Origin: Desulfuromonadales bacterium
GTDB lineage: Bacteria > Desulfobacterota > Desulfuromonadia > Desulfuromonadales > SZUA-540
Assembly (NCBI GenBank): GCA_033549025.1
Contig: JAWSUS010000008.1
Span: 32,001 to 96,000, forward strand
Direction of reading: 5' to 3'
Length of the DNA stretch: 64,000 bases
Numbering within the stretch: the stretch's first letter is position 1; each line of letters starts with the position of its first letter. Positions 1 through 64,000 of this stretch are shown here, in pieces. Both the position numbers and the translations under genes were made by a program. Under the pieces are notes generated by a model. It saw only the letters and a program-made list of their open reading frames with translations. It was not told the DNA's origin and ran no database searches.

Positions 1-738
1 GATGCTATCGTCGTCGGTGCCGCCGATGAAGGTGTCGAAACCTTTCACCAGGTAGCTTCCGGCCTGGTCGAAGGTTCGTTCGGCCAGGTTCTGGATCAGC
101 GAATTGAGGCCCTCGGCGGCGGCGAAGGAGAGCTGGTCTTCCGTAATCGAAGAAACCGTGATCCGGCTGCCGGGGAGCGTGCCCAACAGATCCCGCAGGT
201 AGAGATTGGACTTTTCTTGCACCGTTGGGGTGACATCGCCAGTCTCGCGGTCGAATTTATAGATGGGGATGACTCGGCGCTCGGTGACGTTATTAGGCAG
301 CGTCTGAGCACTGGTATCCACAGCCTTGAGCGACAGAACCCATTTTTCCCGTTCAGCGGTCGGTTCGCCGGTAGCCGGGTTGATCAGGCTGGGGTCCTGG
401 GTGTAACCGTAACTGTATTTCAGCAGTTCGACATAGACGTATTCCGCCCCACCGGTGGTGGCCGGGTCATAGGTCAGCGTTGCGCCATTCACCTGTTCGA
501 TATGGCCGTCGATGTAGACCACGCCGGGAGCCAGGTTCAGGACGTTGGCGGCCGCGCTCACTTCCAGCCCGGCCAGAATCGAGCCTTCGTTGAACAGGAT
601 GTCGGCGATCTTACGCCGCTCCTGGTTGATGAGATCCTGCTGCTCGTTGAGTTCGGAATCCAGCAGGTCGCGATCCTGGTGGTAGCGGATGCGCTTGTAG
701 TTCTTGGTCGGGTCGAATGTCTCGCGTGAGATGCTCAT
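1..738 (-). CDS. Distal tail/baseplate protein (DUF4815-like), 5' part only; runs off the window
   Basis: Not in the ORF track; read by hand from ATG at 738 with GAGG upstream: MSISRETFDPTKNYKRIRYHQDRDLLDSELNEQQDLI..., open to position 1. Confidence 0.75.
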   Translation of the reverse strand, partial: MSISRETFDPTKNYKRIRYHQDRDLLDSELNEQQDLINQERRKIADILFNEGSILAGLEVSAAANVLNLAPGVVYIDGHIEQVNGATLTYDPATTGGAEYVYVELLKYSYGYTQDPSLINPATGEPTAEREKWVLSLKAVDTSAQTLPNNVTERRVIPIYKFDRETGDVTPTVQEKSNLYLRDLLGTLPGSRITVSSITEDQLSFAAAEGLNSLIQNLAERTFDQAGSYLVKGFDTFIGGTDDDSI

Positions 739-753
739 GATTGAATCCTCCAG

Positions 754-1287
754 TTAGATCTTGATGATCCCGACCAGCTCCACGCGGGTGTCGGAAATCT
801 TGTTGAAGTCGGGAATGTTCTTCACCTCGTAGAGGTAACCGGGATGCTGCACTTCCCCGGTCGGATTGGTGTCCTGATGGAAGACGCCGCTCATGGCGAG
901 ATCCCCGGTGGTGCTGGCCACGTACTGCACGTCGCCACCGAAGAAGCCGTATTCGCGGATGGTGATGCCGTTGGCCTCGGCCTCGTCGAAGCGAAAGAAG
1001 ATGCCGATGGTGTTGGTCTCCTCACCGGTTTCGAGGTAACGCACGCCGTTGACCAGCAGCGCCCCCTCGCCATCCTCCTTGAGAAAGGTTCGCTTGTAGT
1101 AGCGCTTGCGGGCGCGTTCGTTTCTGAGCCCGGTCTGGCCGATGTCCGGCGCGGGCGGATTTTGCGGGTCGGTGAAGCTGGCATCCCCGTCTCCGATGGC
1201 GCAGTGAGTGATGCCGTCCACGGCCTGGCCGAGGAGGAGTTTGGCCGTCAATATCCGGCCGGTTTTAACGATGAGTCCCAGTGCCAT
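754..1287 (-). CDS. Tail-fibre attachment / baseplate-associated protein
   Basis: 177 aa; AIGDG and IREYGFFG motifs resembling tail-fibre N-terminal domains; AGGAG RBS; position. Confidence 0.6.
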   Translation of the reverse strand: MALGLIVKTGRILTAKLLLGQAVDGITHCAIGDGDASFTDPQNPPAPDIGQTGLRNERARKRYYKRTFLKEDGEGALLVNGVRYLETGEETNTIGIFFRFDEAEANGITIREYGFFGGDVQYVASTTGDLAMSGVFHQDTNPTGEVQHPGYLYEVKNIPDFNKISDTRVELVGIIKI

Positions 1288-1298
1288 TGCTGTTCTCC

Positions 1299-1760
1299 TT
1301 AAGTTTGAATTTCGTGGTCTTGATCGATGAGCACCGCGAACAGAATCTGCCGCGTGTCTGCCAGCAGCCCGGCCGGAATCGCGATGCGCTGAACGGTGTC
1401 GGATTGGCTGATATGAACGCCGGACGTCCAGACGCTGGTATCGATGCTTCGCAGCCAGGGGCGCGTCACCCGCACCGCCGCGTCAACATCGACGCCCAGG
1501 CGGCCATGGATGACGAGCCACAGGTCGGTGTTCCGGTTCAGGCGGTTGTGGATGACTTGGCTGGTCCTGATGATCCTTGCGATTTCAGCGAGGACAACCG
1601 CTTGAGCCTGCGCGGCAATTTCAATGGAGCGCTGAACGCGACAGGCGAGATCCATCTCCGCGAAGATCCCGCGCAGGAGCACCTGACGGGTGTCCATTTC
1701 GCTCACCCGTGATCGGGTCACCCTCGCATAAATATCGATGTCTATCGTAATAGCTGCCAT
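1299..1760 (-). CDS. Hypothetical tail-region protein with short D-x-x-x-R/Q repeats
   Basis: 153 aa, AGGAG RBS, in operon. Confidence 0.6.
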   Translation of the reverse strand: MAAITIDIDIYARVTRSRVSEMDTRQVLLRGIFAEMDLACRVQRSIEIAAQAQAVVLAEIARIIRTSQVIHNRLNRNTDLWLVIHGRLGVDVDAAVRVTRPWLRSIDTSVWTSGVHISQSDTVQRIAIPAGLLADTRQILFAVLIDQDHEIQT

Positions 1761-1769
1761 CGGAGCTCC

Positions 1770-2363
1770 TTAGAGGATCGGGTTTTCCGTGCCCGTCAGA
1801 CGCAGCTTGATATCGAGCTTGTTCTGCACCGGCGTGCCCGGGAGCACCGTGCAGCGTCGCCAGAAGGACAACGTCAGCTGGAAGGTCTTGTCGCCGAGAT
1901 TGAGCGGTGCGCCCTGGATGGCGGTGTCGAGATCCACCTGGGTCAGAGCCAGGCGGTACCACACCGATTCGTCGGTGCCGGTCTCGTCGATGGGATCGAG
2001 CACCAGCCCGGTGTAGTCATAGCCGGAATAGACGGTCGCCCCGGCGTTGTGCGCGGCCGGAGCGGTGTTGGCAAGGCCTCTCTGCACGGTGAGATTGGCG
2101 GTGCCCCCGCCGCTTTCGACGAGCATCTGCTCGCCGTCGATGATGATGAGTTCGCCGTCGGCAAAGCGCGGTTCGGCCAGGGGGATGGAGGTCTGCACCG
2201 CGTCGATGGCCGAGGCAAGGCTCGTCTGCTCGTTGGCGACGTAGAGTTGCCGATCCTTGCTGTCGCCGTCGGTGCCGTTGTAGCTCTCGGCCTCGGGGCG
2301 GCTAAAATCCCCCTCGGAAATCTGCTGGGTCAATGCTTCGTCAAGATAGAGATGTATCGCCAT
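1770..2363 (-). CDS. Hypothetical tail structural protein
   Basis: 197 aa with IIIDGEQM...LTVQRG...TAPAAH motif common in virion proteins; AGGAG RBS. Confidence 0.65.
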   Translation of the reverse strand: MAIHLYLDEALTQQISEGDFSRPEAESYNGTDGDSKDRQLYVANEQTSLASAIDAVQTSIPLAEPRFADGELIIIDGEQMLVESGGGTANLTVQRGLANTAPAAHNAGATVYSGYDYTGLVLDPIDETGTDESVWYRLALTQVDLDTAIQGAPLNLGDKTFQLTLSFWRRCTVLPGTPVQNKLDIKLRLTGTENPIL

Positions 2364-2373
2364 GGGTTCTCCT

Positions 2374-3951
2374 TCAGGTGGGCCACTGGGTGGCGCGATA
2401 GTTGTTGGTGGCGGCCTCGAACCCGGCCTGCGTCGGCGCGTGCAGATCCTGCTGACGGAACAGCCAGCGGTAGGAAGGCCGCGACCAGCGGAATCCGGCC
2501 TGGTTGAGGCGCATGCGGCTGACGCGCATGGGGCGGGTCCGATCCACGGAGAGACGCAGGCCGGTGGTGTTGAGCGGGCTTGCGCCCAGCTTCATGGTCT
2601 CGACTCGATGGCGCTGGAGAGAGCCCGTGTCCACATAGACTTCAAGCGAAGCCCGTTCGCCGGTCAGATTCGCATTGCTCAGATACCGGGTGTTCAGGGT
2701 ATTCGCGTTGAGTTGGAACACAGGCCCTCTCCGCCGCCATCTGTCGATCCGGTCGACGGCCAGGGTGACGTCCGCGTCGCAGCCAGCGGTGGAGGCGAGC
2801 AGTAGATTGCTGATGCCGCCCTGGTTGGCGGTGAGGTCGAGACCTTCGTTGAGCCTGGCGCGGCCAAGCTGGAAGCAGAGGCGGTGCCGGGATTCCAAGG
2901 GCAGGCGCTGGTCGTACTTGGCTTCCACCCGTTCGACCGGTTCCGCCTGCGTATCGAAGAAGAAATCCTTCTGCCGGAAGCAGTAGCGCAGCTCGGTCTC
3001 GCCATGGGTCAGCGGCTTGCGGTTGAGATGGCTCTCGCCCAGCCCGAAGCCGCTTTCCAGCACATCCCCTTCGAAATCGCGGCCGGTGTAGATGGGCGTG
3101 CAGAAGGAAACCCGGTCCTCGCCGACGCGGGTGTACGGCAACCGCCAGTCGTTGAGGGCCTTGTGGTTCAGGCGCATCCGGTTCTGGCGGCCGTGAAAAC
3201 GGGAAACCTTCACGGCGGCCCGGTCGATTTCCGGGAGCATCTCCGTGGTGCTGGTGAGCTGTAGCAGCTCCCAGACTCTCTGCTTGTTGGTCAGGTGGCG
3301 GCAGGAACCGAGCGAGGAACGGCCGAGGACGAAGGTTTCGTCGAGAAACGCCAATACGATCCGGCGCACGGCGTTGGCATGCCCGAAGTCGAGCATTGCG
3401 CCGCCTTCGATCCATTCCAGGAGAAACTGGAGCCAGAAACAGCGCGTGCCCGCCGGGTGGTGAAACACCAGGGCGTCGCGCAGTCCCTCGGTCTGGTTGA
3501 GACACAGCACGCGAAACACGCCGAGGCTGAACACCAGCCCGGGCAGCTTGGCGCTGCTGAGTCGGGAGCGGGCATTGAGACGCAGAGCCGAGCGGAAGGT
3601 CTCCTGCAGTTCCCCCTGCCAACCGAGCGCGTCAAAGTCGCGTTCGATGGCCGGAATGGTGCCCTTGCGGCGATAGATCTCGACCGCCTCCCGCACACGG
3701 CGGCGCTGGCAGTCCGGCGAACAGGTGCCGTCCACTTCGAGGCCAACGAGTCTCGCCAGCAGCGGCAGGAAGCGTTCGTCGCAGTGATCGACGTCGAAAA
3801 TGGTCGGGAAGTCGTCGATGGCCTGCTTGAGTTCGTCGAGCGTTCCGGCGGGAAGGCTCAGAAAGGTGCGCAGGTCACCGGCCTCGTCGTTGTGCTCGTA
3901 AAGCGGCGGCAGCAGGCCGAGCAGATTGTCCTTGAACCAATCCGACATCAA
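2374..3951 (-). CDS. Baseplate wedge / phage tail protein I (P2 gpI-like) with C-terminal extension
   Basis: LLPPLY...FLPLLARLVG...YRRKGT...HPAGT motifs; directly follows baseplate J. Confidence 0.8.
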   Translation of the reverse strand: MMSDWFKDNLLGLLPPLYEHNDEAGDLRTFLSLPAGTLDELKQAIDDFPTIFDVDHCDERFLPLLARLVGLEVDGTCSPDCQRRRVREAVEIYRRKGTIPAIERDFDALGWQGELQETFRSALRLNARSRLSSAKLPGLVFSLGVFRVLCLNQTEGLRDALVFHHPAGTRCFWLQFLLEWIEGGAMLDFGHANAVRRIVLAFLDETFVLGRSSLGSCRHLTNKQRVWELLQLTSTTEMLPEIDRAAVKVSRFHGRQNRMRLNHKALNDWRLPYTRVGEDRVSFCTPIYTGRDFEGDVLESGFGLGESHLNRKPLTHGETELRYCFRQKDFFFDTQAEPVERVEAKYDQRLPLESRHRLCFQLGRARLNEGLDLTANQGGISNLLLASTAGCDADVTLAVDRIDRWRRRGPVFQLNANTLNTRYLSNANLTGERASLEVYVDTGSLQRHRVETMKLGASPLNTTGLRLSVDRTRPMRVSRMRLNQAGFRWSRPSYRWLFRQQDLHAPTQAGFEAATNNYRATQWPT

Positions 3952-5357
3952 CCGGCCCTCCGCAGATCGAGATTGACGGTGCCGAGAACCGGGATTTCGC
4001 CGTGGCGCAGCTCGATATCCTGCTGCGGCGCGTAGAGATGCATGTGGCTGACCCCGCGCACTCCGTCGATCAGGGCCACCAGGTCGGAGAAGTGAATGGT
4101 CTGGCCGAAAGAGACTTGGTCGAAGGAAAAGAAATCGGTGAGCGCGGCTTCGATGCGGCTGCGCACGTTTTCCAGCGGTTCACCGGGCCAGATGTAGACC
4201 TCGGCGTCGATGGAAACGGGCCGGTAGATCGGATCGAACAAGTTGATCTCGACTGTGATGACCTTGCGGCGTTCGAGAAACTCCGCGAGGTCCCGCTTGA
4301 GCAGCGCCGAGGGCATGCCGCCGCCGTTGGGGGCGATGGCCAGTTGGACGTTGTAATAGCGGATGTTCTGGCAGGCATTGGTGTCGAGCACCTTGGCCTT
4401 GGCGACGCCGGGGTAACCTTCGGCGAGGGCCTGGTAATCCTCCAGGGTGACGGCCTTCCAGAGACTGCGCAGCTCCGCCGGTGCCTGTCGGCGGGCGTGT
4501 TCGAGGGCTTCCCGCGACGCTCCTCCGGTGGCGGGCACCGGGTTGGTGACGGCCAGGGAGACTTGGCCACCATCCAGATAGATCGAACTCAGCAGTTGGG
4601 TGATCCGGTTAGGGCCGAGATTGCCCTGGTCTCCGATGGTCTGCAGATAGCTGACGGTGATGGCGCTTCCCTGAGCGGGTACAGCGCCGCTTTGCCCGTC
4701 GCCGAAAATCAGGGTGGAGATGTCGAGGGCGTCCAGGTCGGCCATGAAATGACGGCTGTCGGCAATACTGTCCTGAAAATGATCGACCTCGCTCCAGGCG
4801 TCGTCCCCCACCGTAACGGTGATGGTGCCCTGGGCGATGACGTCGCCGGTCAGGCGGATGCGCTGGAATGGCAGCCCCGTCGACGTGAAGGTCTCGGTGC
4901 GGCGCACGCCTTGACGGGCCGGGATGTCCACAGAGAGCACGTCTCGCGGGATTAGGCCGTCCTCGACCGTCTCGAAATCCGCCTCGCCGTCACTCAGCAA
5001 GGCGCGGCAGGCCGTCCCCGCCGGAATGGTCAGATCCTTGCCGAGCGGGGCGGAGAGCCGGAAACGCAGCGTGGTGGTGGAGGCCACCGGCGAGTCCAGC
5101 CGGTAGCCGATGAGCTTGCAGAGGTTGATGACGTTCTGCCGCTGGCGGGCCGTGGGCAGGAAAGCCTCCGCCGCCTGGGCATCCAGGTAGTAGGCCAGCA
5201 TGTCGCCCACACCGCAGAACAGATCGAGCAGGACGACGCCGAGATCGGAGTGGTTGAAATCGGTCCAGCGGTCAGTGAGCTGTGGGATCTTCGCCAGCAG
5301 CTCCTGACGGATCGATTCGTAATCCTTGTTGATGTATCCGATGCTTGCGCGGCCCAT
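3948..5357 (-). CDS. Baseplate J / gp47-family wedge protein
   Basis: WTDFNHSDLG, FGDGQSGAVP, ATGGASRE, AVTLEDY motifs. Confidence 0.9.
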   Translation of the reverse strand: MGRASIGYINKDYESIRQELLAKIPQLTDRWTDFNHSDLGVVLLDLFCGVGDMLAYYLDAQAAEAFLPTARQRQNVINLCKLIGYRLDSPVASTTTLRFRLSAPLGKDLTIPAGTACRALLSDGEADFETVEDGLIPRDVLSVDIPARQGVRRTETFTSTGLPFQRIRLTGDVIAQGTITVTVGDDAWSEVDHFQDSIADSRHFMADLDALDISTLIFGDGQSGAVPAQGSAITVSYLQTIGDQGNLGPNRITQLLSSIYLDGGQVSLAVTNPVPATGGASREALEHARRQAPAELRSLWKAVTLEDYQALAEGYPGVAKAKVLDTNACQNIRYYNVQLAIAPNGGGMPSALLKRDLAEFLERRKVITVEINLFDPIYRPVSIDAEVYIWPGEPLENVRSRIEAALTDFFSFDQVSFGQTIHFSDLVALIDGVRGVSHMHLYAPQQDIELRHGEIPVLGTVNLDLRRAG

Positions 5358-5413
5358 GGTCTCTCCGGTTTTCGGCGGTTATGCGAGAGCGCCTGATGCT
5401 CTCGCCACGCCGG

Positions 5414-5444
5414 TTACTTACCGGAAGGGGCCTGGATGTGTCGG
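5414..5444 (-). promoter_or_regulatory. Phage promoter motif upstream of baseplate J
   Basis: CCGAC-N15-CCGGTAAGTAA. Confidence 0.8.
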
Positions 5445-5456
5445 AGGCGGGATGCC

Positions 5457-6374
5457 TCAGAGCGGGCCGCGCAATTGCCAGACGGGATTGGGCTGCCCGG
5501 AGGTGTTGTTGAGGTAGTGGGATTCCTTTTTGCCCTCGAAATAGAACAGACCGATGCGGCCCGGCTCCAGGGTGGTGATCCGGTGAACGGTGCCAGCGGC
5601 GTTGTCTTCTGCCTGACTCTGGGTGTCGAAGCCCAGACCGCTCGCGGCCAGATAGAGGGCGTGCTCGGCCTGGGGCGCTTCCGTTTCTGGCGCTCCCTCG
5701 AATGTCAGGTAATGGCCGTGGTTGTCACCCGGATCGCTGACGATCCACTTGCCGTTGCGGTCCTGAAAGGCTCCCTCGATGTAGGCGACTTCGTATTCCC
5801 CGGCTGGCCAGATGAAGGAATCAGCCGGATCGGGGCTCATCTCGGCCGCGTCGAACCAGAGCAGATTGAACAGCGAGCGCACGTCTGGCGATAGGCGCAC
5901 GCTGCGCACTTGCGGCGGTTCCGGCTCGGGTTCCGGCTGGGGATAGCTGGGCGCGGGATTGTTCGGGTCTTCTCTGTAGAAGGGATAGACCAGGTTGCCT
6001 TCCACCTGGCTTTGGATCACCCGGTAGGCGATATGTACCAGCAGCAGGTTGCCGTCGATGTTCAACGGCCGGTCGTCGAAGCGCACCTCCGTGATGATCA
6101 CCCGCTTTTCCCAGCGTTTGATAGCGTCGATCACGTAATGGCGCAGCAGGCCCTTGAGGACCTCGTCGTTCTGTTCGAACACCAGATCCTTCAGCCGGGA
6201 GCCAAACTCCGGATTCATGAACCGTTCGCCGATCCTGGTGCCGAGGATCTGCAGGATGCTTTCGCGGATATGCTCGTGCTCCCGCGAGGTGGCGGTCGAG
6301 ATCTGGGTGCCGCCGGATACCGACTGAAACCGGAACGGGTAGCGCAATCCCTTGCCGAGGAAATCGTAGCTCAT
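5457..6374 (-). CDS. GPW/gp25-family baseplate protein with C-terminal extra domain
   Basis: IRESILQILGTRIGERFMNPEFGSRL motif; start moved to ATG 6374 (MSYDFLGKG); PEPEPEPP linker. Confidence 0.85.
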   Translation of the reverse strand: MSYDFLGKGLRYPFRFQSVSGGTQISTATSREHEHIRESILQILGTRIGERFMNPEFGSRLKDLVFEQNDEVLKGLLRHYVIDAIKRWEKRVIITEVRFDDRPLNIDGNLLLVHIAYRVIQSQVEGNLVYPFYREDPNNPAPSYPQPEPEPEPPQVRSVRLSPDVRSLFNLLWFDAAEMSPDPADSFIWPAGEYEVAYIEGAFQDRNGKWIVSDPGDNHGHYLTFEGAPETEAPQAEHALYLAASGLGFDTQSQAEDNAAGTVHRITTLEPGRIGLFYFEGKKESHYLNNTSGQPNPVWQLRGPL

Positions 6375-7270
6375 CAGATACGCTCCTCGCAGTCGATGCC
6401 GCACTGTCCCGAGCAGCCATTTTCCGAAGTGTCGTCGTCGATAGCTTCTCCCGGGAACCGAATCACCAGATCCAGACCGCTCTTGAGTCCCAGATGAATG
6501 GTGCCGTCCGCCTCGATCAGCCCGCCGTGGCCGGACAGGCCGCACTGGAATCCCTTGGCCCCGCCGGAGAGCAGACGAATGGCGATGGTTTCGCCGATGC
6601 CCTCGATGCGGCCGATGCCGATGATGTCGATTGGTCCGGCCGGATTGATCAGGGTGATGAACCGCTCCCGGTGATCGACGTCGAGGCGGATGCCCTCGGG
6701 CAGAACCACCGCGAAGCGTTCCGCGCCCATGGCGGTCGGCTCGATCCCGGCAGGTAGTCCGCTGATACCGGCTGCCTCCTGGGTCGAACGCAGATAGGAC
6801 TCGACCAGGGTGTAAAGGCGTCCCGGGGCGACCTCGATGGCCGTGCCGGGTCCGGAGGTGACGACCTGCTGTTCTCCTCCGTCGATAACGCAGATTCGCT
6901 GGTCGTCCGTGGTCCGCAGGATCATGCCGTCGGGCAAGGTGAAGAGCCGGTTGCCGTCCGGCAGATCCCGGGGTTCGGTGCCCGCTGGTAGTTCGACGAA
7001 GGGATAGAAATCGGGCTCCGGCTCGATCTGTACCTGCTCCAGGTACTCCTGGGTCCTGGTCTGCTGGGCTTCAAGATAGGCCTGGGCCTGGCCACGCATC
7101 GCCTCCGAGGCGGCGTGACCGGCCTCCAGCAGCGTGCGGATGCCGGAAAGTTCTTCACGGATGCCGGACAGGTGATCGCAGAGCACCCGCAGCACATACT
7201 GTTGTTCGCCGGAATCGGTCTGTTCGATGGTGGCCTGCAAGTCGGCGGGTTCTTCGGAAATCATGGACAA
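6374..7270 (-). CDS. Hypothetical protein (N-terminal coiled coil, beta-rich C-terminus)
   Basis: 298 aa ORF, GGAGG RBS, in operon. Confidence 0.65.
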   Translation of the reverse strand: MSMISEEPADLQATIEQTDSGEQQYVLRVLCDHLSGIREELSGIRTLLEAGHAASEAMRGQAQAYLEAQQTRTQEYLEQVQIEPEPDFYPFVELPAGTEPRDLPDGNRLFTLPDGMILRTTDDQRICVIDGGEQQVVTSGPGTAIEVAPGRLYTLVESYLRSTQEAAGISGLPAGIEPTAMGAERFAVVLPEGIRLDVDHRERFITLINPAGPIDIIGIGRIEGIGETIAIRLLSGGAKGFQCGLSGHGGLIEADGTIHLGLKSGLDLVIRFPGEAIDDDTSENGCSGQCGIDCEERI

Positions 7271-7276
7271 CCTCCA

Positions 7277-8287
7277 TTACATGCCGACATTGGCGGGTTG
7301 GGATTGATAGCTCATGGCGTTGACCGGCGTCACTGTTCCGGTCACGCCGTCTATTTCGAATACAGTCCAGACCGTGCCCGGGGCGTTGGGAACGGTGAAG
7401 GTCTGCTCACGGCCATCGCTCAGGAACACTTTCACCGATGCTCCGGACTGCGCCAGGCCGGTGCTCGGATTGGCGTTGCGGTTGGTGTAGTCGTGGACTG
7501 CGTAGCGGTAGACGCCGGGAATGAGCCGATGGATGGTGATGGTCTCCGGCCCGTAGGAACTGGTGTCGTCCACGTCCAATTCCGCAGCCTCGTTTTCGAT
7601 GGTGTGGGAATAGAACACATGGAAGCGACCGCCCGATGGCGTCGGTCCGGTGAGATGGGAATCGAGATCCCGGGGGTTGAGCCCCCACTGCAACACGATG
7701 CGGGCGACCTGGCCGTCGAGCTCGGGCGAAAGAACGATCTGGATATCGCCGGAGGTGTTGGGGTCGGCGTTCACCCAGCCATGCCAGGCGATGTATCCCG
7801 GCGCGGTGACTTCCACGTAATAGAACCCCTCGGGCACGTTCACCTCGAACCCGCCATAGGCGTTGGCAAAGGTCTGGAACGCCGCCGGGCCGGTTTCCGA
7901 GCGGCGGAATTCGATCAGCGCGTTGCCGACGCCGCTGGTGTTGAGGGCGTTGACCACCATGCCGCTGAGGAAGACCGATGCTCCGCTGGCAAAGTCCGGG
8001 TGGTCGGCGAACCAGGACGGATCGCGGACCTCCACCAGAATATGGCGGAGGCTGTCCCGGACCGATGATCGCCAGACCATGAGCACGGCGTTGCCGATGG
8101 TCCAGCCGCAGCGAATGACACCGTCCGGCCCGATCTCCGCAACCTCCGGATTGCTGGAGGCAAAGACCGGGGCATCCACGTCGCCGCGCAGGGAGAGCGG
8201 AACCCGTTGCTCGAACTCGCCAGCGGAGAGGCGGATGGAGCGAGGCTGAACCTCCCAGTGGCTATAGGCTGGCGTGGTCTCGGTCAT
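7277..8287 (-). CDS. Ig-like + carboxypeptidase-regulatory-like + YfaP/DUF2135-like protein
   Basis: LQWGLNPRDLDSHL...LDVDDTSSYGPETITI motif; FASSNPEVA Ig motif; start moved to ATG 8287. Confidence 0.75.
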   Translation of the reverse strand: MTETTPAYSHWEVQPRSIRLSAGEFEQRVPLSLRGDVDAPVFASSNPEVAEIGPDGVIRCGWTIGNAVLMVWRSSVRDSLRHILVEVRDPSWFADHPDFASGASVFLSGMVVNALNTSGVGNALIEFRRSETGPAAFQTFANAYGGFEVNVPEGFYYVEVTAPGYIAWHGWVNADPNTSGDIQIVLSPELDGQVARIVLQWGLNPRDLDSHLTGPTPSGGRFHVFYSHTIENEAAELDVDDTSSYGPETITIHRLIPGVYRYAVHDYTNRNANPSTGLAQSGASVKVFLSDGREQTFTVPNAPGTVWTVFEIDGVTGTVTPVNAMSYQSQPANVGM

Positions 8288-8592
8288 GAAGGAACCTCCA
8301 CCGGTGCGGAGACGCCGCCGCCATAGACCTCGACCTGGACGTGACGCAGGCTGCGCCGCTCCGGCGAATCCCAGACCAGGATCATGGCCGCCCCGGGAAC
8401 GAAGCCGCACTCGACATTGCCGCCCTCATCGACACTGGCCACGTCGGGATTGGACGATTCGAACACCGGCGCTTCGGGTAGACCACGGATCGAGAGCGGA
8501 ATGCGCTGGACGAATGGGGATCGCGAGACCCGGACCAGCTTCGGGAAAACATCCCAGTAGTGCGGTTCCTGCGGCTGTTCGAGATTGTTCAT
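8284..8592 (-). CDS. Single Ig-like (Big_2-type) domain protein
   Basis: FESSNPDVASVDEGGNV motif; paralogous to the N-terminus of the next gene. Confidence 0.7.
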   Translation of the reverse strand: MNNLEQPQEPHYWDVFPKLVRVSRSPFVQRIPLSIRGLPEAPVFESSNPDVASVDEGGNVECGFVPGAAMILVWDSPERRSLRHVQVEVYGGGVSAPVEVPS

Positions 8593-8602
8593 CGCGTCCC
8601 CC

Positions 8603-8866
8603 TCAGTTGTCGATGGTGTCGGGACTGCCGGTGACGATGATGGCTCCGCAGGCGGTGATGTCGCCGATGCGGGCGTTGGGCAATCCTTCGGTGATGGTGT
8701 CGAAGCTGCCGGTCACAATGGGCGTCACGCCATGCCCCGGGATGGGACAGACGTGCAGATCCCCCATACGGGCCGCCGGCATGCCGTTGTCCAGCGTCCG
8801 GCTTGCCCCGGTGATGATGACGCCGCCGTGACTGCTGATGTCGCCGAGTCGCGCCTGGGAGCTCAT
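8603..8866 (-). CDS. PAAR-domain spike tip protein
   Basis: ARLGD, PAARMGD, CPIPGHG, PNARIGD motifs; start ATG 8866. Confidence 0.92.
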   Translation of the reverse strand: MSSQARLGDISSHGGVIITGASRTLDNGMPAARMGDLHVCPIPGHGVTPIVTGSFDTITEGLPNARIGDITACGAIIVTGSPDTIDN

Positions 8867-9237
8867 GGGTTCACCTTCAGCAACAGATGGATCAGAAAGC
8901 CGATGAGTCCGCCGATGGTACTGCCGATGGTCAACACCAGGCCGACGATCTTCCACATGGTCTCGGTCCCCATCTTGGAGCCGACCCGGGCATGCAGCCG
9001 GTCGATCTCCTCGGCGTGCCGGTGCAGATCGGAATAGATCGAGCGGACCAGTACCTCGACGTTTTCCTTGTCCGATTTCTTCTCGATTTCACGCTCGATC
9101 TTCTCGAGGCGGTCCTGGATTTCCCGGCGGTGACTTTCGAGGATGCTGCGGAATTCCTCCCGCCAATGATCGAAGGTCCGGGCCAGCAATTCCTCGCTGG
9201 CCGAAAGTCCGGAGGGCGTTGTTGTTCTTTCTCCCAT
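8863..9237 (-). CDS. Coiled-coil protein with C-terminal transmembrane helix (possible holin-like)
   Basis: C-terminal IVGLVLTIGSTIGGLIGFLIHLLL; near the endolysin. Confidence 0.55.
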   Translation of the reverse strand: MGERTTTPSGLSASEELLARTFDHWREEFRSILESHRREIQDRLEKIEREIEKKSDKENVEVLVRSIYSDLHRHAEEIDRLHARVGSKMGTETMWKIVGLVLTIGSTIGGLIGFLIHLLLKVNP

Positions 9238-9249
9238 GCAATGCTTCCT

Positions 9250-10299
9250 TCATGTGTTGATCAAGACGGTGTTCGTCGAGCGAATGATGATGTTTCCGGC
9301 CACCCCATCCATGAACACGAGGCTGCCGGACTTGTCGGTGGCGCTGATGCTCTCCTGGCCGGGCGCGGCGTTCATGCGCACCACCTGACCGGCCTTGTCG
9401 GTGAGGCGGATCTGTTCGGCGGCGGCGGTGGAATCGACGAGGATTTCCTGGGTGCCGTTGAGTCCCCAGATGTGAACCTTTTCCCGGCCCTTGGTGGTGT
9501 CGATGAGGATCTTCTGCCAGCGGGAACGGCCCTTGTCGCACGAAAGGATGTGGACCTTCTCCTTGTCTTGCCAGGCTTCGAGGATCACCTGCTGGCGGCA
9601 GAGGTCGGTGAGCTGGATGCGGGCGCGGGAGCCGACGATCTGCGAGGCGATGTCGAGCTGGTCGCCCTTCTCGGCGTCCTTCGTGCCTCGGCGCAGGGCG
9701 TTGCCGCTCTGCATCTCCGGCTTCACCTTCCCTTCCATGGTGAGGATCTGTCCGGCGCGGTCGATGATCCGCAGCAGCTCGTCGCCGTCGCGGTCATCGG
9801 CCAGGATGGTGTGGCCGGTTTCGGTCTTGAGCAGTACCTTCAGGCGCGGGCAGTAGTACGGCGGATGGCCGTGGTACTTCTTGTGTTCGAGATCGTCGTG
9901 CCGGTTGGCCTGATGCTCGACCTTGTCCTCGCAGTCATGACAGAAGGCATTGGCGCAGGTGCGCTTGGATTCCTCGGGCTGCTCGCCGGGATTGCTCTTG
10001 GCCAGCCAGACGCCGGTCCAGATCGGATACTGGACAACGCCGCCCTCGAACTCGGCCCAGACCGAGGCCCCTTCCTCGGGGACCAGGAACATGCCGGTGT
10101 CGTCGTTGCCGCCGTAGGGGAAACAGGGAGCGGCCCATTCGGACCAGTTCTCCCGCCCGCTGCCGAGCACGGCGGGGATCTCCAGCCGGACCCGGCCAAG
10201 GCGTTCGGGGTCGTTGTTGTCGCGCACGAAGGCCCGGTACTTGCCGTACCAGCGGTTGCGGTAGCGCTCCTCGGATTGACGGTCGCGGGTTTCAAGCAT
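9250..10299 (-). CDS. Baseplate spike protein (gpV/VgrG C-terminal-like)
   Basis: YGKYRAFVRDNNDPERLGRVRL...WAAPC...PEEGASVWAEFEGG OB-fold motif followed by beta-repeat. Confidence 0.9.
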   Translation of the reverse strand: MLETRDRQSEERYRNRWYGKYRAFVRDNNDPERLGRVRLEIPAVLGSGRENWSEWAAPCFPYGGNDDTGMFLVPEEGASVWAEFEGGVVQYPIWTGVWLAKSNPGEQPEESKRTCANAFCHDCEDKVEHQANRHDDLEHKKYHGHPPYYCPRLKVLLKTETGHTILADDRDGDELLRIIDRAGQILTMEGKVKPEMQSGNALRRGTKDAEKGDQLDIASQIVGSRARIQLTDLCRQQVILEAWQDKEKVHILSCDKGRSRWQKILIDTTKGREKVHIWGLNGTQEILVDSTAAAEQIRLTDKAGQVVRMNAAPGQESISATDKSGSLVFMDGVAGNIIIRSTNTVLINT

Positions 10300-10711
10300 G
10301 CTCCGTCTCCCGTTTTCGACTGGTGTCCCAGGCCAGCCAGCCGCCCAGGCGAACCGCCCAATACATGACCTGCCTTTTCCACAGAGGCACCCCCAGGGCA
10401 GCCATCAGTTCGAGAAAGACGCGGTCGGCAGCAAACCGCGAGACCTTGCCGGTGTGGTAGAGGTAGTCGTGAACGACGGCCGCCGGGGAATATCTCCCCC
10501 AGGGCGGCACCACGCGCCAGAACAGGCGCGGCACCGAGGCGAAGTCGGTCTCGAACCCAGCGGGCACTTCGATGATGCGGCCAGCGCCGGTGCGGATACG
10601 GAACGGCTGGGTCAGCCTCGCGGTCATTCCATTGGGCAGGATCTCCACCCGAAGAGGCCCGGACAGTCCCAGCGCGGTGCCCGAAAACAGGGTCTTGGTT
10701 TCGGCGCTCAT
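10292..10711 (-). CDS. DUF1353-family protein
   Basis: VPAGFETDFASVPR...AAVVHDYLY...ADRVF...AVRLGG. Confidence 0.88.
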   Translation of the reverse strand: MSAETKTLFSGTALGLSGPLRVEILPNGMTARLTQPFRIRTGAGRIIEVPAGFETDFASVPRLFWRVVPPWGRYSPAAVVHDYLYHTGKVSRFAADRVFLELMAALGVPLWKRQVMYWAVRLGGWLAWDTSRKRETEHA

Positions 10712-11082
10712 GACCGCCACCTCGCCTTGCCCGACTGGCGCACATCGAGATGGACCCAGGAGGCATAGACACCGATGCCGCCCTCGCGGAAGAGCGGAAT
10801 TTCCTCGGCGATGACCGCCAGTTCCTCGGGCGAAACGCCTGCGGGACAGCTCACGTCGGCCGCCATGCCCAGCGTGTGGAAACTCTGCTCCGCGCCGCCC
10901 ACGGTTTTGTTGTGCCGGTTGCAGCGGAAGCCGCTGGTGATGGACAGCGGTTTGCCGATGCGGTCACGCAACGCCTGCAGGGCCTCGACCAGGTCGGGAT
11001 GGACCGTAGCCGAATGGCCGCAGCAGTTCTTGCCCTTGCATGCGAATTCCGAACGGTTGAAATTCTTACTGAGATCACCCAT
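10708..11082 (-). CDS. Peptidase M15A-family endolysin
   Basis: NFNRSEFACK, ITSGFRC..HN..VGGA..SFH..GMAAD, WVHLDVR. Confidence 0.9.
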   Translation of the reverse strand: MGDLSKNFNRSEFACKGKNCCGHSATVHPDLVEALQALRDRIGKPLSITSGFRCNRHNKTVGGAEQSFHTLGMAADVSCPAGVSPEELAVIAEEIPLFREGGIGVYASWVHLDVRQSGKARWRS

Positions 11083-12358
11083 TGCCGCCTCCTTGTGTGA
11101 CCGCGCCGGAATCCGCGTCGATGGTCACCATGGCTGGCGGCTCGTTTTGCGGCGTGGGCGGGGCCTCCTTGTCATTGGGTTTGCCCTGGGACTCGGCGGA
11201 CTTGTCGCCCGCGCCCTTGCCGAGGGCGTTCTTCTTGAGTTTGAGTTCGCAGAGATAGCCAGCGCCGCTGATGCTGTGGCGCACCGAGTGACAGTAATAG
11301 ATGCCGGAAAACTTCCGTCCCACGCCCTTGATCTCGACGTTTTTCTTGGCGCGTAGCTGGGGAATGCCGATGGTGGCCGCATCCGCCTCGACCTGGCGCA
11401 GCTCGGCCTCGCGGAATTTGCCTTCGGCGCTGTCCTGGGCGGGCTCCTGGCGCGGCTCTTCGTGAAAGCCTTCGGAACGGTCGAAGCTGGGCACGATCTG
11501 CCCCGTCTCCTGTTCCTTGAAGCTGCCTTCGCCGGTGTTGCCGTCGACCAGATAGGTCTGCTTGCCCAGGGCCGTCCGCTCGGGCGTGGTGGCGTTGTTG
11601 GCCTTGTGCTCGGCCACGTCCTTCTTGCGCGGGTCGATACCGACCGTCTTGGTCTCGACACCCGCGCCCTTGGCTCCCTGGGATTGGGTGCTGGGGCGGA
11701 ACGAGCGCAGCAGGCCCTTGGTGTCGGTGAAATATTCGAGGGTCAGAAGCGGCGTCTGGTCGAGCTCGCGGGGATGGAAATGGAGTTCGTCGTCCTGGAT
11801 GTAGAAGACATAGCCGCTCACGCCGTCGCCATCGCGGTCACGGGCCTTTTCCGCCAGCTCCTTGAGGAACTGGGCGTCCGAGATGTTGCTCTGGGTGACG
11901 CGGAGATGTGTTCCCTTGGTGGCCGTGACCACCGGGGTGAGGCCGTTGGCGGCGGCGATCTGTTCGGCGATTTCCGAATAGAGGATGCCGGGAGCGGGTT
12001 TCTGCCAGACCTTCTGGTTCTCCTTGCCCGCGAGTTTGAAGCCCTTGTCGTAGGCCTTGATGCGGATGGTCGGGTCGCCGTTTTCCGGAAAGTCGTAATC
12101 GATGTCCTTGATGACCGCCTTCTTGCGCGGAGAGAGGTTCCCCACGTAGCCGAAGCGGGCCACGATCTCGTTGCCTTCCTGGAACAGCGGATCGTCGACG
12201 AACTGCAGGTTGCGGTCGGTCACCGACAGTTCGAGGACATCCAGCTCCTCCTCGTTGTCGGTGAATATGAACGAGGTGATCTCCTGGGTGATGTCCTTCG
12301 AGAGGTCTTGCCCCTCGATCTGAATCAGAAATGTCGGTTTGAAGGTATCCAGATCCAT
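11075..12358 (-). CDS. Phage late control D / baseplate hub protein
   Basis: QSNISDAQFLKELA, GIPQLRA...GVGRKFSGIYY..SVRHSI motifs. Confidence 0.85.
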   Translation of the reverse strand: MDLDTFKPTFLIQIEGQDLSKDITQEITSFIFTDNEEELDVLELSVTDRNLQFVDDPLFQEGNEIVARFGYVGNLSPRKKAVIKDIDYDFPENGDPTIRIKAYDKGFKLAGKENQKVWQKPAPGILYSEIAEQIAAANGLTPVVTATKGTHLRVTQSNISDAQFLKELAEKARDRDGDGVSGYVFYIQDDELHFHPRELDQTPLLTLEYFTDTKGLLRSFRPSTQSQGAKGAGVETKTVGIDPRKKDVAEHKANNATTPERTALGKQTYLVDGNTGEGSFKEQETGQIVPSFDRSEGFHEEPRQEPAQDSAEGKFREAELRQVEADAATIGIPQLRAKKNVEIKGVGRKFSGIYYCHSVRHSISGAGYLCELKLKKNALGKGAGDKSAESQGKPNDKEAPPTPQNEPPAMVTIDADSGAVTQGGGNG

Positions 12359-12388
12359 GCGTATCTCCGGCGGTTCGCAGTTCCCTGC

Positions 12389-12419
12389 TTACTTACCGGA
12401 AGGCATGGCGAGGTGTCGG
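12389..12419 (-). promoter_or_regulatory. Phage promoter motif upstream of late control D
   Basis: CCGAC-N15-CCGGTAAGTAA. Confidence 0.8.
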
Positions 12420-12424
12420 AGGTC

Positions 12425-12715
12425 TCAGTCGAGCAGGCGCATCTGAACGTGTTCGCGGGAGGGAATTCGCAGTGCCAGGCCGGGCTCGAGCGCCAACGGG
12501 AAAAAGATGTCGTTGTAGTCGCAGATGATCCACCAGAGCCGGGCGTCACCCAGATAGCGGTGCGCGAGCAGATCCAGACGGTCGCCCTCAACCATGGTGT
12601 GCAGGCGGTCGTCATATCTCGGAGTAGTGTCGATCCGCTGGCGCATGCCGAGGGAGGTGCCGTCGCTGTCCCGGTAGAGAACGCAGCGGGCGTAGCGGGA
12701 ATCACGGCCGATCAT
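12425..12715 (-). CDS. LysM / tail X-type baseplate protein
   Basis: EGDRLDLLAHRYLGDARLWWIICDYN motif; start moved to ATG 12715. Confidence 0.85.
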   Translation of the reverse strand: MIGRDSRYARCVLYRDSDGTSLGMRQRIDTTPRYDDRLHTMVEGDRLDLLAHRYLGDARLWWIICDYNDIFFPLALEPGLALRIPSREHVQMRLLD

Positions 12716-13182
12716 GAACGTACCTCCGACCAGTTGATGGAACGGTCCACGTATTCCTCGAGGACGATGTCCACCTCGGCACGTTGCGGCAGCAGGTTGT
12801 CCCGGTCGAACAGGCCGAAGAACCGCGCCTTCACCTGACGGACGATGCAGGTCACGCCCGGGTAGAGATCGCCGAAAATCAGCAGTACGCGGTGCGGCGC
12901 GTTCTTGAGCATGGTTCCGGCGTGTTCCGAATATTGCAGCGAGCGGAGCCAGTCGACCTTCTGTTTCACCGGCCCCTTGAACAGCTCGACCTTGAAGGCG
13001 ATCCGGCGCGGTTCCCCGGCGACGTACTGGTAGCGCGGGTGGCTCATACCGGGGATCTTGATCGTCGCGTAGTCGGTCGACTTCTCGTCGCTGATGGAGT
13101 TGGGGTTGTACTGGAATTCGAGCCGCTCCCCCGTGTCGGCGTCCACCAGATATCCCTTGATGGGTTGTTGATCCCAGGCCAT
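12712..13182 (-). CDS. Tail tube initiator (contractile injection system tube-type protein)
   Basis: FQYNPNSISDEK...QYVAGEPR motif; position after tape measure. Confidence 0.75.
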   Translation of the reverse strand: MAWDQQPIKGYLVDADTGERLEFQYNPNSISDEKSTDYATIKIPGMSHPRYQYVAGEPRRIAFKVELFKGPVKQKVDWLRSLQYSEHAGTMLKNAPHRVLLIFGDLYPGVTCIVRQVKARFFGLFDRDNLLPQRAEVDIVLEEYVDRSINWSEVRS

Positions 13183-13185
13183 TGC

Positions 13186-13509
13186 TTACACCTCGACGAT
13201 CTCGAGGATCGGTTTGCCCAGTTGTCCGGCCCGGTCGAGTTCCCGCCGCATGCCGTTGGAAATGCCGTTGCCGGTGAACGCCCACACCTCGTCGCAACAT
13301 TCCATGTAGGCCGGGCCGCAGGCGATGCCCGTCTCCCGCTGCTCGGGAACGCTGTCGTCGGTGAAGGTCGGATACAGCAGATGCGGCGCGAACGGCGCGT
13401 GACCGCTTCTCATGACCTGGCGGCAAAGTGCCTCGGCGACCTTGACGTTTCGGGCTATGTCGCCCGCGAACGGGCTGCAGACAAAGATGCGTTTCATCGG
13501 TTCTCTCAA
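13186..13509 (-). CDS. DUF4406 / nucleoside deoxyribosyltransferase-like small protein
   Basis: IFVCSPFAGD...PFAPHLLY...CDEVW...ISNGMRRE. Confidence 0.75.
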   Translation of the reverse strand: MREPMKRIFVCSPFAGDIARNVKVAEALCRQVMRSGHAPFAPHLLYPTFTDDSVPEQRETGIACGPAYMECCDEVWAFTGNGISNGMRRELDRAGQLGKPILEIVEV

Positions 13510-16500
13510 AGGGTTTCGTAGTTTCTGATCTTCCGCTCCCGAAGATCCTTGTAGACGGCCTCGGCCACCTTCCGGCCATCGATGTTGGTGGTCACGCTCA
13601 GTTCCACCGGTCGGTCGGCCAAGCCATTGAGGCGCGAGAGCAGCGATTCCAGCAGTTCGCGCAGCCCCGGACCGGCTTCCTCTCCGCGCATGGGTGTCGC
13701 GGGAGCGGTGCGAGCCGGAGCGATCAACCGCTCGGAAGGCACCGTCTCGGCGAGTCCCGATTGCAGGGGCTTCGCTATCGGAGTCGGCGCGGTTGTCTTG
13801 GGCCGCTCGATCCCGGCCGGAGCCAGAGAGGCTTCTACGTTTTCCAGTGCCGGTTCCACCGCGAACGGCTGGATATAGCTCTTACTTACCGGCTCGACGG
13901 CCGCCGCGACGGTCTGCACGATGCCGTTCATCGGTTGCGTAGTCGGCGCGGCAGTGGCCATGACCGGCTGGAGCATCAGCATGGCGCTCAGGGCCTTGGG
14001 CACCAGGCGCTCGTCCAGACGCGGCACGAGACTCAGCACGCTTTCGATGATGCGTTGCCCAATCGATTCAGCGGGCTGCGCGGTCTTGAGCGGTTGCTTC
14101 TGCTCGGCCACCTGCGGAATCGGGGTCCGGACTCCCAGCATGGCGCGAGCGGAGGAGAGTAAACCGTTGGCGATCCCGGCACTGCGATCCTTGATCGCCT
14201 GAATGCCCGCGCTCGCGCCGATGGAAAGCCGCTGCCAGAGGGTTTGCCCCCCGGCCCCGGCGCTGGCAAAGATTCGACCGACAGCGCCGGGCACGGCCGA
14301 CAGCGTGGCAACGATCCGGTCGCGGACATTGACGGCTCCCGTGGCCAGAGCGTCCCAGGCATTGACCTGGGACGGCTTGAGCGCCAAGTCAGGCGTACCG
14401 CCAAGCAGGGACTGTTTAAGACCGCCGAAGATGGCACCGGCCTTGGTCGCGACGGTTTGAGCCCCGGAGGTAAACCCATCCCAGAGTTTTCCAGCCATCC
14501 GGAAGGGAACCGAGGCGGCGTCCATAAGGTTGCCGCCCGCCGATTTAATCTGCTGCCAGGCTCCCGCAGCGGCCGAGAGAATCCCGCGAGCGGCGAAGCC
14601 GAACACTTTTGCGGGCAGCGACTGGGTAAGGCTCATGCCGTCGGCGAGGGTCTTGAGCAGCGCGGAACCGGAGGCGGTCAGGCTGGCGAGTGGTCCCTCG
14701 CGGGCATCGGAGAACGGCAGCAGATTGCGCAGCTTGCCCAGGGCGTTCTTGAGCATGGTGAAGGGATAGGTCACCGCCGACCAGATCCCTTCGCCCAGGG
14801 TGATCAGCAGCTTTTTGCCCGCCTCGAAGAAAGTGGTGTCCCCGGCGAAGAAGGAGCGCACGGTGGCAAACAGCTCACGCAGGGTGCTGATAATCGGCAG
14901 ATTCAGAATCGCCTGGCCGATCTGTCCAGCGGCGTCGGCAACCAGGCGTCCGATGGAGGTGAATATCCCGGAAAAGAAATTCCAGACGCCAACCACCACA
15001 TCCCGCGCCCAGCGGAACGGGGTGGCAAGAAAATCGTAGACCGCGCCGCCAATGGCCTTCAGGCCGTCGAGCAGAGAGATATCTCCGCTCAGCACCTGCC
15101 AGACCGCATAGACGATCTTCCCAGCGGCCACGAAGGCCTCGCCGATCATCCGCACGGGCAACAGAAACTTGTAGATGAACTTGGCGGCACCGACCAAAGT
15201 GCCGACGATGATCTTGCCGACCCAGACCACGCTGCGCACCACCACCGCCAGGGCTCGCACGATGAGCGACAGGTTCCAGGCCACGATTTTCAGGGCGAAC
15301 GCCAACCCCTGCAGAAGCACACCGGCGACGGTGCCGATAACCGTGCCGAAGGTGCGCCAGGACGACCCATCGGTGGCGCTGGCGGCCACGCCGAAGATCT
15401 CCACCACCGAAAAGACCGCGCTGGCCAGCGCCGCATAGGCACTCATCAGTGTGCGGACGGTCGGTTCGAGGATGGCGCGGATGCGGCCAAAGGCATGGGA
15501 GAACGCGCCCCACAATCCGGCCATGGACTCACGAACCCGGTAATAGGCCTTGAAAACGGTGACCACGAAGCCCAACAGCCCGGCGGATTCGAGCTTCTGT
15601 GCCAGTTCGGCCGACATCTGCCCGACGCCGCCGCTGAGAGAGCCCACCAGCTCTCTGATCCCCTGGAAGACCAGCGAGACCTTGTTCCAGGCCCCGGTGA
15701 TGATCTCCTGAATGCCGCCGAAGTTGGTTTCCCAGGCGCGTTTGAGCAGATACACCGACAGGATCACGCCCGCGATGATCGCGGTAACAGGCAGAAAATA
15801 GGTCGCGACCGCCGAACCCACCCCGGCGAGCGCGGCGCTTATGGCCACGACCCCGGCCTTGATGGCGGGCAGCATGAGTCCCACCATGCCCACGGCGGCG
15901 GTGACGGCTCCGGCCACGACCAAAATGGTGCCGAGGGCCATGGATAGTCCAAGGACCACCCGGGTCACGCCCGGCATCGATTTGGCCATGCGCTGCAGGA
16001 ACAGAATGACGCGGGAGACGCCGTTGATCACCGGCGTGACCACCGGCAACAAGGTGCGACCCAGGATTTCGCTGAGGTTGGCCATCTGCTGGCGCAGGAG
16101 CAGGAACCGGGCTCCGATGTCCTGGTTCATGGCGTCGGCCATCTGTTCGGTGACCGCCGTGCCGGTCTTCATGGCTCGGCCAACCGACTGGATATTGCCT
16201 TCGAGGCTCTCCGTGCCCGCCGACATCTGCAGCAGGAACTTGACCGCCTCGTCGGAACCGAAGGCCTTCTTCAGCTTCACCTGGGCGGCGGCGTTGGAGA
16301 GATCGGGAAACTGGCGCTTGATCTCCTGCAGGATGGGAACCACGCCCTTGAGACGGCCACTGGTGTCGGTGAAGGACAGGCCAAGCTCGTCACCGGCCTC
16401 GGCCGCCTTCATGATGAACGCCTTGTACAGCGTGCCCGCCTCGGAGCCGGGCATGGTGGTCTGGAGCTGGCCGAGCACGGCGAGCTGCTCGTTCAGGGGA

Positions 16501-17141
16501 ATGTTGCTCGCGGCCGCCACCGCGCCGATGTTCTTGATGGCGTCGGCCATCTGGGTGCCGTTGGTCTTGAACGAGGCCACGGTCTGCGCCATGGCTCCGG
16601 AAAAGGCGGTCGCCCATTCCATGTCGTTCATGTCGGCCATGATGGGCTTGAAGATCCCGTAGGCCGTGGTGAAGGTGCCAACCATCTCCTGGGTGGTGGC
16701 CTTGGTCGCCTTGGCCGTCATGGCGGCCATGGAGGTGAAGACGCCCACCGCCTCGTCGCTGAGGTTGGACAGGGCCGATTTCACATCGTAGGTGGCAGTG
16801 ATGAACGCCGCCTTGTCGGCACCGGACCACTGGTTGGTGAAGGATTCTGCGGCGTCCTCGATGGCCCGGAGGTCCTGCACGCCGAGGGACGCCAGCTCGC
16901 CCAGAGCCTTCTGGGTCGCGGCGGTGGAGGCGACCAGGGCGGCGGGCACTGCCATCAGGGCCAGTCCCGCCCCCAGCATCATGGTCCCTTGCTGGATGCG
17001 GTCCAGGTTGCGGGTCATCCGCTCGCTAGCATCCGCCACGGTGGAATCGAGGTCCATCATGGAACCACGGATGCGCTGCGCGTTCTGCGAGAACGCATCC
17101 TTCATCGATACCACTATGCCCAGTCCGAGATCGCCGTTCAT
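13506..17141 (-). CDS. Tail tape measure protein
   Basis: 1211 aa, Ala/Gly-rich, TP901-like core (GSEAGT), hydrophobic central repeats. Confidence 0.92.
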   Translation of the reverse strand: MNGDLGLGIVVSMKDAFSQNAQRIRGSMMDLDSTVADASERMTRNLDRIQQGTMMLGAGLALMAVPAALVASTAATQKALGELASLGVQDLRAIEDAAESFTNQWSGADKAAFITATYDVKSALSNLSDEAVGVFTSMAAMTAKATKATTQEMVGTFTTAYGIFKPIMADMNDMEWATAFSGAMAQTVASFKTNGTQMADAIKNIGAVAAASNIPLNEQLAVLGQLQTTMPGSEAGTLYKAFIMKAAEAGDELGLSFTDTSGRLKGVVPILQEIKRQFPDLSNAAAQVKLKKAFGSDEAVKFLLQMSAGTESLEGNIQSVGRAMKTGTAVTEQMADAMNQDIGARFLLLRQQMANLSEILGRTLLPVVTPVINGVSRVILFLQRMAKSMPGVTRVVLGLSMALGTILVVAGAVTAAVGMVGLMLPAIKAGVVAISAALAGVGSAVATYFLPVTAIIAGVILSVYLLKRAWETNFGGIQEIITGAWNKVSLVFQGIRELVGSLSGGVGQMSAELAQKLESAGLLGFVVTVFKAYYRVRESMAGLWGAFSHAFGRIRAILEPTVRTLMSAYAALASAVFSVVEIFGVAASATDGSSWRTFGTVIGTVAGVLLQGLAFALKIVAWNLSLIVRALAVVVRSVVWVGKIIVGTLVGAAKFIYKFLLPVRMIGEAFVAAGKIVYAVWQVLSGDISLLDGLKAIGGAVYDFLATPFRWARDVVVGVWNFFSGIFTSIGRLVADAAGQIGQAILNLPIISTLRELFATVRSFFAGDTTFFEAGKKLLITLGEGIWSAVTYPFTMLKNALGKLRNLLPFSDAREGPLASLTASGSALLKTLADGMSLTQSLPAKVFGFAARGILSAAAGAWQQIKSAGGNLMDAASVPFRMAGKLWDGFTSGAQTVATKAGAIFGGLKQSLLGGTPDLALKPSQVNAWDALATGAVNVRDRIVATLSAVPGAVGRIFASAGAGGQTLWQRLSIGASAGIQAIKDRSAGIANGLLSSARAMLGVRTPIPQVAEQKQPLKTAQPAESIGQRIIESVLSLVPRLDERLVPKALSAMLMLQPVMATAAPTTQPMNGIVQTVAAAVEPVSKSYIQPFAVEPALENVEASLAPAGIERPKTTAPTPIAKPLQSGLAETVPSERLIAPARTAPATPMRGEEAGPGLRELLESLLSRLNGLADRPVELSVTTNIDGRKVAEAVYKDLRERKIRNYETL
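13882..13912 (-). promoter_or_regulatory. Phage promoter motif inside the 3' end of the tape measure gene
   Basis: CCGTC-N15-CCGGTAAGTAA. Confidence 0.6.
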
Positions 17142-17312
17142 CTATCGCCGTTCCGTTTGCTCACGTTCAAAATCAAGTTGCCGCTCGAGGGCCTCGACGA
17201 ACTGACGCCGGACCCCGAGCGGCAGCGAGCGGGTTTCCGACCAGCCCCAGTGCAGTCCGCCGTAAGCGAGAAAGAATGCGTCGCTTACAAGCGAACTCCG
17301 GGGAACAAAAAA
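17142..17312 (-). CDS. Tail assembly chaperone extension (gpGT-like), probably reached by -1 frameshift
   Basis: -1 frame ORF (LAYGGLHWGWSETRSLP..RRQFV) entered at slippery T-TTT-TTG 17312-17306. Confidence 0.7.
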   Translation of the reverse strand, partial: FFVPRSSLVSDAFFLAYGGLHWGWSETRSLPLGVRRQFVEALERQLDFEREQTERR

Positions 17313-17962
17313 GCCGGTTCGGCCTCCAGGCGGGTACGGATCTTGGTGCCGCAGCCATCGCAATCGGTCTCGACCGAGGTGTCGATTCCCGCGTCGACCC
17401 GCGACATCTCCTGCCGCAGCGCGTTGCGGTCGCGCATCGACATTTCCGCCAGGCTCTTCTTGGAGGGAGCCTTGCCGTCGATGTCGAGGACGCGGATGAG
17501 CATGGCCGAGGTGATGTTGGGCTCGCGCAGGCTGGCCAGACGCTTTTCCTTGTGGCCATCGAGATATCCGAAGCGCACGGTTTTCTTCGAGCCGGGCAGC
17601 TTGAAGGCGAACTCCCGCTCCTCGCCGTAGGGGGTGACCTTGAGATCCTCGAGATTGATGGTCACAAAGTTGGTCATGCGGCAGGAGCTGTTCGGGCAGC
17701 TCAGCTCCAGCTCCACCTCGTCGCCGAGGGAAATCTGGCGCAGGCGGACCAGGGCGAACAGCCGGTCACCCGAGAGCAGGTTCATCACCTCGGCGAGATC
17801 GGGATCGGTCTTCTCGCCCAGCCGGACGAAACAGTTGCGGAGCACCTGGTTGATCGCCTCTCCGGAACGGATCAGGCGCTGGTTGGTGAGCAGTTCTTCC
17901 TCGGCCCCGGTCATTTCCCGAAGCTCGAGTTCAGTGCCGCTTGGCAGTTCAAAGCTGTACAT
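17285..17962 (-). CDS. Tail assembly chaperone
   Basis: Between tube and tape measure; LREMTGAEEELL, CPxxxC and CDGC motifs. Confidence 0.75.
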   Translation of the reverse strand: MYSFELPSGTELELREMTGAEEELLTNQRLIRSGEAINQVLRNCFVRLGEKTDPDLAEVMNLLSGDRLFALVRLRQISLGDEVELELSCPNSSCRMTNFVTINLEDLKVTPYGEEREFAFKLPGSKKTVRFGYLDGHKEKRLASLREPNITSAMLIRVLDIDGKAPSKKSLAEMSMRDRNALRQEMSRVDAGIDTSVETDCDGCGTKIRTRLEAEPAFLFPGVRL

Positions 17963-17977
17963 GGTCGATCCTCCGTT

Positions 17978-18439
17978 TTAGGTCCAGTATTGGAAGCAGA
18001 TGGTGAGCTTCTCGATGGTGTTCTCGGTGTTGCCGCCTTCGAGCTCGTCGTATTCGAGCGCCTTCACCCAGGCACCGTGCAGGGTCCAGCGGCGGGTCTC
18101 GTTGCCGGTGCGGTCGTAGCGGACAACGTCGATGTCGCGCATGTAGTCGGCCGGAAGGCCGCCGGTGACGGCGTTCACGTCCACCTGTTTCTTGATCCAT
18201 TCGCGGGCCGCCTCGTCGGAGCCGTCCTGCAGGGTGCCTTTCTCGAGGGTGATGTCCTCGAACTTGACCCGCCCTGCCACCTTTTGGTCGAACATCGAAC
18301 CGGCCGGGGCAAAGGCCACTTCCTCGAATTCGGTTTTTGGCTCCTGTCCCTTGTGGAACAGGGCCACGTCGAAGCCATTTACCTCGATGGCGAATTGCCA
18401 GTTCTGGTAAAGGCTCTTGGGCATGTTTCCGCTTCTCAT
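17978..18439 (-). CDS. Tail tube protein (T4 gp19-like)
   Basis: GRVKFEDITLEKG...WTLHGAWVK...IEKLTI. Confidence 0.9.
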   Translation of the reverse strand: MRSGNMPKSLYQNWQFAIEVNGFDVALFHKGQEPKTEFEEVAFAPAGSMFDQKVAGRVKFEDITLEKGTLQDGSDEAAREWIKKQVDVNAVTGGLPADYMRDIDVVRYDRTGNETRRWTLHGAWVKALEYDELEGGNTENTIEKLTICFQYWT

Positions 18440-18454
18440 AGCCGTGTTCTCCCG

Positions 18455-19984
18455 TTAGATGATTTCTTTGAAGTCCGCGCCGGTGCTGGTCAGGATGAAG
18501 TTCAGCTCGATGAACTCCGCCGTCTTGGTCGGCTTGACGAACACGCGGGCCACCATTTCGTTGCGGTCGATGACCGCCGGGGTATTGGTCTCCTCGTCGC
18601 ACTGGAATGCGAAGTCGTAGAGGCCACCCTTGTCCTTGATGTCCTGCAGGAAGGGGTTGATCAGGCGGCCGAGGGCACGCCAGGTCTGGGGATGGTTCGG
18701 CTCGAACACCACGAAGCGGGAGGATTCCGAGATGGCTTCCTCCATGAACATCATCAGACGGCGGACGTTGATGCGATCCACGGCCGAGGGCTGGCTCTGC
18801 AGTGTCTTCTGCCCCCAGATGTTGATGCCGGTGTCGGGGAACACGGCGATGACGTTGACCCCTTCCGGATAGAGCACATCGCGCTCGCCACGGCTGGTCT
18901 TGTAGGCCAGGGAGAGCGTGTTGAAGATGCGGCCCCGGTCGATACCGGCGGGCGCGTTCCAGACGTTGGTCTTCTGGTCGCTGCGGGCGATGCAGCCCGC
19001 CACCGCGCCGCAGGGCGGCACCAGCTTCTTGCGCGAGTTGACCGGATCGCTGATCTCCAGCCAGGGGTAGTAGAGCGCCGCGTAGGAGGAGTTGAAAGCC
19101 GCGTGGCTGTACATCCCTTGTCCCTTGCGGAAGTCGACCGCTTCGAGCGGCTCCAGGTGCATGGGCGTGTCGGCGATAAACAGCAGGTCCTTGCGCCCTT
19201 CGGCATAGGCGATTCCGGCGTTGATCACCGGCACTGTCGTGACGCCGGGGACCATCAGCAGGTTCAGGGCGTCGATCTCGTCAAAGCCATAGAGACCGGT
19301 ATGCTGCGAGGGATCGCCGATGAAATCCGCATCGGCCAGATCGGTCAGCCCGTTGTCGCCGCCGCTGAGCGTGAACACGCCCAATCCTGGACGGTCGCCG
19401 GGCGTTCCCGTTGCTGTGGCCAGATCCTGGACCAGGATGAAATCCGAGCGGTCGTTGATCGCCAGCTCCACATGGTTCGGCAGCGTCTCGTCCATGCTCA
19501 GATCCTTGAACACCTCGACCACATCGCCTTTGTGCCGGACCACCAGGTTGAAATGGTTGGCCGGATCGAGAGAACCGTCCTCGATGGAGATGGAGAGTCG
19601 GTCGCCCCAGACGCCTTCGTTCACTGCTTCTATCCGCAGGGTGTCGGCGGGCGTGGCCTCCCGGTTCTGCAGCACGATGGAAGACTTCAGCGCCGTCAGG
19701 GTGTCCCGGTCGGTGGGATCGGTGAGATGGGCAATACGGGTGACATAGAGGACCGAGCCGCCGTTGTCGAAAAACGCCCGGGCGGCGTAGGCCAGATAGC
19801 TCTCGTTGATATAGGAGCCGAAACGGTTGATGAACTGCTCCCAGCTCGTCACCAGCACGGGCTTGTTGATCGGGCCTTTCTCGGCCACCCCGACCATGGC
19901 GGCCGACGAGGTCGAGATCTGCTTCACATAGAAACTGAAATCCGTTTCCCGGGTGTAAATCCCGGGGGATAGATAGGTCGGCAT
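18455..19984 (-). CDS. Contractile tail sheath protein
   Basis: YLSPGIY, AALYYPW, VWNAPAG, INVRRL, VVFEPN, PTKTAEFI. Confidence 0.95.
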   Translation of the reverse strand: MPTYLSPGIYTRETDFSFYVKQISTSSAAMVGVAEKGPINKPVLVTSWEQFINRFGSYINESYLAYAARAFFDNGGSVLYVTRIAHLTDPTDRDTLTALKSSIVLQNREATPADTLRIEAVNEGVWGDRLSISIEDGSLDPANHFNLVVRHKGDVVEVFKDLSMDETLPNHVELAINDRSDFILVQDLATATGTPGDRPGLGVFTLSGGDNGLTDLADADFIGDPSQHTGLYGFDEIDALNLLMVPGVTTVPVINAGIAYAEGRKDLLFIADTPMHLEPLEAVDFRKGQGMYSHAAFNSSYAALYYPWLEISDPVNSRKKLVPPCGAVAGCIARSDQKTNVWNAPAGIDRGRIFNTLSLAYKTSRGERDVLYPEGVNVIAVFPDTGINIWGQKTLQSQPSAVDRINVRRLMMFMEEAISESSRFVVFEPNHPQTWRALGRLINPFLQDIKDKGGLYDFAFQCDEETNTPAVIDRNEMVARVFVKPTKTAEFIELNFILTSTGADFKEII

Positions 19985-19986
19985 GG

Positions 19987-20244
19987 TTATTTCCTCCGCT
20001 TGCTGGTGGTCTTAGCCTCATCGGTTCCGACGTCCTCGGTCGCCGTGGGCTTTTCCGGCTCCGGTTCCGCGCCGCCGGTCAGGTCGGTGATGCGCACCAG
20101 GCCGCGTTTCCCGGCGGTCTTGATCTCGGCGGAGAGGTCCTTGCGGGCGATGCTCTTGCGCTCTCGCGGTCCGAGGTGGAGGGTTCCCTGGCCGGAGAGG
20201 TTGAACGTCAGGGGTTGGAACTGCAGGTTTCTGATCTCGATCAC
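19987..20244 (-). CDS. Hypothetical protein
   Basis: 85 aa, AAGGAG RBS, in operon. Confidence 0.65.
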   Translation of the reverse strand: MIEIRNLQFQPLTFNLSGQGTLHLGPRERKSIARKDLSAEIKTAGKRGLVRITDLTGGAEPEPEKPTATEDVGTDEAKTTSKRRK

Positions 20245-20256
20245 GGTTGTTCTCCT

Positions 20257-20805
20257 TTACGGTTGAATGGTTCGTTGCTCTGTCACGTCGCCGTGAAACT
20301 GGAAGGTCCGGTCCCGGATCAGCCGACCGTCGCGCAGGTCGCCGTCGTACACCGGGCAGGATTCGATACGGATGCGTCCGGAGCTTTGCCGGAGGTTGGA
20401 GAGGTTCACCCAGGCCAGACCGCCCAGAGGAACCAGTTCGGTGAGGTTCAAGCTGCCCTGGTCTGCGATGGCGATCTCCGGGTAAAGCTGAAGGAACCGC
20501 GATACCGACTCGTGAAAACCGAGCAGTTCGGCCTCCCGATCCACGGTTACCACCAGGTCGAAATCGAGGTGATAGAGCCGGGGAAACCGGCACTCCTCGA
20601 AAGTCAGCTCCGCGATATTCTTCTCGAACAGGCGGCTCTGGCTGCGGCGGAAACGGTCTTCCGTCAACTTCGGCCCCTGGAGGATGACGCTGGGAGTGCG
20701 CTGGACCTCGAACAGGTCATCCGGGAACACCAGCACGGTGTCCGAGTGGATGGCCTGCTTGGCCAGGCGGATCAGGGTTTCTGTGACGGTCTGTATCGTG
20801 CTCAA
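20257..20805 (-). CDS. Putative tail terminator / sheath-stop protein
   Basis: Position before sheath; GGAGG RBS with TTG start. Confidence 0.55.
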   Translation of the reverse strand: MSTIQTVTETLIRLAKQAIHSDTVLVFPDDLFEVQRTPSVILQGPKLTEDRFRRSQSRLFEKNIAELTFEECRFPRLYHLDFDLVVTVDREAELLGFHESVSRFLQLYPEIAIADQGSLNLTELVPLGGLAWVNLSNLRQSSGRIRIESCPVYDGDLRDGRLIRDRTFQFHGDVTEQRTIQP

Positions 20806-20829
20806 GGGACGCCTCCGTTTTCTGCCTGG

Positions 20830-20860
20830 TTACTTACCGGAAGCGCTGGCGATGTGTCGG
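20830..20860 (-). promoter_or_regulatory. Phage promoter motif upstream of the tail operon
   Basis: CCGAC-N15-CCGGTAAGTAA. Confidence 0.8.
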
Positions 20861-20864
20861 AGGC

Positions 20865-21347
20865 TCAAAGCGCGGAGCGGATCGCCTCGCGATAGTTCTG
20901 GAGGATCTGCTCGCGGTACTTCTCCATCACCGGATGCAGAAAGGGTCTGGCGGGGATGATGATGGTCGCGCCGGGATGGTTGATGGTGGCCCCGTACTCC
21001 ATGACGGCACCGATGTTCACCATGTCTTCCCCGTCCTTGTTGACGGTGCCGCGCAGCAGGCCGACGAACGCCTTGTCGGCCATGATCTTCTGGGTGATGG
21101 CGTTGACGAGAAAGCCGGTGTCGATGAGCGCCTTGCTGGAACCTTTGCGCTCGATGGTGCTTGCGGCGAGTTTCACGAAGGCTTGGCCGCCCGGGGCCTG
21201 GGAGCGTATCCCCCGCTGAATCTCGCGCACCAGAAAAAGGGCGTTGCGGATTGTGGCCTGGCGCAAGGCCGTGGCCAGGCGCGGCCCCATGCCGGTGGTC
21301 AGCTTGGCGCGGGCCTTGTCCCAGTCTCCGGTCCGCCTAACGCCCAT
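20865..21347 (-). CDS. Virion morphogenesis / tail completion protein
   Basis: LAASTIERKGSSKALIDTG, EYGA, IPARPFL motifs. Confidence 0.8.
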   Translation of the reverse strand: MGVRRTGDWDKARAKLTTGMGPRLATALRQATIRNALFLVREIQRGIRSQAPGGQAFVKLAASTIERKGSSKALIDTGFLVNAITQKIMADKAFVGLLRGTVNKDGEDMVNIGAVMEYGATINHPGATIIIPARPFLHPVMEKYREQILQNYREAIRSAL

Positions 21348-21696
21348 TGAGCTTCACCAGTTGCAGGTTCTTGTGGGTGACTGTGCCGAAGAAGTGTTCT
21401 TCTTCCACACTCTGTATGCGATAGGTTTCTCTGTCTGCGGCCAGGCGGTCTTCACCCCGGACGTCGGCATCCGGAAGGACACAGGCGAGCGCGTCGATCT
21501 TGCCGCTCAACTCCTCCGGCGGGGTTTCGTTCAGTTCGAGGGGGATGACAGAAACTTCTGAGTATTCGGCATCGTCGGTGCCGTAGAGCCGCTCGCCGGG
21601 AACCACGCGCAGAACCCGTGCGGTCTGGCCGGAGGAGAGGATCAGCCGGGCGACATCGGCCACGGCTTCGGCGCGTTCCCGGTCATTCAACAACAT
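21337..21696 (-). CDS. Putative head closure (stopper) protein
   Basis: Position in neck module; beta-rich; start moved to ATG 21696. Confidence 0.55.
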   Translation of the reverse strand: MLLNDRERAEAVADVARLILSSGQTARVLRVVPGERLYGTDDAEYSEVSVIPLELNETPPEELSGKIDALACVLPDADVRGEDRLAADRETYRIQSVEEEHFFGTVTHKNLQLVKLNGR

Positions 21697-22147
21697 CGAG
21701 ATCGATCCCTTGTTCGTAGATGACCGGCGCAAGTCCGCTCGGAGTCAGGATATAGGCTTCCTGGTCGAGCTGGGTGGCCGGACGCAACTCGGTGAGCCGC
21801 TGCCGGTAGTCAGCGAGCAGATCGGCCTCGAGCTTGGCCCAGTGGCCGGGCTGGCCGGTTTTGTCCACCCTCTTGTCGCCGCTGGAAAAGGAGAAGGCGT
21901 TGGCGGTGGCCGAACGCATGACCTGGCAGGCGTGGATCTGCGCCATGATCACCAGGAGCTCGCGGACCTCGCCGGTGGGATCGGGGGTGATCTCTCCGGC
22001 CGTGATCGTCAGCGATTGGTCGAGGTCGCGGCCGACCCGGAAAACGGCCTTCCGGACGCATCTCTCCAGAGTCTGGTCCTCGAAGAGAGATGCGCCCGGA
22101 TCGGACAGGTCGAGCCGCAGGTCGGCGATCAGGTCACTCAGCAGCAC
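21683..22147 (-). CDS. Putative head-tail adaptor
   Basis: Helical 154 aa protein after capsid; FSFSSGDKRVDK. Confidence 0.6.
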   Translation of the reverse strand: MLLSDLIADLRLDLSDPGASLFEDQTLERCVRKAVFRVGRDLDQSLTITAGEITPDPTGEVRELLVIMAQIHACQVMRSATANAFSFSSGDKRVDKTGQPGHWAKLEADLLADYRQRLTELRPATQLDQEAYILTPSGLAPVIYEQGIDLDVVE

Positions 22148-22493
22148 CTTGCAGGCCCTCCAGACGGCTCTTGAGCGCGTCGATCACCGTGCGGCGTTTC
22201 TCGGTATCCATGTAGCCTTTGAGGGTCTCCGGATTGGCCTCCTCGTTGACCCTGGAGATGGCGTCGGTGGCGGAGAGCTTGCTCAGGTCCACCGGTTCCG
22301 CGTCCTGGTCGGGCTCTGGAGGGGCGAGCGGTTCCTGTTTCGGTTTGTCGGCCATGGCCAGGCGGCCATTCTTGAGCGCCGCTTGGATCTGCTTGGTGAG
22401 GCGTTCCACCTCGACCACCTGGCCGGGCTTGAGTTTCAGCCCGGCGTCGGGGATCACCAGAACGCCGGGACGGATGTTCTTGATTCGATTCAT
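22134..22493 (-). CDS. Hypothetical head-associated protein
   Basis: 119 aa; EKRRTVIDALKSRL C-terminal motif frequent after capsid genes. Confidence 0.6.
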   Translation of the reverse strand: MNRIKNIRPGVLVIPDAGLKLKPGQVVEVERLTKQIQAALKNGRLAMADKPKQEPLAPPEPDQDAEPVDLSKLSATDAISRVNEEANPETLKGYMDTEKRRTVIDALKSRLEGLQGAAE

Positions 22494-22511
22494 CTCACGT
22501 CACCTCCCGGA

Positions 22512-23375
22512 TTACGGAACCAGTTTGACCTTGGCCATGATGTCGGGGCGGGTAATGCCCTGACCGATCTCGGACCACACCAGCCAGCCGGTCTTGAAGC
22601 GGGTCTTCTGGTCGATGGATTCCGTCTTCAGGTTTTCACGCACCGGCATCTTCCCGACCTCTTCATCCGGGACGATGATGATCTCGTCCAGCGGCATGGA
22701 GGCGGTCAGCAGAATGCCGCCGGTGCCGTAGTTCTTGATGACACCCTTCTGGCGCAGCTCGAGCTTGGTCTGGGGATCGAGGTTCCAGCCGCGCATGTCG
22801 TTGAACCGACGGCCACGCATGACGATGTACTTCACCGACAGCTCCAGGTCCTCGATGATCGAGATGGCCTCGTTCAGTGCCTCTTCGGTGAGCAAATCGC
22901 CGGTGACCTCGATGGTGTTGGCCGCCGGGATGGCCGAGGAGAGCACCGAGATGGTGCGGCGGTCCATCTCCTTGCGGATGGCGTCGGCGGCGCTGGTCTG
23001 GATATCCATCAGCGTGCCGATGTTGCCATTTTTGAGGACGGAAACATCCACCATCGGATTGGAGTGGATGCGGTTGGTTGGGAACTCGACTTCGTCCTTG
23101 CCCACCTCCTGCTCCTGGGCGTCGCCGTCCTTGCTGATCCAGTGGGCCTTGACGGTCGGTTTCTTCTGGTAAACCGGACGTTCGCCCTTGGGCAGCGTGT
23201 GCTTGGTAAGCAGCAGCGAGGAGATCTCCTTGCGCTTGATCTCCTGTTCGATGGGCGCGGCAATGGCGGCGGCAAGCGCCCGCATGCCTTCGGGCGACTC
23301 GAGAGCCTCGCTCATGAGCCGCGCCATGGTTTCCATGTACTCCTGGGAGTGGATCTTCAACTGATTGGTTTTCAT
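22512..23375 (-). CDS. Major capsid protein (HK97 fold)
   Basis: 287 aa after scaffold and decoration genes; strong RBS; plausible HK97 pattern. Confidence 0.8.
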   Translation of the reverse strand: MKTNQLKIHSQEYMETMARLMSEALESPEGMRALAAAIAAPIEQEIKRKEISSLLLTKHTLPKGERPVYQKKPTVKAHWISKDGDAQEQEVGKDEVEFPTNRIHSNPMVDVSVLKNGNIGTLMDIQTSAADAIRKEMDRRTISVLSSAIPAANTIEVTGDLLTEEALNEAISIIEDLELSVKYIVMRGRRFNDMRGWNLDPQTKLELRQKGVIKNYGTGGILLTASMPLDEIIIVPDEEVGKMPVRENLKTESIDQKTRFKTGWLVWSEIGQGITRPDIMAKVKLVP

Positions 23376-23393
23376 GTGCGTTGGCTCCTTGGG

Positions 23394-23756
23394 TTAGACG
23401 AGCAGGCGAAATTTGAGGACGCCGCTCTGTACGGAAATAGCGTGAGCGACCACGTGCTCTCCGGCCGCGACGCCGTTGGTCAGGCGACCGTTCGCCGAAA
23501 CTTTCAGGTCGTCTCCGGCGACGACGGTCCCTTCGAAGGCGTCGGTCTCGTAGACGCCGCCATCGCAGTAGATACCGGGCATTTCGCCACCGGCGTAGTC
23601 CTTGATCAGGATGCCGAAGGAGCGCTTGGTGGGATCGGTGTTGACGGCGAACAGGTCGTCGCCGACCACGCGGACCACCTGGCCGAGCTGGCCGTCGCCC
23701 TGGATGTGGCCGTCGCCATAGGCGAGGCTGCGGTGACACGGATTGATAAATGACAT
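23394..23756 (-). CDS. Capsid decoration/cement protein
   Basis: 120 aa Gly-rich beta protein between scaffold and capsid. Confidence 0.65.
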   Translation of the reverse strand: MSFINPCHRSLAYGDGHIQGDGQLGQVVRVVGDDLFAVNTDPTKRSFGILIKDYAGGEMPGIYCDGGVYETDAFEGTVVAGDDLKVSANGRLTNGVAAGEHVVAHAISVQSGVLKFRLLV

Positions 23757-23768
23757 GGTGTTTCCTCC

Positions 23769-26168
23769 TTATGCGTTGATTTCCGAGTGTTCGGGAGAGT
23801 CCTCGCCGACACGGTTGCGGTAAGCGGCCATGAACCCGTCGCGCAAGCGGTCCTCGAGCGACACCTTGCGGTCGTCCACATCGTGGGGCCGGACACCGGC
23901 GTCGCTGCGCAGCGGGGTTTCCGTCGATGCCTTGGCGGCGGGCTTGCCGCCCTGGTCGCTGTCGGCGGGTTTCTCTTCCTTGTCCTTGTCCGCTTTGGCC
24001 GACTTGGGCAGGCGCTCGTAAGCGGCCTCGGTGGCGGCGAAGGCTTCGTCGGACAGTTCGGCCAGGCGTTTCAGCTCGGCTTCCCGGTCCTCCTCGGAAG
24101 CGAAGGAGAGTCCCTGCTTCTCCAGACGGGTGAGCAGCTTCTTAGCCCGGGAGCGGCAGGCGGCCGCCTTTTGTTCGGCTTCCAGTTCCTGGACGCGTTT
24201 CTGCAGCTCGGCGACCTGGGCCTTGAGCTGCCGGTTTTCCTTTTCCAGGTCGGTAACACGGGCAGGATCGCCTTCCTGCTGGGCCGGTTTCTTCTTGGCC
24301 GCTTCGACGGCCTGGTCATCGGTGGGTTTGGTTTTGTCTTCCATCGTGGAATCTCCTTCGGGTTGGGATTGGTCGGGCTGGCTCTGAAGGGACGCCACCT
24401 GCAGAATCCTGGCGTTCTCGTCCGCGCCTTTGCGGTCGAGCAGTCCCAGTCCGGTGAAAGTGACGCCGTGCAGAATCTCGAAAACGGGTTGGCCATTGAA
24501 ATCACGGCCCTTGAATTTGCGCAGGTGGGTGCAGTAGTCGGCCTTGTTCTGGAAGCGCTTGTGGCAGACCGAGCATTCGCCTTCCTGGTAGTCGCACTCC
24601 ATGGAGACCTGGGAGATGATCCCGCGCTTCATCAGCTTGTAGGCCAGCCGGGCGGCCGGGGTGTCGTGGACGTACAGCTCGCCGACGCATTCCACGCGGC
24701 CGCCGTTGTCGTCCTCCAGGTAGTCGGCGGCGACGATGCCACCGACGATGTCGTTGAACTCCTGCGAATGCTGCAGATCGACCTTCTTGTTCACGGCCGT
24801 CATGTGCCGACCGGACAACTCCTCGGCGGTGAAGTGGTCGCCGTTCTTGTTGGTCCCTGTGCGGCAGAGCACGAAGCTGAACTGGGGGTCGCCCGCCGAT
24901 CCGACATCCATGGCCTCGGTCGCGAGGCGTTCACCATCGCCCAGCCGGATGTCCACGGGGATGCTGGTGTGGAAGTTCGCGGCGGCGGCCATCGGAACGG
25001 GTTTCTCCTCCCGCTCGGCGCTGGCCTTGGTCCCGGGAGCACAGACAAACAGACGCTCCTTGGCGTTGGAAGCCTCGCCGTGCTTGGAGGTGATGGCGTA
25101 GTGGTGATCCTTGGACTTCATCCGGCTCTGTTTGCCGAAGGAGCCGATGATCCGCTTCATCTCCTGCTCGTTGGGATAGGCGTGATCGCGGTAGGAAATC
25201 AGCCAGTGCGGAATGTGTTTGGCATTGCCGAGAAAGGTCTGGAAGAATTCGCTGGCGTTGGCCTTGGTGACGGTCTTGTGGTCGGTCTCGTAATACTTGA
25301 CCTTGGTGTCGGCCTTGATTTCGAGCCCTTCCCAATAGGTCATGAGCCCCTCCACGAAGTGGTAGGCCCGCTCGTAGTTGGTGGTCGAAAACTCGGTGGC
25401 GTAGGGCGGATCGAAGTAGGCCAGATCCGCCTTGGCTTTCGGCAGCAGGTCGTTGATGTCCTGCCGGTGGGCCTTGTTCTCCTTGTCGTTGTCGAAGACC
25501 AGGGCGTTGATGCGCTGCAGGTTCTTGCGCAGACGATCCTTGAACTCGTCGGGGGTGTCCTGGCGGCGGCCATAGTCGGTGGACGACGAGAAGTGGCCGA
25601 AGCCGCCTTTGCCACTCATGCAGGTCTTGCCGAGACCGAACAGGGCGATGTCTTTCTTAAAGCCGGAGAGCTTGTCGCAGTTGGCGCGGATGGTGTCGAT
25701 CAGCGCATGGACGCCCTTGGCGAAGAAAATGCCCTTGAAGTTGTCCTGAACGAAGCTGCCCGCCTTGGCGTTGTCGGCCAGGAGTGCCTCGATCTCGTCC
25801 TCGCTCAGGCGAACCGAGTTATTCTCGATGATCGCCTTGGCGGCGTGGTGGCAGTAGCGGAGCCGGTCGTTGGCGATGACCTGGAGGCCCTTGGTCTTGT
25901 ACATGTAGGCCACGACCGCAGACCCCGAAAAGGCGTCGAGCACGGTGCAAACGCCTTCCGGGGTATGCTTCCAGATCCAGTCGACGAGCTTCTGCTTACT
26001 GCCGATGTAGTTGGTGATGTACTTGGGGCGTTTCTCGGGAGGGAGCTCTTCAGGAGCGGACTGTTCGGCGGCCTCGGTCCCAAGCGCATCGGGATCGAGA
26101 GTCAGCGCCGCATCGGCCTCCAGTAGAAACGCCAGCCTTTCCAGGTCTGTGGCGAACAGTTCCATCAA
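23769..26168 (-). CDS. Fusion: DNA adenine methyltransferase (D12 class) + prohead protease-like domain + coiled-coil scaffold
   Basis: NYIGSKQKL, DAFSGS, DPPY; then NKNGDHF..H..VSMEC..CSVC; then long charged coiled coil; single frame of 799 aa. Confidence 0.8.
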   Translation of the reverse strand: MMELFATDLERLAFLLEADAALTLDPDALGTEAAEQSAPEELPPEKRPKYITNYIGSKQKLVDWIWKHTPEGVCTVLDAFSGSAVVAYMYKTKGLQVIANDRLRYCHHAAKAIIENNSVRLSEDEIEALLADNAKAGSFVQDNFKGIFFAKGVHALIDTIRANCDKLSGFKKDIALFGLGKTCMSGKGGFGHFSSSTDYGRRQDTPDEFKDRLRKNLQRINALVFDNDKENKAHRQDINDLLPKAKADLAYFDPPYATEFSTTNYERAYHFVEGLMTYWEGLEIKADTKVKYYETDHKTVTKANASEFFQTFLGNAKHIPHWLISYRDHAYPNEQEMKRIIGSFGKQSRMKSKDHHYAITSKHGEASNAKERLFVCAPGTKASAEREEKPVPMAAAANFHTSIPVDIRLGDGERLATEAMDVGSAGDPQFSFVLCRTGTNKNGDHFTAEELSGRHMTAVNKKVDLQHSQEFNDIVGGIVAADYLEDDNGGRVECVGELYVHDTPAARLAYKLMKRGIISQVSMECDYQEGECSVCHKRFQNKADYCTHLRKFKGRDFNGQPVFEILHGVTFTGLGLLDRKGADENARILQVASLQSQPDQSQPEGDSTMEDKTKPTDDQAVEAAKKKPAQQEGDPARVTDLEKENRQLKAQVAELQKRVQELEAEQKAAACRSRAKKLLTRLEKQGLSFASEEDREAELKRLAELSDEAFAATEAAYERLPKSAKADKDKEEKPADSDQGGKPAAKASTETPLRSDAGVRPHDVDDRKVSLEDRLRDGFMAAYRNRVGEDSPEHSEINA

Positions 26169-26221
26169 CGTCTCCGGTCAGTTTGCTGTGCTCTCCGCGA
26201 CCTGCGGGGAGCGTTCAGCGG

Positions 26222-26252
26222 TTACTTACCGGAAGCGTCGGCGATGTGTCGG
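26222..26252 (-). promoter_or_regulatory. Phage promoter motif upstream of the MTase-protease/capsid operon
   Basis: CCGAC-N15-CCGGTAAGTAA. Confidence 0.8.
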
Positions 26253-26268
26253 AGGGTGACGGTGAATT

Positions 26269-26622
26269 TCAGCGGGCGGGGTTCAGCCGGGCCAGAACGG
26301 CCTTACCGCAGGCGTCGATGGAGGGGTATTCGTCGGTCTCGGCGATCTCGGAAAAGACCCCGTCGTAGGGAGAGCGGGACAGTCGGTGGTATTCGAGAAA
26401 ATCCGCCGGAAGCGAGGTGGCCCCGGCCTCGACCAGACGGTTGACCACCCAGGCAGCCTCATCCTTGCGGTCGGCAAGCCCGTTCGGTCCCCGGTCAAGG
26501 TAGTACATCTCCACATCCAGACCGGGACCCGGTCCCTGAACCCAGACGCCCACGGGCACGTATTCCGACACGGTGGCTTGCCGGTCGGCGAGTATCGAGT
26601 CGATCATATAGCGCAGTTTCAT
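26269..26622 (-). CDS. Hypothetical protein, candidate MuF immunity/accessory
   Basis: ATG 26622 overlaps the previous stop (ATGA); 117 aa. Confidence 0.6.
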   Translation of the reverse strand: MKLRYMIDSILADRQATVSEYVPVGVWVQGPGPGLDVEMYYLDRGPNGLADRKDEAAWVVNRLVEAGATSLPADFLEYHRLSRSPYDGVFSEIAETDEYPSIDACGKAVLARLNPAR

Positions 26623-27131
26623 GACCAGTCCTCTGCGATCCGGAGATGTTCGGCCAGAAGCTGGTCGTCGATCCGGCGGAATCTCTCGGCGTTCTTCTTC
26701 CTGTAGGAGATCCAGCGTTGCCAATCCGCCGCGAGTTCGGGCTCCGAGACCGGCTCGATCATTTCGACATGGTGAATGCGGCCCAGGTCGTCGGTCAGAT
26801 CGACAATCAGCCACCCTTCGGCCGTCTTACCGTCATGTTCGGCTGTCAGTGTGTCTTCGACCCGGACATCCACCACCTTGACGGTGTGGGCGTGCTGGAA
26901 GCCCTCGTCGTAGCCGAGCGCCTTCCACAACAGCCAGAAATCGGTGCGCAGATGGTTGCCAGCGGCGTCGAAATGGGGGGCGATCCGGGTGACGGTGAAG
27001 CTGTCCACCAGGGTATCCAGAAAGAGATCCCCGGATTCTCTGACCGTCATGCGGCTGCCCCGGCTGTTGAACCAGTGCAGCGATTCTTGCAGCCGCCGTT
27101 TTTCCTGCTCGATAAAGTCCTTCATGGTCAT
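26619..27131 (-). CDS. Hypothetical protein, candidate MuF immunity/accessory
   Basis: ATG 27131 overlaps the MuF stop (ATGA); 170 aa. Confidence 0.6.
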   Translation of the reverse strand: MTMKDFIEQEKRRLQESLHWFNSRGSRMTVRESGDLFLDTLVDSFTVTRIAPHFDAAGNHLRTDFWLLWKALGYDEGFQHAHTVKVVDVRVEDTLTAEHDGKTAEGWLIVDLTDDLGRIHHVEMIEPVSEPELAADWQRWISYRKKNAERFRRIDDQLLAEHLRIAEDWS

Positions 27132-30100
27132 TGTTTGCGTTTGCTCCAGCTTTGCGGGGTATGGACGATGTCCTCCACCTTGCGCCCGTCGGGCAGTTTC
27201 TTGATGCCGCGCCGGGTGAAACTCTGGATGATCTCCCGGCGTTCGTTGTCGCTTCTGGCCACGATGAACTCGATGTTGTCCAGTAGCGTCACCGAGTATT
27301 TGAAGATGGTCTCGTTGCCATGGCGCTGCGAGAACCGCTTCCAATCATCGATGCTGGCTCCCCGGTTGCGCTGCACGTAGTCGTCAATCACCTTGCCGTA
27401 GGCGTCATGGTCATAGCTGATGGCGTCCATGCGCCGCAGCATCTGTTTCTTGAAGTAGAGGGCCGGTGAGGCGTCGCTGGCCGGTTGCTTCTTGATTCGG
27501 GTGAAGAAATAGCTCGCGCCGCCGGTCTGCATGTCGGCCACCGGGGACATTCCGCCCGGAGCCACGCCCATGCGCATCTTCTCGACCGTGCTGACCATGG
27601 CTCCGTTGTTCTCCATGATCAAGTCGATGAAGCCGGACATGCTCTCGCCGTTGGTCAGATCGTGGACCAGCGAATAGCCCTTCATCTGTTTTTCCAGCTC
27701 CTCATCGGTGATGTCGAACCGGAACTGGTGCCGGTATCCGCCCTTGGCGTCGCGGTCCAGAAAACCCGCCTGGTATTCGCCCAGCGGGTTGTATCCGGAA
27801 AGCTGGGTGATGTCCTGAACTCCCAGTTCCTTTTGCCAATAGCCGCGCAGAGCCTGGACCCGCTCGGTGGTGGTGGCATTGCGGTCGTCGAGGGATTTCT
27901 GCAGTCGTTTGTAGTCGGCGCTCTTGTCGGTCTTGCGGATGTAGGCGAGCTTTTCGAGATACATCTGCTCGGCGTTTTCCGCCGTGGCCACCCGGGTATC
28001 GATCCCAAGCTGTTCGAGCTTTTCCAGCATCGCCTCGACCCGTCCAGGGGTGGCGTCGCCGTCCAGGATCATTTCCAGCTCGCCGCGCTGGGCATAGAGG
28101 TTGGTGTCGGACCAGGGGCGATAGCGGACCCGGGTGCCGTCCTCGAAGGTGACGGTGTACTGGTGCCCGTCCTGCATGCGGGAGTTGTGATTGAACAGCG
28201 TCCGGTTGTCGATGTCGTCGGCCTCGACGGTAATGGTGCCGGACCCGATCCTGCGCTTGGTATGGGTCACCTTGCCACGTTCCACCTTGAACGGCGGTTT
28301 CTCCTTGGGTTTCTGCGCGTCGAGCTTGGGCAAGTACTGATCGAATACGCCGTTGGTGGCCCGGTCCCAGTCGACGGACTCTTCGATCTCCTTGACCCAT
28401 TTCAGATAGTGGTCCGCCATCTCCTTGACCTTGGGGTCGGCGCTCTTTTGCAGGGTCTCCAGTTTCTTGCGCAGGCGCAGGGCCTTGTCGATCTTGGTCC
28501 GGTTGTACTTGCCGTCGCCCACGTGGAAGTTGACGTTTTTGACGGCGTCCAGAATCGTCGGAAAGAAGCTGTCTTCGACCAGCGGTTGTCCCTTTTCCCC
28601 GGCCGCCGTCTGCACATACCTGCGCAGCACCTCGTCGATGCGGCGATCAGTGTCCGGCCGGATCTTCATCTTGACCACGGTGCGCTTCTTCCCCTTGAAG
28701 CTCTCGGTGAAGATCAGCGCGTTCTGGTCCTCCACGTCGCCGCTGTCGAAGGGCAGCGTCTTGCCCTGCCAGCCGAGTTTGCGGGCCTCCTCGACCAGGG
28801 TCTCTTCGGCGGAGGAGAGCAACTTTTTCTTCCCGGTGGCGGCGCTCAGCTTGTCGAAACGGAAGCCCCGATCCCCCAGCACATCGGCGTAATAGCCTTC
28901 GAAGTCCCGCCTGAGATTGTGTTTCCGCTCCAAGACCAGATCATAGAAATGCCGCAGCCCGGCCGGGTCCTTGGAAAACCGTCCCTCGGCGTAGGGCCGC
29001 AGCAGATCGAGGTAATCCTCGTCGGCGATCTTTTCGACTTCCTGGATGTAGCGAAAGGTCGGGTTCGGATCGACCCGTACCTTCCCTTCCTTGGCCGCCC
29101 GGAAGACCTTGTTGTAAAACGGCTCTTCCTCGCCGCAGACACCGTTGGGGTGATAGTCGAGCGAGAGCTTGTCCTGCCCCAGAAACTTGAATGCCTGGCC
29201 TTTGTCGATGCCGTAGACGCGACCGTCCCGGGCGCGGATGAACTGCTTGGAATGTCCGTCGTGGTTGGCGATCAGCCAGTCGACCACATGCTCGCGCTGG
29301 ATCTGCTCCAGTTCGATGGTGGTCAGATCCTGGGGCAGGATGTTGCGAAAATCGAAGTCGTCCCGCAGATCGGTGCGCCATTTCTGGATGGAGCCGGTGC
29401 GGCCGTTCAATTGGATGGTGCGCACCTCGATGGAATGGGGGTCGATCAGGCGGCCAATCTTGTAGGCTGCTTCCTCTCCGAAGGCGATGAACTCATCGTC
29501 CTTGCGGCCAACGGGCTTGAACAGCCATTTGTCGCCGTTTTCGTCGGTCCAGAACTCCTTTTCATGTGCGCCGCCGACAGCGGCCTTGCCGGTTTTCTTG
29601 AATTTTGACGGCAGACCTTTCTGCTGCCACGCTGAATCGACTGTGGCGAACTCCGCGCCTTTCTTGCCGATCTTGGCCTCGGGCGGCTTGACCGGGCTCG
29701 GCTGTGGAGCCGGTTTCGGCGGATCTTTCTTCGGCGTGGCGGGCTTGGCAGGAGCGGTTTTCTTCTTGCCGCCATGCTTTTCGGCCCAGGCGGCGTGCTT
29801 GGTGTCGATGCTGGCCTGAACCGCCTTGATTTTCGCGGGATCGGTCTCGGTGAAGAGCGTGGTCAGCTCGTCTTTGTTGGCCCACTGCCAATACTGGACC
29901 TTGGTCTCCTTGGCGAGCGTCTTGAGTTCCGTCGATTTCAGCTTGCCGACCTGGTCCTGGAAGAGCTGTTTCTTGAGGGCGATTTCCTTGCTGTGGGCTG
30001 CAAGCAGATCCTGGGGCAGATCGGTGCCGCCGGAAACCGCCTGTTCCGCCTTGGCAATCGCGTCGAGGAAATCCTTGTAGCCGGTTGGCGTGTCGGGAAC

Positions 30101-31717
30101 GACCACGGCCTTGGCGGCGTCTTCGAGGGCCGTTTTCTGTTTCAGGATCAACTTCTGCTTGGCCTCGTCGACCGCCTTTTTCTTGACCGACTCGGCCATG
30201 TCGGCACCGGCCTTCTTCTGCAGCGCCTCGACGAGCTGCTGTTTGTTCTTGAGGATGCCGATGCCGTGCTTCTGTTTGGCCGCCGCGAGTTCCTTGCCCA
30301 TCAGGCCGCTGTGGTCCACACCGGGCTCCAGCTTATCCAGCAGCTCGATGGTCTCCTGTTTGGTCATGTTGAGGGAGATGCCGTTCTCCTTCGCCATCTC
30401 CTTGAGCTGCTGGGCAGTCATGCCCCCCAGCCCCTCGGCGGGAGGGATCTTCGCCATCTGGGCGGCGAGCAGCTTGGCCTGTTTGAGTTCCGCCTGCTTC
30501 AGTCCGAGCAGCTCGACCAGTTCTTCCTTGGTCCGCAGCAGACCGATCTTATGTTCCTTGAGCTTGGCGCTGAGCGCCGCTCCGGCCAGGTCGCCGTGAT
30601 CGATCCCGGGTTCGGCCAGATCGAGCAACTTGATGAAATCGGCCTTGGTCCGGGCGATGGCCACGCCGTTCTGTTTCGCCAGGGTCTGGAGCTGTTTGAC
30701 CGTCAGCGAGCCGAGGTCGGCGATGTCGCCGTTTTCAAAGGCGCTCTTGAGCTTGGCATTCTCCTTGGCTTGGGCGTCGGCCATGCCTTCCAGTACGTGG
30801 GGCGGGAGAATGCAGGCGTCCCCCTGAGATGCCTGTGCGGCTGCCTTGGCGGCCATCTCGCTGCCGCAGACGGTCATCGGCCAAGCCACGATATTTGTGC
30901 AGCGGCAGTGCGGATGCGCGGGTTGCTGGGGGAACTTGTCGATTAGAAAGATCTTGCCGTCCAGGCCGCCGCAGACCGGGCACATGCGCTCGTCCTCCAT
31001 GGCCAGCCATTCCAGCTTCTGGATGCCGACCCGCTCGTGGAACTTGAGCCTGCCCATGTTGTGGGCGCGGAGGACCTCGGTGCGGGCGATCATCTCCATG
31101 CGGTACTGCGCCTTGCTGAACACCCGGCTTCCGGCCTGACGAAAGGAATCCTTGTCGATGATCACCTTGCCCATGTCCCGGACGATGTCGTCGGCTCCCT
31201 TGCCCGTGGCGACGCCGTTCAGGATGGTGCGCTTGATGCCGTCTGCGAGTTCGCGGTGGACGTCACCGGCGAGCGTGAGGTTGTACTGAGCCATGAAGTC
31301 GAGGGCGTTGGTGTCGACAATGGTGAACACATTGGTGGCCAACTTGTCGATGCCCTCGGGCTTCAGGTCGGCGTAGAACGGCAGCGCCGCGTCGGCGAGC
31401 TCTCCGATTCCCTGCTGGATGCCGAGCTTGAAGGAGTCCTTGGTCGTCTTGCGAAAGACCAGGGTCTGCTCCCGCTTGAGCCGCTTCATGGTGTCGTCGA
31501 GTTCGAGCTGGAGCTTTTCCAGCCCCTTGAGCGCGGCGAGCTTGTTGTCCGGCAGGGAGCCGAGGGAGCGGTACTGGAGAATGGCGCGGGCGACCTCGTC
31601 TTCGGCCTGTTTCAGCGCCTGGGTGAGCTGGGCCGTGACCTGGTCGTTGTAGCGGTTGCGGGCCGTCAGGCTTTTCAGGGTGGCGACCTGGATGCGCTGC
31701 TTGAGGTCCGATGGCAT
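27128..31717 (-). CDS. MuF/SPP1 gp7 minor head protein fused to helical repeats, a kinase-like domain and a C-terminal enzymatic domain
   Basis: IARTE...CPVCGGLDG...PAHPHCRC; WLFKP, DWLIANHDGH, IDKGQAF; 1529 aa; follows portal. Confidence 0.85.
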   Translation of the reverse strand: MPSDLKQRIQVATLKSLTARNRYNDQVTAQLTQALKQAEDEVARAILQYRSLGSLPDNKLAALKGLEKLQLELDDTMKRLKREQTLVFRKTTKDSFKLGIQQGIGELADAALPFYADLKPEGIDKLATNVFTIVDTNALDFMAQYNLTLAGDVHRELADGIKRTILNGVATGKGADDIVRDMGKVIIDKDSFRQAGSRVFSKAQYRMEMIARTEVLRAHNMGRLKFHERVGIQKLEWLAMEDERMCPVCGGLDGKIFLIDKFPQQPAHPHCRCTNIVAWPMTVCGSEMAAKAAAQASQGDACILPPHVLEGMADAQAKENAKLKSAFENGDIADLGSLTVKQLQTLAKQNGVAIARTKADFIKLLDLAEPGIDHGDLAGAALSAKLKEHKIGLLRTKEELVELLGLKQAELKQAKLLAAQMAKIPPAEGLGGMTAQQLKEMAKENGISLNMTKQETIELLDKLEPGVDHSGLMGKELAAAKQKHGIGILKNKQQLVEALQKKAGADMAESVKKKAVDEAKQKLILKQKTALEDAAKAVVVPDTPTGYKDFLDAIAKAEQAVSGGTDLPQDLLAAHSKEIALKKQLFQDQVGKLKSTELKTLAKETKVQYWQWANKDELTTLFTETDPAKIKAVQASIDTKHAAWAEKHGGKKKTAPAKPATPKKDPPKPAPQPSPVKPPEAKIGKKGAEFATVDSAWQQKGLPSKFKKTGKAAVGGAHEKEFWTDENGDKWLFKPVGRKDDEFIAFGEEAAYKIGRLIDPHSIEVRTIQLNGRTGSIQKWRTDLRDDFDFRNILPQDLTTIELEQIQREHVVDWLIANHDGHSKQFIRARDGRVYGIDKGQAFKFLGQDKLSLDYHPNGVCGEEEPFYNKVFRAAKEGKVRVDPNPTFRYIQEVEKIADEDYLDLLRPYAEGRFSKDPAGLRHFYDLVLERKHNLRRDFEGYYADVLGDRGFRFDKLSAATGKKKLLSSAEETLVEEARKLGWQGKTLPFDSGDVEDQNALIFTESFKGKKRTVVKMKIRPDTDRRIDEVLRRYVQTAAGEKGQPLVEDSFFPTILDAVKNVNFHVGDGKYNRTKIDKALRLRKKLETLQKSADPKVKEMADHYLKWVKEIEESVDWDRATNGVFDQYLPKLDAQKPKEKPPFKVERGKVTHTKRRIGSGTITVEADDIDNRTLFNHNSRMQDGHQYTVTFEDGTRVRYRPWSDTNLYAQRGELEMILDGDATPGRVEAMLEKLEQLGIDTRVATAENAEQMYLEKLAYIRKTDKSADYKRLQKSLDDRNATTTERVQALRGYWQKELGVQDITQLSGYNPLGEYQAGFLDRDAKGGYRHQFRFDITDEELEKQMKGYSLVHDLTNGESMSGFIDLIMENNGAMVSTVEKMRMGVAPGGMSPVADMQTGGASYFFTRIKKQPASDASPALYFKKQMLRRMDAISYDHDAYGKVIDDYVQRNRGASIDDWKRFSQRHGNETIFKYSVTLLDNIEFIVARSDNERREIIQSFTRRGIKKLPDGRKVEDIVHTPQSWSKRKQ

Positions 31718-33225
31718 CAGCGGAGCTCCCGGCGGTCGATGAAGCGACAGGCCGGGGCGTCGAAGGTGCGCTCGCTGTTGTGGACCCGGCAGTGGTTGGT
31801 GTCAGCAATGAAGTGGCTGCACTCGTCGCACACGGCCGCATCGCCGGTGGACTCCAGGTCGCCCGACCAGACCAATGCCGCCTCCGCCGTGGGTTCATCG
31901 TCCTCGGCCGGAATCCCGAGCATCTTCCGGGCGCGAGGCACGCTGAGGATGCCGGAGACGACCATATCCACCACCGGCTTCACCTGCTTCTCGTCCATCA
32001 GGTCGATCTGCTTACGTTCGGTCTCGCGGTTGGCTGCCTCGATGTCCGGGTCCAGGTCCATCTTGAGCTGAAGGCTGGAGCGGCTGATGAGCTTGCGGTC
32101 GTAGAGTTCGATGAGGAGCTTCTTGAAATCGACCGCGTCGCTTGGGTCGAGGTCGTTGAAGATGAACTGGATGCTTTTGTCGCCGTGGCCGTTCAGCTCC
32201 ATCCAGTCGTCGAACACCCAGTCGAGGAGCTTGCGGGCGGCCTGTTTGATCTCGCGGATCATGACCATCATCTTCTGCATGCTCACCGAGGCGGTGGCGA
32301 AATTCGGGCCGTCTCCGGTCACCAGCGAGCGTGACAGCCCCAGGGCCACCACGATGTCTTCCTTTACCTCTTTGACCTTGTCCTCGACGTTGAGGACCTG
32401 ACCGTCGGTGCCGTGGGTTTCGACGTTGACGTAGAACGGGACCACCAGGCCGCTTTTCATATCCATCTTGTTGACCATGTCGCGAACCTGTTCGAGCATC
32501 CGCTGGTCCGGCATCACCATCTTCTGGCCGAACGCGCCGCCCACCTTGAGCAGGCGAAAGGGCGTGGCCCAGCGCTTGGCGATGGCCTGTTCGGCCCGGC
32601 GGTAGTCGCGCAGCAGTTCGATGGCTTGAAATGCGGGAAGCACGAGGGAGTTACCCCGGGGCGAGAAGGCCGGAGCATCCCATTTGAGGTGGACCACCTG
32701 TTCGACGGGCAGCGGGATGGATTCCCCGCCGCCGGGGGTGTCCTCGGGAAATTGCCGGGCCTCGATCAGCTCGCCCTGGGCGTATTTGACTTTGACCGAA
32801 ACCGGGTTGACGCAGACCAGTTCCTCGATGTCCTGGCCGGACTTGGTGAAGCGCTTGAAGCCGATGGCGTCACCTTTCACCAGGAGCTGAAGAACCATGT
32901 CCTTGATGAATTGCGTGATGTTCAACCGCCAGGCGGCCTCCAGTGCCTGCTCCTTGAGGGTCTCGTCATCGCTGGTGATCTTGATCTCGTCGCCCACGGC
33001 GAAGGTGCGCCAGGAGTTGACGCAATTCTTCACCAGCGGCTCCTCGACGTAGTATTCCCAGGCCTTACGGGCGCGTTCTTCCCAGGTGGCCGGAATAGCC
33101 TCGGCGGCGTTGACCTTGCTGAAGGCCGCCGAGTCGAGCGCGGCCGCTGCGGCCAGCGGCGCGATGACAAAGCCGGTGGTGTCCAGGCTTTCGGGTTGTT
33201 CGTCCTGATGGGCGGTGCTTTCCAC
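31717..33225 (-). CDS. Portal protein
   Basis: Between terminase and MuF; LLVKGDA, VVHLK...PRGNS, GPNFATA; probable GTG start at 33225 with GAGG. Confidence 0.85.
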   Translation of the reverse strand: MESTAHQDEQPESLDTTGFVIAPLAAAAALDSAAFSKVNAAEAIPATWEERARKAWEYYVEEPLVKNCVNSWRTFAVGDEIKITSDDETLKEQALEAAWRLNITQFIKDMVLQLLVKGDAIGFKRFTKSGQDIEELVCVNPVSVKVKYAQGELIEARQFPEDTPGGGESIPLPVEQVVHLKWDAPAFSPRGNSLVLPAFQAIELLRDYRRAEQAIAKRWATPFRLLKVGGAFGQKMVMPDQRMLEQVRDMVNKMDMKSGLVVPFYVNVETHGTDGQVLNVEDKVKEVKEDIVVALGLSRSLVTGDGPNFATASVSMQKMMVMIREIKQAARKLLDWVFDDWMELNGHGDKSIQFIFNDLDPSDAVDFKKLLIELYDRKLISRSSLQLKMDLDPDIEAANRETERKQIDLMDEKQVKPVVDMVVSGILSVPRARKMLGIPAEDDEPTAEAALVWSGDLESTGDAAVCDECSHFIADTNHCRVHNSERTFDAPACRFIDRRELR

Positions 33226-33299
33226 GTGATCCTCTCGGTAGTTTCGGCCATGACAGCCACACATCCGGCCCGTGTGGGCCGAACCCGGCTCGATGCCGG

Positions 33300-33330
33300 T
33301 TACTTACCGGAGCGGGGTGGAAAGCGTCGG
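33300..33330 (-). promoter_or_regulatory. Phage promoter motif upstream of portal
   Basis: CCGAC-N15-CCGGTAAGTAA. Confidence 0.8.
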
Positions 33331-33339
33331 AGGATGCGA

Positions 33340-34863
33340 TCAGATGAAGACCGGATTGGTGAGCACGGGTTTGAGCGAAACCACCTCTTCGCCGACCGGG
33401 TCGAGGTTACCTTCTTCCCGGATCAGCATGGCGCATCGCACCGCGTCGATGATGTGGTCGTTGCCCTTGGAATAGATGATCTTGCCGTCCCGCAGGGTGT
33501 AGGTGTGGGTGGTGAATTGGTCTTCCACCTCCAGGTCGTCCGAGGGGAAAATGACCTGCTTACGCTGTAGGGCTCCGTTGATGAGGCTGGTCATCAGCTC
33601 CTTGGTTCGCTTCTTGATTTCCTTTCCGTCCCGCACCGCCAGCCGGGTCATGCCGCCGAAGTCGTATCCCTTGAGCCTGCCTTCCAGCTCCAGCCCTTTG
33701 TACTTGTCCAGGGTGAGCAGCTCCTGAACCACCGCCAGACCGTTTCCGCCGTTGTCCACGCCGATGCCCGCCGGGGTGTAGTAACGCTCCAGCAGCGCGA
33801 TGATCTGGGCGATGTGCGGATAGGAAACGTGTTCAAGATGCACGCGCAGGATCATCTTCAGCAGCGTCCGCTCGCCGATCTCCGTCTCCTGGAATACGAC
33901 GATCTCGGTGGGGTCGTTGGTGTAGCCCAGGTCGCCGCCAACCCAGAACTGCCCGCTGCGGGGCGTGAGGTTGAGCAGCATCTCCAGCCGGTCGTGGGCC
34001 GCTTCCTCAGTGTCGCAATCGCGCAGCTCGGAATCGGTGATGACGATCTTCTGATACTCCAGCAGATCTTGCCGACAGAGGTTGAACTGTTCGACATTGA
34101 AGGCCCCATAGGAGGGCTTGCCGTGTTCACCGGCCACTTCGTGCTGCCAGCCGGAACTGTCGCGGCCGCCGTAGAACTCCAGCAGTTCGGCCTCGCGATC
34201 CTCAGTCCAAAGAGGGTTGAGCCAGGACGGCCAGCGGAACACATGGAACTGCACCGACGAGGTGAGCCGGTAATAGGTGGTGTCGCGCAGGCCGTTGGGC
34301 GTGGAGTAGATGCGTAGCGTCCCCCCGGCCTTGAGGCACTGGCGCAGCGCCTTCCAGGCCCGTTCGGTCAGCCAGGCTCCTTCATCGACCCAGACGCGGC
34401 CCACGTGCAGGGACCGGAAGGCGTCGCCATAGGCCCCGGCCGGGCGGAAATAGAGCACCGAACCGTTGGTGAACTCCAGCCGGAAGTAGGGTTTGCGGTG
34501 GATCTTGGGCTTGCCGTACTTGGTCAGGGCAATGCTGTTCATCAGATCCGGGTTGGTGTCGAGCTGGAACTCGATCTCCTCGATGATGGTATCGAGGTGG
34601 CCCTGGTGCGGAGCCGCGATGAGGCCCTGGCCGCCTCGGGTGGTGAAGGCGTAATGGAGCGCGTCGGTCGAGAGCACGATGGACTTGCCCACGTCCCGGC
34701 CGTCGAGGTGAATGATGTTCTTGGCCGGGCAACGCAGGTCCTCCACCTGGTGCGGCCAGTAGTCGCGGCCTGAGCCATCCCGGTTGTAGAGATAGGCTTG
34801 CCCCCACAACACGGGGTCGCTCAGGGTTGCCGCGAGTTTGCGCTCCTTGTCGGTTACCGCCAT
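33340..34863 (-). CDS. Terminase large subunit
   Basis: GRDVGKS Walker A, VWVDE Walker B, YSTPNG, GGDLG, DHIIDAVR; start ATG 34863. Confidence 0.93.
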   Translation of the reverse strand: MAVTDKERKLAATLSDPVLWGQAYLYNRDGSGRDYWPHQVEDLRCPAKNIIHLDGRDVGKSIVLSTDALHYAFTTRGGQGLIAAPHQGHLDTIIEEIEFQLDTNPDLMNSIALTKYGKPKIHRKPYFRLEFTNGSVLYFRPAGAYGDAFRSLHVGRVWVDEGAWLTERAWKALRQCLKAGGTLRIYSTPNGLRDTTYYRLTSSVQFHVFRWPSWLNPLWTEDREAELLEFYGGRDSSGWQHEVAGEHGKPSYGAFNVEQFNLCRQDLLEYQKIVITDSELRDCDTEEAAHDRLEMLLNLTPRSGQFWVGGDLGYTNDPTEIVVFQETEIGERTLLKMILRVHLEHVSYPHIAQIIALLERYYTPAGIGVDNGGNGLAVVQELLTLDKYKGLELEGRLKGYDFGGMTRLAVRDGKEIKKRTKELMTSLINGALQRKQVIFPSDDLEVEDQFTTHTYTLRDGKIIYSKGNDHIIDAVRCAMLIREEGNLDPVGEEVVSLKPVLTNPVFI

Positions 34864-35141
34864 CAGTGCATTCCTGTCCTCAAGGCGTTGCCGAGGATGG
34901 TGCCCACCAGTTCCGTCAGGATCTGCTGCACGGCCAGGGTGTTCTTCCGGTCGTGGACAGCTTCCTGAATGTCGATGATGGCCTGGTCCAACTCCGCCCA
35001 AGCCAGGTACTGCTGCTGGGCCGCTTCCAGACGGCCGAGGGCGTTCTCTATCCGTCCCGCCGCCAGCTCGGTGCCGATTTCGACCAGGGCCTCACCGGCC
35101 TGGCGGACGGCATCGCTGTTTTCCTGAAGGATCTCTTTCAT
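34863..35141 (-). CDS. Hypothetical helical protein
   Basis: Translationally coupled ORF, 92 aa. Confidence 0.6.
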   Translation of the reverse strand: MKEILQENSDAVRQAGEALVEIGTELAAGRIENALGRLEAAQQQYLAWAELDQAIIDIQEAVHDRKNTLAVQQILTELVGTILGNALRTGMH

Positions 35142-35410
35142 TGGCCTGCCTCCTGGTTCGAGCCGTTGGCCCACTGGTCAAGGGCGTCCACGGCGGTCTG
35201 CAGGCGCAGGCCGACACCGGTCAGGCGCTCGGCGTCCGGGTGGCCGACCTCGCGTAGCGCCTTGTTGGCCTCGGTCACATACTCGGGTGTGTGGCGGTTG
35301 ACGGTGGCCACTGCCGACTGGATCTGGGCCGGAGGCCGGTAGGTGGCGCAGCCGGTCATGATCCCGGCAAGGACCAGCGGGATGGTCCATTCGAGTGTCT
35401 TCTTCAACAT
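35138..35410 (-). CDS. Putative lipoprotein
   Basis: MLKKTLEWTIPLVLAGIMTG-C lipobox-like signal; AAGGAG RBS. Confidence 0.7.
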   Translation of the reverse strand: MLKKTLEWTIPLVLAGIMTGCATYRPPAQIQSAVATVNRHTPEYVTEANKALREVGHPDAERLTGVGLRLQTAVDALDQWANGSNQEAGQ

Positions 35411-35550
35411 GTTGATCTCCTTTGGTTTATGGGTTTGGGGCACATGCAGAAAGATCTCTGCAAACACTTGATTTCCAACGAAATAGAAGCGTCATTGGAT
35501 GTGACGCGGGATGGTCCCGCATCCACGAAAACCGGAACCGGAGGCAGGCC

Positions 35551-35745
35551 ATGACCTACGACAGAAACCGCCAGCAGGCACTCAAGGCGTACCGAGAAAA
35601 GCAGGAGAACATCGCCCGGCTGATCGAGGGCATTCGCGGCAAGCTCGAAGCGGACGCGAAGCAGCCGGACATCACCTGGGCGAGCGTCGGCTCCCTCGGC
35701 CACGTCGAGGAACTGCTGCGGGAGCTGGACGAGTTCCTGTCCTGA
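35551..35745 (+). CDS. Small hypothetical protein
   Basis: GGAGG RBS, 64 aa, first gene of the antisense cassette. Confidence 0.65.
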   Translation: MTYDRNRQQALKAYREKQENIARLIEGIRGKLEADAKQPDITWASVGSLGHVEELLRELDEFLS

Positions 35746-35778
35746 ACACACCGGGCCACCGACAAAGGAGACATCGAC

Positions 35779-36153
35779 ATGACCGAATGCACCGTGCATC
35801 AAGCCGCCGAGGCTTTCATCGGCTACCTGCGGGAATCCGGAAAGAAAGAGCGGACCCTTTACACCTACCGGAAGGACCTCGACGCGGTGGAGGCCTTCTT
35901 CGGCGCGGATCGCCAGCTCGCCGAGATCCGGCTTCCCCAGGTCGGCAAGTTCTACAAGTCCGACCTGCTGCTCAAACTCCCTGACGGCAAGGAGCGGGCC
36001 GAGCGCACCATTGCCAAGACCGTCCGGGTGTTCCGCATGATGATGGTCTGGGCCAGGGAGTCGGGGCGCATCGAGGAGCTGCCGCTGCCCAAGAGCACGC
36101 CCATGGGCCACAGCCGGGTAAAGGAGTCCAGCGATGAGCAACCGAACGGCTGA
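35779..36153 (+). CDS. Stand-alone integrase N-terminal (SAM-like, core-binding) domain protein
   Basis: FIGYLRESGKKERTLYTYRKDL...AERTIAKTVRVFRMMMVWA; no catalytic domain. Confidence 0.75.
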   Translation: MTECTVHQAAEAFIGYLRESGKKERTLYTYRKDLDAVEAFFGADRQLAEIRLPQVGKFYKSDLLLKLPDGKERAERTIAKTVRVFRMMMVWARESGRIEELPLPKSTPMGHSRVKESSDEQPNG

Positions 36154-37048
36154 CCTCGATCTGACGGGCGCGACAGAGGCGTTCTGTGCCCGCCTGTCGG
36201 CCGAAGGACGCTCCCCGGCGACCATAGCCGCATACCGCCGGGACCTCGCCCTGGTAGTCCGCGTGGCCGGGGAGCTGGCCCCTGGGATCGTCTGCCGGGA
36301 GGTCACGGTCGGGTTCCTCGACCAGGTGTTCTCCGCCGGGGCGGTCACTGAGAGTGAGCGAGGCCCACGTTCGGCGGCCTCGCTCCATCGGATGAAGGCG
36401 GCGGTGCGGGCCTTTTTTGCCTGGGCCGCCGAGACGGGCGTGGTCGGTGACAACCCGGCCCGGTCCATCCGCATGCATCGGTTGCCAAGAAAGCTGCCAG
36501 TCTTCCTGACTACCGCCGAAAAGAAACGTCTGCTCAAGGAGCTCAAGGGGCGGACCGATTTCTCCACGCTGCGCGACCGCGCCATGATCGAGGTGTTGCT
36601 GGGCACGGGGATCAGGCTTGGCGAGCTGGCCGCGCTCGACATGGATGACATCGACCTCGACGCCAAGCATCTGCGGGTGCGGGCCAAGGGGAATGTGCCG
36701 CAGGTCAAGTTCATCAAGACCGACCTCCGCACATTGCTGCGCCGTTACCTGGCCGAGCGTCGTCGACACGGCCGCCCAGAAATGGAAGCCCTGTTCCTGT
36801 CGAACCGGGACGGCAGACTCTGCCAGCGGCAGATAGCCAACCGGCTCGCCCACTGGCTGCGGAAGGCCGGGATCGAAAAGGAACTGACGCCGCACGGGCT
36901 GCGGCATACCTTCGCCACCCACCTCTACGGCGCGACCAATGACCTGCTCGTGGTGCAGCGGGCCTTGGGGCACCGGGACGTGTCCACCACCCAGATCTAC
37001 ACCCACCTCGTGGACGGTCAGCTCGAGGAAGCCCTCGAACGCCTTTGA
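36134..37048 (+). CDS. XerC/D-like tyrosine recombinase
   Basis: RDRA..TGIRLGEL, KG, HGLRHTFAT, LGH, TTQIY: complete catalytic set. Confidence 0.93.
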   Translation: MSNRTADLDLTGATEAFCARLSAEGRSPATIAAYRRDLALVVRVAGELAPGIVCREVTVGFLDQVFSAGAVTESERGPRSAASLHRMKAAVRAFFAWAAETGVVGDNPARSIRMHRLPRKLPVFLTTAEKKRLLKELKGRTDFSTLRDRAMIEVLLGTGIRLGELAALDMDDIDLDAKHLRVRAKGNVPQVKFIKTDLRTLLRRYLAERRRHGRPEMEALFLSNRDGRLCQRQIANRLAHWLRKAGIEKELTPHGLRHTFATHLYGATNDLLVVQRALGHRDVSTTQIYTHLVDGQLEEALERL

Positions 37049-37249
37049 TCCTTCCGGACCCGACGATGGGAGCGGCCTCGGCTGCTCCTGTTTTCGTTGG
37101 GCGAGACAGTGTCGAAGACAGTGAATGACAGTGCCCGCAGAAGAACACATCCGCCGATGATGAATGATCATGACGGAGGGTCTCTACATCCCGGGTGGGG
37201 CGGGAAATATCGATTGACCGGAATTTCTCCTTCGCTGTCTGTCGGCCGC

Positions 37250-37490
37250 ACATCGCTATAACTGCTTGGCTTGTGCGCTCCAGTCGCGGAACACACATGG
37301 CAATATCTGCTTGGCATATGCGAGGGCCGTTGCCGAAGGAATGGCTGTTTGCGGGGCTTGTCCGGTTCGGCCTGGGTCTCGACATGCCAATATCTACTTG
37401 GGTTATGTGAGAGAGCCCCGGCGTGAACATGCCTATATCTGCTTGGCTTATGCGGTTCGGCTTATGCGCACACATGCCAAGCGGATATCG
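37250..37490. repeat. Array of ~28-bp imperfect repeats at ~45-bp period
   Basis: Copies at 37250, 37295, 37382, 37427, a degenerate copy near 37340 and a partial/inverted copy at 37472; core ATGCCAA-TATCTGC-TTGGC. Confidence 0.85.
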
Positions 37491-37648
37491 GGAGCTGCTG
37501 GAGGAAGTCGAGGAGTGGAAATGATGATCGACGGCCGGTGAATGCCGATTCCGAAAGTGCAAGGAACACGTCTTATCCGCAATTCCTGGTGTAGCTGTCT
37601 GCCGCAAGTCGCCGTGTGCCGGGGTCATCGGAAAAGCCCTCCATGGTG

Positions 37649-38149
37649 TTATCCGCAATTCTTTCCGCGTTTCTTGCGGCCGGAGGTTTTCGTTGCCGGG
37701 GCGTTGGCGGCCTCGGCCACCTTCTCGAGCAGCGCCGCCGCCCATTCCGCCGGAGAGGTCTGCGGGCCTTTCGGCTCCTCACCCTCGCGGGCAATCTTGG
37801 TGGTCTTGAGATCCTTCATGTGGCAGCGGATCATCCGGTCGAGCTTTTCGGCGGCGTCGGTGTTCCCCTCGATCTGGGCGCGGACCAGCTTCACCGAATA
37901 GACGCCCACCAACTCCACCTGCAGGAAGTCGCTGGACTTGTTGAACTCGAAGTCCTGGTTGAGTCGGTCGATGATCGCGTCGAACATGACCTTCTCTTCC
38001 GGAGTCAGGCAGCGGTCGGCGAAGATGCCGTGACGCAGCCGGTTCTGGTTGCCCTCGGGCGCACCAGGCCCGCGCCGGGGCGGTTCGGTCTTACCCTCGT
38101 TGCGGTGCCAGCGGTCCAGCGTCTCTTTGTCCGGTTTGTTCAGTGCCAC
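37649..38149 (-). CDS. Putative terminase small subunit
   Basis: GAPEGNQNRLRHGIFA motif typical of small terminases. Confidence 0.7.
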   Translation of the reverse strand: MALNKPDKETLDRWHRNEGKTEPPRRGPGAPEGNQNRLRHGIFADRCLTPEEKVMFDAIIDRLNQDFEFNKSSDFLQVELVGVYSVKLVRAQIEGNTDAAEKLDRMIRCHMKDLKTTKIAREGEEPKGPQTSPAEWAAALLEKVAEAANAPATKTSGRKKRGKNCG

Positions 38150-38240
38150 GTGGAAATCCTGCCGAATATTGTTTTCCCAAGCCGGGATGCGGGGCGGGAG
38201 GCCGATTTAGCCTCCAAACGCGCTCCCGCCGGTTCAGGGG

Positions 38241-38271
38241 TTACTTACCGGAAGCGGCGGCCAACTGTCGG
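38241..38271 (-). promoter_or_regulatory. Phage promoter motif upstream of small terminase
   Basis: CCGAC-N15-CCGGTAAGTAA; its final TAA is the stop codon of the HTH gene. Confidence 0.78.
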
Positions 38272-38519
38272 TCCCGGTCCTGTTTTCGTTCGGCGGCGAT
38301 GATCTGATTGACCCGGCGAGTGGTCACTCCAGCGAGGTTGGAGATCTCCTGGCTGCTGATCCCCTGCAGATGAAGGGCAAGCACCAGGTCGCGGCGCTCC
38401 TGGTAAAACCTGCTCGGTGCAGGAACCCAGAGAATCCCGGTGTAGTGCTTCTGGATCTGCTCGAAGAGTTCCTCGGGCAGGACTTCCTTGGCGTTGGCGT
38501 AGCGTTTCTTTTTCTTCAC
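38241..38519 (-). CDS. Small HTH DNA-binding protein
   Basis: YANAKEVLPEELFEQIQKHY...GISSQEISNLAGVTTRRVNQII. Confidence 0.75.
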   Translation of the reverse strand: MKKKKRYANAKEVLPEELFEQIQKHYTGILWVPAPSRFYQERRDLVLALHLQGISSQEISNLAGVTTRRVNQIIAAERKQDRDRQLAAASGK

Positions 38520-38522
38520 GGC

Positions 38523-39293
38523 TCAATCCTCCACTTTCTTCATCCACGGCTGCGGCACGTCCGGGTTGTAGAACCGCAGCGTGCTGGGACGCCCGGACTT
38601 CGGCCCGTGGATAATTTCGATAGAACGCTCGGTGACCTCGCCAATCTCCTGATCGCCATCGACGAAGCAGACCAGGCCGTAGTCCTCGCCGCAGGGAAAC
38701 CGGAAGCGGCCCTGGTTCTGATAGAGGCGTGCCTCGGACCAGCCCTTGGCCATGGCCTCCTCACGGATGGCGTCGACCTTGGCGACAGCCTGGGAAGTCA
38801 CCGGCTGCTTACATTTCCAAGCTTGGTTCCCGGGATAAATCCAGTCCTTTCTGGGAGTTTCGACGGGTTTCTCCTGGGACTCGGGACGAAGCGCGGGTGG
38901 CCGGTAGTTCTTCGGGGAAAAGGACTGCAGGACCTCCTGGAGGCTTTCCTTGCCGAATTCCCGGATGGCCAGCTCCTGCAGGGCGTTGAATCGCTGCCGC
39001 AGCGTATTCCAGGCATCCTCGGGGAGCTTTCCGGCCTTGTGCGCGGCTTGGGCGGTGACCATGCGGGAACGTAGCCAGGCAAAGTATTCAGGCGACAGAC
39101 GGCGACACAGCGTGCCGTCGATCTCCATGTCTTCAGGCCAGTCGCGTGCGTCTTCGATCTCGTGGACGTCGAGCCCAGTGGAGACATAGATGGCGGGCTG
39201 CGGTGGTTGCGGTGGTAATAATGGGACTTCACATCCGGCCGAGGCGTCCTGACCTCCGGCGGTGTGCTTGATCATGGTTTTCAGAAGGCTCAT
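38523..39293 (-). CDS. Hypothetical protein
   Basis: 256 aa ORF downstream of a motif copy, GGAG RBS. Confidence 0.65.
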   Translation of the reverse strand: MSLLKTMIKHTAGGQDASAGCEVPLLPPQPPQPAIYVSTGLDVHEIEDARDWPEDMEIDGTLCRRLSPEYFAWLRSRMVTAQAAHKAGKLPEDAWNTLRQRFNALQELAIREFGKESLQEVLQSFSPKNYRPPALRPESQEKPVETPRKDWIYPGNQAWKCKQPVTSQAVAKVDAIREEAMAKGWSEARLYQNQGRFRFPCGEDYGLVCFVDGDQEIGEVTERSIEIIHGPKSGRPSTLRFYNPDVPQPWMKKVED

Positions 39294-39333
39294 GGTTTCA
39301 GGCTCCAGAAATACGGGTTAATCGCTTTTCCCG

Positions 39334-39364
39334 TTACTTACCGGATCTGCCCTGAAACCGTCGG
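39334..39364 (-). promoter_or_regulatory. Phage promoter motif next to the origin
   Basis: CCGAC-N15-CCGGTAAGTAA. Confidence 0.8.
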
Positions 39365-39375
39365 TGACCATCTGC

Positions 39376-39727
39376 TGCGGTGGATACGTGCGGTGGCTGC
39401 GGTGGTCGTGCGGTGGAAGGTTTCCTCGTCCCACCGCAGGGCATGGCTCTTTGTTTGTTATTTGTTTTTAGATAGTTATGAAGAAAGAGAAGATAGAGTG
39501 CGGTGGTTGCGGTGGTATTTGGGGAATGTCTCTCTCGCTGGGCCGGAATTTCTCTAGCGGGAAACGCCAGGTTGGTAGGAAGGAAAAATATTTCAGCCCA
39601 TAGGGGGTGAGACCTCTGGGTTTACCACCGCAACCACCGCAAAGGCCATGAAAGCTCTGTCTGGCAAGGGTTTGGCGTGCGGTGGTTATCCACCGCAAGG
39701 GACAGCGGTGTTCACCGCACCACCGCA
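39376..39727. repeat. Putative phage replication origin: TGCGGTGG iterons around an AT-rich tract
   Basis: 12 exact octamers in both orientations, AT-rich 39449-39497, directly downstream of the primase-helicase. Confidence 0.75.
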
Positions 39728-39780
39728 AAAGAAAAGGACGCCCGAGAGCGTCCTGGATGATTTGGTCAGATGGCGTGGAG

Positions 39781-42700
39781 TTAGAGATTGGCAGTCTTGA
39801 CGATCCGGTATTCGAAGTTCTTGGTGTGGGCGTTGCGCTGCCGGTCGATGTCAAACCCGGCGTCCCGGATGACGTCCAGGTCGTTGCTGATGCGCCGACC
39901 GAGCTGGGCGGGCTTCTTGTATTCGAACTCGAGGTTGAATTCCCGGCCGACCCTGCGCAGCGCCGCGAGCAGCCGTCCCGCCGACACCGGTTCCATGGTG
40001 TTCTCGTTCTCGAACCTCACCTGATAGCGTTCGATGAACCCCACCACGTGGTTTGCCCGGTCGTCCTCGCCGTAGCGGGCCTTCTCGTCCAGTTCCACCG
40101 CGTTCCGGTAGGCATGGAAGAGCGACGCCAGCGCCGTGGCAATGGGGTTCGACTCCCGGGCCATTTCCTGGCTGGTGTCGTTAATGGAATGGATCTGCTC
40201 GATGAACAGCGGGCTCAGCTCCTCGAGTCCGGTGGTCACCTCGTGCTCCTCGGACCCGGCCAGCATCATCAGATACATCAGGCTCAGATAGTCGTTGCAC
40301 CGGCGCTTGCCATGAGTCGGCATGGTTCGGTGCAGCAGACGCATGACCTGTTTCTGGGCTCCGTCCCGAATCATCGCCAACACATGGCTCGTCCGCTTCA
40401 TGATGGCCGAAATGATCAGATCCCGGTTCTGCTGGATGGCGGAGATGACCTCCGATTCCAGAAAGCAGTCGCTGGCCTGGTTGGCGAGGTCGAAGTTGAT
40501 GACGAAGGACCTCGACAGTATCTCCGAAAGCTCCCCGCACAGCGGCTCGATGCCGGTGGTGTTCAGCAGGCATTTGGTCCGCTCGGTGATGGTCTCGCTG
40601 TCTGTGCCGCTCTTGCGTTTCTCCTTGGCGATGCCGGTGATGCTGGTCAGCATGAAGGTGGTCAGATCCTCGGTCATCTGCTTGACCTCGATGTTGTCGA
40701 GGACGATGAGCGGGTTCTGCGAGCCATCGGTGTAGTTCGCCGCGTCGGTGGCTTTCTTGTGCTGGGGCTCGCCGTAAAGCAGCGTCGACGTGATCTTGCT
40801 GGCGGTGGTCTTGCCCGATCCGGCCGAACCCTCGAAGCGGGTCATGGGCCGCGTCCCGGCGAAGTCGATCAGCAGGAAACAGGAGAGCCAGGAAAGGATG
40901 AGAAATCGATCCCCCTGCGGACAGGTCATATTGCCCACCAGCAGATCGACCAGGAGCCGGTCCGCCTCTTCGAGGTCGGCGTCGGGCAGGAATTTCAGCG
41001 GCTTCATCTTGCGCGAGCCGTCCAGGATGATGCCGTCCTCGTTGCCGCCGTTCTTCATGATCTGAATCTCGTCCGGGGTGATCTTGGCGATCTCGTGCTC
41101 CGGATTGTTCAGGTTGAAATAGACGGTGTAGGAGGCCACATCGGTGTGCAGCCAGGAAAAATGGTCGCGCACCTGGCCACGGATCATCGCCAGGCTTGGC
41201 AACACCTCGAAAAATGTCCGTCCGCCGTTGGAGGTCGGCACCATGCCCGCGTGCTTATAGAGCATGGCCGCGTAATGGCGCTTGCGGCCCCGGTCCGGCG
41301 AATCCATCCAGTAGATGGCGTTGTCGAAATACATGAACGGCTCGCCCTGCAGGGTGTGAAAGAACTGGGCACCGTTGGCGGTGAACCAGTCGTAGGCGGC
41401 CTCGGCGGCCAGGGTGTAGTCGGGAGCGCCGTTCTCCAGTTCCGTGTCGATCAGCACCTCGTCGACCCGGGCGCGGCATGATCCGGGCATCGCGCCGGAC
41501 ATCCGCTTGGCCTTCTTCTTTTCATTACGGAACTCGACCTTGCGGTCCTTCTGGATGGCGCGGATCTGCTCTTTCAGGGTGGCCATCGAAACGCCACCGC
41601 CGATGCGCTCCTGCACCAGCTTCAGCAGGCGGGCCTGTTCCAGCGGCGACTGCTCGGAAATCTCCCTCAGGATCGGTTCGAGCAGGCGGTTGCGTTCCTC
41701 CTCATCAGCGCCCTCGGGTAGCGAGCGCACGCCGAACTCGATGGGCGTGCTGGCTTCTGCGAGCAGGCGTTCGAAATCCTCCCGGGTATGCCCGGCGGCA
41801 ATGTAATCGTTGACGTCTATCTTGGCGGTGGCGAGAAGCGCCTCGGCCGCCTGAATCTCTTCGGCGGGACGTCCCGCCAGCAGCTTGGCCAGCTCCTTCG
41901 GCCCCACGCTCGCCGTCAGGCCGAAGCGTTTGGTCAGCTCCTGCCGGGCCGAGATCTGTGTCTCCGACAAGGGCAGCGTCACCAGGCGGGTGTCGATCTT
42001 GTGTTCGGCCAGGGTGCGAGCGGTTTGCAGCGCCCCCTTGAGACCGGCCTGGGAGAGTTCGTTGTCCTGGCAGATGTAGACGGTTTCGACGCCGCGCAGC
42101 TTGGGGATCAGGCGCTCCCAATCGGCGGCCCGGATGCGAACGGTGACCGGCGACACGGTGGGCAGGCCCAGTTGCATCAGCGCCAGGCAATCGGTCACCC
42201 CCTCGGTGATGATCACCTTGCCGGGCCTGGCCAGCAGGCAGTCCTCGTTGAACAGCAGCGCGTTGTTGATGAAGTCGGCGACGTAGGGCCGCTGGTGCTC
42301 GTCGTGAACCGGCAGTTTCTTGTATTTCCCTTGCTCCCAGCCCACGTCCGGGGTCCACGGCGTCTTGCGGCCGATCATGAACACCACCCGGCCACGGCTC
42401 CAGTAGGGAAAGACGATGCGGCGCTCGAAAAATGGCGTCAGGCCATCCTGGCTCGTGGGCCGGAAAGCGCCGGTGGCGGCAAGCTCCCGCTTGGAGAAGC
42501 CGTCTTCGCCCCGGGTCAGTTGGGCGACCGCGCCGGACGCGTTGTCCGCGTAGCCGATCAGGAGATCGTCGATGGTCTCCTCGCTCAGGGCGTATTTGGA
42601 TTTCAGCCAGTCGAGGACCTCCGGCGACTCCTTGAGCCTGGCGTGGTAAAGCCTGGCCAGCGCGGTCAGCGCGTCCTTGACCCGCAGTTCGAAGGCGCGG

Positions 42701-43095
42701 TCGGCCTCTGTCTGGGCCAGACGCTCCTGGCTGAGGCCATAGCGCGACAGCGGCGGCAAGCCCGCCTTCTTGGCGAGATAGTCCCGGGCCTGACGGTGGC
42801 TGTCCGGCATCGGACCGGATTGCCCGGCGGTGACCGAGCCCGTCTGAATGAACTCAACGAGCTGCAGCACATCACCGCCGACTCCGCAGCCGAAGCAGTA
42901 CCAGCCCTGCTTGTCGAGCATCACGTGCAGCGACAGACGCGACTGGCTCTGATGGTTGGGGCAGTCGCACATCAAGCGCTGGCCGGTCTCTTGGGTGATC
43001 CGTCCCGGCAGGAGTGCCCGGGCCACGTCACCGATGTCCATCTCGGTGACGAGCCGGTAATACTCCCTGACGTTATCCGTTCCGCCCATACTCAT
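39781..43095 (-). CDS. DNA primase-helicase (zinc finger, TOPRIM, P-loop)
   Basis: CPNH..CFGC, ITEGVTD, CQDNE, KIDVND, GSAGSGKT. Confidence 0.9.
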   Translation of the reverse strand: MSMGGTDNVREYYRLVTEMDIGDVARALLPGRITQETGQRLMCDCPNHQSQSRLSLHVMLDKQGWYCFGCGVGGDVLQLVEFIQTGSVTAGQSGPMPDSHRQARDYLAKKAGLPPLSRYGLSQERLAQTEADRAFELRVKDALTALARLYHARLKESPEVLDWLKSKYALSEETIDDLLIGYADNASGAVAQLTRGEDGFSKRELAATGAFRPTSQDGLTPFFERRIVFPYWSRGRVVFMIGRKTPWTPDVGWEQGKYKKLPVHDEHQRPYVADFINNALLFNEDCLLARPGKVIITEGVTDCLALMQLGLPTVSPVTVRIRAADWERLIPKLRGVETVYICQDNELSQAGLKGALQTARTLAEHKIDTRLVTLPLSETQISARQELTKRFGLTASVGPKELAKLLAGRPAEEIQAAEALLATAKIDVNDYIAAGHTREDFERLLAEASTPIEFGVRSLPEGADEEERNRLLEPILREISEQSPLEQARLLKLVQERIGGGVSMATLKEQIRAIQKDRKVEFRNEKKKAKRMSGAMPGSCRARVDEVLIDTELENGAPDYTLAAEAAYDWFTANGAQFFHTLQGEPFMYFDNAIYWMDSPDRGRKRHYAAMLYKHAGMVPTSNGGRTFFEVLPSLAMIRGQVRDHFSWLHTDVASYTVYFNLNNPEHEIAKITPDEIQIMKNGGNEDGIILDGSRKMKPLKFLPDADLEEADRLLVDLLVGNMTCPQGDRFLILSWLSCFLLIDFAGTRPMTRFEGSAGSGKTTASKITSTLLYGEPQHKKATDAANYTDGSQNPLIVLDNIEVKQMTEDLTTFMLTSITGIAKEKRKSGTDSETITERTKCLLNTTGIEPLCGELSEILSRSFVINFDLANQASDCFLESEVISAIQQNRDLIISAIMKRTSHVLAMIRDGAQKQVMRLLHRTMPTHGKRRCNDYLSLMYLMMLAGSEEHEVTTGLEELSPLFIEQIHSINDTSQEMARESNPIATALASLFHAYRNAVELDEKARYGEDDRANHVVGFIERYQVRFENENTMEPVSAGRLLAALRRVGREFNLEFEYKKPAQLGRRISNDLDVIRDAGFDIDRQRNAHTKNFEYRIVKTANL

Positions 43096-45320
43096 TCGGC
43101 CTCCGCGACACGGGCGAAATCCGCCTCCGCGTGCTGGGCGGCGTCCAGAAACAGGGGCAGAAAGGTCCGGCGGTCATCCACCTGGCACCGTTTGGCGCAG
43201 TTCTGGATGCCCCAGTGATCACCCAGAACAATGGCGGTGCGTCGGGCGCGGGTCACCCCGGTGTAGAGCAGATTGCGGTGGTGCATGAAGGAATGCGCCT
43301 TGTGGACCACCACCACGGCGCAGGGGAATTCGGAACCCTGGGTTTTGTGGATGGTGAGCGCATAGGCGAGCTGCAGGTCCTGCAGGTCGGGCGAACCCTT
43401 TTCCATCTCCACCGGCATGCCGTCGAAGTCGATGACCAGGGTGCCGTTCGCGAGGACATCGACCACATAGCCGATGGCACCGTTCATCACATTCAGGTCG
43501 TAATTGTTCCGGGTCTGGATGACCTTGTCGTGCTTGAGAAACGGAGCGCGGCGGCCCATAGCGACCGGCGGTACCTCGGCGTTCCAGAGCTTGCGCTGGA
43601 TGAGCCGCTGCAGTTCCTCGTTCAGTTCCTTGGTGCCGAGCGGCCCCTTGTGGGTCGGCGTCAGCACCTGCACGTCCTTGATGATGTCGAACCCCAGGGC
43701 GTCGAGCCGCTCCTGAAACAGCTCCAGCAGGAACGAGCGTGCCGCCATCGGGTCGGTGAACTGATCCACCAGATACCAATCCCGGCATCCGGCCACCGAT
43801 GCCTCGCTAGTCTTGCGCACCTCGCCCTTGAGAACGGCGGTGCAGTTCTCCTTGAGGACGCCAGCCTGACGCACGACCTTATCGAGGATGACCGTGGGGA
43901 TGGCGCGTGTCTGGATCAGATCGCGCAGGATGTTTCCGGGTCCCACCGGCGGAAGCTGGTTGTGGTCACCGACCAGCAGCACCGTGGTCCGCGACAGGTC
44001 GACTGCCTCGAACAAGTGCCAGGCCAGCGGCACGTCGACCATCGAAAACTCATCGACCACCAAGACGTCGGCATCGATGGGGTTCTCCTTGCTACGCGAG
44101 AAACCCTTGCCGTCATAGCCGAGCAGACGGTGGATGGTGGTGCCGCTACGGCCGCTGACTTCCTCCAGGCGCTTGGCGGCCTTGCCGGTCGGCGCGGCGA
44201 GCACGACCTCCAGGTCGCTCTCCTCGCAGATGGTGTTGATGACCGAAATGGTGTAGCTCTTGCCCGAACCGGCTCCACCCGAAATCAGGCTGATGCTGTG
44301 CTGGAGGGCCGAGCGCACCGCTTCGAGCTGCTTCTCGTTCAGCGTTGATGCGCAGCGCCGAATCAGGGCATCGAGTTTCTTGACGGACTGGAAATGCGGG
44401 TTGGGTGTTTCGGCCTGGCCGAACAGCGAGGCCAGCTCCCGCTCCATGCGGACGATCTCCGGCAGAGCGACCACGAAACGTCCACCGTGGGAATCGCAGG
44501 AAAGCGCCTGTTCTTCGATAAGAGCGTCGAGGGCGCTCTCGATGCGGACCCGGCTGTCCAGGGCATCCATGACCAGTAGCAGATTGGTCTGGTCCACCAG
44601 ATCCTCGTATTCGATCCAGCAGTGGCCATTGTCCAGGGCATCACGGACGCAAAACAGCAGACCGGCCCGGATACGGGGAACGTGGTCCTTGGGGGTGCCC
44701 AGCTTGCGGGCGATCTTGTCGACCTTCTTGAAGCCGAATCCCCGGATCTCCCGAATGAGGATGTACGGGTCTTCCTTTAGAATATCGAGGCAGTTGCCGC
44801 CGAGTCTTTCGACCAGGGTGGTGACCTGATGATGGGTCAGGCCGAATGCCGACAGCCAGGCCATGACGGTGTTGACGCTGCGGTTCTTCAACCACTCGTC
44901 ACGCAGCCGCCGGGCCGCGTCCAGCGGCAGCCGAGCCTTGAGCGCGATGCGTTCGGGATCATTCAGAAGGGTTTCTTCAAAGGCGTCACCGAAGCTCTCG
45001 ACGATCAATCTGGCCTTGGCCGGACCAATGCCCTTGATCTCCGGATGGTTGGCCAGATAGTGGATCAGCCCCTCCGGATCGAGTTCGAGGTCGTGCTCCA
45101 TCCCGTCGACCTTGAACTGACGGCCGTATTTGGGATGGGTGGACCACGACCCGAGCAGGACCACAGGCTGATTTTCCCGGGCGAACAAATTGCCCGCGAA
45201 CTGGACCTCCTCACCGGTCGGGGTGAGCAGTCGGCCTGCGGAAAACTTGGGTCCGGCATAGTAAACGCGCTCTATTCTTCCCCGGAGTCGCGCCGGGTTA
45301 CTCTCATTTCTTTTTGGCAT
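43092..45320 (-). CDS. RecD2-like SF1B helicase
   Basis: HhH (IKGIGP), GGAGSGKS, VVDEFSM, VGDHNQL, YALTIHKTQGSE, YTGVTRA. Confidence 0.92.
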   Translation of the reverse strand: MPKRNESNPARLRGRIERVYYAGPKFSAGRLLTPTGEEVQFAGNLFARENQPVVLLGSWSTHPKYGRQFKVDGMEHDLELDPEGLIHYLANHPEIKGIGPAKARLIVESFGDAFEETLLNDPERIALKARLPLDAARRLRDEWLKNRSVNTVMAWLSAFGLTHHQVTTLVERLGGNCLDILKEDPYILIREIRGFGFKKVDKIARKLGTPKDHVPRIRAGLLFCVRDALDNGHCWIEYEDLVDQTNLLLVMDALDSRVRIESALDALIEEQALSCDSHGGRFVVALPEIVRMERELASLFGQAETPNPHFQSVKKLDALIRRCASTLNEKQLEAVRSALQHSISLISGGAGSGKSYTISVINTICEESDLEVVLAAPTGKAAKRLEEVSGRSGTTIHRLLGYDGKGFSRSKENPIDADVLVVDEFSMVDVPLAWHLFEAVDLSRTTVLLVGDHNQLPPVGPGNILRDLIQTRAIPTVILDKVVRQAGVLKENCTAVLKGEVRKTSEASVAGCRDWYLVDQFTDPMAARSFLLELFQERLDALGFDIIKDVQVLTPTHKGPLGTKELNEELQRLIQRKLWNAEVPPVAMGRRAPFLKHDKVIQTRNNYDLNVMNGAIGYVVDVLANGTLVIDFDGMPVEMEKGSPDLQDLQLAYALTIHKTQGSEFPCAVVVVHKAHSFMHHRNLLYTGVTRARRTAIVLGDHWGIQNCAKRCQVDDRRTFLPLFLDAAQHAEADFARVAEAE

Positions 45321-45754
45321 CTCGCGATCCTCCGGTGAAAACGTGTCAGGTACTCCTCGACAAAACGGCAGGCGGCCTGCCGGTCCGAGCAGAAGTAGAC
45401 GGGGACACCGAAGTCGACGACGATTGAGGCGACCGTTCCGATCAGCGCGTGCGGGTGGGCATCGCTGCGGTAGCGGCCATCGACCAGATCGCGAAAGTTG
45501 CACTCGACAACCACACAGGCGGATTCGTAGGCGGAGAGCTTTTCCAGCACGCGGTGAAACCGCTTGCGCCCCCGGATGACGGTGGAGACGAAATCCGTCA
45601 GGGATTTGCGCTCCACCGCCACCCGTTCTTCGAGGCCGACCAGTGAGTAATCACCGGCGGGCAGCGCCTTGCGAACCGCCGAAACCTTGTCGCTATCGAA
45701 GCTGTAGGGCTCCTGTTCGCGGGTGTCGACGACAACGGTGATCCGGTCCATCAT
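45272..45754 (-). CDS. ERCC4-domain nuclease
   Basis: VDTREQ, GDYS, VERKS. Confidence 0.9.
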   Translation of the reverse strand: MMDRITVVVDTREQEPYSFDSDKVSAVRKALPAGDYSLVGLEERVAVERKSLTDFVSTVIRGRKRFHRVLEKLSAYESACVVVECNFRDLVDGRYRSDAHPHALIGTVASIVVDFGVPVYFCSDRQAACRFVEEYLTRFHRRIARCQKEMRVTRRDSGEE

Positions 45755-46227
45755 CAGAACGGGATCATGTCGTCCATCGCCGCGCCGGGAGCCCCGGCAT
45801 CGTCGGCCATGACAATGTGACGGTTGAAGTAGATGTTCTCGTTTTCACCGCGAGTGCGTTTGGTCACCTCCAGCTTGATGTTGAGAAGCTGCTCGAGGTG
45901 GCCCGGCAGGTCGGAGAGCTTCTGAAGCTGCAGCCCGCAGGTATAGAGGTCCTGCTTGAGCCACTTGATGTTCTCGTTGCTGGCCATGACGTTGTTGCGC
46001 CAGAGCAGACGACCCTTGTGGGTCGGCGCGAGAATGCGCAGAGTCCACTTGAGCATGGGATTGCCCGAGGTCTGGGCGCGGGTCAGTTCGACCCGGTCGA
46101 CGTTGACCTGGTACTTGCCGTCGGGGACGGCCTCGAACTCACGTTCCTCGACTTCGGCGGTTTCAAAGGCGTCGTCGAACTGCGCCAGGTCGAGGTTGCT
46201 GCTGGATTGGTTTTCGTAGTGTTCCAT
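45754..46227 (-). CDS. DUF669-family putative ssDNA-binding protein
   Basis: VPDGKY...SGNPMLKW; acidic DDMIPF tail. Confidence 0.8.
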   Translation of the reverse strand: MEHYENQSSSNLDLAQFDDAFETAEVEEREFEAVPDGKYQVNVDRVELTRAQTSGNPMLKWTLRILAPTHKGRLLWRNNVMASNENIKWLKQDLYTCGLQLQKLSDLPGHLEQLLNIKLEVTKRTRGENENIYFNRHIVMADDAGAPGAAMDDMIPF

Positions 46228-46239
46228 GGTCGGATCTCC

Positions 46240-47010
46240 TTACTGTTGAGGTTTCGCCGCCGCACTCGCGGTCGGCTCCGGCTTCGGCCGGGCGGCACTC
46301 GCCGCAGCTCCGGCTGCCGTGTTGTTGAAGGCTTTAACGAAGCTCGAAAAATCGAGGGGGATGACTTCGGGGAGTCGGCCGGTGCGGTCACCAGCGTCGT
46401 AGTTGGGACTGGGCTTGGTGCGCATCACGCGCTGCCAGACCGGCTTGCCGTCATCGCCGGTTTTCATGTCCAGATCGCAGAACAGGATCAGATCCACCAG
46501 GCCGGTGACCAGCTTCCGCGCCTTTTCCGGCAGCGTCGGCACGATGCGGGTGTGTTTGCCGGTCCGGGTCTCAATGTCCCGCTCCTGGGAGTGGGAGATC
46601 AGGATCAGCCCGTAGGGCAGGAAGGCCAGCTTGTTGATGACGCGCTGGAACTCGTTGTTGATCAGCGCGTAGCCCTTGCCGTAGCCCAGGTCGGATTCGT
46701 GCTCGATCTTGAATTTCTTGCAGACGTAGTCCGAGCACATCTTGTAGGCGTTATCCACCGTGTCGACGACGATGGTCTTGAACTCGTGCTTGCCCTCGGC
46801 GATTTCGGCGCAGGCCTGCAAGAGGTCGTCCCAGCAGGTGATCGGGGTCTGGAACACCTCCAGGGCGTTCAGGCCCGGCTCGGTCGCCAGGAACAGTGCG
46901 TCATCGGCCTTGGAGCACCAGGTGCTCTTGCCGATCTTGCTCGGGCCGTACACCAGGGCGGTGAGGTCCGAGAGCGTGTGTTTGGGTTTGCTTTTGGTCT
47001 TGGGAAGCAT
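46240..47010 (-). CDS. AAA_24 / Sak4-like ATPase
   Basis: YGPSKIGKST, TIVVDT, GYGKGY, ISHS. Confidence 0.85.
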   Translation of the reverse strand: MLPKTKSKPKHTLSDLTALVYGPSKIGKSTWCSKADDALFLATEPGLNALEVFQTPITCWDDLLQACAEIAEGKHEFKTIVVDTVDNAYKMCSDYVCKKFKIEHESDLGYGKGYALINNEFQRVINKLAFLPYGLILISHSQERDIETRTGKHTRIVPTLPEKARKLVTGLVDLILFCDLDMKTGDDGKPVWQRVMRTKPSPNYDAGDRTGRLPEVIPLDFSSFVKAFNNTAAGAAASAARPKPEPTASAAAKPQQ

Positions 47011-47036
47011 GGCTTCGTCTCCTTATGGTTGGGATT

Positions 47037-48053
47037 TCAAAACACCGGAGCGGCGTCTTCACCGGCTCCGTCCCGCAGCTCTTCGTGCGGGGCGATCCGT
47101 TGGAAATGGTTTTCGATGACGTTGGGGTTGCCGCCCGAGCGGCAGAGCTGGAAGTAGGCGCAGGGCCTTCCGTACTGGAAGCAGTAGCTGGTGTTGCGGT
47201 AGAAGGTGTCGCGCCGACGGGCGTCGAGCATGGCCTTGGAGAGTTCCCACAGCTCCGCCCGCAGTTCCTCGAACTGGTCGCGGGAGATGTAGAGCACTTC
47301 GCGATGGAACATGCCCGGCTCGAGGTACTTCTCCTGGAGCCGCTGCTGGAAGGTGTCGTCGTCCTCCGGCAGCTTGCGCTTGGCGCTGCTCTTGCCGGTT
47401 TTCGACTTGGCGAGCAGCTCCGCCCGGCGGGCCTCGAATTCGGCCTCGGTCTCACCCTTGCCCTGGCGCAGCTTGGCCTTGACCAGGACGTTGTAGATGA
47501 TGCCGCTGACCGTGATGCCGAGGGTCTGCTCCAGGTACCAGGCGTAGAGGATGATCTGGAAATCGGTCCACAGCCGCTCCAGGTAGCTGGCATCGATCTG
47601 TGAGGCGGTTTTGTGTTCCAGCAGAAAATACTGGCCATCCTGACGGACGATGCCGTCCACCTTCCCGGCGAGAATAAAACTGCGCGAGGTAGCCCCGGTC
47701 GCCGGGTTGACGATGGGATCTTCGAAGGTCTTCTCGAGCGCGACGACATCGAACTCTTCAGCCGGGTAGTGTTCCGCATAGGCGCTCATCATGGCCCTGG
47801 CGAGATGCCAGTCGGCCTGTTGATGATCGTCCTGCGCCCGGTTCGGATAGGTCCGGTCGATGTGGTCGAGGACCTTGGCCAGATCCCGCTCGCCGTGCCA
47901 GCACTCCAGGCAGTCGTGAATGACCGAGCCGAAGGCCAGATTGGGGTCGCGCTCGAGTGGCACCAGCTCGTCGATATAGCGCCACTTGCAGGCCATGCGG
48001 CAGTTGCGGAACAGCCGCCACATGGAATAGGTGGTGGTCATCAGCTCGCTCAT
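47037..48053 (-). CDS. PD-(D/E)XK exonuclease (RecB/Cas4-like)
   Basis: FGSVIH, GKVDG, LEHKT; C-terminal Cys cluster. Confidence 0.85.
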   Translation of the reverse strand: MSELMTTTYSMWRLFRNCRMACKWRYIDELVPLERDPNLAFGSVIHDCLECWHGERDLAKVLDHIDRTYPNRAQDDHQQADWHLARAMMSAYAEHYPAEEFDVVALEKTFEDPIVNPATGATSRSFILAGKVDGIVRQDGQYFLLEHKTASQIDASYLERLWTDFQIILYAWYLEQTLGITVSGIIYNVLVKAKLRQGKGETEAEFEARRAELLAKSKTGKSSAKRKLPEDDDTFQQRLQEKYLEPGMFHREVLYISRDQFEELRAELWELSKAMLDARRRDTFYRNTSYCFQYGRPCAYFQLCRSGGNPNVIENHFQRIAPHEELRDGAGEDAAPVF

Positions 48054-48388
48054 ACCGCCACCCCCGCTGCCGCAGCGGCGGGCGCTGCGCGATGCTTGGA
48101 GGCACAGGCGCAGCCCGACGGCTGGGATCGTTCGATCAGGACCGAGCGTTCGCCGTATTCCTTGGTGGCGAAGCCGGTGAAGATGCGGGCGAGGTCGCTG
48201 CCGACATCGGTGGAGGCGTCGATCACGCAGGTGCGTCGGGCCTTGTCCAGATTGAACCGGCTCTCCATCCGCACACGGGAACGGCCATGCAGGCTTTCGA
48301 CGGCCAGCATCGCCAGCATGAAAGTGTCTTCCAGTTCCTGGGCCGGGACCGACTCGTCAAAACGGTACTTGTAGGTGTCGTGAGTCAT
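48050..48388 (-). CDS. Hypothetical protein
   Basis: ATG 48388 with GAGGAG RBS; first gene after a motif copy. Confidence 0.7.
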   Translation of the reverse strand: MTHDTYKYRFDESVPAQELEDTFMLAMLAVESLHGRSRVRMESRFNLDKARRTCVIDASTDVGSDLARIFTGFATKEYGERSVLIERSQPSGCACASKHRAAPAAAAAGVAV

Positions 48389-48458
48389 GGTTGAACTCCT
48401 CTTTCGTTCAGGTTCTGATTTCCGAGGCCCCGGATAGCCGCACCATGCGGCACGGTGC

Positions 48459-48489
48459 TTACTTACCGGAGCCGGAGCCGATGCGTCGG
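48459..48489 (-). promoter_or_regulatory. Phage promoter motif upstream of the replication operon
   Basis: CCGAC-N15-CCGGTAAGTAA, 3 bp after the sigma stop codon. Confidence 0.8.
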
Positions 48490-48492
48490 AGA

Positions 48493-49077
48493 TCACAGGT
48501 AGTCCTCGAGCCCGGCCTCGCGGAATGCGTCCCGCAGCTTGCCCAGCCGGTCGTAGAGGGTGGTTCTGGGGATGCCCATCTCCCGGGCGATTTCGGCCAT
48601 GGTGCTGTCGTGCAGGCGCACGCACAGATCCCGGAGCTCTTCCGGAAGCGAGGCGATGGCCCGGTCGAGATCCATGCGGATCTCATGGGCGAGGCGCTCC
48701 CTTGTTTCGCGGGTGCCGCCTCCCAGAGAGCCCTCGCTATCTAGGAAGTCGATCCGCTCGGTGGTGTCGCCTTCGCCGTTGTCGAGGGGTTCGTTGAGCG
48801 AGGTTTGGCAGAGCCGCCAGTCCCGGCATTGGGCGAACCGTGCCTCCAGAATGGTGGAGATGTGACGTTCGACGATCCGGGCCATGAAGGTGGTCTTCTT
48901 GGCCTTGGCGGGATTGAAATGCCGCATCCGCTGCAGCAGATCGATCATCAGTTCCTGTTCGAGGTCGGGTCTGTCGTCCTCGGTGAATCCGGCCTTGCCT
49001 ACGAGTTGACGTGCTTTGTGCCGAATGAGGTCGGCGGCATACTTGTCGATGCCGTCGTAAGAATTCTGTGAAACCAT
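48493..49077 (-). CDS. Phage-encoded sigma-70/ECF-like sigma factor
   Basis: Region 2-like DLEQELMIDLL..FNPAK...TF; region 4-like DLDRAIASLPEELR...MAEIAREMGIPRTTLYDRL. Confidence 0.85.
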   Translation of the reverse strand: MVSQNSYDGIDKYAADLIRHKARQLVGKAGFTEDDRPDLEQELMIDLLQRMRHFNPAKAKKTTFMARIVERHISTILEARFAQCRDWRLCQTSLNEPLDNGEGDTTERIDFLDSEGSLGGGTRETRERLAHEIRMDLDRAIASLPEELRDLCVRLHDSTMAEIAREMGIPRTTLYDRLGKLRDAFREAGLEDYL

Positions 49078-49272
49078 CGGGGCCTCCTCGGAGCGAGGAG
49101 GAGGTCCGCGTGGGTGTCGGCACGGGCCAGATCACAGGACAAAGCTGTCGCGTGGGCGAAGGGGTCGCAGGTACGCCGCCAATTGCCGTATTCGGCTCGG
49201 CGACACCCACAACAGCCTCCGCCATGCGTCCAGCTTGTTGTCCAGTGTCTAAGGGTTCAGGTCGTTACGTGT

Positions 49273-49599
49273 TCAGGCTGCCCGTTCCTCGATGCGCATC
49301 AGGAACGGGAGACCGTGCTTGATCTCGAGCAGGCAGACTTTTCCGCTGCCCATCTGCGCGAGGTGCTCCAGCAGCGCCACGACCTCTTGCTTGAGGATGA
49401 AGTCATCCTGGTCGCGCTCGGGCCGGGGACCGCTCTGTCCGCCCAGCTTGATCTCGCGCTCGATGACCGTGTCAGGGGTGAGTTCCGGTTCGCCGTCGCG
49501 GATCGGAATGTTGGTGATGCGGCCGAAGTTGATGTCCTGCATCAACTCGATGAGTCGCCGCTTCGGTGGGGTGAGGTGTGCTTTGTTGACTTGTGCCAC
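49273..49599 (-). CDS. Hypothetical protein
   Basis: 108 aa, AAGGAG RBS with GTG start. Confidence 0.7.
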   Translation of the reverse strand: MAQVNKAHLTPPKRRLIELMQDINFGRITNIPIRDGEPELTPDTVIEREIKLGGQSGPRPERDQDDFILKQEVVALLEHLAQMGSGKVCLLEIKHGLPFLMRIEERAA

Positions 49600-49657
49600 T
49601 GCCAGTCTCCTTGTTCGGAAGTTCTGGCACGCCCGGTGGCCAACCCTGTGCTGACCA

Positions 49658-49708
49658 ATAAAAAACGCCGGATCGCGCCTTCATTGGGGAAGGCGCTACA
49701 TCCGGCGT
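49658..49708 (-). terminator. Intrinsic terminator/attenuator between the QueC-like gene and the sigma operon
   Basis: ACGCCGGAT..GCGCCTT / AAGGCGC..ATCCGGCGT stem followed by TTTTTTATT on the minus strand. Confidence 0.65.
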
Positions 49709-49772
49709 CGCAATGGCTACATTTGGCGTAGCGGAAATTTTTTTTAGTTTTTTCTTCCTGGGTGGTCCCGGG

Positions 49773-51875
49773 TCATTCGTTGACTATCGGACGGACCTCC
49801 CAAACGATCTCCTCTTCGGTCCGGTAGACCGGTTCGTTGCCGCACTTGATGGATTCCTTCAGGTGGGCAGCCAGCGGCTTGTCGTACTTCTCAAGATACT
49901 TGATGGCCCGGTTTACGGCGTTCCGGAAGGCGTCACGGACGTTCTTTCGCTTGTCGTTGGATTTCCGGAGTTTGCCACCCAAGCCAACAGCCTCGTTGAT
50001 CGCTGTGGTCACCTTTGCCATTTCTTCTTCAAGCCGCTGAATCTCGGCATCGTTGTTTTCTGCCCGTGCGTCTTCAATTTCTCGAAGAAGATCGTGAGCC
50101 GCCTCCCGGTACTGCTCGATAGCCTTGCGGTCGGCGACGAAGCCGGTATCGCCCAACGGAACCCCCTGGGTGACCTGAAAACCGTCTTCGGTTTCATCAG
50201 AGTTCAGAAACGTGTTGCAGGTATTGATGGCGAACCCGCAGACGATCTCGTAGACCGAGGTTTCCTTGTTCGGCCTTGCCAGGAGGAAATTGATGTACTC
50301 GGCCCCTTTATCAACACCCGTCACGAGCACTTCGGCGTTGCCGTTAAAGCGTGCAGCCCAGACACCCCCGCGCTTCCTGAAGTAGTTGTCCGGCTGATTC
50401 TGCTCAACCGGAATGGCGGGGACGGAGATTACCGATCCCGATTCATAGACCGTCCTGAGCAGGCAGTCTCCCGGCAAGGTTCGTTGGCGAATGGCGGTGA
50501 TGTTACGGCCAACCATGGTGTCCATTGCATCGCAGACCTCCTTGGCGTGGCGCTTGTAAAGATCATAAACCTTTTGTGCCACTCTTCCGGAGTTCCCATT
50601 AAGGTAGCGGAAGACCCGACTGACCTCGCTGAATCGGGCGATAAACTGGGTGATGTCGTCCTGCTCGCGTACCTGATTGGCACGCTCCAGGTACGCGGCT
50701 GTCATGATCTTGTCTTCATCCTTGCTTCTGCTTTGGGTGAAGATATCGGCCTTATAGGCTTCCACGGGGTCATGCTGATCCGCTTTTGCCGCAATCATGG
50801 CAAAACGCCTGTCGATGCACTGCGAACACGTTCCGCAATGCGTATGGTGATTGGTCATCTCCCAGGTATGGGTGCAGGTGGTCGATGCCGCGATCATGTC
50901 CTGGCATCCGGCCTTGGTGATCACCTCGATGACACCGGCCTTGGTTTTCCAGATGTAGGGATTCTCAATCGTGAACGGTTCGCCAGCCACCAGGCTGATG
51001 ATTTCCTGAAAGCCTCGGATCACCCTGGGGTGGGTGGTGCGTGTTGCCCGGCCTCCGACTACCTGAGCGCAGACCGGCAGATTCAAACTGATGACCCCGT
51101 TTTCGTAAAAACGGACGCTTTTCAGATTGAGCATTTTTGCGATGGTCGCCCCGATAGACACATAGAGGAAGGATCGGCTGCGCTGGGTGTACTCGTAGTT
51201 CAGTCCCTTGTTCTTGTTGACCCGGACGCCGATGTGTAGCGGGGCGTTTTCCCCAGCCTTGTCGGCAATCATCTTTTCCAGTCGCCGGTGGCGCGTGTTG
51301 AGCTTCGGTGTCGACTTGTGGGTAACAAGGACGACCTTGTGTTTTTCATTCAGAACTTCATCGATGGCTCCCGCCAGCGAGTCCAGCCCACCTGAAAACA
51401 TCACTACCTGTTCCGGATAGCCGAAGAGCCGTCCGTCATCATCAAATTTCAGATATCCCTGGAATGCCTGAGCCTCTTTCAGTTTGACGAACTCGAAGTG
51501 ATAGTTGTCATCAGACAAGAAACCAAGCGTGGAGCGCAGCGCCTGGTGGATATCGTCTCCGTTCCAAAAATCTGGCTTCCGCACCGGGATGATGAAGTGC
51601 AGATCCCTGCGCCAGCCATGGCCAAAAGAATCGACGTCGTCGGCCCCTCGTGGGATGGCCTGATCGGCACTGTAAACGTAGGTGGCGATTTCGAGCAGGT
51701 CCTGGAAAGAATCAGGCACGTCCTTGCTCATCTTTTTGTGGATGTCTTCAATGCGTAGGGTGATCTTGTCCGGCCCATCCTTGCCCCAAAGGCGCAGGCG
51801 CAGATCACGGTCAGGATTTTCTTCAATCCCATCGGTCGGTGCGTTCCCACAGATGATATATCGTTTATCTTGCAT
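49773..51875 (-). CDS. QueC/QatC-like PP-loop protein fused to C-terminal winged-helix domain
   Basis: MFSGGLDSL, QRSRSFLY, TRTTHP, NPY..TK, TC, HCGTCSQCIDRR. Confidence 0.85.
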   Translation of the reverse strand: MQDKRYIICGNAPTDGIEENPDRDLRLRLWGKDGPDKITLRIEDIHKKMSKDVPDSFQDLLEIATYVYSADQAIPRGADDVDSFGHGWRRDLHFIIPVRKPDFWNGDDIHQALRSTLGFLSDDNYHFEFVKLKEAQAFQGYLKFDDDGRLFGYPEQVVMFSGGLDSLAGAIDEVLNEKHKVVLVTHKSTPKLNTRHRRLEKMIADKAGENAPLHIGVRVNKNKGLNYEYTQRSRSFLYVSIGATIAKMLNLKSVRFYENGVISLNLPVCAQVVGGRATRTTHPRVIRGFQEIISLVAGEPFTIENPYIWKTKAGVIEVITKAGCQDMIAASTTCTHTWEMTNHHTHCGTCSQCIDRRFAMIAAKADQHDPVEAYKADIFTQSRSKDEDKIMTAAYLERANQVREQDDITQFIARFSEVSRVFRYLNGNSGRVAQKVYDLYKRHAKEVCDAMDTMVGRNITAIRQRTLPGDCLLRTVYESGSVISVPAIPVEQNQPDNYFRKRGGVWAARFNGNAEVLVTGVDKGAEYINFLLARPNKETSVYEIVCGFAINTCNTFLNSDETEDGFQVTQGVPLGDTGFVADRKAIEQYREAAHDLLREIEDARAENNDAEIQRLEEEMAKVTTAINEAVGLGGKLRKSNDKRKNVRDAFRNAVNRAIKYLEKYDKPLAAHLKESIKCGNEPVYRTEEEIVWEVRPIVNE

Positions 51876-52653
51876 CGGCTCGCGCTCCTTCTTTTAGCTC
51901 GTCCTTCATCTTTTTCAGCGCGTAAGAGGCGAAGCCATTGGAAGACTCCCTGGAGATGTCACCACCTTCTTCGTACCTGTGCTTCGAAAACCAATCTGCT
52001 GAAAACTGCTCGACGATCAGGGACGCCTCTTTACAGTGCGTGTTCAGAGCCTTCTCGAATTGTCCCATTTCATTCATGGTGGCAAAGCGCTGGCCCTCGC
52101 CCAGATGGGTAGCCAGCGTTTTTGAGAGGAAGTAGTTCATGCTCTCGTTGGTCAGCTTGGCGAAGAAAGTCCGCGACAGCTCTCCGAACTCCCGCTTTTT
52201 CCCGAGCGCTGCCAGTGCGGCCCGAACATCATCTGGCCCGGGGGCGAAGAGAGACGGCAGTTTGGGTGAGATGTGCTCTACCAGGGCTCCGACCAATGCA
52301 CGCTGAGACATTTCACCGAGGTCGGATCGGCCACCGTTGGACTCCAATTTGTTATCCAGGGCCTCGGAGACTGCGGCTGCAAGATCGGGAAGGGATGTAT
52401 CCTGCGGCAGGTTGACGCCGAGGGATTGGAGATGCTCGCCGAGGTTCTCCTTTTTTGCGGCAATGGCGAGTTGCGTCATCAACCAGACCGCCTCGGTGAA
52501 CCCCTCATCGTTGAGCACGAAGGTGAATGCTTTATCGGCTGCCCGGATTGTTGCGTTTGCGATTTGGGACACGTCGGCACCGGCCGTGATCAGGCCGACC
52601 ACCTCTTTCCATGCCCTCGACCTCGGAAGGCTTCCAAGTCTGACGTGCCCCAT
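51865..52653 (-). CDS. QatB-like helical partner protein
   Basis: Overlaps the QueC-like gene start; begins MGHVRLG; helical; assignment from context. Confidence 0.55.
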   Translation of the reverse strand: MGHVRLGSLPRSRAWKEVVGLITAGADVSQIANATIRAADKAFTFVLNDEGFTEAVWLMTQLAIAAKKENLGEHLQSLGVNLPQDTSLPDLAAAVSEALDNKLESNGGRSDLGEMSQRALVGALVEHISPKLPSLFAPGPDDVRAALAALGKKREFGELSRTFFAKLTNESMNYFLSKTLATHLGEGQRFATMNEMGQFEKALNTHCKEASLIVEQFSADWFSKHRYEEGGDISRESSNGFASYALKKMKDELKEGARADAR

Positions 52654-52686
52654 GTCGATCTCCTTATTTTTCGCGACCCAGCATCG

Positions 52687-52920
52687 TTATTCGGGCCTCC
52701 TGATGACGACGATGCTTCGGGCCTTACGAGCTTCTTTCTTCAGATAGCCTTTCCGTACCAGTTGAGCGATCTGCTCGTGGGCGCTCGCGTGGCTGATACC
52801 AAGGACTTCCGACAATTCCTTCACCGTTGGCGGCAACCCCTTTTCATCGATGATTTGGCAAATGACCCTCAGCGTGTTTGCTTGTGGGTCGGTTATTTCC
52901 GATACCTTTTTCTTTCCCAT
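52687..52920 (-). CDS. LexA-type winged-HTH repressor lacking the peptidase domain
   Basis: TDPQ...GLPPTVKELSEVLGIS.ASAHEQIAQLVRKGYL....KARSI; 77 aa. Confidence 0.85.
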   Translation of the reverse strand: MGKKKVSEITDPQANTLRVICQIIDEKGLPPTVKELSEVLGISHASAHEQIAQLVRKGYLKKEARKARSIVVIRRPE

Positions 52921-52983
52921 GGCGATTGCTCCGTGTCGTAGCCACTGAGCGGATTAAGCCCAATTTATGACCACAAAATATAC

Positions 52984-53003
52984 GACCTGATGAACATCAG
53001 GTC
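52984..53003. promoter_or_regulatory. Perfect palindrome, candidate operator
   Basis: GACCTGATG-AA-CATCAGGTC in the divergent intergenic region. Confidence 0.7.
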
Positions 53004-53033
53004 AATCAAAAAAACAGGACTTCTCGTCTGATT

Positions 53034-53064
53034 CCGTCATCTTGCACGTCCCTCCGGTAGGTAA
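53034..53064 (+). promoter_or_regulatory. Phage promoter motif variant facing the recombinase operon
   Basis: CCGTC-N15-CCGGTAGGTAA. Confidence 0.65.
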
Positions 53065-53493
53065 CGAACGCAAGTCCGGTTCAAGCCGGATGTAACCAGA
53101 TAACCGACCAGAGGCGGAGCTGAGGCGGTTGTGGGTGCCATAGAACGCGCATCCCGACCGCCACCGTTTTCTGGCATCCACACCATCCAGTCCCCCGGTC
53201 CCACCGGAGGTGTTCGATGTTGGATGTCCAGGAAATGAATGATGGGCCGGGGATGGATGACCTTGGCGAAAACGGCAAACCCGGCCGCTTGTCGGGTGAG
53301 GCGAGGCTCCAGTCAGCCGCTTCCATTCTGGCCACGGCGATCCTGCGCCGAAAGGCAAAAAACGCATGTGTGGGCAATGAGTTAGATGCTTTCGAAGATT
53401 CTTCCCCTGTGCTCGGAGAAGGACTTGATTCATTGCCGGAACAGAGCATTCATTCATGACAACTCGTCCGGAAAACAAAATAAGGAGTTGAAA

Positions 53494-54018
53494 ATGAATG
53501 AGTTACAGAACGCCGCCACCGGCGGCAAGAATCAGGACCGAACCCGAAACTCGGTCCTTCGGCAGATGGCCCTGCTGCAATCCATGTCCCTGGAGCAGCT
53601 CCGGGAAAAATGGCTCGACCTCTACGGAGAAGAGCCGCCCCAGTACAAAAAGCAATTCCTCATCAAGCGGCTGGCTTATCGCATCCAGGAGCTTTTCTAC
53701 GGCGGGCTGTCCGAGCAGGCCAAGGTCCATCTTCAGCAGGCCGCTAAGGAGGACCCGGTCGCCACTGTCAATCGACGCATCCCAGAGGAGCGGAAATCGA
53801 ACGAGGCGATCCTGCCCGGGACCAGACTAGTGCGGATCTGGAACGACCGGCGCTATGAGGTGATCGTCCTTGCCGATGGCTACGAGTTCGAAGGTCGCAC
53901 ATTCCGGTCGCTCAGCGCGGTGGCCAGGGAGATCACCGGGACGCGCTGGAACGGCAAAGTCTTTTTCGGGCTGAAGAAGGTTTACGGCAGAAAAGCCGAG
54001 GGAGGTTCGGATGCTTGA
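53494..54018 (+). CDS. DUF2924-family protein
   Basis: LAYRIQE..YGGL, PGTRLVRIW, SLSAVAREITGTRWNG..FFGL; AAGGAG RBS. Confidence 0.88.
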   Translation: MNELQNAATGGKNQDRTRNSVLRQMALLQSMSLEQLREKWLDLYGEEPPQYKKQFLIKRLAYRIQELFYGGLSEQAKVHLQQAAKEDPVATVNRRIPEERKSNEAILPGTRLVRIWNDRRYEVIVLADGYEFEGRTFRSLSAVAREITGTRWNGKVFFGLKKVYGRKAEGGSDA

Positions 54019-55597
54019 TAACAGCAATGTCGCGCCGGGCAAGAACAAGACCCTGCGCTGCGCCATTTACACACGCAAGAGTCATGAGGAAGGACTCGAA
54101 CAGGAGTTCAACTCGTTGGATGCGCAACGGGAATCGGCGGAACACTATATCGAAGCCCAGAGGATGCGGGGCTGGACGGCTCTGCCGGATCGCTATGACG
54201 ATGGTGGTTTCTCGGGCGGGAACATGGAGCGTCCGGGGCTACGCCGCCTGCTGGCGGATATAGACGCCGGGAAGATCGATGTGATCGTCGTCTACAAGGT
54301 CGACCGCCTGTCCCGCTCGCTGCTGGACTTCATGAAGATGATCGACCTCTTCAACGAAAAGGGCGTCAGCTTCGTCTCGGTCACCCAGCACTTCAGCACC
54401 ACCGATCCCACCGGCCGGATGTTTCTCGGCATCCTGATTACCTTCGCCCAGTACGAGCGGGAGGTCATCGCCGAACGTATCCGGGACAAGGTGGCGGCAG
54501 CCAAGCGCCGGGGAAAATACTGCGGCGGCGTGCCCATCCTCGGATACGACGTCGACCGGGATAACAAGAAGCTGCTGGTCAACCCGGATGAAGCCAGGAC
54601 GGTGCAGTACATCTTCCGCCGCTTCATCCAGATCGGCTCGGCCAAGAAGCTGGGCCAGGAATTGAACGAACAGGGGTACCGCACCAAGGCCTGGACCACC
54701 AAGAAAGGCAAGGTGCGCGAGGGCTCCGAATGGAACACCGCCCACATCTACCGGCTGCTCAACAACCGGATCTATATCGGCGAGATCGCCCACAAGGACC
54801 GCAGCTACCCCGGCGAGCACGAAGGGATCATCGACCGGGCGACCTGGGACAAGGTTCAGGCCATCCTGGAGGACAACAAACCGGTCAAGGTATCCATGGC
54901 CAGAACCAAAATGGTCGCCCCGCTGAAGGGTGTCATCCGCTGCGGCCACTGCGGCTGCTCGATGGGACCGACCTACGCCCGCAAGAACGGCCGCCACTAC
55001 ACCTATTACATCTGCCAGAAGGACAGCAAGCGGACCGTGAGCCGGTGCCCGCTCAAGCGGATTCCTGCCGGGGATATCGAGCAGGCCGTGGTCGAGCAGT
55101 TGAGCGCGGTGTTCCGCACACCGACGCTGGTGGCCAAAACTTACTTCGCGGCTCGGGACATTGAGCAGGTGGAGCGGGAGCGGCTGTTCAAGCAAAAAGC
55201 CCAACTCGAGATGGAGCTATCACAAGCGCGGGAGCAGGCACTTGAACTGATGAAACCCGGCAACGATCAGCCGGGCAAATCCGAGATGCTGACGACCGTC
55301 AACCGTCAGGCGGTCGAGCTCTCGAAACAACTGACCCATGTGAGCGAGCGCTGCAGAGCCTACCAGGGGAACAGCATCACGGAACAGGATGTGTCGGAGG
55401 CCTTCCAAAATGTCGAGGGCTTCTGGGAAGACCTTTTCCCGGTGGAGCGGAATCGCCTCATCCGCCTCCTGGTGGACAAGGTGGAGATCCGCGAGACTGG
55501 AATCGACATGGAGCTGCGCACCAACGGGCTGACAACGCTCATCGCCGAGCTGGCCGGTCTGGCATGCGAAGTCACTGAACGGAGAGCAAGCCGATGA
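54011..55597 (+). CDS. Large serine recombinase
   Basis: CAIYTRKS, YDDGGFSG, DRLSRS, recombinase domain, CGHC zinc ribbon. Confidence 0.95.
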   Translation: MLDNSNVAPGKNKTLRCAIYTRKSHEEGLEQEFNSLDAQRESAEHYIEAQRMRGWTALPDRYDDGGFSGGNMERPGLRRLLADIDAGKIDVIVVYKVDRLSRSLLDFMKMIDLFNEKGVSFVSVTQHFSTTDPTGRMFLGILITFAQYEREVIAERIRDKVAAAKRRGKYCGGVPILGYDVDRDNKKLLVNPDEARTVQYIFRRFIQIGSAKKLGQELNEQGYRTKAWTTKKGKVREGSEWNTAHIYRLLNNRIYIGEIAHKDRSYPGEHEGIIDRATWDKVQAILEDNKPVKVSMARTKMVAPLKGVIRCGHCGCSMGPTYARKNGRHYTYYICQKDSKRTVSRCPLKRIPAGDIEQAVVEQLSAVFRTPTLVAKTYFAARDIEQVERERLFKQKAQLEMELSQAREQALELMKPGNDQPGKSEMLTTVNRQAVELSKQLTHVSERCRAYQGNSITEQDVSEAFQNVEGFWEDLFPVERNRLIRLLVDKVEIRETGIDMELRTNGLTTLIAELAGLACEVTERRASR

Positions 55598-56016
55598 AAA
55601 TGAAGCCGACCATTACCGTAGCCGACAACGGCAACCTGCAGATCCACATCCCGATGCTGATCCGGCGCATGCGTGGCCGCAAGACGGTCATCGCGCCCCA
55701 GGCCCTGGACGGAGCGATCTCTGGTGCGCAGGAGCCGGTGCAGTCCGCCGTCCTCCAGGCACTGGCAAGGGCCTTTTCCTGGGCCGACATCCTCGAATCC
55801 GGCCAGATCAAGTCCATCAGCGAGCTTGCCCGTACCCTCGACGTCGATGGCTCGTATGTGGCCCGCATCCTCAAGCTGACGACTCTGGCCCCCGACATCG
55901 TAGAAGCCCTGATCAACGGCGAGGAACCCAACGGGCTCTCGCTGGCCAAGCTGACCCAGACCTTCCCTGAAGACTGGGTCGAGCAGCGCCGCCAGTTCGG
56001 CTTCGCCACCGACTGA
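55594..56016 (+). CDS. Recombinase-associated small HTH protein
   Basis: SISELAR...SYVARILKLTTLAPDIVEALING...W.EQR. Confidence 0.75.
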   Translation: MKMKPTITVADNGNLQIHIPMLIRRMRGRKTVIAPQALDGAISGAQEPVQSAVLQALARAFSWADILESGQIKSISELARTLDVDGSYVARILKLTTLAPDIVEALINGEEPNGLSLAKLTQTFPEDWVEQRRQFGFATD

Positions 56017-56042
56017 CGACCGGACCGGAGACCACCCCAGAG

Positions 56043-56073
56043 AGCCGACCATCAGCGTCGGCTTTTCTTCTTT
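56043..56073 (+). terminator. Intrinsic terminator
   Basis: AGCCGAC-N7-GTCGGCT followed by TTTCTTCTTT. Confidence 0.7.
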
Positions 56074-56437
56074 GGGGGGGGCAGGAAACCGGAGTTGACC
56101 ACACTTCTTTTCATGGGCGAAGCGGGTGATTTCGAAAAAAACGTCCGGTTGCGGCATCGAGCGATGACCTAAGACAACCGCCCAAAACGGCAACAAGCCG
56201 CAAACCCATATCAATCAAGGATGTAGCTTCCCGGACGAGCTTCGGACTTGGTCCGGAGAAAACAGAGAATCAGGGGCCAAACAGAGAAAGAAAGGCGGGA
56301 GGATGGGGAGAATCGATGGTGCGGAGAGGTGCTTTGGAAAGATGTGAAACGGGCGCAACCCCTTTAGAAACAAGGGGAAAAAGAAAACCCGTCACCCCGG
56401 AGAATGACCCCAGAGAGACGGGTTTGTCTTTTCTAAA

Positions 56438-56793
56438 TGGTGGAGGTGGCGGGAATCGAACCCGCGTCCGAAAACCTTTCACGTAAGGCTTCTACATGCT
56501 TAGTCGGTGTTTTGAGTTTAACCCGGAACCGCTCCCACAGACAGGATTTGAACCGGGCGAGTCTGCTTTATTTCGCCTCTGCACCGCAGTCACTTGCAGA
56601 GACTAGCCCACTAAATTGACGTCTCAGACCCTACGCGGGCGATAAGGAAAGAGACGAGGCAGCAATTAAGCTGCCAGTGCGTACGAAACGTCAGAGTCGG
56701 CGTTTGTATTGTTGCCAGTTTTTTAACGAGGCCCACTGGCGTCCCCGGCATGCCACCTTCGCTTCCGATCCCCGTCGAAACCTTGACACCCCC
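56438..56793 (-). ncRNA. ssrA: tmRNA
   Basis: 5' GGGGGTGTCAAGGTTTCGAC, 3' GGTTCGATTCCCGCCACCTCCACCA, tag ORF ADSDVSYALAA*, downstream of smpB. Confidence 0.97.
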
Positions 56794-56907
56794 TTTGAAA
56801 TATACGGAGTTAAGCGAACTGGGTGAGGCGCGAAATCAACGCCTCATAAACTTGTTTAACTTTTATACCACAAGTGCCCGAAAAATCCAAGGAAAGTTTT
56901 ACTTGCC

Positions 56908-57369
56908 CTATTCCTCACGCCTTACGTTTTTAAAGGCCTTGGCCATCTCGCGGTCGGCCTCTTTCTGCTTGAGAGATTCGCGTTTGTCGTGCAGTTTCTT
57001 GCCCCGCCCGATGCCGATCTCCAGTTTGACGCGGCTGTCCTTGAGATAAATCCTGGTCGGCACCAGCGAAAGGCCTTTTTCATCGACTTTGCGAATAATT
57101 TTATTGATCTCTTCGCGATGCAGCAGCAGTTTGCGCACCCGCGTGGGGTCGACATTTTCGCGGTTGCCCTGCTCGTAAGGACTGATGTTCATATTGTTGA
57201 TGAAGATCTCCCCGTCCTTGATGCGGCAGAAGGATTCCTTGATATTGACCTTGCCCAGGCGCAGCGACTTGACTTCGGTGCCGGTAAGGACCATGCCGGC
57301 CTCGTAGACTTCGTCGATGAAGTAGTCGTGGTAGGCCTTTTTATTATTGGCGATAATCTTGATTCCCAT
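56908..57369 (-). CDS. smpB: SsrA-binding protein
   Basis: [38 protein letters not shown]. Confidence 0.98.
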
Positions 57370-57374
57370 AAATC

Positions 57375-57836
57375 CTATCCGCCCGCAGGCAGGTCTTCGT
57401 CGTCAACAATCTCGGTAATATGAGGCATGAAGGATTCGCGGGCCAGAGTGCGGGTTCCCACCCGGATAATCAGGAACGACCCGACCAGAAAAGCGACCCC
57501 GATGATCGCGGAGAGCAGGTTGGGGTCGGGACCGTTTTCGAGCCATTCACCGACGGCCAGGCCGGCGACAGCGCCGATGACCAGGGCAATCAGGGGAACG
57601 ATATACAGCATGAAGGACGACTGCAGAAACGTCTTGGTGCTGGTAACGAGCCGCACCCGGTCCCCCACCTTGGCGCCGAGGCGATTATGCGCTTCGACCA
57701 GCATGGATTTGTTGTCATTGCCGACCTGGCACAACCCGTTGGAAGCGCAGTGTTTGCAAAAAGAGCCTTTCTGGCACAGGACAAGAGCCACAGCCTTGCC
57801 CTTGATCTCGACAACGGTTCCAACCTCTTCCATCAT
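57375..57836 (-). CDS. RseC/MucC-family membrane protein
   Basis: [30 protein letters not shown], two TM helices. Confidence 0.85.
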
Positions 57837-57929
57837 GGGGCACCTCGGGATATCGTCTGGTTCCAGCGGCGGCGTCAATTTCCGCCCTGGCTCTACCCGG
57901 TTTTGCGAAGGTCGAATTATACGGGGTGA

Positions 57930-59198
57930 TCAGGCTTTTTGCAAGACATCCCTGCCGCAGAGGTAGAGGCTGCTGACCTCTTCACTGCGGCCAGGCTGGC
58001 AGAGAAAATCAAGGAGGCCAGCGGCTGAAGGCAGCCTCTGCGGACGGAGAATCTGGAAGTGTGCCCCGTAACCCGCCTGCAGACAGCCCATCTCGCCTTC
58101 AAGGCCAAGGGCGCGGGCGCCATCGGCCGTGGCCATGACCAGCAACGCCGCGGGGGTGAGAGACCCCTCGAACCAGTCGAGGGCAAAAGCCATTTCGTCC
58201 CAGATGGACAGGGTGTCGCAACTGGCCAGACTGTCCGTACCCAGCACGAGGGGCACGCCGGCCTGGCAATAAAGGGACACGGGGGCTTTGCCCACGCCCA
58301 GGCGGGCATTGGAGCGGGGACACAGAGCCAGGGTCACCTTGTTTTGACGCAGCAGGCACACATCCTCCTCATCGACCTGAACCCCATGCGCCAGCATGGT
58401 TGAAGGCAGCAGGCCGCCGCGCTCATACAGATAGGCGGTTGGCGTGCGGTGGGCCGGGGGCGGAACCTCCTGCTGCCAGCCCACGTAGGGATAGAAGACC
58501 TGGGCCAGATCCCCGCCAGAGGAATCAAGAAAAGTTCGTTCTTCGACCGATTCCCCCAGGTGGATAGACAGAGGAGCCTGCTGACGCCGGGCAAAATCCA
58601 CCACCTCCTCCATGTAGCGGTCGGACAGGGTGTAGGGCGAGTGCGGCGAGAGCCCGAGCATCAGGTGCCCCGCCCTGCCCTCGCGCAGCATATCGCCGAC
58701 GGCCTTGAGCAACCGCCGCCCCTGCTCAGGATGACGACCGAGGGTTTCCAGATAGAGGGTGCCGAACAGCGGCGCCTGCCGGTAGGCAAGGCGGGCGGGA
58801 AACCAGGAGAGGATATCGCCAACGGCGCCCGTGCCGGCAGCCAGACTTCGCCGGATGCCGTCTTCCAGGGAAGGCAGATAGAGCTGCGGGTCGAGGCCGC
58901 GCTTGACCCGGACAACCTGCAGAATCCAGTCGACGAAGGTGGCGGGTGTTGCGATCTCGCCCTTGCGCCTGGCCCAGTCGGGAAAATGGGTGAGTTCGAG
59001 GTGGGTGTGGGCGTTGACCAGCGGCGGCAGCAGGATACCGTCGGGAAAATCAACTTTTTGAGCCTGGGGATAGGCTGCCAGCAGCTCCGGACGGGAACCG
59101 ACGGCAAGCAGGCGTCCATCCCGCACGGCGATGGCACCATCCTCCAGCGGTGGCGCGCTGATAGGCAGAACGAAGCGGGCGGTATAGAGAGTCACCAT
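57930..59198 (-). CDS. Metal-dependent amidohydrolase/deaminase
   Basis: NAHTHLE, SPHSPY, HLGES, AHGV, CPRSN, GTDS. Confidence 0.9.
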   Translation of the reverse strand: MVTLYTARFVLPISAPPLEDGAIAVRDGRLLAVGSRPELLAAYPQAQKVDFPDGILLPPLVNAHTHLELTHFPDWARRKGEIATPATFVDWILQVVRVKRGLDPQLYLPSLEDGIRRSLAAGTGAVGDILSWFPARLAYRQAPLFGTLYLETLGRHPEQGRRLLKAVGDMLREGRAGHLMLGLSPHSPYTLSDRYMEEVVDFARRQQAPLSIHLGESVEERTFLDSSGGDLAQVFYPYVGWQQEVPPPAHRTPTAYLYERGGLLPSTMLAHGVQVDEEDVCLLRQNKVTLALCPRSNARLGVGKAPVSLYCQAGVPLVLGTDSLASCDTLSIWDEMAFALDWFEGSLTPAALLVMATADGARALGLEGEMGCLQAGYGAHFQILRPQRLPSAAGLLDFLCQPGRSEEVSSLYLCGRDVLQKA

Positions 59199-59207
59199 GA
59201 CGAGCGA

Positions 59208-60869
59208 TCAACCGGCTTTCTGGGCCGAGTGCGGCAACCGCAGGATATCACGGATCTGCCGCAGCAGCTCCTGAGTCTCCTCATGCTGCACGAGGTCGCA
59301 CTGTTCCTGCAGGACCTCATCGAGGATGTCGTCGGTGGTCAGGGGATTGGCCAGCACCACCCGGAAGACCGTAAGGGTCGCATGGCCATAGCGCGCAAAG
59401 CGAAGACTGGTACGCGAAACAAAGGTGTTGCCGACTTCCCGCTGCTCTTTCTGAATCAGGCGGGTGATCTGGTCGAGCAGATCGTTGACCTGTCCCAGGC
59501 TCTCTGGCGGCGCCTGGGACAGCACGGCCTGCACATCAGCCGGATTGTAGCGGTAGGTCAGGATGTTCAGCTCCGGTTCGGACATGAGTTCGAAATCGGG
59601 ATGCCTGCGGATCTTGTCGGCAAAGGTGCGGGCCCGGGCGATGCCCAGGTCGATGAGAAGTTCGTAACCCTTGCGCCCAATGATGGACAGGCCGGCATGG
59701 ACCAGCATCGACTTGCCGGGCCGGGAACCTTCCAGGGTGTGACTGCCCAGATCCTTGGAGCCATGGCGCAGGATATAGGCGGCATGGTGTTCGATTGCGG
59801 TCAGGGCGGCGGGATCCTTGAAGAGCACCATGCCGGCGCCCATGGGGACGTAGAGCTGTTTGTGCGCGTCAATGGTGACCGAGTCGGCCCGTTCAATCCC
59901 GCGGAGAAGATGCCGGTGGTTTTGGGAAAAGAGGGTGGGCCCGCCCCAGGCCGCGTCGACATGGAAATGGCAGCCGATCTCCCCGGCGTAGTCGGCCATG
60001 GCTTCCAGAGGATCGACATTGCCGGTCTCGGTGGTGCCGGCGATGCCGATCAGCGCCATGGGACGAATGTTGCTGTCCCGCAACCGCTCGACCTGCAGGC
60101 GCAGATGGCCCATATCCATGCGGTTGTTGTCATCCGTTTCCACCAGGACCAGGTTGTCGCGCCCGATGCCCAGCACGTCGGCGGCCTTGCCCAGGCTGTA
60201 ATGCCCGCGCCGTGAAACCAGGATCGCCAGCCCCTGGTAGCCCAGATGCTCAATGGCCCGAAAAAGCCCTTCCTGGGCAATGCCGCGAAAATCGCCGGAC
60301 GGGCCGCACAGACGGTTGCGGGCGGTCCACAGGGCCGTCACGTTGGCGATCGTCCCCCCGGAACAGAAAGCTCCGAGCGCCTGGTCGCTTTCGTGGATCC
60401 AGCGGGTGTAAAAGTGGTCGTTTTCGGCGTAAATAAGACGGTGCAGCATGGCCAGCACCTGGCGTTCCATCGGCGTAAAAGCCTTGGAAGTTTCCACCTT
60501 GACGAGATTCTGGTTGAGTGCCGTCATGATCCGCGACAACGGAAGCATGAAATAGGGCAGCGCCGAGGTCATGTGACCGATGAAGCTGGGCGAGGCGGTA
60601 TGGACCGACTGGGCTACCAGCTTCTCCTTGACGAAGTCGGTGTAGTCGGAAACGTAGGTCGGATCTTCAGGGATGTGGGAATCGGAAAAATCTTCCTCGA
60701 TCTCTTCCAGACTGCGTTCCAGAGCGACGATGTGTTCCTGCAGAAAACCGGTGACGTTGTCGGAAATCGCCCTGTCCACCTCGCCGAGTGTGGAATCGGG
60801 GCTTTCAGGGACGGTGAAAATACGGTACAGGTTTTCCAGGTTGGCCTTGGCGAGTTCTCGCGGTGTCAT
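59208..60869 (-). CDS. panP: PLP-dependent aspartate 1-decarboxylase (group II)
   Basis: FIGHMTSALPYF, NQNLVKVETSKAFT, HVDAAWGG, DAHKQ; follows panB-panC; start ATG 60869. Confidence 0.88.
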   Translation of the reverse strand: MTPRELAKANLENLYRIFTVPESPDSTLGEVDRAISDNVTGFLQEHIVALERSLEEIEEDFSDSHIPEDPTYVSDYTDFVKEKLVAQSVHTASPSFIGHMTSALPYFMLPLSRIMTALNQNLVKVETSKAFTPMERQVLAMLHRLIYAENDHFYTRWIHESDQALGAFCSGGTIANVTALWTARNRLCGPSGDFRGIAQEGLFRAIEHLGYQGLAILVSRRGHYSLGKAADVLGIGRDNLVLVETDDNNRMDMGHLRLQVERLRDSNIRPMALIGIAGTTETGNVDPLEAMADYAGEIGCHFHVDAAWGGPTLFSQNHRHLLRGIERADSVTIDAHKQLYVPMGAGMVLFKDPAALTAIEHHAAYILRHGSKDLGSHTLEGSRPGKSMLVHAGLSIIGRKGYELLIDLGIARARTFADKIRRHPDFELMSEPELNILTYRYNPADVQAVLSQAPPESLGQVNDLLDQITRLIQKEQREVGNTFVSRTSLRFARYGHATLTVFRVVLANPLTTDDILDEVLQEQCDLVQHEETQELLRQIRDILRLPHSAQKAG

Positions 60870-60886
60870 CGCATCCTCTTCGGATC

Positions 60887-61786
60887 TCAGCCTCGGGATG
60901 GGGCCGAATCCAGCAAAAAGCCGTTGTCGATCAGGCGGGTCTGGCCGATAAAGACCGCCAGCAGCAGGACGGAATCCGGGTCGATCGTGGCCTGCTGCTG
61001 CAGGGTCTGCTGATGGCAGATCTGAAGGTAATCGATGCGGGCTTCGGGCATGGCGGTAATAAGCTGCGTCAGCTCGGCAATGACCGCATCGGCCGCGGTC
61101 TGGCCCCGGGCGGCCATCTGTCTGGCCGCCGCCAGAGCGCGGGAGAGCACCAGGGCCTGTCGACGCTGCTCGTCGCTCAGATAGACGTTGCGTGAGCTCA
61201 TGGCCAGCCCGTCCGCCTCGCGCACGATGGGCATGCCGACGACATCGACGGGCAGATTGAGATCCATAGCCATGCGGCGGATAACGGCCAGCTGCTGGAA
61301 ATCCTTCTGACCGAAGAGCGCCACATGGGGCTGCACGATGGTGAACAATTTGGTCACCACCGTCGTGACGCCACGGAAATGGCCGGGGCGGCTGGCGCCG
61401 CACAGCACCTCCGTCAACCCTTCGACATCGACATAGGTGGCATAGCCCCGCGGATACATGTCGCTGGCCACGGGCGCGAAGATCAGGTCGGCTCCCGCTG
61501 TCGCCGCCAGGGCGGCGTCCCGGTCGAGATCGCGGGGATAGTTGTCGAAGTCTTCGCCGGCACCGAACTGGGTCGGGTTGACGAATATCGACAGGACCAG
61601 CACATCCCCCCGCCGGCGGCCCTCCCGCAGCAGCGAAAGGTGCCCTTCGTGCAGCCAGCCCATGGTCGGCACAAAGGCGATGCGCTTGCCCGCTTCACGC
61701 AGAGCCAGGCAGCGCTGCTGCATCTCGTCGACAGAACGGACAATCTCTGGAGTCTTATTCACGGCGCTGGTCATGCCTGCCCTCAC
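60887..61786 (-). CDS. panC: Pantoate-beta-alanine ligase
   Basis: [33 protein letters not shown]. Confidence 0.97.
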
Positions 61787-62586
61787 TTGAAGCTGTGCTC
61801 GGGGCCGGGAAAAGTCCCGTCCTTGACTTCACGAATATAGTCGCCGATGCCCTGGCTGATGGTTTCGGAGACATCGGCAAAGCGTTTGACGAACTTGGGC
61901 GAGTATTTCTCGCAGAGCCCGAGAATATCGTGGATGACCAGCACCTGTCCGTCACAGTGGATCCCGGCGCCGATCCCGATGGTCGGGATGGGAACCGCCT
62001 CCGAGATCTGCCGGGCCAGCTCAGAAGGTATGCCCTCCAGCACCAGGGCAAAGGCGCCGGCCTTTGCCACCGCTTTGGCGTCGGCCAGCAGCTGGCGCGC
62101 CTGCTCATCCTGGCGTCCCTGCACCCGGTAGCCGCCCATGCGATGAATGGACTGGGGCGTCAGGCCAATATGACCGACCACGGGCACATCCATGGCGACG
62201 ATGGCGGCAATGGTCGCGGCGATGTTCTCGCCTCCCTCGAGCTTGACGGCCTGGGCTCCTCCCTCTTTCACCAGACGCCCGGCATTGAGGCGGGCATCCC
62301 GCATATCGACCTGGTAGGACAGAAAAGGCATGTCGGCAATTATGACGGCGCTGGAACTGCCGCGCACCACGGCGCGCGTATGATAGATCATCTCATCCAT
62401 GGTGACCGGCAGGGTGTTGTCGTAGCCGGCGACCACGGAACCGACGGAATCCCCGACCAGAATCATGTCGATGCCGGCCTGATCCATCAACCGGGCGAAG
62501 GGATAATCGTAGGCCGTCAAAACGGTGATTTTCTCACCGGATTCCTTCATTTTCTGGATATCGAGAATGGACTTCTGTTTATTCAC
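61783..62586 (-). CDS. panB: Ketopantoate hydroxymethyltransferase
   Basis: [31 protein letters not shown]; start approximate (GTG 62586). Confidence 0.97.
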
Positions 62587-62624
62587 GGCAACTGGTTCCT
62601 TTCGACCATTCAGGCGACCGCCAC

Positions 62625-62740
62625 AAAAAAAAGCCTTCCGGACGGGATCCGAAAGGCATGGGGTCAGCAAGGGCGGCAGACGCCCGTCTTCTTCGTTGCT
62701 TACCTTCCGTCCCGGTCCAAAGATCCAGGCGGTATCTATG
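62625..62740 (-). promoter_or_regulatory. Structured panB leader (pan RNA motif-like) with intrinsic terminator
   Basis: Bulged hairpin CCGCCTGGATC..GGACCGGGACGG, then terminator GCCTTTCGGA-N5-TCCGGAAGGC-T8 (62657-62625). Confidence 0.7.
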
Positions 62741-62922
62741 TATGCGGCTTTTCTGACGTCGGGTTCCCCCGGGCTCCGGTACGGGTTCCGGGCCTTAATG
62801 AAATCGTAAAAAAGCGTTTCTCCCTATAACATACTGAAAAGTGGAGTGTCCACCGCTATATTGTCCCGGCAGACTTCAAACGGGGTTCTTATCGAAAAAA
62901 AACATTAAAAATCGGCCCTGTT

Positions 62923-63501
62923 TCAGGGCTTGAAAAATTTCTTGCCATCACGGTAAGCCTGGGCCTTTTTCTCCCCCAGACTCCAGTATTCGCGAATCCC
63001 CCCCAGATAGACCAGAGGATCAAACGCCAGGGCATCCATCCCCCCGCCGTCTTGAAAAGCCTCCTCACAGGCGTGTATTTCGACAATTTCCCCCAGCAGC
63101 AGGCTGTATTCGCCCAGGGGGATTTCGGAGGTCAGACGGCACTCCACGTTGAGCGGGGATTCGGTCACCAAAGGCGCCTCGACCAGAGAGGCGGATTCCA
63201 GGGTCAGTCCGGCGACAGCCGCCTTGTCCTCTTCGCGCCCGGATTTAAGCCCGCAATAATCCGCCTCAACCGCAAGAGAAGCCGGTACCATATTGATCAC
63301 AAAGGATCGGGTCTCTTTGATGTTCGCGTAGGTTTTTCGTGAATGGTTCAGCGACAGCCCGATGGTGGGCGGGGTCTTGCTGACAATCCCCACCCAGGAG
63401 GCCGTCATCAGGTCGGATGAGCCTTGCCCGTCCACGGAGGAGACCAGGGTGGTCGGTTGCGGGAAGAAGGTCACACAGGGACCGAGCTTTCTTTTCAGCA
63501 T
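62923..63501 (-). CDS. Flavin reductase-family protein
   Basis: PQPTTLVS, CGLKSGREEDK, APLVTESPLNVEC. Confidence 0.88.
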   Translation of the reverse strand: MLKRKLGPCVTFFPQPTTLVSSVDGQGSSDLMTASWVGIVSKTPPTIGLSLNHSRKTYANIKETRSFVINMVPASLAVEADYCGLKSGREEDKAAVAGLTLESASLVEAPLVTESPLNVECRLTSEIPLGEYSLLLGEIVEIHACEEAFQDGGGMDALAFDPLVYLGGIREYWSLGEKKAQAYRDGKKFFKP

Positions 63502-63527
63502 GCAGCATCCTTTCTTTGTTTCAGAAT

Positions 63528-64000
63528 TCAGACACACAGCCCTTCAGCGGCGTTCAACAGAACCGTAAAGGGGTGGAAGTTAACGGCGACCTGGCCCCGC
63601 AAACTCTCTCGCAGGGCCTGAAAGCGGCGCAGTTTCTGTTTGCGAAGGGAGCAGAGGGCGTCGAGATTGCCCTGATGGTCTTTCAGAACCACCCGCACCA
63701 TATCATAGACGACCGTCTCAAAACCTTCCTGCAGGGACCTCCTCGCCATGCGGTCCCAGCGGTCGCGCAGAGGCACCCGTTCCACATCCTTGAGCAGGTC
63801 CCCGTAGCCGAGAAGCTGCCGGATCTCCCTGAAAGCCTGGGCGACGGCGTAAAAATCCCCCCCGGTCTCTTCCGCCAGGGTCATGAGCGGCAGGAAATCG
63901 GCGGCGTGATCGAGCAGGGACAGGTGGTGGGCGACCTCCGTATCAAGTCCGGCTTCGACCAAAGCGGCCGCCTCGTCCTTACAGCCGGCCCAGATCTCGG
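63528..64000 (-). CDS. Probable large NAD-glutamate dehydrogenase, C-terminal part only
   Basis: DRWDRMARRSL motif in a helical C-terminus; ORF runs off the window. Confidence 0.6.
   Translation of the reverse strand, partial: EIWAGCKDEAAALVEAGLDTEVAHHLSLLDHAADFLPLMTLAEETGGDFYAVAQAFREIRQLLGYGDLLKDVERVPLRDRWDRMARRSLQEGFETVVYDMVRVVLKDHQGNLDALCSLRKQKLRRFQALRESLRGQVAVNFHPFTVLLNAAEGLCV

Follow-up and report, generated by a model that had tools for sequence, protein, structure and literature searches.

What reads the bipartite motif that recurs along a Desulfuromonadales prophage, and which genes does it control? Within the 64,000-nt stretch of DNA that we analysed (hereafter the window), the minus strand holds nine matches to CCGWC-N15-CCGGTAAGTAA, against 0.00 expected from 100 dinucleotide shuffles. 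Eight of these begin with CCGAC and one, at 13882, with CCGTC. The nine coordinates and the 15-nt spacing reported in the initial annotation were confirmed exactly, and so was the variant at 13882. That annotation also listed the plus-strand copy at 53034-53064 correctly as a CCGTC variant, but omitted that its second box is altered too (CCGTC-N15-CCGGTAGGTAA). A pattern covering both variants has 10 matches in the 3.39-Mb genome (78 contigs), all 10 within the window's prophage, which bears out the earlier remark that the motif is absent from the host part. Spacers of 12–14 and 16–19 nt gave 0 matches, leaving 15 nt as the only spacing. With a weight matrix built from 31 copies of other phages, nine window copies score 30–45 bits, copy 13882 only 14.4 bits and the top host site 15.2 bits. 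Every copy is oriented with transcription, and most lie in short intergenic gaps with a stop codon a few nucleotides before them. The eight minus-strand copies other than 13882 are separated from the next start codon by about 25–92 nt, and 42 non-redundant copies show a purine peak at motif positions 37–39.

The gene blocks behind these copies span much of the phage programme. On the minus strand, the copy at 48459-48489 lies 3 nt past the stop codon of a sigma factor gene and heads a replication block (PD-(D/E)XK, AAA_24, DUF669, ERCC4, RecD2, primase); among relatives, it is the copy most frequently retained. The copy at 39334-39364 (minus) precedes by 41 nt an ORF with no function assigned (38523-39293), the copy at 38241-38271 (minus) heads a block whose last gene encodes the terminase large subunit, and that at 33300-33330 (minus) lies between the portal and terminase large subunit genes. 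The copy at 26222-26252 (minus), 54–57 nt before a methyltransferase/prohead-protease-like fusion, heads the major capsid and neck genes; that at 20830-20860 (minus), 25 nt before ORF 20257-20805, heads the sheath, tube and tape measure genes. The copy at 12389-12419 (minus) is found 31 nt before a 427-aa tail gene, in a block that includes an M15 peptidase, a spike OB-fold protein, PAAR and gp25, and the copy at 5414-5444 (minus), followed after 57 nt by the baseplate J gene, heads that gene together with the tail I and tail-fibre genes. On the plus strand, the variant at 53034-53064 has a 153-nt leader behind it and heads a DUF2924, large serine recombinase and 140-aa ORF block. The consensus is thus not confined to late genes, as copies head the replication and recombinase blocks; to the replication, packaging, head, tail and baseplate operons proposed earlier, which stand, the omitted recombinase operon has to be added. 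The weakest copy (CCGTC, 13882-13912, minus) is located within the tape-measure ORF 13506-17141, 373 nt ahead of the next ORF start, and does not lie upstream of an operon. It is a candidate internal promoter for the DUF7768, tube-like and wedge genes. A related prophage (G366) has a motif with another spacer inside the same gene, and another (G338) has no copy inside its tape-measure gene.

The sigma gene (48493-49077, minus) encodes a 194-aa sigma70-family factor composed of sigma2, a linker and sigma4, in which E78 and Y175 co-vary with the motif; we found no second similar sigma gene elsewhere in the genome. The protein passes TIGR02937 (55.2 bits versus a cut-off of 42.9), and a Foldseek search with its AlphaFold model ranks sigma factors first, for the most part ECF sigmas from initiation complexes. 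The Pfam matches to sigma2 (22.8 bits, gathering cut-off 24) and sigma4/sigma4_2 (23.3 versus 25.7 bits) are both below cut-off, and Pfam sigma3 (PF04539) gave no match at E<=0.001. According to the accessible part of PMC7826278, the ECF classification allows <=50 residues between sigma2 and sigma4 and does not capture phage ECFs; here the two Pfam stretches (16–73 and 135–178) are 61 residues apart. No motif copy is found upstream of the sigma gene on its own strand in this prophage, so that the autoregulatory copy typical of ECF sigmas is absent, and no anti-sigma factor was recognised among the neighbours using Pfam, PHROGs and NCBIfam. Read-through into the sigma gene could occur in G366, G338, G320, G319 and G017, where the copy of the recombinase block is upstream and points the same way. 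The earlier label of an ECF-type sigma therefore holds as far as a sigma70-family, ECF-like protein is meant, and does not extend to the linker limit or the upstream autoregulatory copy. The family appears to be large, with 875 protein clusters (50% identity) reaching E<=1e-30 with the sigma profile, and near-identical sigmas (96–97%) accompanied by the same motif occur in genomes labelled as different orders or phyla, several of which are MAGs.

Sigma and motif occur together. Across 401 genomes of the phylum, all 8 sigma-bearing genomes hold 3–11 motif copies; of the 393 sigma-less genomes, 1 has three copies, 2 have two and 24 have one, and a reversed-pattern control matched 23 genomes. The sole sigma-less genome with three copies is a fragmented MAG that contains phage pieces. 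The strict motif core is found at the sigma 3' end for 37 of 57 non-redundant sigmas, compared with 19 of 2850 random windows, and a -10-like box lies 20–40 nt beyond the sigma C-terminus in 70 of 89 cases. The closed genome G264, in which no sigma was matched, carries two tandem motif copies in a restriction-modification island. Describing the sites as a private regulon, as was done at first, was an overstatement because sigma-less defence islands carry motif copies.

Certain sigma residues also co-vary with motif bases. Co-variation was counted over 70 divergent sigmas, the other 19 of 89 having no clear box in the interval used. Arginine at residue 78 goes with G at motif position 22 in 37 of 38 cases, and any other residue with C in 32 of 32. 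Leave-one-out prediction from residue 78 succeeds in 66/70, the best of all columns, and the nearest relative gives 61/70. On the tree, the 7 and 8 changes of residue and base collapse to 8 joint changes; only 2 independent pairs fall on well-supported branches, and a sign test therefore cannot become significant. Distant motif copies follow the rule in 51 of 51 cases, 47 of them non-R/C and many from three large prophages. Four of five whole virus records have the clade's own variant in distant copies; near and distant copies differ in record G404. This residue, the strongest link, is roughly one helical turn beyond the position equivalent to Asn84 (residue 78 being meant). For the -35 bases, the strongest mutual-information columns are 170–176, in sigma4. 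Among these, Y175 aligns with RpoE Arg171, which mutagenesis in the accessible part of PMC7776599 shows to set base -31; arginine at this position is here mostly paired with C (9/12). Residue 175 tracks the -35 box in 52/70 against 57/70 by relatedness, with 17/22 joint changes and 14/19 in the cross-control, so that a link exceeding relatedness is unsupported. A link for residue 82 was also tried and fails leave-one-out prediction (56/70 versus 57/70 by relatedness).

Mapped transcript starts are available for a distant relative outside the co-variation sample, the Wolbachia phage WO. Its sigma is 25% identical to the 194-aa sigma and has R78 and Y175; of the non-structural window proteins, just the sigma and the recombinase match WO. 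Three WO motif copies, with G at position 22, A in the -35 box and one spacer longer by 1 nt, head the replication, packaging and tail blocks. The tables of differentially expressed start sites in the supplements of PMC12558409 give at least four WO start sites. Hand-counted from these supplements, four primary Cappable-seq start sites (wMel, wAlbB) have GGAC at -35, -34, -35 and -38, which puts them 34–38 nt behind the drifted -35 box. As far as its accessible parts go, the motifs reported in that study are all of the sigma70 type, apart from a TAAAAT left unexplained. The WO -10 region is AT-rich, with TATA-like hexamers that host sigma70 might be able to read. In wAlbB, a strain outside the residue-78 comparison, position 22 of the copies is T.

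The sites, their positions, their co-occurrence with the sigma, the co-variation and the start sites behind the WO form are direct observations, and we infer promoter activity in this prophage, its dependence on the sigma and the way in which the sigma is turned on. Very probably, the ten sites are promoters read in one tier by host core RNA polymerase together with the prophage's 194-aa sigma. This reading by promoter and phage sigma, already put forward in the initial annotation, gains from the survey of 401 genomes, from co-variation that maps to DNA-binding helices of both sigma2 and sigma4, and from the geometry of the WO start sites. Each promoter would combine the -35 box (y)CCGAC with the extended -10 box TCC-GGTARGTAA across a spacer of fixed length, with the transcript predicted to start ~5–8 nt past the last A (motif positions 36–39). 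The A in CGAC is predicted to be read by Y175 (the RpoE Arg171 equivalent) in the recognition helix of sigma4, and the C or G bases directly before the -10 core by the long helix that ends sigma2 (E78, with helical neighbours 74 and 82). This single tier would switch on the recombinase, replication, packaging, head, tail and baseplate genes. The initial annotation went further in having the sigma take the place of antitermination or a late activator: no gene for either was recognised by Pfam or PHROGs in the window, many of whose ORFs are unannotated.

RNA runs were compared as assembled contigs, which are unable to show 5' ends. Coverage is even over all 30 bins in two of them (X1 and X10), as it would be for DNA. 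In two others from one study (X21 and X22), contigs stop at 26206 and 26193, close to where transcription from copy 26222 is predicted to begin, and the DNA immediately upstream is uncovered. That DNA is missing from relatives whose MuF gene is short (G366), and the contig ends therefore count neither for nor against a promoter.

How the sigma itself may be switched on is suggested by the region upstream of its gene. A sigma70-type promoter, TTGACC-17-TATATT (52977-53005, minus), is overlapped by a 9-pair palindrome and points toward the sigma gene, into the gene for a 77-aa LexA-type DNA-binding domain protein without a peptidase domain (52687-52920, minus), which is present in 5 of 55 sigma-bearing loci. 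The sigma gene is preceded by a conserved leader (49072-49248, minus) that can form two mutually exclusive helices, backed by compensatory changes, and a hairpin over the ribosome-binding site; a second, diverged copy of this leader (53085-53222, plus) lies behind the 53034 motif. The sigma gene would be reached from the palindrome-overlapped promoter at 53005-52977, and the two-state leader RNA covering the ribosome-binding site would gate sigma synthesis. Pairing of the leader's 5' segment with the ribosome-binding-site hairpin in a kissing loop was rejected (4.13 versus 4.13 for shuffled partners), and an HDV-like ribozyme, proposed by eye, was dropped because the junction lengths presumably do not fit that fold. 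Across the window, Rfam returned only a tmRNA at gathering score and nothing for the motif; between 48900 and 53600 it gave four chance-level matches (E 4.9–7.2), none on the leaders. Directly before the leader lies the gene for a 108-aa protein (49273-49599, minus), a candidate co-regulator. Its model is confident (pLDDT 89) and found no fold match (best Z 2.9, no Foldseek match at E<=0.001), and its Atlas matches are unnamed clusters only. A comparison of the right end with the rest of the contig gave no convincing repeat for attachment sites.

Several other proteins could be imagined to act at these sites. The sites may be promoters at which a further phage protein is required by the sigma or takes its place, for instance the 108-aa product of the gene before it (53 of 83 sigma-bearing loci) or the ~112-aa product of the gene after it (49 of 83). 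Both neighbours are common, and there is a precedent in gp79, which activates the phiEco32 sigma holoenzyme according to the accessible text of PMC8948821. We nevertheless regard this as unlikely, given that neither neighbour matches phage WO, which retains sigma and motif, and that the co-varying residues belong to the sigma itself; a co-factor may still act alongside the sigma. The copies are all co-directional with transcription and mostly intergenic, which would also suit directional repressor or roadblock sites that keep the lytic genes of the lysogen silent. Such sites are known from mycobacteriophage L5, whose stoperators consist of a single block and accompany a repressor gene. The protein that binds could be the LexA-like one or the recombinase, the latter being common to WO. 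Against this, two blocks make up the motif and keep a constant separation, their placement with respect to mapped start sites is that of -35 and -10 boxes, and the motif letters follow sigma residues. The LexA-like gene is present in just 5 of 55 loci, and the promoter before it bears a separate palindrome. Such silencing is accordingly very improbable.

The two remaining explanations have only the slimmest of chances. One takes the motif to act as RNA, as an antitermination hairpin or processing site; several window copies can indeed fold a short stem around AAGUA, and a stop codon shortly precedes most. However, no base pair is shared by more than 10 of 42 non-redundant copies, the mean folding z-score is 0.13 and Rfam has no match, so that without a shared structure this idea is largely refuted; moreover, the WO motif lies upstream of mapped 5' ends and therefore outside those transcripts. 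The other has a host alternative sigma factor read the sites. CGTA is the -10 box of some host ECF sigmas, and the -10 core GGTA resembles it. This is just as hard to sustain, as no host site exceeds 15.2 bits, the 96–97% identical sigma keeps the same motif across labelled orders and phyla, and motif variants follow the phage sigma.

If recognition by the phage sigma is right, it provides a transcription plan for a widespread prophage group, a short, testable residue-to-base rule and a specific switch for the lytic genes of phage WO. Strict variant-specific pairs of sigma and promoter might also serve as orthogonal expression parts. A broader interpretation is tentative, and we consider it rather doubtful. 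It would unite this myovirus, tail-less HK97-type elements with defence cargo and phage WO in a very large temperate family with unrelated heads and tails, which shares an ECF-like sigma, a residue-predictable promoter and a previously undescribed two-state leader RNA that gates sigma synthesis, and in which one sigma drives the whole lytic programme. Sigma-less defence islands might then keep tandem promoter variants to sense and answer the sigma. If true, it would identify the phage WO master switch.

We found no description of the motif or the sigma family in a literature search that had subscription papers and bioRxiv supplements outside its range. Searches by motif letters and for DUF2924 gave no phage promoter and no DUF2924, respectively, among the matches listed, and the words 'sigma' and 'promoter' occur nowhere in the accessible text of a study of Desulfovibrio prophages (PMC6006170). 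That phages can encode sigmas with promoters of their own is established, as in phages 7-11 and phiEco32, so that for specialists the present case is more useful than surprising. In the accessible part of PMC8948821, the sigma SaPh711_gp47 of Salmonella phage 7-11 has eight late promoters, GTAAtg-(16)-aCTA. Common to both systems are a phage sigma70-family factor, the host core polymerase and a fixed-spacer bipartite consensus in 8–10 copies before virion genes, and its absence from the host is a gp47-type trait found here as well. The consensus itself differs, and gp47 was compared by description only; phage 7-11 is lytic and uses its sigma for late genes only, whereas the present prophage is temperate and includes replication and recombinase genes. 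Coliphage phiEco32 gp36, as described in the same text (PMC8948821), is likewise a phage sigma with its own promoters for non-early genes. Its target is one element only (tAATGTAtA), it has no region 4, and gp79 serves as its activator; unlike gp36, the 194-aa sigma has sigma4 and a -35 box.

With ECF (group 4) sigmas, as far as PMC7826278 and PMC7776599 are accessible, the prophage factor has in common sigma2 plus sigma4 without a Pfam sigma3 and strict two-block promoters, as well as an Arg171-equivalent position (PMC7776599) that co-varies with a -35 base more than any other column does. It differs from them in the 61-residue gap, in having no upstream autoregulatory copy in the prophage and in that no anti-sigma was identified. 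A prophage origin is shared with Xpf of the defective Bacillus subtilis prophage PBSX, named 'sigma-like prophage PBSX factor' in the accessible part of PMC4243946. This likeness, a sigma-like factor from a prophage, was drawn by description only. Xpf acts in late transcription, on one late operon, whereas the prophage studied here has ten dispersed sites.

The bipartite motif itself is real. CCGWC-N15-CCGGTAAGTAA has nine minus-strand matches in the window, exactly at the coordinates proposed in the initial annotation (5414, 12389, 13882, 20830, 26222, 33300, 38241, 39334 and 48459), and none in 100 dinucleotide shuffles of the window. The tenth copy (53034–53064, plus strand) has the CCGTC change already reported and also an A to G change in its second box that had been missed. 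A pattern scan of the whole genome (3.39 Mb) allowing both variants returned ten matches, all ten inside the window, and a comparison of spacer lengths across the genome gave matches at 15 nt only; both the fixed spacing and the absence from the host part hold. With a weight matrix built from 31 motif copies from other phages, nine window copies score 30–45 bits and the best host site 15.2 bits; copy 13882, at 14.4 bits, falls below that site.

The surrounding prophage encodes T4-like contractile tail genes, capsid, portal, terminase, a primase/RecD2/ERCC4/AAA_24 replication block, the sigma gene, a QatC-like gene and a 77-aa LexA-type HTH protein, with a divergent DUF2924/serine recombinase block that adjoins a tmRNA. 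Eight motif copies end about 25–92 nt upstream of a start codon, and most of these eight lie just a few nt past the preceding stop codon; copy 53034 heads the recombinase block via a 153-nt leader. Placement just upstream of an operon does not extend to copy 13882, which lies within the tape-measure gene. Mapping of the window copies against ORFs placed none upstream of the sigma gene.

Directly preceding the capsid genes, a D12-class adenine methyltransferase is fused to a region with a weak HK97 prohead protease match (23769–26168, minus; E 0.0013). The prophage of genome G366 retains only the first ~276 residues of a 1529-aa MuF fusion (27128–31717, minus), and the C-terminal 1250 residues are therefore considered variable cargo. 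A QatC-like 700-aa protein (206 bits, under the 280 cut-off) and its 262-aa partner (49773–52653, minus) occupy a cargo slot upstream of sigma. The window spans G000:C8 32001–96000. Left of the tail-fibre gene, at locus L318 (G000:C8 ~18000–29200), the contig encodes a protein with a glutamine amidotransferase domain, an HTH protein, a type I restriction-modification system and an Mrr-type nuclease; no left end of the prophage was found.

The 194-aa sigma factor (P0001; 48493–49077, minus) passes the TIGR02937 family model. Its predicted fold comprises sigma2, a flexible linker and sigma4, and the best structural matches of the model are sigma factors, mostly ECF. P0001 is ECF-like but falls outside the formal ECF definition: its Pfam sigma2 and sigma4 matches are 61 residues apart (at most 50 allowed), and both score under cut-off. 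The family is large, with 875 clusters at E≤1e-30, and sigmas 96–97% identical to P0001 are found in genomes whose labels span several orders and phyla; many of these genomes are MAGs. One locus (L342) encodes two divergent family members in tandem (131–715 and 1403–1993), with a different motif variant after each.

Sigma is present in 8 of 401 genomes of the phylum, and these contain 10, 11, 9, 8, 3, 4, 7 and 11 motif copies. Among the 393 genomes without it, one has three copies, two have two and 24 have one, against a reversed-pattern control that matched in 23 genomes; the three copies belong to a fragmented MAG whose phage genes lie on small contigs. The pair is common to more than one virion type: the phage WO tail is P2-like, and elements in G319 and G017 (sigma 43% identical) combine a D5-type helicase domain with HK97-type head genes and restriction cargo, and their scanned ORFs include no tail gene. 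These tandem elements (L283–L289), which carry sigma and defence cargo, are possibly capsid-forming satellites. The word private overstates the case for the regulon: motif-like sites also occur in three genomes (G058, G264 and G220, the second a single closed contig) in which a search at E≤0.001 gave no sigma match. Each has two sites, 69–146 nt apart, ahead of the same small ORF and adjoining type I restriction genes; the first G058 site is the CGCC variant. These sites could be remnants; alternatively, the islands may respond to the phage sigma. One or two motif-like sites precede the same small ORF (MDIN...) in type I restriction islands at L298:7700, L299:10534–10603, L306:10324 and L291:8020, and three of the four genomes with these islands lack a sigma match.

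Co-variation was examined in 89 sigmas, each <88% identical, of which the 70 with a -10-like box 20–40 nt past the C-terminus were used and the other 19 excluded. The -35 four-mer, taken at a fixed offset and unscored, was CGAC in 39, CGTC in 12 and CGCC in 7, with a different four-mer in the remaining 12. Mutual information with the -35 bases was highest for columns 175, 170, 173 and 176, all within the sigma4 helix, and with the bases immediately upstream of the -10 core for columns 78 and 82, in the long helix ending sigma2. G accompanies R78 in 37 of 38 sigmas and C accompanies non-R78 in 32 of 32. In leave-one-out prediction, residue 78 was correct for 66 of 70 and the nearest relative for 61 of 70. 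The 7 and 8 tree changes of residue 78 and its base coincide in 8 joint steps, with only two independent pairs on well-supported branches. Distant motif copies conform to this rule without exception (51 of 51). Four of five whole records have the clade's variant in distant copies (three, 11–17 kb from the sigma copy) or share a -35 box with the sigma copy (one); the exception, G404, does not conform. Y175 aligns with RpoE Arg171 (chain numbering less three extra residues), which is reported to determine base -31 by mutagenesis (PMC7776599), and A accompanies Y175 in 40 of 45 sigmas. The residue-175 link gave no gain over relatedness (52 vs 57 of 70, leave-one-out), and the residue-82 link fails the same comparison.

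Isolated-phage matches to sigma are Wolbachia WO records only (about 25% identity), and sigma and the recombinase are the only non-structural window proteins that match WO. In WOVitA1, GGAC-N18/19-GTATATAT occurs three times: past the sigma stop, ahead of the tail block and ahead of the packaging block. The WO sigma, which is outside the 70-sigma set, has R78 and Y175, and the WO motif bases are G and A as predicted. According to the supplements of a Cappable-seq study (PMC12558409), four primary start sites lie behind this motif form, in wMel at 570541 (WD0590) and 571654 (WD0593), and in wAlbB at 1014852 and 1014725 (gene divergent from WO sigma). By hand count GGAC starts at -35 and -38 (wMel) and at -35 and -34 (wAlbB); in supplement files 2 and 4 the term searched for was present in one further upstream string, at -43, where the -10 box is missing. 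These positions agree with a purine peak at motif positions 37–39 in 42 non-redundant copies, and they demonstrate promoter geometry for the motif family. The WO form may be read by the WO sigma, or by sigma70, for which its AT-rich box could be suitable.

How the sigma gene is itself switched on may involve other signals. A sigma70-type promoter (53005–52977, minus) points toward it, precedes the LexA-type HTH gene, which lacks a peptidase domain, and overlaps a palindrome, GACCTGATG-TT-CATCAGGTC, containing CCT-N10-AGG. Conserved leader RNA copies lie at 49072–49248 (minus) and, behind site 53034, at 53085–53222 (plus); the leader pattern is ahead of sigma in 51 of 78 loci, and an Rfam search of the leaders gave no match. 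In an alignment of 46 leaders chosen by the pattern itself, two mutually exclusive helices with one strand in common are both kept; 91% of alignment cells are paired in one and 97% in the other. Double-sided changes number 16 in each helix, whereas shuffles, which ignore relatedness, gave 4 and 6; the structures were drawn from the same 46 sequences. A predicted hairpin at the 3' end of each leader covers the ribosome-binding site, and the alternative helices would act as a switch on the sigma gene. A 108-aa protein (49273–49599, minus) is conserved beside sigma in 53 of 83 loci; its model shows an internal repeat of helix-strand-strand twice, and comparison with solved folds gave no match. 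By eye, a long stem and T run at ~49660–49740 (minus), between the QatC-like and 108-aa genes, overlap two GC(T/G)AC-N7-GTAGC near-palindromes, possibly a terminator and operators before the sigma block; the stem is missing from the scanner's list for that region. The DUF2924/recombinase block (53034–56016, plus) is inverted relative to sigma here. In G366, G338, G320, G319 and G017 it is upstream of sigma and co-oriented, and its promoter could give positive feedback on sigma.

We consider it likely that the ten sites are promoters of the prophage sigma. Literature searches for the sigma family and motif found no description of them, and what is new here is the residue-78 rule and the tie between published start sites and the motif form. 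The closest experimentally tested system is phage 7-11 gp47 (PMC8948821); the authors of that study predict more sigma/promoter pairs. Unlike that system, the circuit described here is temperate, its motif also serves replication and recombinase genes, and the sigma/motif pair is common to unrelated virion modules.

Follow-up and report, generated by a model that had tools for sequence, protein, structure and literature searches.

A single minus-strand gene (P0001) among the head genes of a prophage encodes, in one unbroken frame, a D12-type DNA methyltransferase (MTase), a prohead-protease-fold domain and a coiled-coil scaffold, and this fusion is conserved in related viral and genomic loci across many phyla. 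From this architecture and from the short peptides that recur at its domain borders, we lean towards a reading in which the MTase would be packed into the prohead, be released by cleavage and methylate the phage DNA against restriction. The gene was studied within a window of 64,000 nucleotides, the whole stretch analysed, from a Desulfuromonadales bacterium; the features discussed below are collected in the table.

The frame spans 799 codons if counted from a TTG at 26168 and 798 if counted from the ATG at 26165, the latter preceded by GGAG 7 nt upstream, and closes at a stop codon at 23769–23771. A preliminary description of this DNA, made from its letters alone, had reported an uninterrupted 799-aa frame in the protease/scaffold slot, and this was confirmed along with each of the peptides it had named: NYIGSK (residues 52–57), DAFSGS (77–82) and DPPY (252–255) of the MTase, NKNGD, H466 and VSMEC (with S521) of the protease, LGTEA (28–32) and LATEA (414–418) on either side of the MTase, and a coiled coil, seen here as the long helix at 635–683. 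Domain searches likewise support its three assignments, in the order MTase (49–376), protease fold (427–590) and scaffold. A full-length model of 798 positions, PHROG 27806, matches the protein, and, of its 497 homologs, the best 120 align over 100% of its length at 97–99% identity. Read support across the junction had been asked for: contigs from four public runs carry the gene without insertion, deletion or joint, and those of three runs (records 5, 19 and 26) bridge the boundary between MTase and linker. An assembly error joining two genes is thus ruled out by the full-length homologs, the shared-frame loci and the bridging contigs.

Table. Features of the fused gene and of neighbouring head genes, in positions of the window
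Feature	Position	Strand	Basis or remark
Whole gene P0001: leader, D12 methyltransferase, prohead protease, scaffold	23769..26165	-	798 aa
N-terminal leader, aa 1-48	26022..26165	-	alignment and model; conserved helix 7-15
Leader motif copies	LEADA 26109-26123; LGTEA 26070-26084	-	
Methyltransferase domain, D12 type, paralog 'A', aa 49-376	25038..26021	-	PF02086
MTase motifs	DAFSGS 25920-25937; DPPY 25401-25412	-	
Linker, low confidence	24888..25037	-	pLDDT <50 for aa 380-424
Linker motif copies	MAAAA 24978-24992; LATEA 24912-24926	-	predicted cuts after final Ala
Prohead protease domain, aa 427-590, assemblin/T4 gp21 fold	24396..24887	-	structure comparison
Invariant protease residues	H466 24768-24770; S521 24603-24605	-	alignment columns
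Internal ribosome-binding site AAGGAG, 8 nt before ATG 24344 (Met608)	24344..24358	-	
Nested scaffold reading, aa 608-798, 191 aa	23769..24344	-	alignment, model, internal start
Scaffold parts	LRSDA 23898-23912	-	long helix 635-683, helical bundle, C-terminal helix 770-786
Major capsid protein, HK97 fold, 287 aa	22512..23375	-	PHROG 2522; NF042927 above cut-off
MuF-like minor head protein, 1529 aa	27128..31717	-	PF04233 at 160-275
Portal protein	31717..33264	-	family matches; motif PLAAAAA in N-terminal leader

The MTase matches PF02086 at 89.4 bits (cut-off 22), with the SAM-binding motif preceding DPPY, and falls below the curated cut-off of the Dam model TIGR00571 (24.8 against 114.85 bits). 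Its Foldseek matches are headed by Mcbe1, an N4-cytosine enzyme, and include the Dam proteins of E. coli and T4; against solved structures by sequence, the sole match was E. coli Dam at an E-value of 0.24. The closest free relatives (30–37% identity) are methylases of Type II restriction-modification (R-M) systems beside AlwI-family or DpnII-family nucleases, yet no cognate nuclease adjoins the fused gene, which stands among head genes next to two small genes that match no family. A search for the target site through k-mer bias yielded nothing specific (observed/expected 0.92 for GATC, 0.93 for CATG, 0.92 for GGATG and 1.03 for GCATC, with similar values in the host), the strongest avoidance being that of CTAG and GTAC. 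The MTase is under purifying selection, with a median dN/dS of 0.04 over 67 non-independent pairs, and DPPY is retained in 145 of 145 domains.

Conservation of the fusion in relatives, proposed as a check on the preliminary description, was borne out: MTase and protease share one frame at 74 of 75 informative viral loci and at 77 of 80 genome loci. The hosts include Desulfovibrionaceae, Desulfosarcina, Ectothiorhodospira and Syntrophus, and hosts from several phyla carry a near-identical phage (98–99% in P0001). Between pairs of proteins, the identity of MTase A and that of the protease correlate down to 34% and 39%, respectively (Spearman 0.68, 0 of 999 permutations, 33 proteins). When the protease alone was used as query against clusters at 50% identity, the MTase was present in 20 of the 44 closest, absent from 15 of the 34 with a whole protease domain (some of these perhaps being 5'-truncated gene calls), and absent from all 106 more distant matches listed; many relatives carry two MTases and others none. 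The MTase is, therefore, dispensable in the wider family, a point against the favoured reading. As the MTase phylogeny is a quick tree and that of the protease a FastTree with many open forks, no order of gain and loss is claimed.

The protease model (pLDDT 89) aligns in VIA-align with the proteases of VZV (Z 12.2, rmsd 2.8, 115 residues aligned), T4 (gp21; Z 11.4, rmsd 2.8, 129 residues) and HCMV (Z 8.3), the next unrelated row standing at 6.5. Prohead proteases and phage G gp19 are its matches in BFVD, and Foldseek against the PDB returned nothing at E <=0.001, its list being headed by herpes proteases and T4 gp21. Matches to PF04586 (17.4 against 21 bits) and TIGR01543 (18.9 against 59) both lie under the curated cut-offs; the domain represents a divergent subfamily close to phage G gp19 (31%). 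Both H466 and S521 are the same in all 24 aligned proteins and conserved to at least 90% among 60; they are assigned as the putative catalytic His and Ser by their match to PF04586 and by knowledge of the family, while the equally invariant C531, C534, C545 and H547 form a probable zinc site.

The peptides bracketing the MTase belong to a repeated motif, [LMIV]-x-[AST]-x-Ala, all five copies of which in P0001 fall outside folded domains. It precedes the MTase in 34 of 34 MTase-first proteins and follows it in 31, the other three being without it, in keeping with the earlier suggestion of a motif-flanked cargo. The bracketing peptides exceed chance: linkers hold 73 copies against 25.8 in shuffles (z 9.5), for a pattern that is loose and was set by eye on the same proteins, after looking. 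Within the MTases there is no such enrichment (27 against 26.5, with copies inside 31 of 47 domains), whereas the protease cores (z 3.6) and the 120-aa protein encoded downstream are enriched. The same motif stands at the cargo border in 14 of 14 long MuF linkers and in the portal leader in seven of seven clusters, with no excess over whole proteins, be it MuF (115 against 116) or the portal (17 against 14.7). The preliminary description had proposed cleavage after Glu, and as a general rule this fails: the residue before the Ala is Glu at 19 of 30 pre-protease sites, nine of 48 C-terminal sites and none of the 14 MuF-linker or seven portal-leader sites, whereas the Ala itself is kept at 26 of 30, 44 of 48, 14 of 14 and seven of seven, respectively. 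Since the motif flanks the MTase and recurs in the MuF and portal linkers, the protease probably cleaves after its Ala.

Candidate substrates also lie among the genes around P0001. This gene is flanked upstream by two small genes and the MuF-like gene and downstream by the 120-aa gene and the major capsid gene. In the MuF-like protein a copy of the motif, MAAKA, directly follows the MuF domain and is succeeded by a long cargo region, within which residues 700–960 are, by an Atlas lead, a candidate HipA/PI3K-like kinase; this protein is likely a second protease substrate and second cargo carrier, and the portal protein is a possible substrate. Folding the protease together with the linker peptide of MuF lends weak support: the score was 0.34 against 0.01 for the best control, with contacts agreeing at >=65% and a partner pLDDT of 41. 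That mark is reached by 51 of 78 solved and two of 108 mismatched pairs, and, at this level, most passes are false.

The scaffold part is helical and coiled-coil, its gene lies just upstream of the capsid genes, and its C-terminal helix is predicted to be the capsid-binding end. At Met608, all 69 full-length genes, and likewise all 18 clusters, have a start codon with a Shine-Dalgarno (SD) sequence, the codon varying between ATG, GTG and TTG, and its SD is stronger than that of the 5' start in each of the 18. The scaffold alone is thus likely also made from this start, to judge by these conserved signals. This conserved start at 24344 had been overlooked in the preliminary description, which had instead pointed to ATG 24992 (Met392), with GGAGGAG 12 nt upstream, as a source of protease-scaffold. 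That sequence is present in this copy, but as a family feature the start did not stand: start and SD occur together in two of 18 clusters, and eight of 57 close relatives have CTG or CTT at this codon. A better reading of Met392 is that it opens the cleavage-like motif MAAAA. As the SD of this copy is usable (-6.9 kcal/mol, the 5' start having -6.6), an MTase-free protease-scaffold may nevertheless be made here. Six RNA runs contain the stretch as contigs of flat depth, possibly DNA, and provide no evidence of transcription; a promoter and terminator scan remained at chance level.

These features can be arranged into a path of assembly. The strong internal ribosome-binding site would yield many short scaffolds and the weaker 5' site fewer full-length copies, which, as with the products of nested protease/scaffold genes, would use their scaffold tail to join the prohead; the entry of the MTase into the prohead, first put forward in the preliminary description, is what we infer from this. 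The protease would then cut at A19/A32, A396/A418 and A756, removing the leader (a candidate propeptide or capsid-targeting piece), freeing the MTase (residues 33–396, 41 kDa, pI 8.7) and parting the scaffold from its last 42 residues. The freed MTase, being too large to exit with the peptides, would be retained in the head, and would methylate the genome during packaging, with cofactor still diffusing in, and/or be ejected with the DNA to act on entry. We slightly favour action at packaging, with co-ejection possible too.

An alternative is that the polyprotein serves timing only, the MTase being expressed late, cut off or active in the producer's cytoplasm on replicating phage DNA, and absent from mature virions. 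Late free methylases are described as shielding progeny DNA in Mu-like prophages, where an enzyme of the Hia5 type would protect it without any fusion (PMC3299994); it can further be reasoned that DNA methylated before release is already protected when the next infection begins, and relatives without the MTase do exist. We nevertheless hold this to be unlikely. The fusion is kept even where protease identity has fallen to 39%, although a simple stop-start would do, and no stand-alone full-length relative of above 35% identity was found in phages or plasmids, although a search for shorter proteins listed closer ones, several of them partial and most on short contigs. Moreover, T4 gp21 is described as active only after completion of the prohead (PMC9958956), so that release of the MTase by such a protease would happen inside.

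A less probable alternative, to which we give little weight, has the MTase packaged for a role other than anti-restriction, namely a packaging or regulatory mark, early transcription, the choice between lysis and lysogeny, or methylation of host DNA after ejection. A single fixed specificity, it may be argued, cannot cover the restriction systems of hosts from many phyla, and the Mrr-like nuclease described below points the same way. Packaging is reportedly aided by adenine methylation, and a role in it has been predicted for the methylases found in ParB-terminase loci (PMC4738411). Against an essential packaging role stands the loss of the MTase in many lineages. More generally, the free methylases closest to it belong to R-M systems and lie beside Type II nucleases, and the tandem A+B MTase pairs of some relatives resemble the known two-domain methylases for asymmetric sites. 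Finally, that the MTase is a neutral passenger of a chance fusion or assembly join is extremely improbable: a few copies are indeed broken (L127 split; L162 and L178 with part of an MTase in another frame; L189, L173 and L212 shortened), but hundreds of separately assembled copies, contigs without a joint, the low dN/dS, the retention of DPPY and the motif-flanked borders all speak against it.

Nested protease/scaffold genes are known from lambda (C/Nu3) and Mu (I/Z). With the herpesvirus pair UL26/UL26.5 (PMC4498786), P0001 would share the protease fold, an in-frame internal start for the separate scaffold, a predicted cut some 40 residues short of the C-terminus and probable cleavage after Ala. 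Unlike these genes, the P0001 family places one or two whole enzymes before the protease, has a motif with Leu/Met and a small residue, respectively, four and two positions ahead of the Ala, and, in P0001, has no motif copy between protease and scaffold start. As anti-restriction cargo with a methylase domain in the head, a counterpart is seen in the Dar system of P1, with packaging being a prediction in P0001; however, DarB is a separate MTase-SF2 helicase-LPD36 protein loaded via DarA/Hdf (PMC5512222, PMC12810830), whereas the MTase of P0001 is of D12 type, is covalently tied to the protease-scaffold and has no helicase domain that we found. Polyvalent proteins and MuF-fused effectors also join unrelated enzyme domains in one virion-linked chain split by peptidases, rarely with assemblin-like peptidases at their C-termini; the portion of that account available to us describes no D12 MTase on an essential protease-scaffold gene, though its full architecture lists might include one (Iyer et al. 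2017, PMC5512222). Their hub domains (zincin metallopeptidase, SWI2/SNF2-MTase dyad, ArdC) were absent from P0001 and from the 54 proteins scanned. The internal proteins of T4 and ejection proteins of SPN3US are likewise prohead-loaded cargo that loses a propeptide when a protease of this fold cuts at a short motif, but each has a gene of its own and the cut follows Glu (A-X-E in SPN3US) (PMC9026906, PMC10052503). DarB, the polyvalent proteins and the nested genes are thus the nearest systems described, and no description of an MTase-protease-scaffold fusion was found in the literature searched, most subscription journals and REBASE lying outside its scope.

If our favoured reading is true, the fusion represents a new route for an anti-restriction enzyme into the virion, and, with the MTase covalently fixed to a head-building protein, every particle would carry it. 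A wider view, possible though doubtful, is that the essential protease-scaffold gene acts as a cargo bay of this phage family with a Leu-x-small-x-Ala code, placing R-M methylases (ancestrally perhaps a pair, one per strand or site) in every head, where they would methylate the genome within the capsid or as it enters the cell, beyond the reach of the producer's methyl-directed nucleases, and help a near-identical phage settle in several phyla. In cultured lysogens two questions become testable: the ability of a methylase to modify DNA within the capsid or during ejection, and the means by which a single prophage lineage extends over several phyla. The predicted Ala-specific motif specifies the N-termini to be expected, and the natural cargo slot might serve to bring foreign enzymes into phage heads.

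As for the prophage itself, a duplication of the tmRNA end as an attachment site was looked for on the contig and not found, and the flanks of the G027 copy do not align with this contig. A small 'WEETENE' domain has no Pfam match and falls in unnamed Atlas clusters only. An Mrr-like methyl-directed nuclease adjoins the prophage; among five related virus records Mrr occurs in one and the N6_Mtase family in three, so neither is a fixed part of the element.

The fusion gene belongs to the head module in a contractile-tailed prophage, and its minus-strand frame contains every motif named in the preliminary description, with a D12 methyltransferase (MTase) at residues 53–293, far above the Pfam cut-off, and a weak Pfam prohead-protease match at 461–528. 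All 798 residues of the protein are modelled by PHROG 27806, named 'DNA methyltransferase'; thus, databases contain the fusion protein under a label for only its first domain. Inspection of the head module revealed no broken genes, and no repeat of the tmRNA end was found on the contig. Mrr occurs in one of five related virus records.

Coordinates and order of features in and beside the prophage
Feature	Position in window	Strand	Content
Head module			In order: terminase, portal, 1529-aa MuF-like, two small genes, fusion gene, 120-aa gene, capsid
Tail and baseplate genes			After capsid
Fusion gene	26165 (ATG) to 23769 (stop)	-	798 aa; 799 aa if preceding TTG used
MuF-like protein	27128–31717	-	1529 aa, including a MuF domain and short helical repeats
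Tyrosine integrase and two small genes	35551–37048	+	Opposite strand, between terminase and replication modules
QueC-family gene and 245-aa neighbour	49773–52602	-	QueC-family gene matches QatC (PADLOC, E 2.5e-53)
Replication genes			Also in prophage
DUF2924, large serine recombinase and small gene	53494–56793		Beside tmRNA gene
tmRNA gene	56438
Type I restriction-modification (R-M) genes	L133:5071–12510, 7–14 kb left of window		hsdM, hsdS, hsdR and Mrr-like nuclease, directly past tail-fibre end of prophage

Structure comparison of the MTase gave matches to Mcbe1, E. coli Dam, T4 Dam and DpnM, and DPPY is retained in all 145 of the MTase domains. Assignment to Dam proper was rejected, the match falling below NCBI's Dam cut-off. 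The closest free relatives, at 30–37% identity, are Type II R-M methylases adjoining AlwI-family, 'type IIs' or DpnII-family nucleases. K-mer bias in the prophage region of the contig (observed/expected: CTAG almost absent at 0.09, GTAC low at 0.65, TCGA high at 1.38) yielded no target site for the MTase. For the protease, the predicted structure (pLDDT 89) resembles VZV assemblin (Z 12.2), T4 gp21 (Z 11.4) and the protease of HCMV (Z 8.3); further matches are phage G gp19 and, in BFVD, proteins annotated as prohead proteases. Its invariant residues include H466, S521 and a Cys/His cluster. Low-confidence linkers join the three domains in the predicted structure, and median dN/dS rises from 0.02 in the protease and 0.04 in the MTase to 0.11 in the scaffold and 0.21 in the linker (the dS filter retained 67 of 91 pairs, the window sequence being common to the pairs).

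The peptides LGTEA and LATEA, noted earlier as bracketing the MTase, are both copies of [LMIV]-x-[AST]-x-A, a putative cleavage signal that occurs five times in the fusion protein (at 15, 28, 392, 414 and 752), always outside the folded domains. Among 30 cluster representatives it is enriched in the linkers (73 observed vs 25.8 expected) and the last 60 residues (29 vs 10.4), and not in the MTases (27 vs 26.5). In MTase-first proteins it stands ahead of the MTase in 34/34 and in the following linker in 31/34. Since the pattern was set by eye on these same proteins, other head proteins are better tests: it is found immediately after the MuF domain in 14/14 long MuF proteins (from a set of 22 clusters, three short members being shown without it there), and 7/7 portal leaders contain it as well. 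The final Ala is kept at 44/48 C-terminal, 26/30 pre-protease (18 gapped rows dropped), 14/14 MuF-linker and 7/7 portal-leader sites, while Glu precedes it at 9/48, 19/30, 0/14 and 0/7, respectively, so that the cleavage after Glu proposed at first is not supported as the general rule. Counting against the motif are its looseness and its presence inside 31/47 MTase domains; it is also present in the 120-aa protein and is no commoner than expected across full-length MuF or portal proteins. Folding the protease together with the MuF linker gave a weak pass (0.34 vs 0.01). SPN3US gp245 reads the P3 position in A-X-E (PMC10052503), and a small residue occupies the same P3 here if Ala is taken as P1. 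Likewise, PrV assemblin matches the predicted cut in its Ala specificity and near-C-terminal maturation site, 37 residues from the C-terminus (PMC4498786) vs a predicted 42. The MuF-like protein is likely a second virion cargo. It has a candidate HipA/PI3K-like kinase domain at about 700–960 (an Atlas lead) and a further unnamed domain.

Since a protease-scaffold can function only once it is inside the prohead, the N-terminal MTase cargo most probably enters with it. The activity of T4 gp21 begins only in the finished prohead (PMC9958956); if this timing is valid here, the MTase would be freed within the prohead as a basic 41-kDa piece. In T4, fused enzymes can be packaged and processed, work on DNA within the head and reach the next cell (PMC9026906), and P1 co-ejects antirestriction proteins, DarB among them (PMC12810830 and PMC5512222). 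In light of these systems, we lean somewhat toward an MTase that is loaded, released and methylates the genome of its own phage as a defence against restriction, during packaging and/or on entry, the whole mechanism being drawn from sequence, models and conservation. A polyprotein whose MTase acts in the producer cytoplasm appears rather improbable, and a packaged MTase with a regulatory or packaging role is less likely still.

That the fusion is an artefact is scarcely credible. Judged by its conservation, the MTase-protease fusion is real and old: the two domains share one frame at 74 of 75 informative viral loci (from 84 distinct loci, 6 ending short of the protease and 3 short of the MTase), the exception, L127, being split, and at 77 of 80 genome loci, a count biased by the choice of the 80 among 155 that most resemble the fusion (a contig end interrupts the other three, and damage or shortening affects five of the 77). 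The fairer measure of MTase presence is a search of 50%-identity clusters with the protease alone, in which an MTase is carried by 20 of the 44 closest clusters, by 19 of the 34 whose protease domain is whole, and by 0/106 of the more distant matches listed. MTase identity correlates with protease identity (Spearman 0.68, 33 proteins). In the homolog search, the best 120 of 497 cover the entire query at 97–99% identity. Hosts at 98–99% identity include Desulfobacterota, Verrucomicrobiota, Gamma- and Alphaproteobacteria, and those at lower identity Armatimonadota, Acidobacteriota, Planctomycetota, Chloroflexota and Nitrospirota, many being metagenome bins prone to mis-binning. Copies 94–99% identical (most 98–99%) in genomes of several phyla (L135–L149, L161, L167) include possibly mis-assigned bins, yet also isolates from two phyla, suggesting a very broad host range. 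One further full copy was found among 40 relatives of this host and none in 3 genomes of the same genus, as expected of a mobile element.

The internal start once suggested at Met392 (ATG at 24992) is no family trait, with start codon and Shine-Dalgarno in 2/18 clusters (29/69 genes) and CTG or CTT in 8/57 close relatives, though the present gene may still initiate there. At Met608 (24344), with AAGGAG 8 nt upstream, both elements are present in 69/69 full-length genes and 18/18 clusters at 90%, and anti-Shine-Dalgarno pairing exceeds that of the 5' start in 18/18 clusters. The codon there varies between ATG, GTG and TTG, an indication that selection acts on initiation rather than on methionine. 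A nested scaffold arrangement is found in lambda C/Nu3 and Mu I/Z. The UL26/UL26.5 arrangement is the same as that at Met608 (PMC4498786).

Each part has a precedent: protease genes with a nested scaffold, methylase proteins carried in virions, and polyvalent proteins, for which assemblin-like peptidases are noted at C-termini (PMC5512222). Literature searches, subscription journals and the FTP supplements of PMC5512222 aside, found no account of a D12 methylase carried on the essential protease-scaffold gene.

Compared across relatives, the gene front is a variable cargo slot: the protease-scaffold may stand alone, follow one or two MTases, or be accompanied by one or two unnamed 80-aa domains (WEETENE..) placed before, between or after the MTases. 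Two MTases share one frame at 30 of the 80 genome loci (best 80 of 155). The second MTases form a separate clade (SH-aLRT 100, quick tree) that includes a protein having only that type; thus, MTases A and B are old paralogs, of which the present fusion carries A only. The WEETENE domain (one or two copies in L062, L064, P0126, P0131, P0140, P0141 and others) usually begins immediately after the motif's Ala; it has no Pfam match, and its Atlas clusters are all viral and unnamed. A different small domain (GW.GL..SCA..., KLPY..II.GKL.VVW.GV) occupies the slot ahead of the protease in P0135 and P0157. In more distant family proteases (P0184, P0185, P0203, P0206, P0256, P0270), the protease lies near the N-terminus and is followed by very long unannotated C-terminal parts of 956–2462 aa.

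Follow-up and report, generated by a model that had tools for sequence, protein, structure and literature searches.

Phage P1 encodes a tyrosine recombinase, Cre, whose site, loxP, is located near packaging genes. The Cre/loxP system circularizes terminally redundant DNA and resolves dimers, and is not used for integration. The 34-bp loxP is a simple site, lacking both an accessory array and a partner protein, and the P1 lysogen is a plasmid. Tyrosine recombinases generally require matching centers in their sites. At cer, the accessory factors are host proteins, ArgR and PepA. According to the account given in PMC2847244, the Tn4430 IRS contains an inverted core pair and, in addition, two direct accessory motifs, which are dispensable and make resolution selective. 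The dif sites, as outlined in PMC5357621, comprise two 11-bp half-sites and a 6-bp center, and in XerS/difSL the gene and the site form one module. Among packaging signals, the description in PMC4669245 gives lambda-type cosB a length of 120 bp and three TerS sites, one of them oppositely oriented, while N15 has a single critical site, proposed to have originated by unequal crossing-over between repeats. Finally, the sopC locus of the F plasmid consists, as described in PMC3177203, of 12 directly repeated 43-bp units; SopB binds a 16-bp inverted-repeat motif present in each. A literature search retrieved no paper joining an Xer-like recombinase, a prophage and terminase, and none on the cyclization of terminal redundancy by a phage tyrosine recombinase (loxP/cyclization returned mouse genetics only). 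A search on core-binding proteins devoid of a catalytic domain gave nothing relevant.

The locus described here lies in a prophage within the analyzed window, a 64,000-nt stretch of a Desulfuromonadales contig. At the prophage end beside a tmRNA gene, a DUF2924 protein and a large serine recombinase are encoded. The latter probably fills the integrase role and, because of its presence there, the tyrosine recombinase discussed below (Rec304) is probably not the integrase of this prophage. When a second copy of the tmRNA 3′ end was sought, just a 26-nt match was found, inverted and 87 kb away. MuF-like and portal genes suggest headful packaging. In records whose titles name different orders and phyla, the DNA of the prophage segment is 92–97% identical. 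No cultured relatives were found in the phage collection: blastn of region 35400–39400 gave one 90-nt match, and tblastn gave at most 28% identity for TerL and at most 36% for Rec304, the latter mostly with bacterial XerC/XerD in mislabelled records.

The recombinase operon, on the plus strand, begins with a small ORF (35553..35745; 64 aa from ATG). A longer ORF (35422–35745) has a weak match to phrog_14596. A homologue of the small ORF precedes the core-binding gene in both groups of array-bearing relatives considered below (groups 1 and 2; tblastn), and a similar one was recognized by eye in the array-less locus L061. The candidacy of p107 as an array-specific gene was rejected on the latter ground. 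The next gene encodes CB124 (35779..36153, plus strand), a 124-aa protein consisting of a stand-alone core-binding (SAM-like) domain and lacking a catalytic domain, and overlaps the start of the recombinase gene by 20 nt. Its sequence matches are weak (Pfam Phage_int_SAM_1, E = 0.007, below the cut-off; phrog_1 integrase, 5e-7; XerC/XerD N-terminus, ~1.5e-3). However, nearly all of the top ~35 PDB matches obtained by Foldseek with its AlphaFold model (pLDDT 86) were N-terminal/core-binding domains of tyrosine recombinases (probability 0.92–1.00, TM 0.5–0.77, E-values of 7e-3 to 0.4, none below 1e-3). The stand-alone core-binding partner postulated in an earlier note on this DNA thus has the core-binding fold, as judged from the model, and CB124 is kept as a separate ORF across the family.

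Rec304 (36134..37048, plus strand) is an Xer-like tyrosine recombinase with a two-domain layout (Pfam PF00589 Phage_integrase, 2e-42; PF02899 SAM_1, 2.5e-10). It matches the NCBIfam models of XerC (223 bits), XerD (206) and XerA (194) over its full length, but remains below their equivalog cut-offs (335, 330 and 220, respectively), and is therefore not XerC or XerD proper. Residues R161, K185, H254, R257, H280 and Y289, invariant in eight family members, are, as read from their motif contexts, the predicted catalytic hexad, which is intact. Rec304 and CB124 sit between the TerS-like gene and TerL throughout the family, and in 73 of the 80 loci found through the TerS-like protein the recombinase lies convergent and downstream of the TerS-like gene.

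Several short elements precede the array in the gap that follows the recombinase gene. A G+C-rich hairpin with a T-rich tail (37066..37099, plus strand), recognized by eye and conserved in relatives, is likely a terminator, although it is absent from the consensus scan output. It is followed by three GACAGTG repeats spaced by 13 and 11 nt (37103..37131, plus strand), which also occur in distant relatives (L123, L128 and L299), and by an inverted-repeat element, GGAAAT...TCGATTGA...ATTTC (37203..37230, no strand assigned), whose conservation extends from groups 1 and 2 to distant relatives. Only one promoter-like match was detected in 3 kb, outside the array; since the array lies between convergent genes, no promoter is needed there.

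The array itself, with a 45-bp period and 28-bp repeats, is real and occupies the non-coding gap between the TerS-like and Rec304 genes, beginning 200 bp past the recombinase stop codon (37048). On the plus strand it contains units A (37250..37277; 5/28 mismatches with the consensus), B (37295..37322; 2 mismatches with the 28-nt consensus), D (37382..37409; 3 mismatches) and E (37427..37454; 1 mismatch), together with a decayed unit C (37340..37381), which is 42 nt long, i.e. 3 nt short. A terminal structure (37457..37496, no strand assigned) follows, made up of an extra copy of the 3′ motif (37457–37468) and an inverted partial unit (37469–37496; 8 mismatches with the consensus). The start-to-start spacings are 45, 45, 42, 45 and 45. 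The sequence is as the earlier note had described it, with direct copies at 37250, 37295, 37382 and 37427 and a degenerate copy near 37340. The inverted copy reported near 37472 corresponds to the partial unit at 37469–37496, and the 17-nt linkers indeed differ from each other. The repeats also lie, as had been claimed, at the recombinase, where a conserved recombinase module has its cis-acting region.

Beyond the four direct units and the inverted one, no further match to the consensus at ≤10 mismatches was found on either strand of the whole window. The three matches at ≤3 mismatches in the 3.39-Mb genome are all array units, and no copy of the repeat was found elsewhere in the window or genome. 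First-order Markov simulations (100 × 64 kb) produced 0 consensus matches at ≤8 mismatches, a test that is slightly circular because the consensus was derived from the copies themselves. Contigs of four (X1, X5, X7 and X8) of 24 sequencing runs contain five units and no joints across 36800–38200; since such contigs drop rare variants, they are uninformative on heterogeneity, DNA ends and transcription. A CRISPR-like array was considered and rejected, as the 17-nt linkers are too short, the repeats are 69–83% alike and no similar repeat is present elsewhere in the host genome.

Comparison of related prophages, as the earlier note had proposed, revealed that copy number varies (1, 2, 4 or 5 units). 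Five units are present in 24 of the 39 loci from viral contigs (4 in one locus, 2 in seven and 1 in seven) and in 15 of 17 genome loci, the other two having a single unit; five-unit loci differ by 3–8% in DNA. The terminal structure is present in every array length class among the relatives compared and is kept in all 39 viral-contig loci; the junction units are hybrids. In group 2, whose recombinase is ~70% identical, the array has three units spaced by exactly 45 and 45 bp. It shares the TTATGCGC motif but has other linkers; its sequence thus differs from that of group 1, whereas the period is the same. The arrays of the two groups lie on opposite sides of the GGAAAT element, that of group 2 replacing the GACAGTG repeats.

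No array was found in any examined relative with a recombinase of ≤66% identity (by eye or repeat finder), nor in L299, and in most of the family Rec304 and CB124 are retained but the array is missing. The reverse case is L078, a degraded prophage that has lost the recombinase cassette and still contains five units; its deletion endpoint falls inside the GACAGTG repeats. A scan of viral contigs for two TTATGCGC-type motifs ~45 bp apart identified 121 stretches. Of the 80 loci fetched, 14 were group 2 relatives, and the other 66 had no recombinase or TerS-like homologue, resembled coding repeats or chance matches, and provided no new context. The array is therefore dispensable and expandable (1–5 units; absent from most relatives).

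Within group 1 arrays, to which this result applies, 19 of 112 unit positions are variable, compared with 25 of 51 linker positions (Fisher p = 4e-5; 21 distinct five-unit arrays). The 86 array substitutions are distributed over the codon phases as 31/33/22, i.e. with no codon-position bias. The units are thus non-coding and constrained relative to the linkers, which agrees with their interpretation as DNA sites. As for the peptide repeat, which the earlier note had named as an outcome that would refute its reading, 39 of 40 loci do have an open minus-strand frame across the array, and array length changes among relatives are always multiples of 3, but the coding signature is missing.

The symmetry of the units turned out to be weaker than claimed. 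The idealized palindrome ATGCCAA-N7-TTGGCAT alone, at ≤3 mismatches, has 5 matches in the window against 2.15 expected, a number reached in 10 of 100 shuffles. A partial dyad does exist, since 141 of 196 arm positions are complementary, compared with ≤75/196 in slid registers (28 distinct units from 25 five-unit arrays). However, among these 28 units none has 7/7 complementary arms, and every arm change is one-sided, with no compensatory change. The centers differ from unit to unit, and the best-conserved part of the unit is its asymmetric right two-thirds. The palindromic description therefore holds only in part, the dyad being imperfect and lacking covariation. An Rfam search gave nothing above noise (one match, E = 0.26).

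The site conserved throughout the family is not the array but a dif-like palindrome (37552..37589, minus strand), situated beyond the segment that the earlier note had covered. It has covarying arms of ~15 nt and a 6-bp center, GACGTG, and hence the dif-type layout, in which two half-sites in dyad symmetry flank a 6-bp central region. Complementarity across 13 diverse loci amounts to 74.4% of arm cells (G-T counted as a pair), compared with 67.4 ± 2.2% after shuffling (reached in 0/500) and 25–49% in slid registers, and 8 of the 15 arm positions change on both sides. The 6-nt center occurs in a few whole types among relatives. An extra copy of the core left arm, H0 (37646..37661, minus strand), is located 76 bp from the core and overlaps the stop codon of the TerS-like gene. 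The H0–core spacing is 75–76 bp in all 15 loci in which both were found, and H0 covaries with the palindrome arms. A PWM was derived from 28 arms in relatives lacking the array. Its two best matches in the window were H0 and the core left arm (18.5 bits each), whereas the best array unit scored 9.7 bits (rank 13). This palindrome is a likely candidate for the crossover site of Rec304. In both groups, the array starts ~65–70 bp from the palindrome, on the side away from H0. The unit motif is oriented as the core left arm and resembles it (TTATGCGC versus TTATCCGC in group 1), with identity of 7/8 in group 1 and 5/8 in group 2. The host genome was also searched with a dif-like pattern, which gave four matches (two for a control pattern); one of them, located on contig 20 in a gap of low GC content, resembles a dif site, and its left half is common to the phage core.

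As in the Tn4430 IRS (TnpI; IR1-IR2, DR1-DR2), the gene adjoins the site and the direct motifs are one-sided and dispensable, but all four motifs of that 116-bp site share a common 9-bp sequence, according to the account in PMC2847244, whereas the array units are only loosely core-like. The present locus also differs in having up to five units at a 45-bp period, a half-site on the other side and a second protein lacking a catalytic domain. With Xer systems it shares the full-length matches of Rec304 to XerC, XerD and XerA and the order half-site, 6-bp center, half-site, and with XerS/difSL, as outlined in PMC5357621, the adjacency of recombinase gene and site. Unlike them, Rec304 falls below the XerC/XerD equivalog cut-offs, is phage-borne and lies within a packaging module, and the arms covary over ~15 nt.

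Of the readings considered, the favored one, tentative and with a probability of about 40%, sees the array as a dispensable set of accessory protein-binding sites that belongs to an Xer-type recombination module carried by the phage. Rec304, perhaps acting with CB124, would carry out recombination between two palindrome copies, like Cre/lox or XerS/difSL, and the outcome would be a circularized terminally redundant genome, or resolved multimers, obtained independently of host functions. Array-bound proteins may shape the synapse and favor intramolecular deletion between directly repeated sites, in analogy to DR1-DR2 for TnpI or the accessory sequences at cer, and units would be gained and lost via unequal exchange between them. 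The array is constrained, conserved in place and dispensable, the Rec304 module is fixed in the family, and the repeats have the IRS-type accessory layout (one-sided, direct, in the same orientation, 1–5 units and mostly none). Since a near-identical prophage segment occurs in records labelled with different orders and phyla, a host-independent recombination device may be useful to it. Several observations count against this interpretation. The similarity of units to core arms is weak (9.7 versus 18.5 bits). Groups 1 and 2 have the same array motif but different core arms, so that the array binder may not be a core-reading domain. The 45-bp period does not correspond to an integral number of helical turns, and the side of the array relative to the GGAAAT element differs between the groups. 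Moreover, most family members possess both Rec304 and CB124 but no array, with L078 as the reverse case, and ~45-bp direct repeats with one inverted copy and copy loss would also fit lambda-type cosB as described in PMC4669245.

The cosB resemblance directs attention to the convergent gene (37649..38149, minus strand), whose 166-aa product is a probable small terminase, here termed TerS-like. If it is one, the array could be a set of pac/cosB-like recognition repeats, with a TerS-like oligomer binding the units and the inverted copy to start packaging; we consider this main rival, which the earlier note had also raised, unlikely, though it deserves serious weighing. In the order of packaging genes, the array directly follows the sole conserved TerS candidate and precedes TerL, and its motif does not change from group 1 to group 2, nor does the N-terminal motif of the TerS-like protein. 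Its 1–5 units plus inverted copy parallel lambda-type cosB and N15. As described in PMC4669245, cosB (R3, R2, R1) likewise consists of several short repeats, one inverted, over ~120 bp beside terS, and lambda-type relatives have fewer repeats via unequal crossing-over. However, lambda cosB lies between cosN and the terS start, whereas the array is downstream of the TerS-like gene, beside the recombinase site. In addition, the identity of the candidate comes from weak matches, all within residues 22–67 (phrog_1889, 1e-4; NF040601, 4.7e-3, 16.6 bits against a cut-off of 120), and from an Atlas lead to Terminase_4 (score 0.87); one homologue is labelled YjcR. Fold searches with its model (pLDDT 62) gave nothing significant (Foldseek E ≥0.017), and a PDB sequence profile search gave no relevant match. 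Most family members lack the array even though their TerS-like proteins are 57–75% identical, and the array thus cannot be the essential packaging signal of the family.

That each unit is itself a crossover site of Rec304/CB124, as the earlier note had suggested, with copy number changing by site-specific recombination between units, is very improbable. The 7-nt, partly complementary arms around a 7-nt center (141/196), the recombinase gene 200 bp away and the shorter arrays with hybrid units exactly at unit-to-unit junctions are what such sites would predict, but homologous or slipped exchange between 28-nt repeats accounts equally well for the hybrids. Active direct crossover sites beside their enzyme would be expected to collapse, and the persistence of five direct units in 24/39 viral and 15/17 genome loci that differ by 3–8% in DNA therefore argues against them, as do the absence of 7/7 arms and of compensatory changes, the centers differing between units, and the location of the family-wide site elsewhere, at 37552–37589, with the array mostly absent. 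Binding by another protein, whether a regulator of phage origin, an architectural protein from the host or a sopC-like partition protein, is improbable as well. The sopC repeats described in PMC3177203 come close in form, being tandem direct repeats of ~43–45 bp with an internal inverted repeat in each, and small HTH proteins are encoded nearby, e.g. the 92-aa product of ORF 38241–38519 (phrog_836, late transcriptional activator, 1.6e-5). However, the units are far more diverged than those of sopC, the element is integrated and carries a serine recombinase, and between convergent genes there is no promoter to regulate. A sopC-type centromere was rejected, no ParA/ParB family member or other partition gene having been found by Pfam among the 43 scanned ORFs, a set that leaves out short ORFs and the 49.6–53.4 kb region. 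Equally improbable is an array with no function of its own, i.e. the terminal inverted structure expanded in tandem, with its units homogenized via exchange, or an RNA or peptide-repeat element, or a replication origin. Its optional presence and the drift of copy number between 1 and 5 agree with such an expansion, but units are significantly more conserved than linkers and a second lineage retains the 45-bp period with other linkers. For a peptide repeat, the open minus-strand frame (39/40 loci) and the length changes in multiples of 3 are offset by the lack of third-position bias, and for an RNA element, arm changes break pairing rather than compensate and Rfam gave no match above noise. An iteron origin was rejected: a distance of 2.3 kb separates the array from the primase gene, beside which a cluster of an 8-mer (39368–39734; at least 10 copies in both orientations) is a better candidate.

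Prophage tyrosine recombinases are routinely annotated as integrases, and here an Xer-like enzyme and its partner are instead a fixed part of the packaging module of a widespread family. A broader proposal, which we hold only tentatively and regard as rather unlikely in full, is that a two-protein Xer-type device between terS-like and terL genes of this prophage family (a full recombinase, a core-binding-only paralogue, a dif-like site, a phased half-site and an expandable 45-bp array) would act as a host-independent circularization/resolution system coupled to packaging. If the array proves to be a TerS site instead, it would provide a natural series of 1–5 repeats for studying the evolution of packaging signals. 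If the palindrome and the array together form the recombination site, the locus would represent a naturally occurring Cre/lox-like system in which the accessory architecture is built in and half a recombinase serves as a partner. Such a system would bear on the control of synapsis and directionality and may offer a compact, host-independent recombination tool, taken from a phage that occurs in very different bacteria.

The source genome amounts to 3.39 Mb, of which the window represents 64 kb within one contig. Most of the window is filled by a prophage, and nearly all of its genes are minus-strand genes. Those for the tail and baseplate, together with one for a large MuF-domain protein, lie to the left of the recombinase region, and the left part of the prophage also carries the portal (31717–33264) and TerL (33340–35001) genes. 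The structural module also encodes a 799-aa protein (23769–26168) that has a D12-class N6-adenine methyltransferase domain. The replication module, to the right (38523 to approximately 49600), encodes a primase (39781–43095), a RecD-like helicase, an ERCC4 nuclease, a Sak4-like protein and an exonuclease. The low-GC gap between a 256-aa ORF and the primase gene (39368–39734) repeats one 8-mer at least 10 times, with copies in both orientations and a perfect 19-nt inverted repeat among them (39499–39517/39623–39641), and is likely an iteron-type replication origin. At the right end, the genes of a DUF2924 protein (53386–54018) and a large serine recombinase (54011–55597), presumably the prophage integrase, abut a tmRNA gene (56438–56793) located beside smpB. 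Given this order of modules, with the serine recombinase at one end, the Xer-like tyrosine recombinase Rec304 (36134–37048) occupies a mid-element position between the replication and packaging modules, on the strand opposite to that of nearly all other genes.

An alignment of the 166-aa TerS-like protein (37649–38149, minus strand), used as a query, identified 80 loci. In 73 of these, a convergent recombinase gene is directly downstream, followed by a small core-binding ORF and then by TerL (five of the 80 contigs end too early for the module to be judged). A deletion in locus L078 extends from within the GACAGTG repeats as far as TerL, and no homologue was found within 2 kb in L125. Rec304 matches the XerC, XerD and XerA models over its full length, with scores below their cut-offs, and its R-K-H-R-H-Y residues are invariant. 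The core-binding protein CB124 (124 aa; 35779–36153) gave only weak sequence matches. Its structural model is confident (pLDDT 86), and the best structural matches are almost all N-terminal core-binding domains of tyrosine recombinases (E from 7e-3, probability 0.92–1.00), including those of lambda Int, Tn1549 Int, XerD and XerA. In one relative (L123:1546–2205) the core-binding ORF reads on, in the same frame, into the N-terminal part of the recombinase before it reaches a stop; here the pair is fused or has decayed. The 166-aa protein is, on weak evidence, probably a small terminase; fold searches with it returned nothing significant.

Between the TerS-like and recombinase genes, a sequence of approximately 15 nt is present twice, 75–76 bp apart, in all lineages, and its second copy abuts an inverted one. 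Alignment of 13 diverse loci revealed a palindrome with a 6-nt centre, of which there are a few whole types; the one in the window is GACGTG. With G-T scored as a pair, 74.4% of the arm cells in the 13 loci are complementary, compared to 67.4±2.2% in shuffled alignments (0 of 500 reach the observed value) and 25–49% in slid registers; the arm covariation score, calculated with the same pairing rule, is 0.241 (reached by 2 of 500 shuffles) versus 0.148, and both sides vary at 8 of 15 arm positions. A weight matrix derived exclusively from array-less relatives was scored over the whole window. Its top two matches (18.5 bits, minus strand) are at 37649–37660 and 37573–37584, while the next best reaches 15.5 bits and the best array unit only 9.7 bits (rank 13). 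The upstream half-site, H0, tends to match the arms found at the same locus, which argues for protein binding rather than a hairpin. The layout agrees with that of dif-type sites and the XerS/difSL gene-plus-site module, as described in PMC5357621. On the basis of its conservation, covarying arms and dif-type layout, we regard the region 37552–37589 as a putative, and likely, crossover site. A candidate chromosomal dif site is present in a low-GC gap on contig 20 of the same genome (53260–53282); in its own left half and at the beginning of the centre it resembles the left half of the phage palindrome.

The TerS-like reading frame of many relatives runs on through H0, encoding ..SDNT.. there, and extends by approximately 20 residues; a shift of frame in the window's group puts the stop inside H0 (37646–37661; alignment A1). 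The DNA site and the protein tail therefore use the same bases. The gap contains two further elements. One, directly past the recombinase terminator, is a set of three GACAGTG repeats (37103–37131; spacing 13 and 11 nt) that distant relatives have conserved. The other is an inverted-repeat element, GGAAAT ... ATTTC around TCGATTGA (37203–37230), conserved across the family. Three close relatives (L013, L017 and L023) carry a 75-nt G+C-rich insertion between these two elements, and L017 has an additional insertion of approximately 66 nt 3′ of the terminator.

Consensus matching in the window and the whole genome bore out the 45-bp-period array read by the earlier note. Direct 28-nt copies at 37250, 37295, 37382 and 37427 differ from their own consensus by 5, 2, 3 and 1 mismatches, respectively, and an inverted partial copy (37469–37496) by 8. 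A decayed 42-nt unit at 37340 occupies the gap, so the spacings are 45, 45, 42, 45 and 45. No further match with ≤10 mismatches was found in the 64 kb, none of 100 simulated sequences contained a match with ≤8, and at ≤3 mismatches the only matches in the whole genome were three array units. Assembled contigs from four sequencing runs span the array. The palindrome that the note had seen within each unit does exist but is modest, with complementarity at 141 of 196 arm cells in 28 distinct units, compared to at most 75 of 196 in slid registers; none of the 28 is a perfect palindrome and arm variation is one-sided throughout. The idealised 21-nt palindrome alone is not significant (5 matches versus 2.15 expected).

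Copy number does vary among related prophages. A recombinase search yielded 63 viral-contig loci. In group 1 (Rec identity ≥89%) there are four length classes, with 5 units in 24 of 39 loci, 4 in one, 2 in seven and 1 in seven; among 17 further group-1 loci, from species-representative genomes, 15 carry 5 units and two a single unit. All of the 39 arrays share the same ending (last unit, another copy of its 3′ motif 14 nt on, inverted partial unit), and the junction units of the shorter ones are hybrids of the units flanking the missing stretch. Group 2 (Rec approximately 70% identical) has three units spaced by exactly 45 and 45 bp, whose sequence and linkers are unlike those of group 1; both groups share the TTATGCGC motif and the inverted pairs. 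The group-2 array occupies the place of the GACAGTG repeats (present in group 1, L299, L123 and L128), the GGAAAT element of this group fuses with the right arm of the palindrome, and the array lies on different sides of that element in the two groups. No such array was found in the distant loci examined (Rec identity 55–66%) or in L299, a locus of group-2 type. Given these length classes, absences and shifted placement, the array is an optional, movable and expandable part of the gap region. In one distant relative, L135, the stretch of this gap that separates the palindrome from the recombinase gene contains four 32-bp tandem repeats (5235–5369), whose sequence is unrelated to that of the 45-bp units.

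Judged by its sequence, the array is DNA under constraint rather than a gene. The 25 group-1 loci with five units comprise 21 distinct arrays, in which 19 of 112 unit positions are variable, compared to 25 of 51 linker positions (Fisher p = 4e-5), which makes a functionless expansion less likely. The peptide-repeat alternative found no support: 39 of 40 loci have an open minus-strand frame across the array, and every length variant is a multiple of three, but the 86 substitutions are split 31/33/22 by phase, so no frame has a third-position excess. Nor did the suggestion of a structured RNA gain ground, since the Rfam search returned noise only; a CRISPR-like or RNA element is a less likely reading.

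Two readings of the array fit. The preferred one is that it may serve the recombination site as an accessory binding array, by analogy with DR1-DR2 of Tn4430, which, according to PMC2847244, are not essential but impose both selectivity for resolution and the order of strand exchange. The array is likewise dispensable, in two lineages is located to one side of the core and about equally far from it, has the orientation of the core arm and loosely resembles it, and a spare core-binding protein is present. Against this stand the weak matrix score of the units, the constancy of the array motif although core arms differ between groups, the different placement in groups 1 and 2, and the lack of an array in most of the family. 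Alternatively, the units could be TerS recognition repeats. The lambda-type cosB contains three TerS sites in 120 bp, one of them inverted, and N15 is proposed to have lost two through unequal crossing-over (PMC4669245), a presumed loss mirrored by the 1–5 units found here; however, the TerS assignment of the 166-aa protein is weak, and this well conserved protein does without an array in most relatives. It is less likely that each unit is a crossover site, since five direct units are stable beside the enzyme and their centres differ. A centromere is also less likely (no Par genes among 43 ORFs scanned), as is a replication origin, for which a better 8-mer cluster adjoins the primase gene.

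The segment of approximately 6 kb around the recombinase (33600–39600; L278–L298) shows 92–97% DNA identity across records titled Desulfosarcina, Desulfofustis, Desulfobulbus, Desulforhopalus, Desulfocarbo, Syntrophus and Ectothiorhodospira, as well as several metagenome bins of other phyla (e.g. Verrucomicrobiota, Hydrogenedentales). The records bear the titles of different orders and phyla and include complete isolate genomes. This distribution points to either an unusually broad host range or binning/assembly carry-over in some records. No cultured relatives were found in the phage collection searched, and no publication on such a module in the open-access literature searched, a gap that holds for that literature only. 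In P1, the Cre/lox system provides genome circularisation or resolution without host recombination. It may be speculated that, with such a range, a phage would benefit if its genome could be circularised or resolved independently of host recombination.
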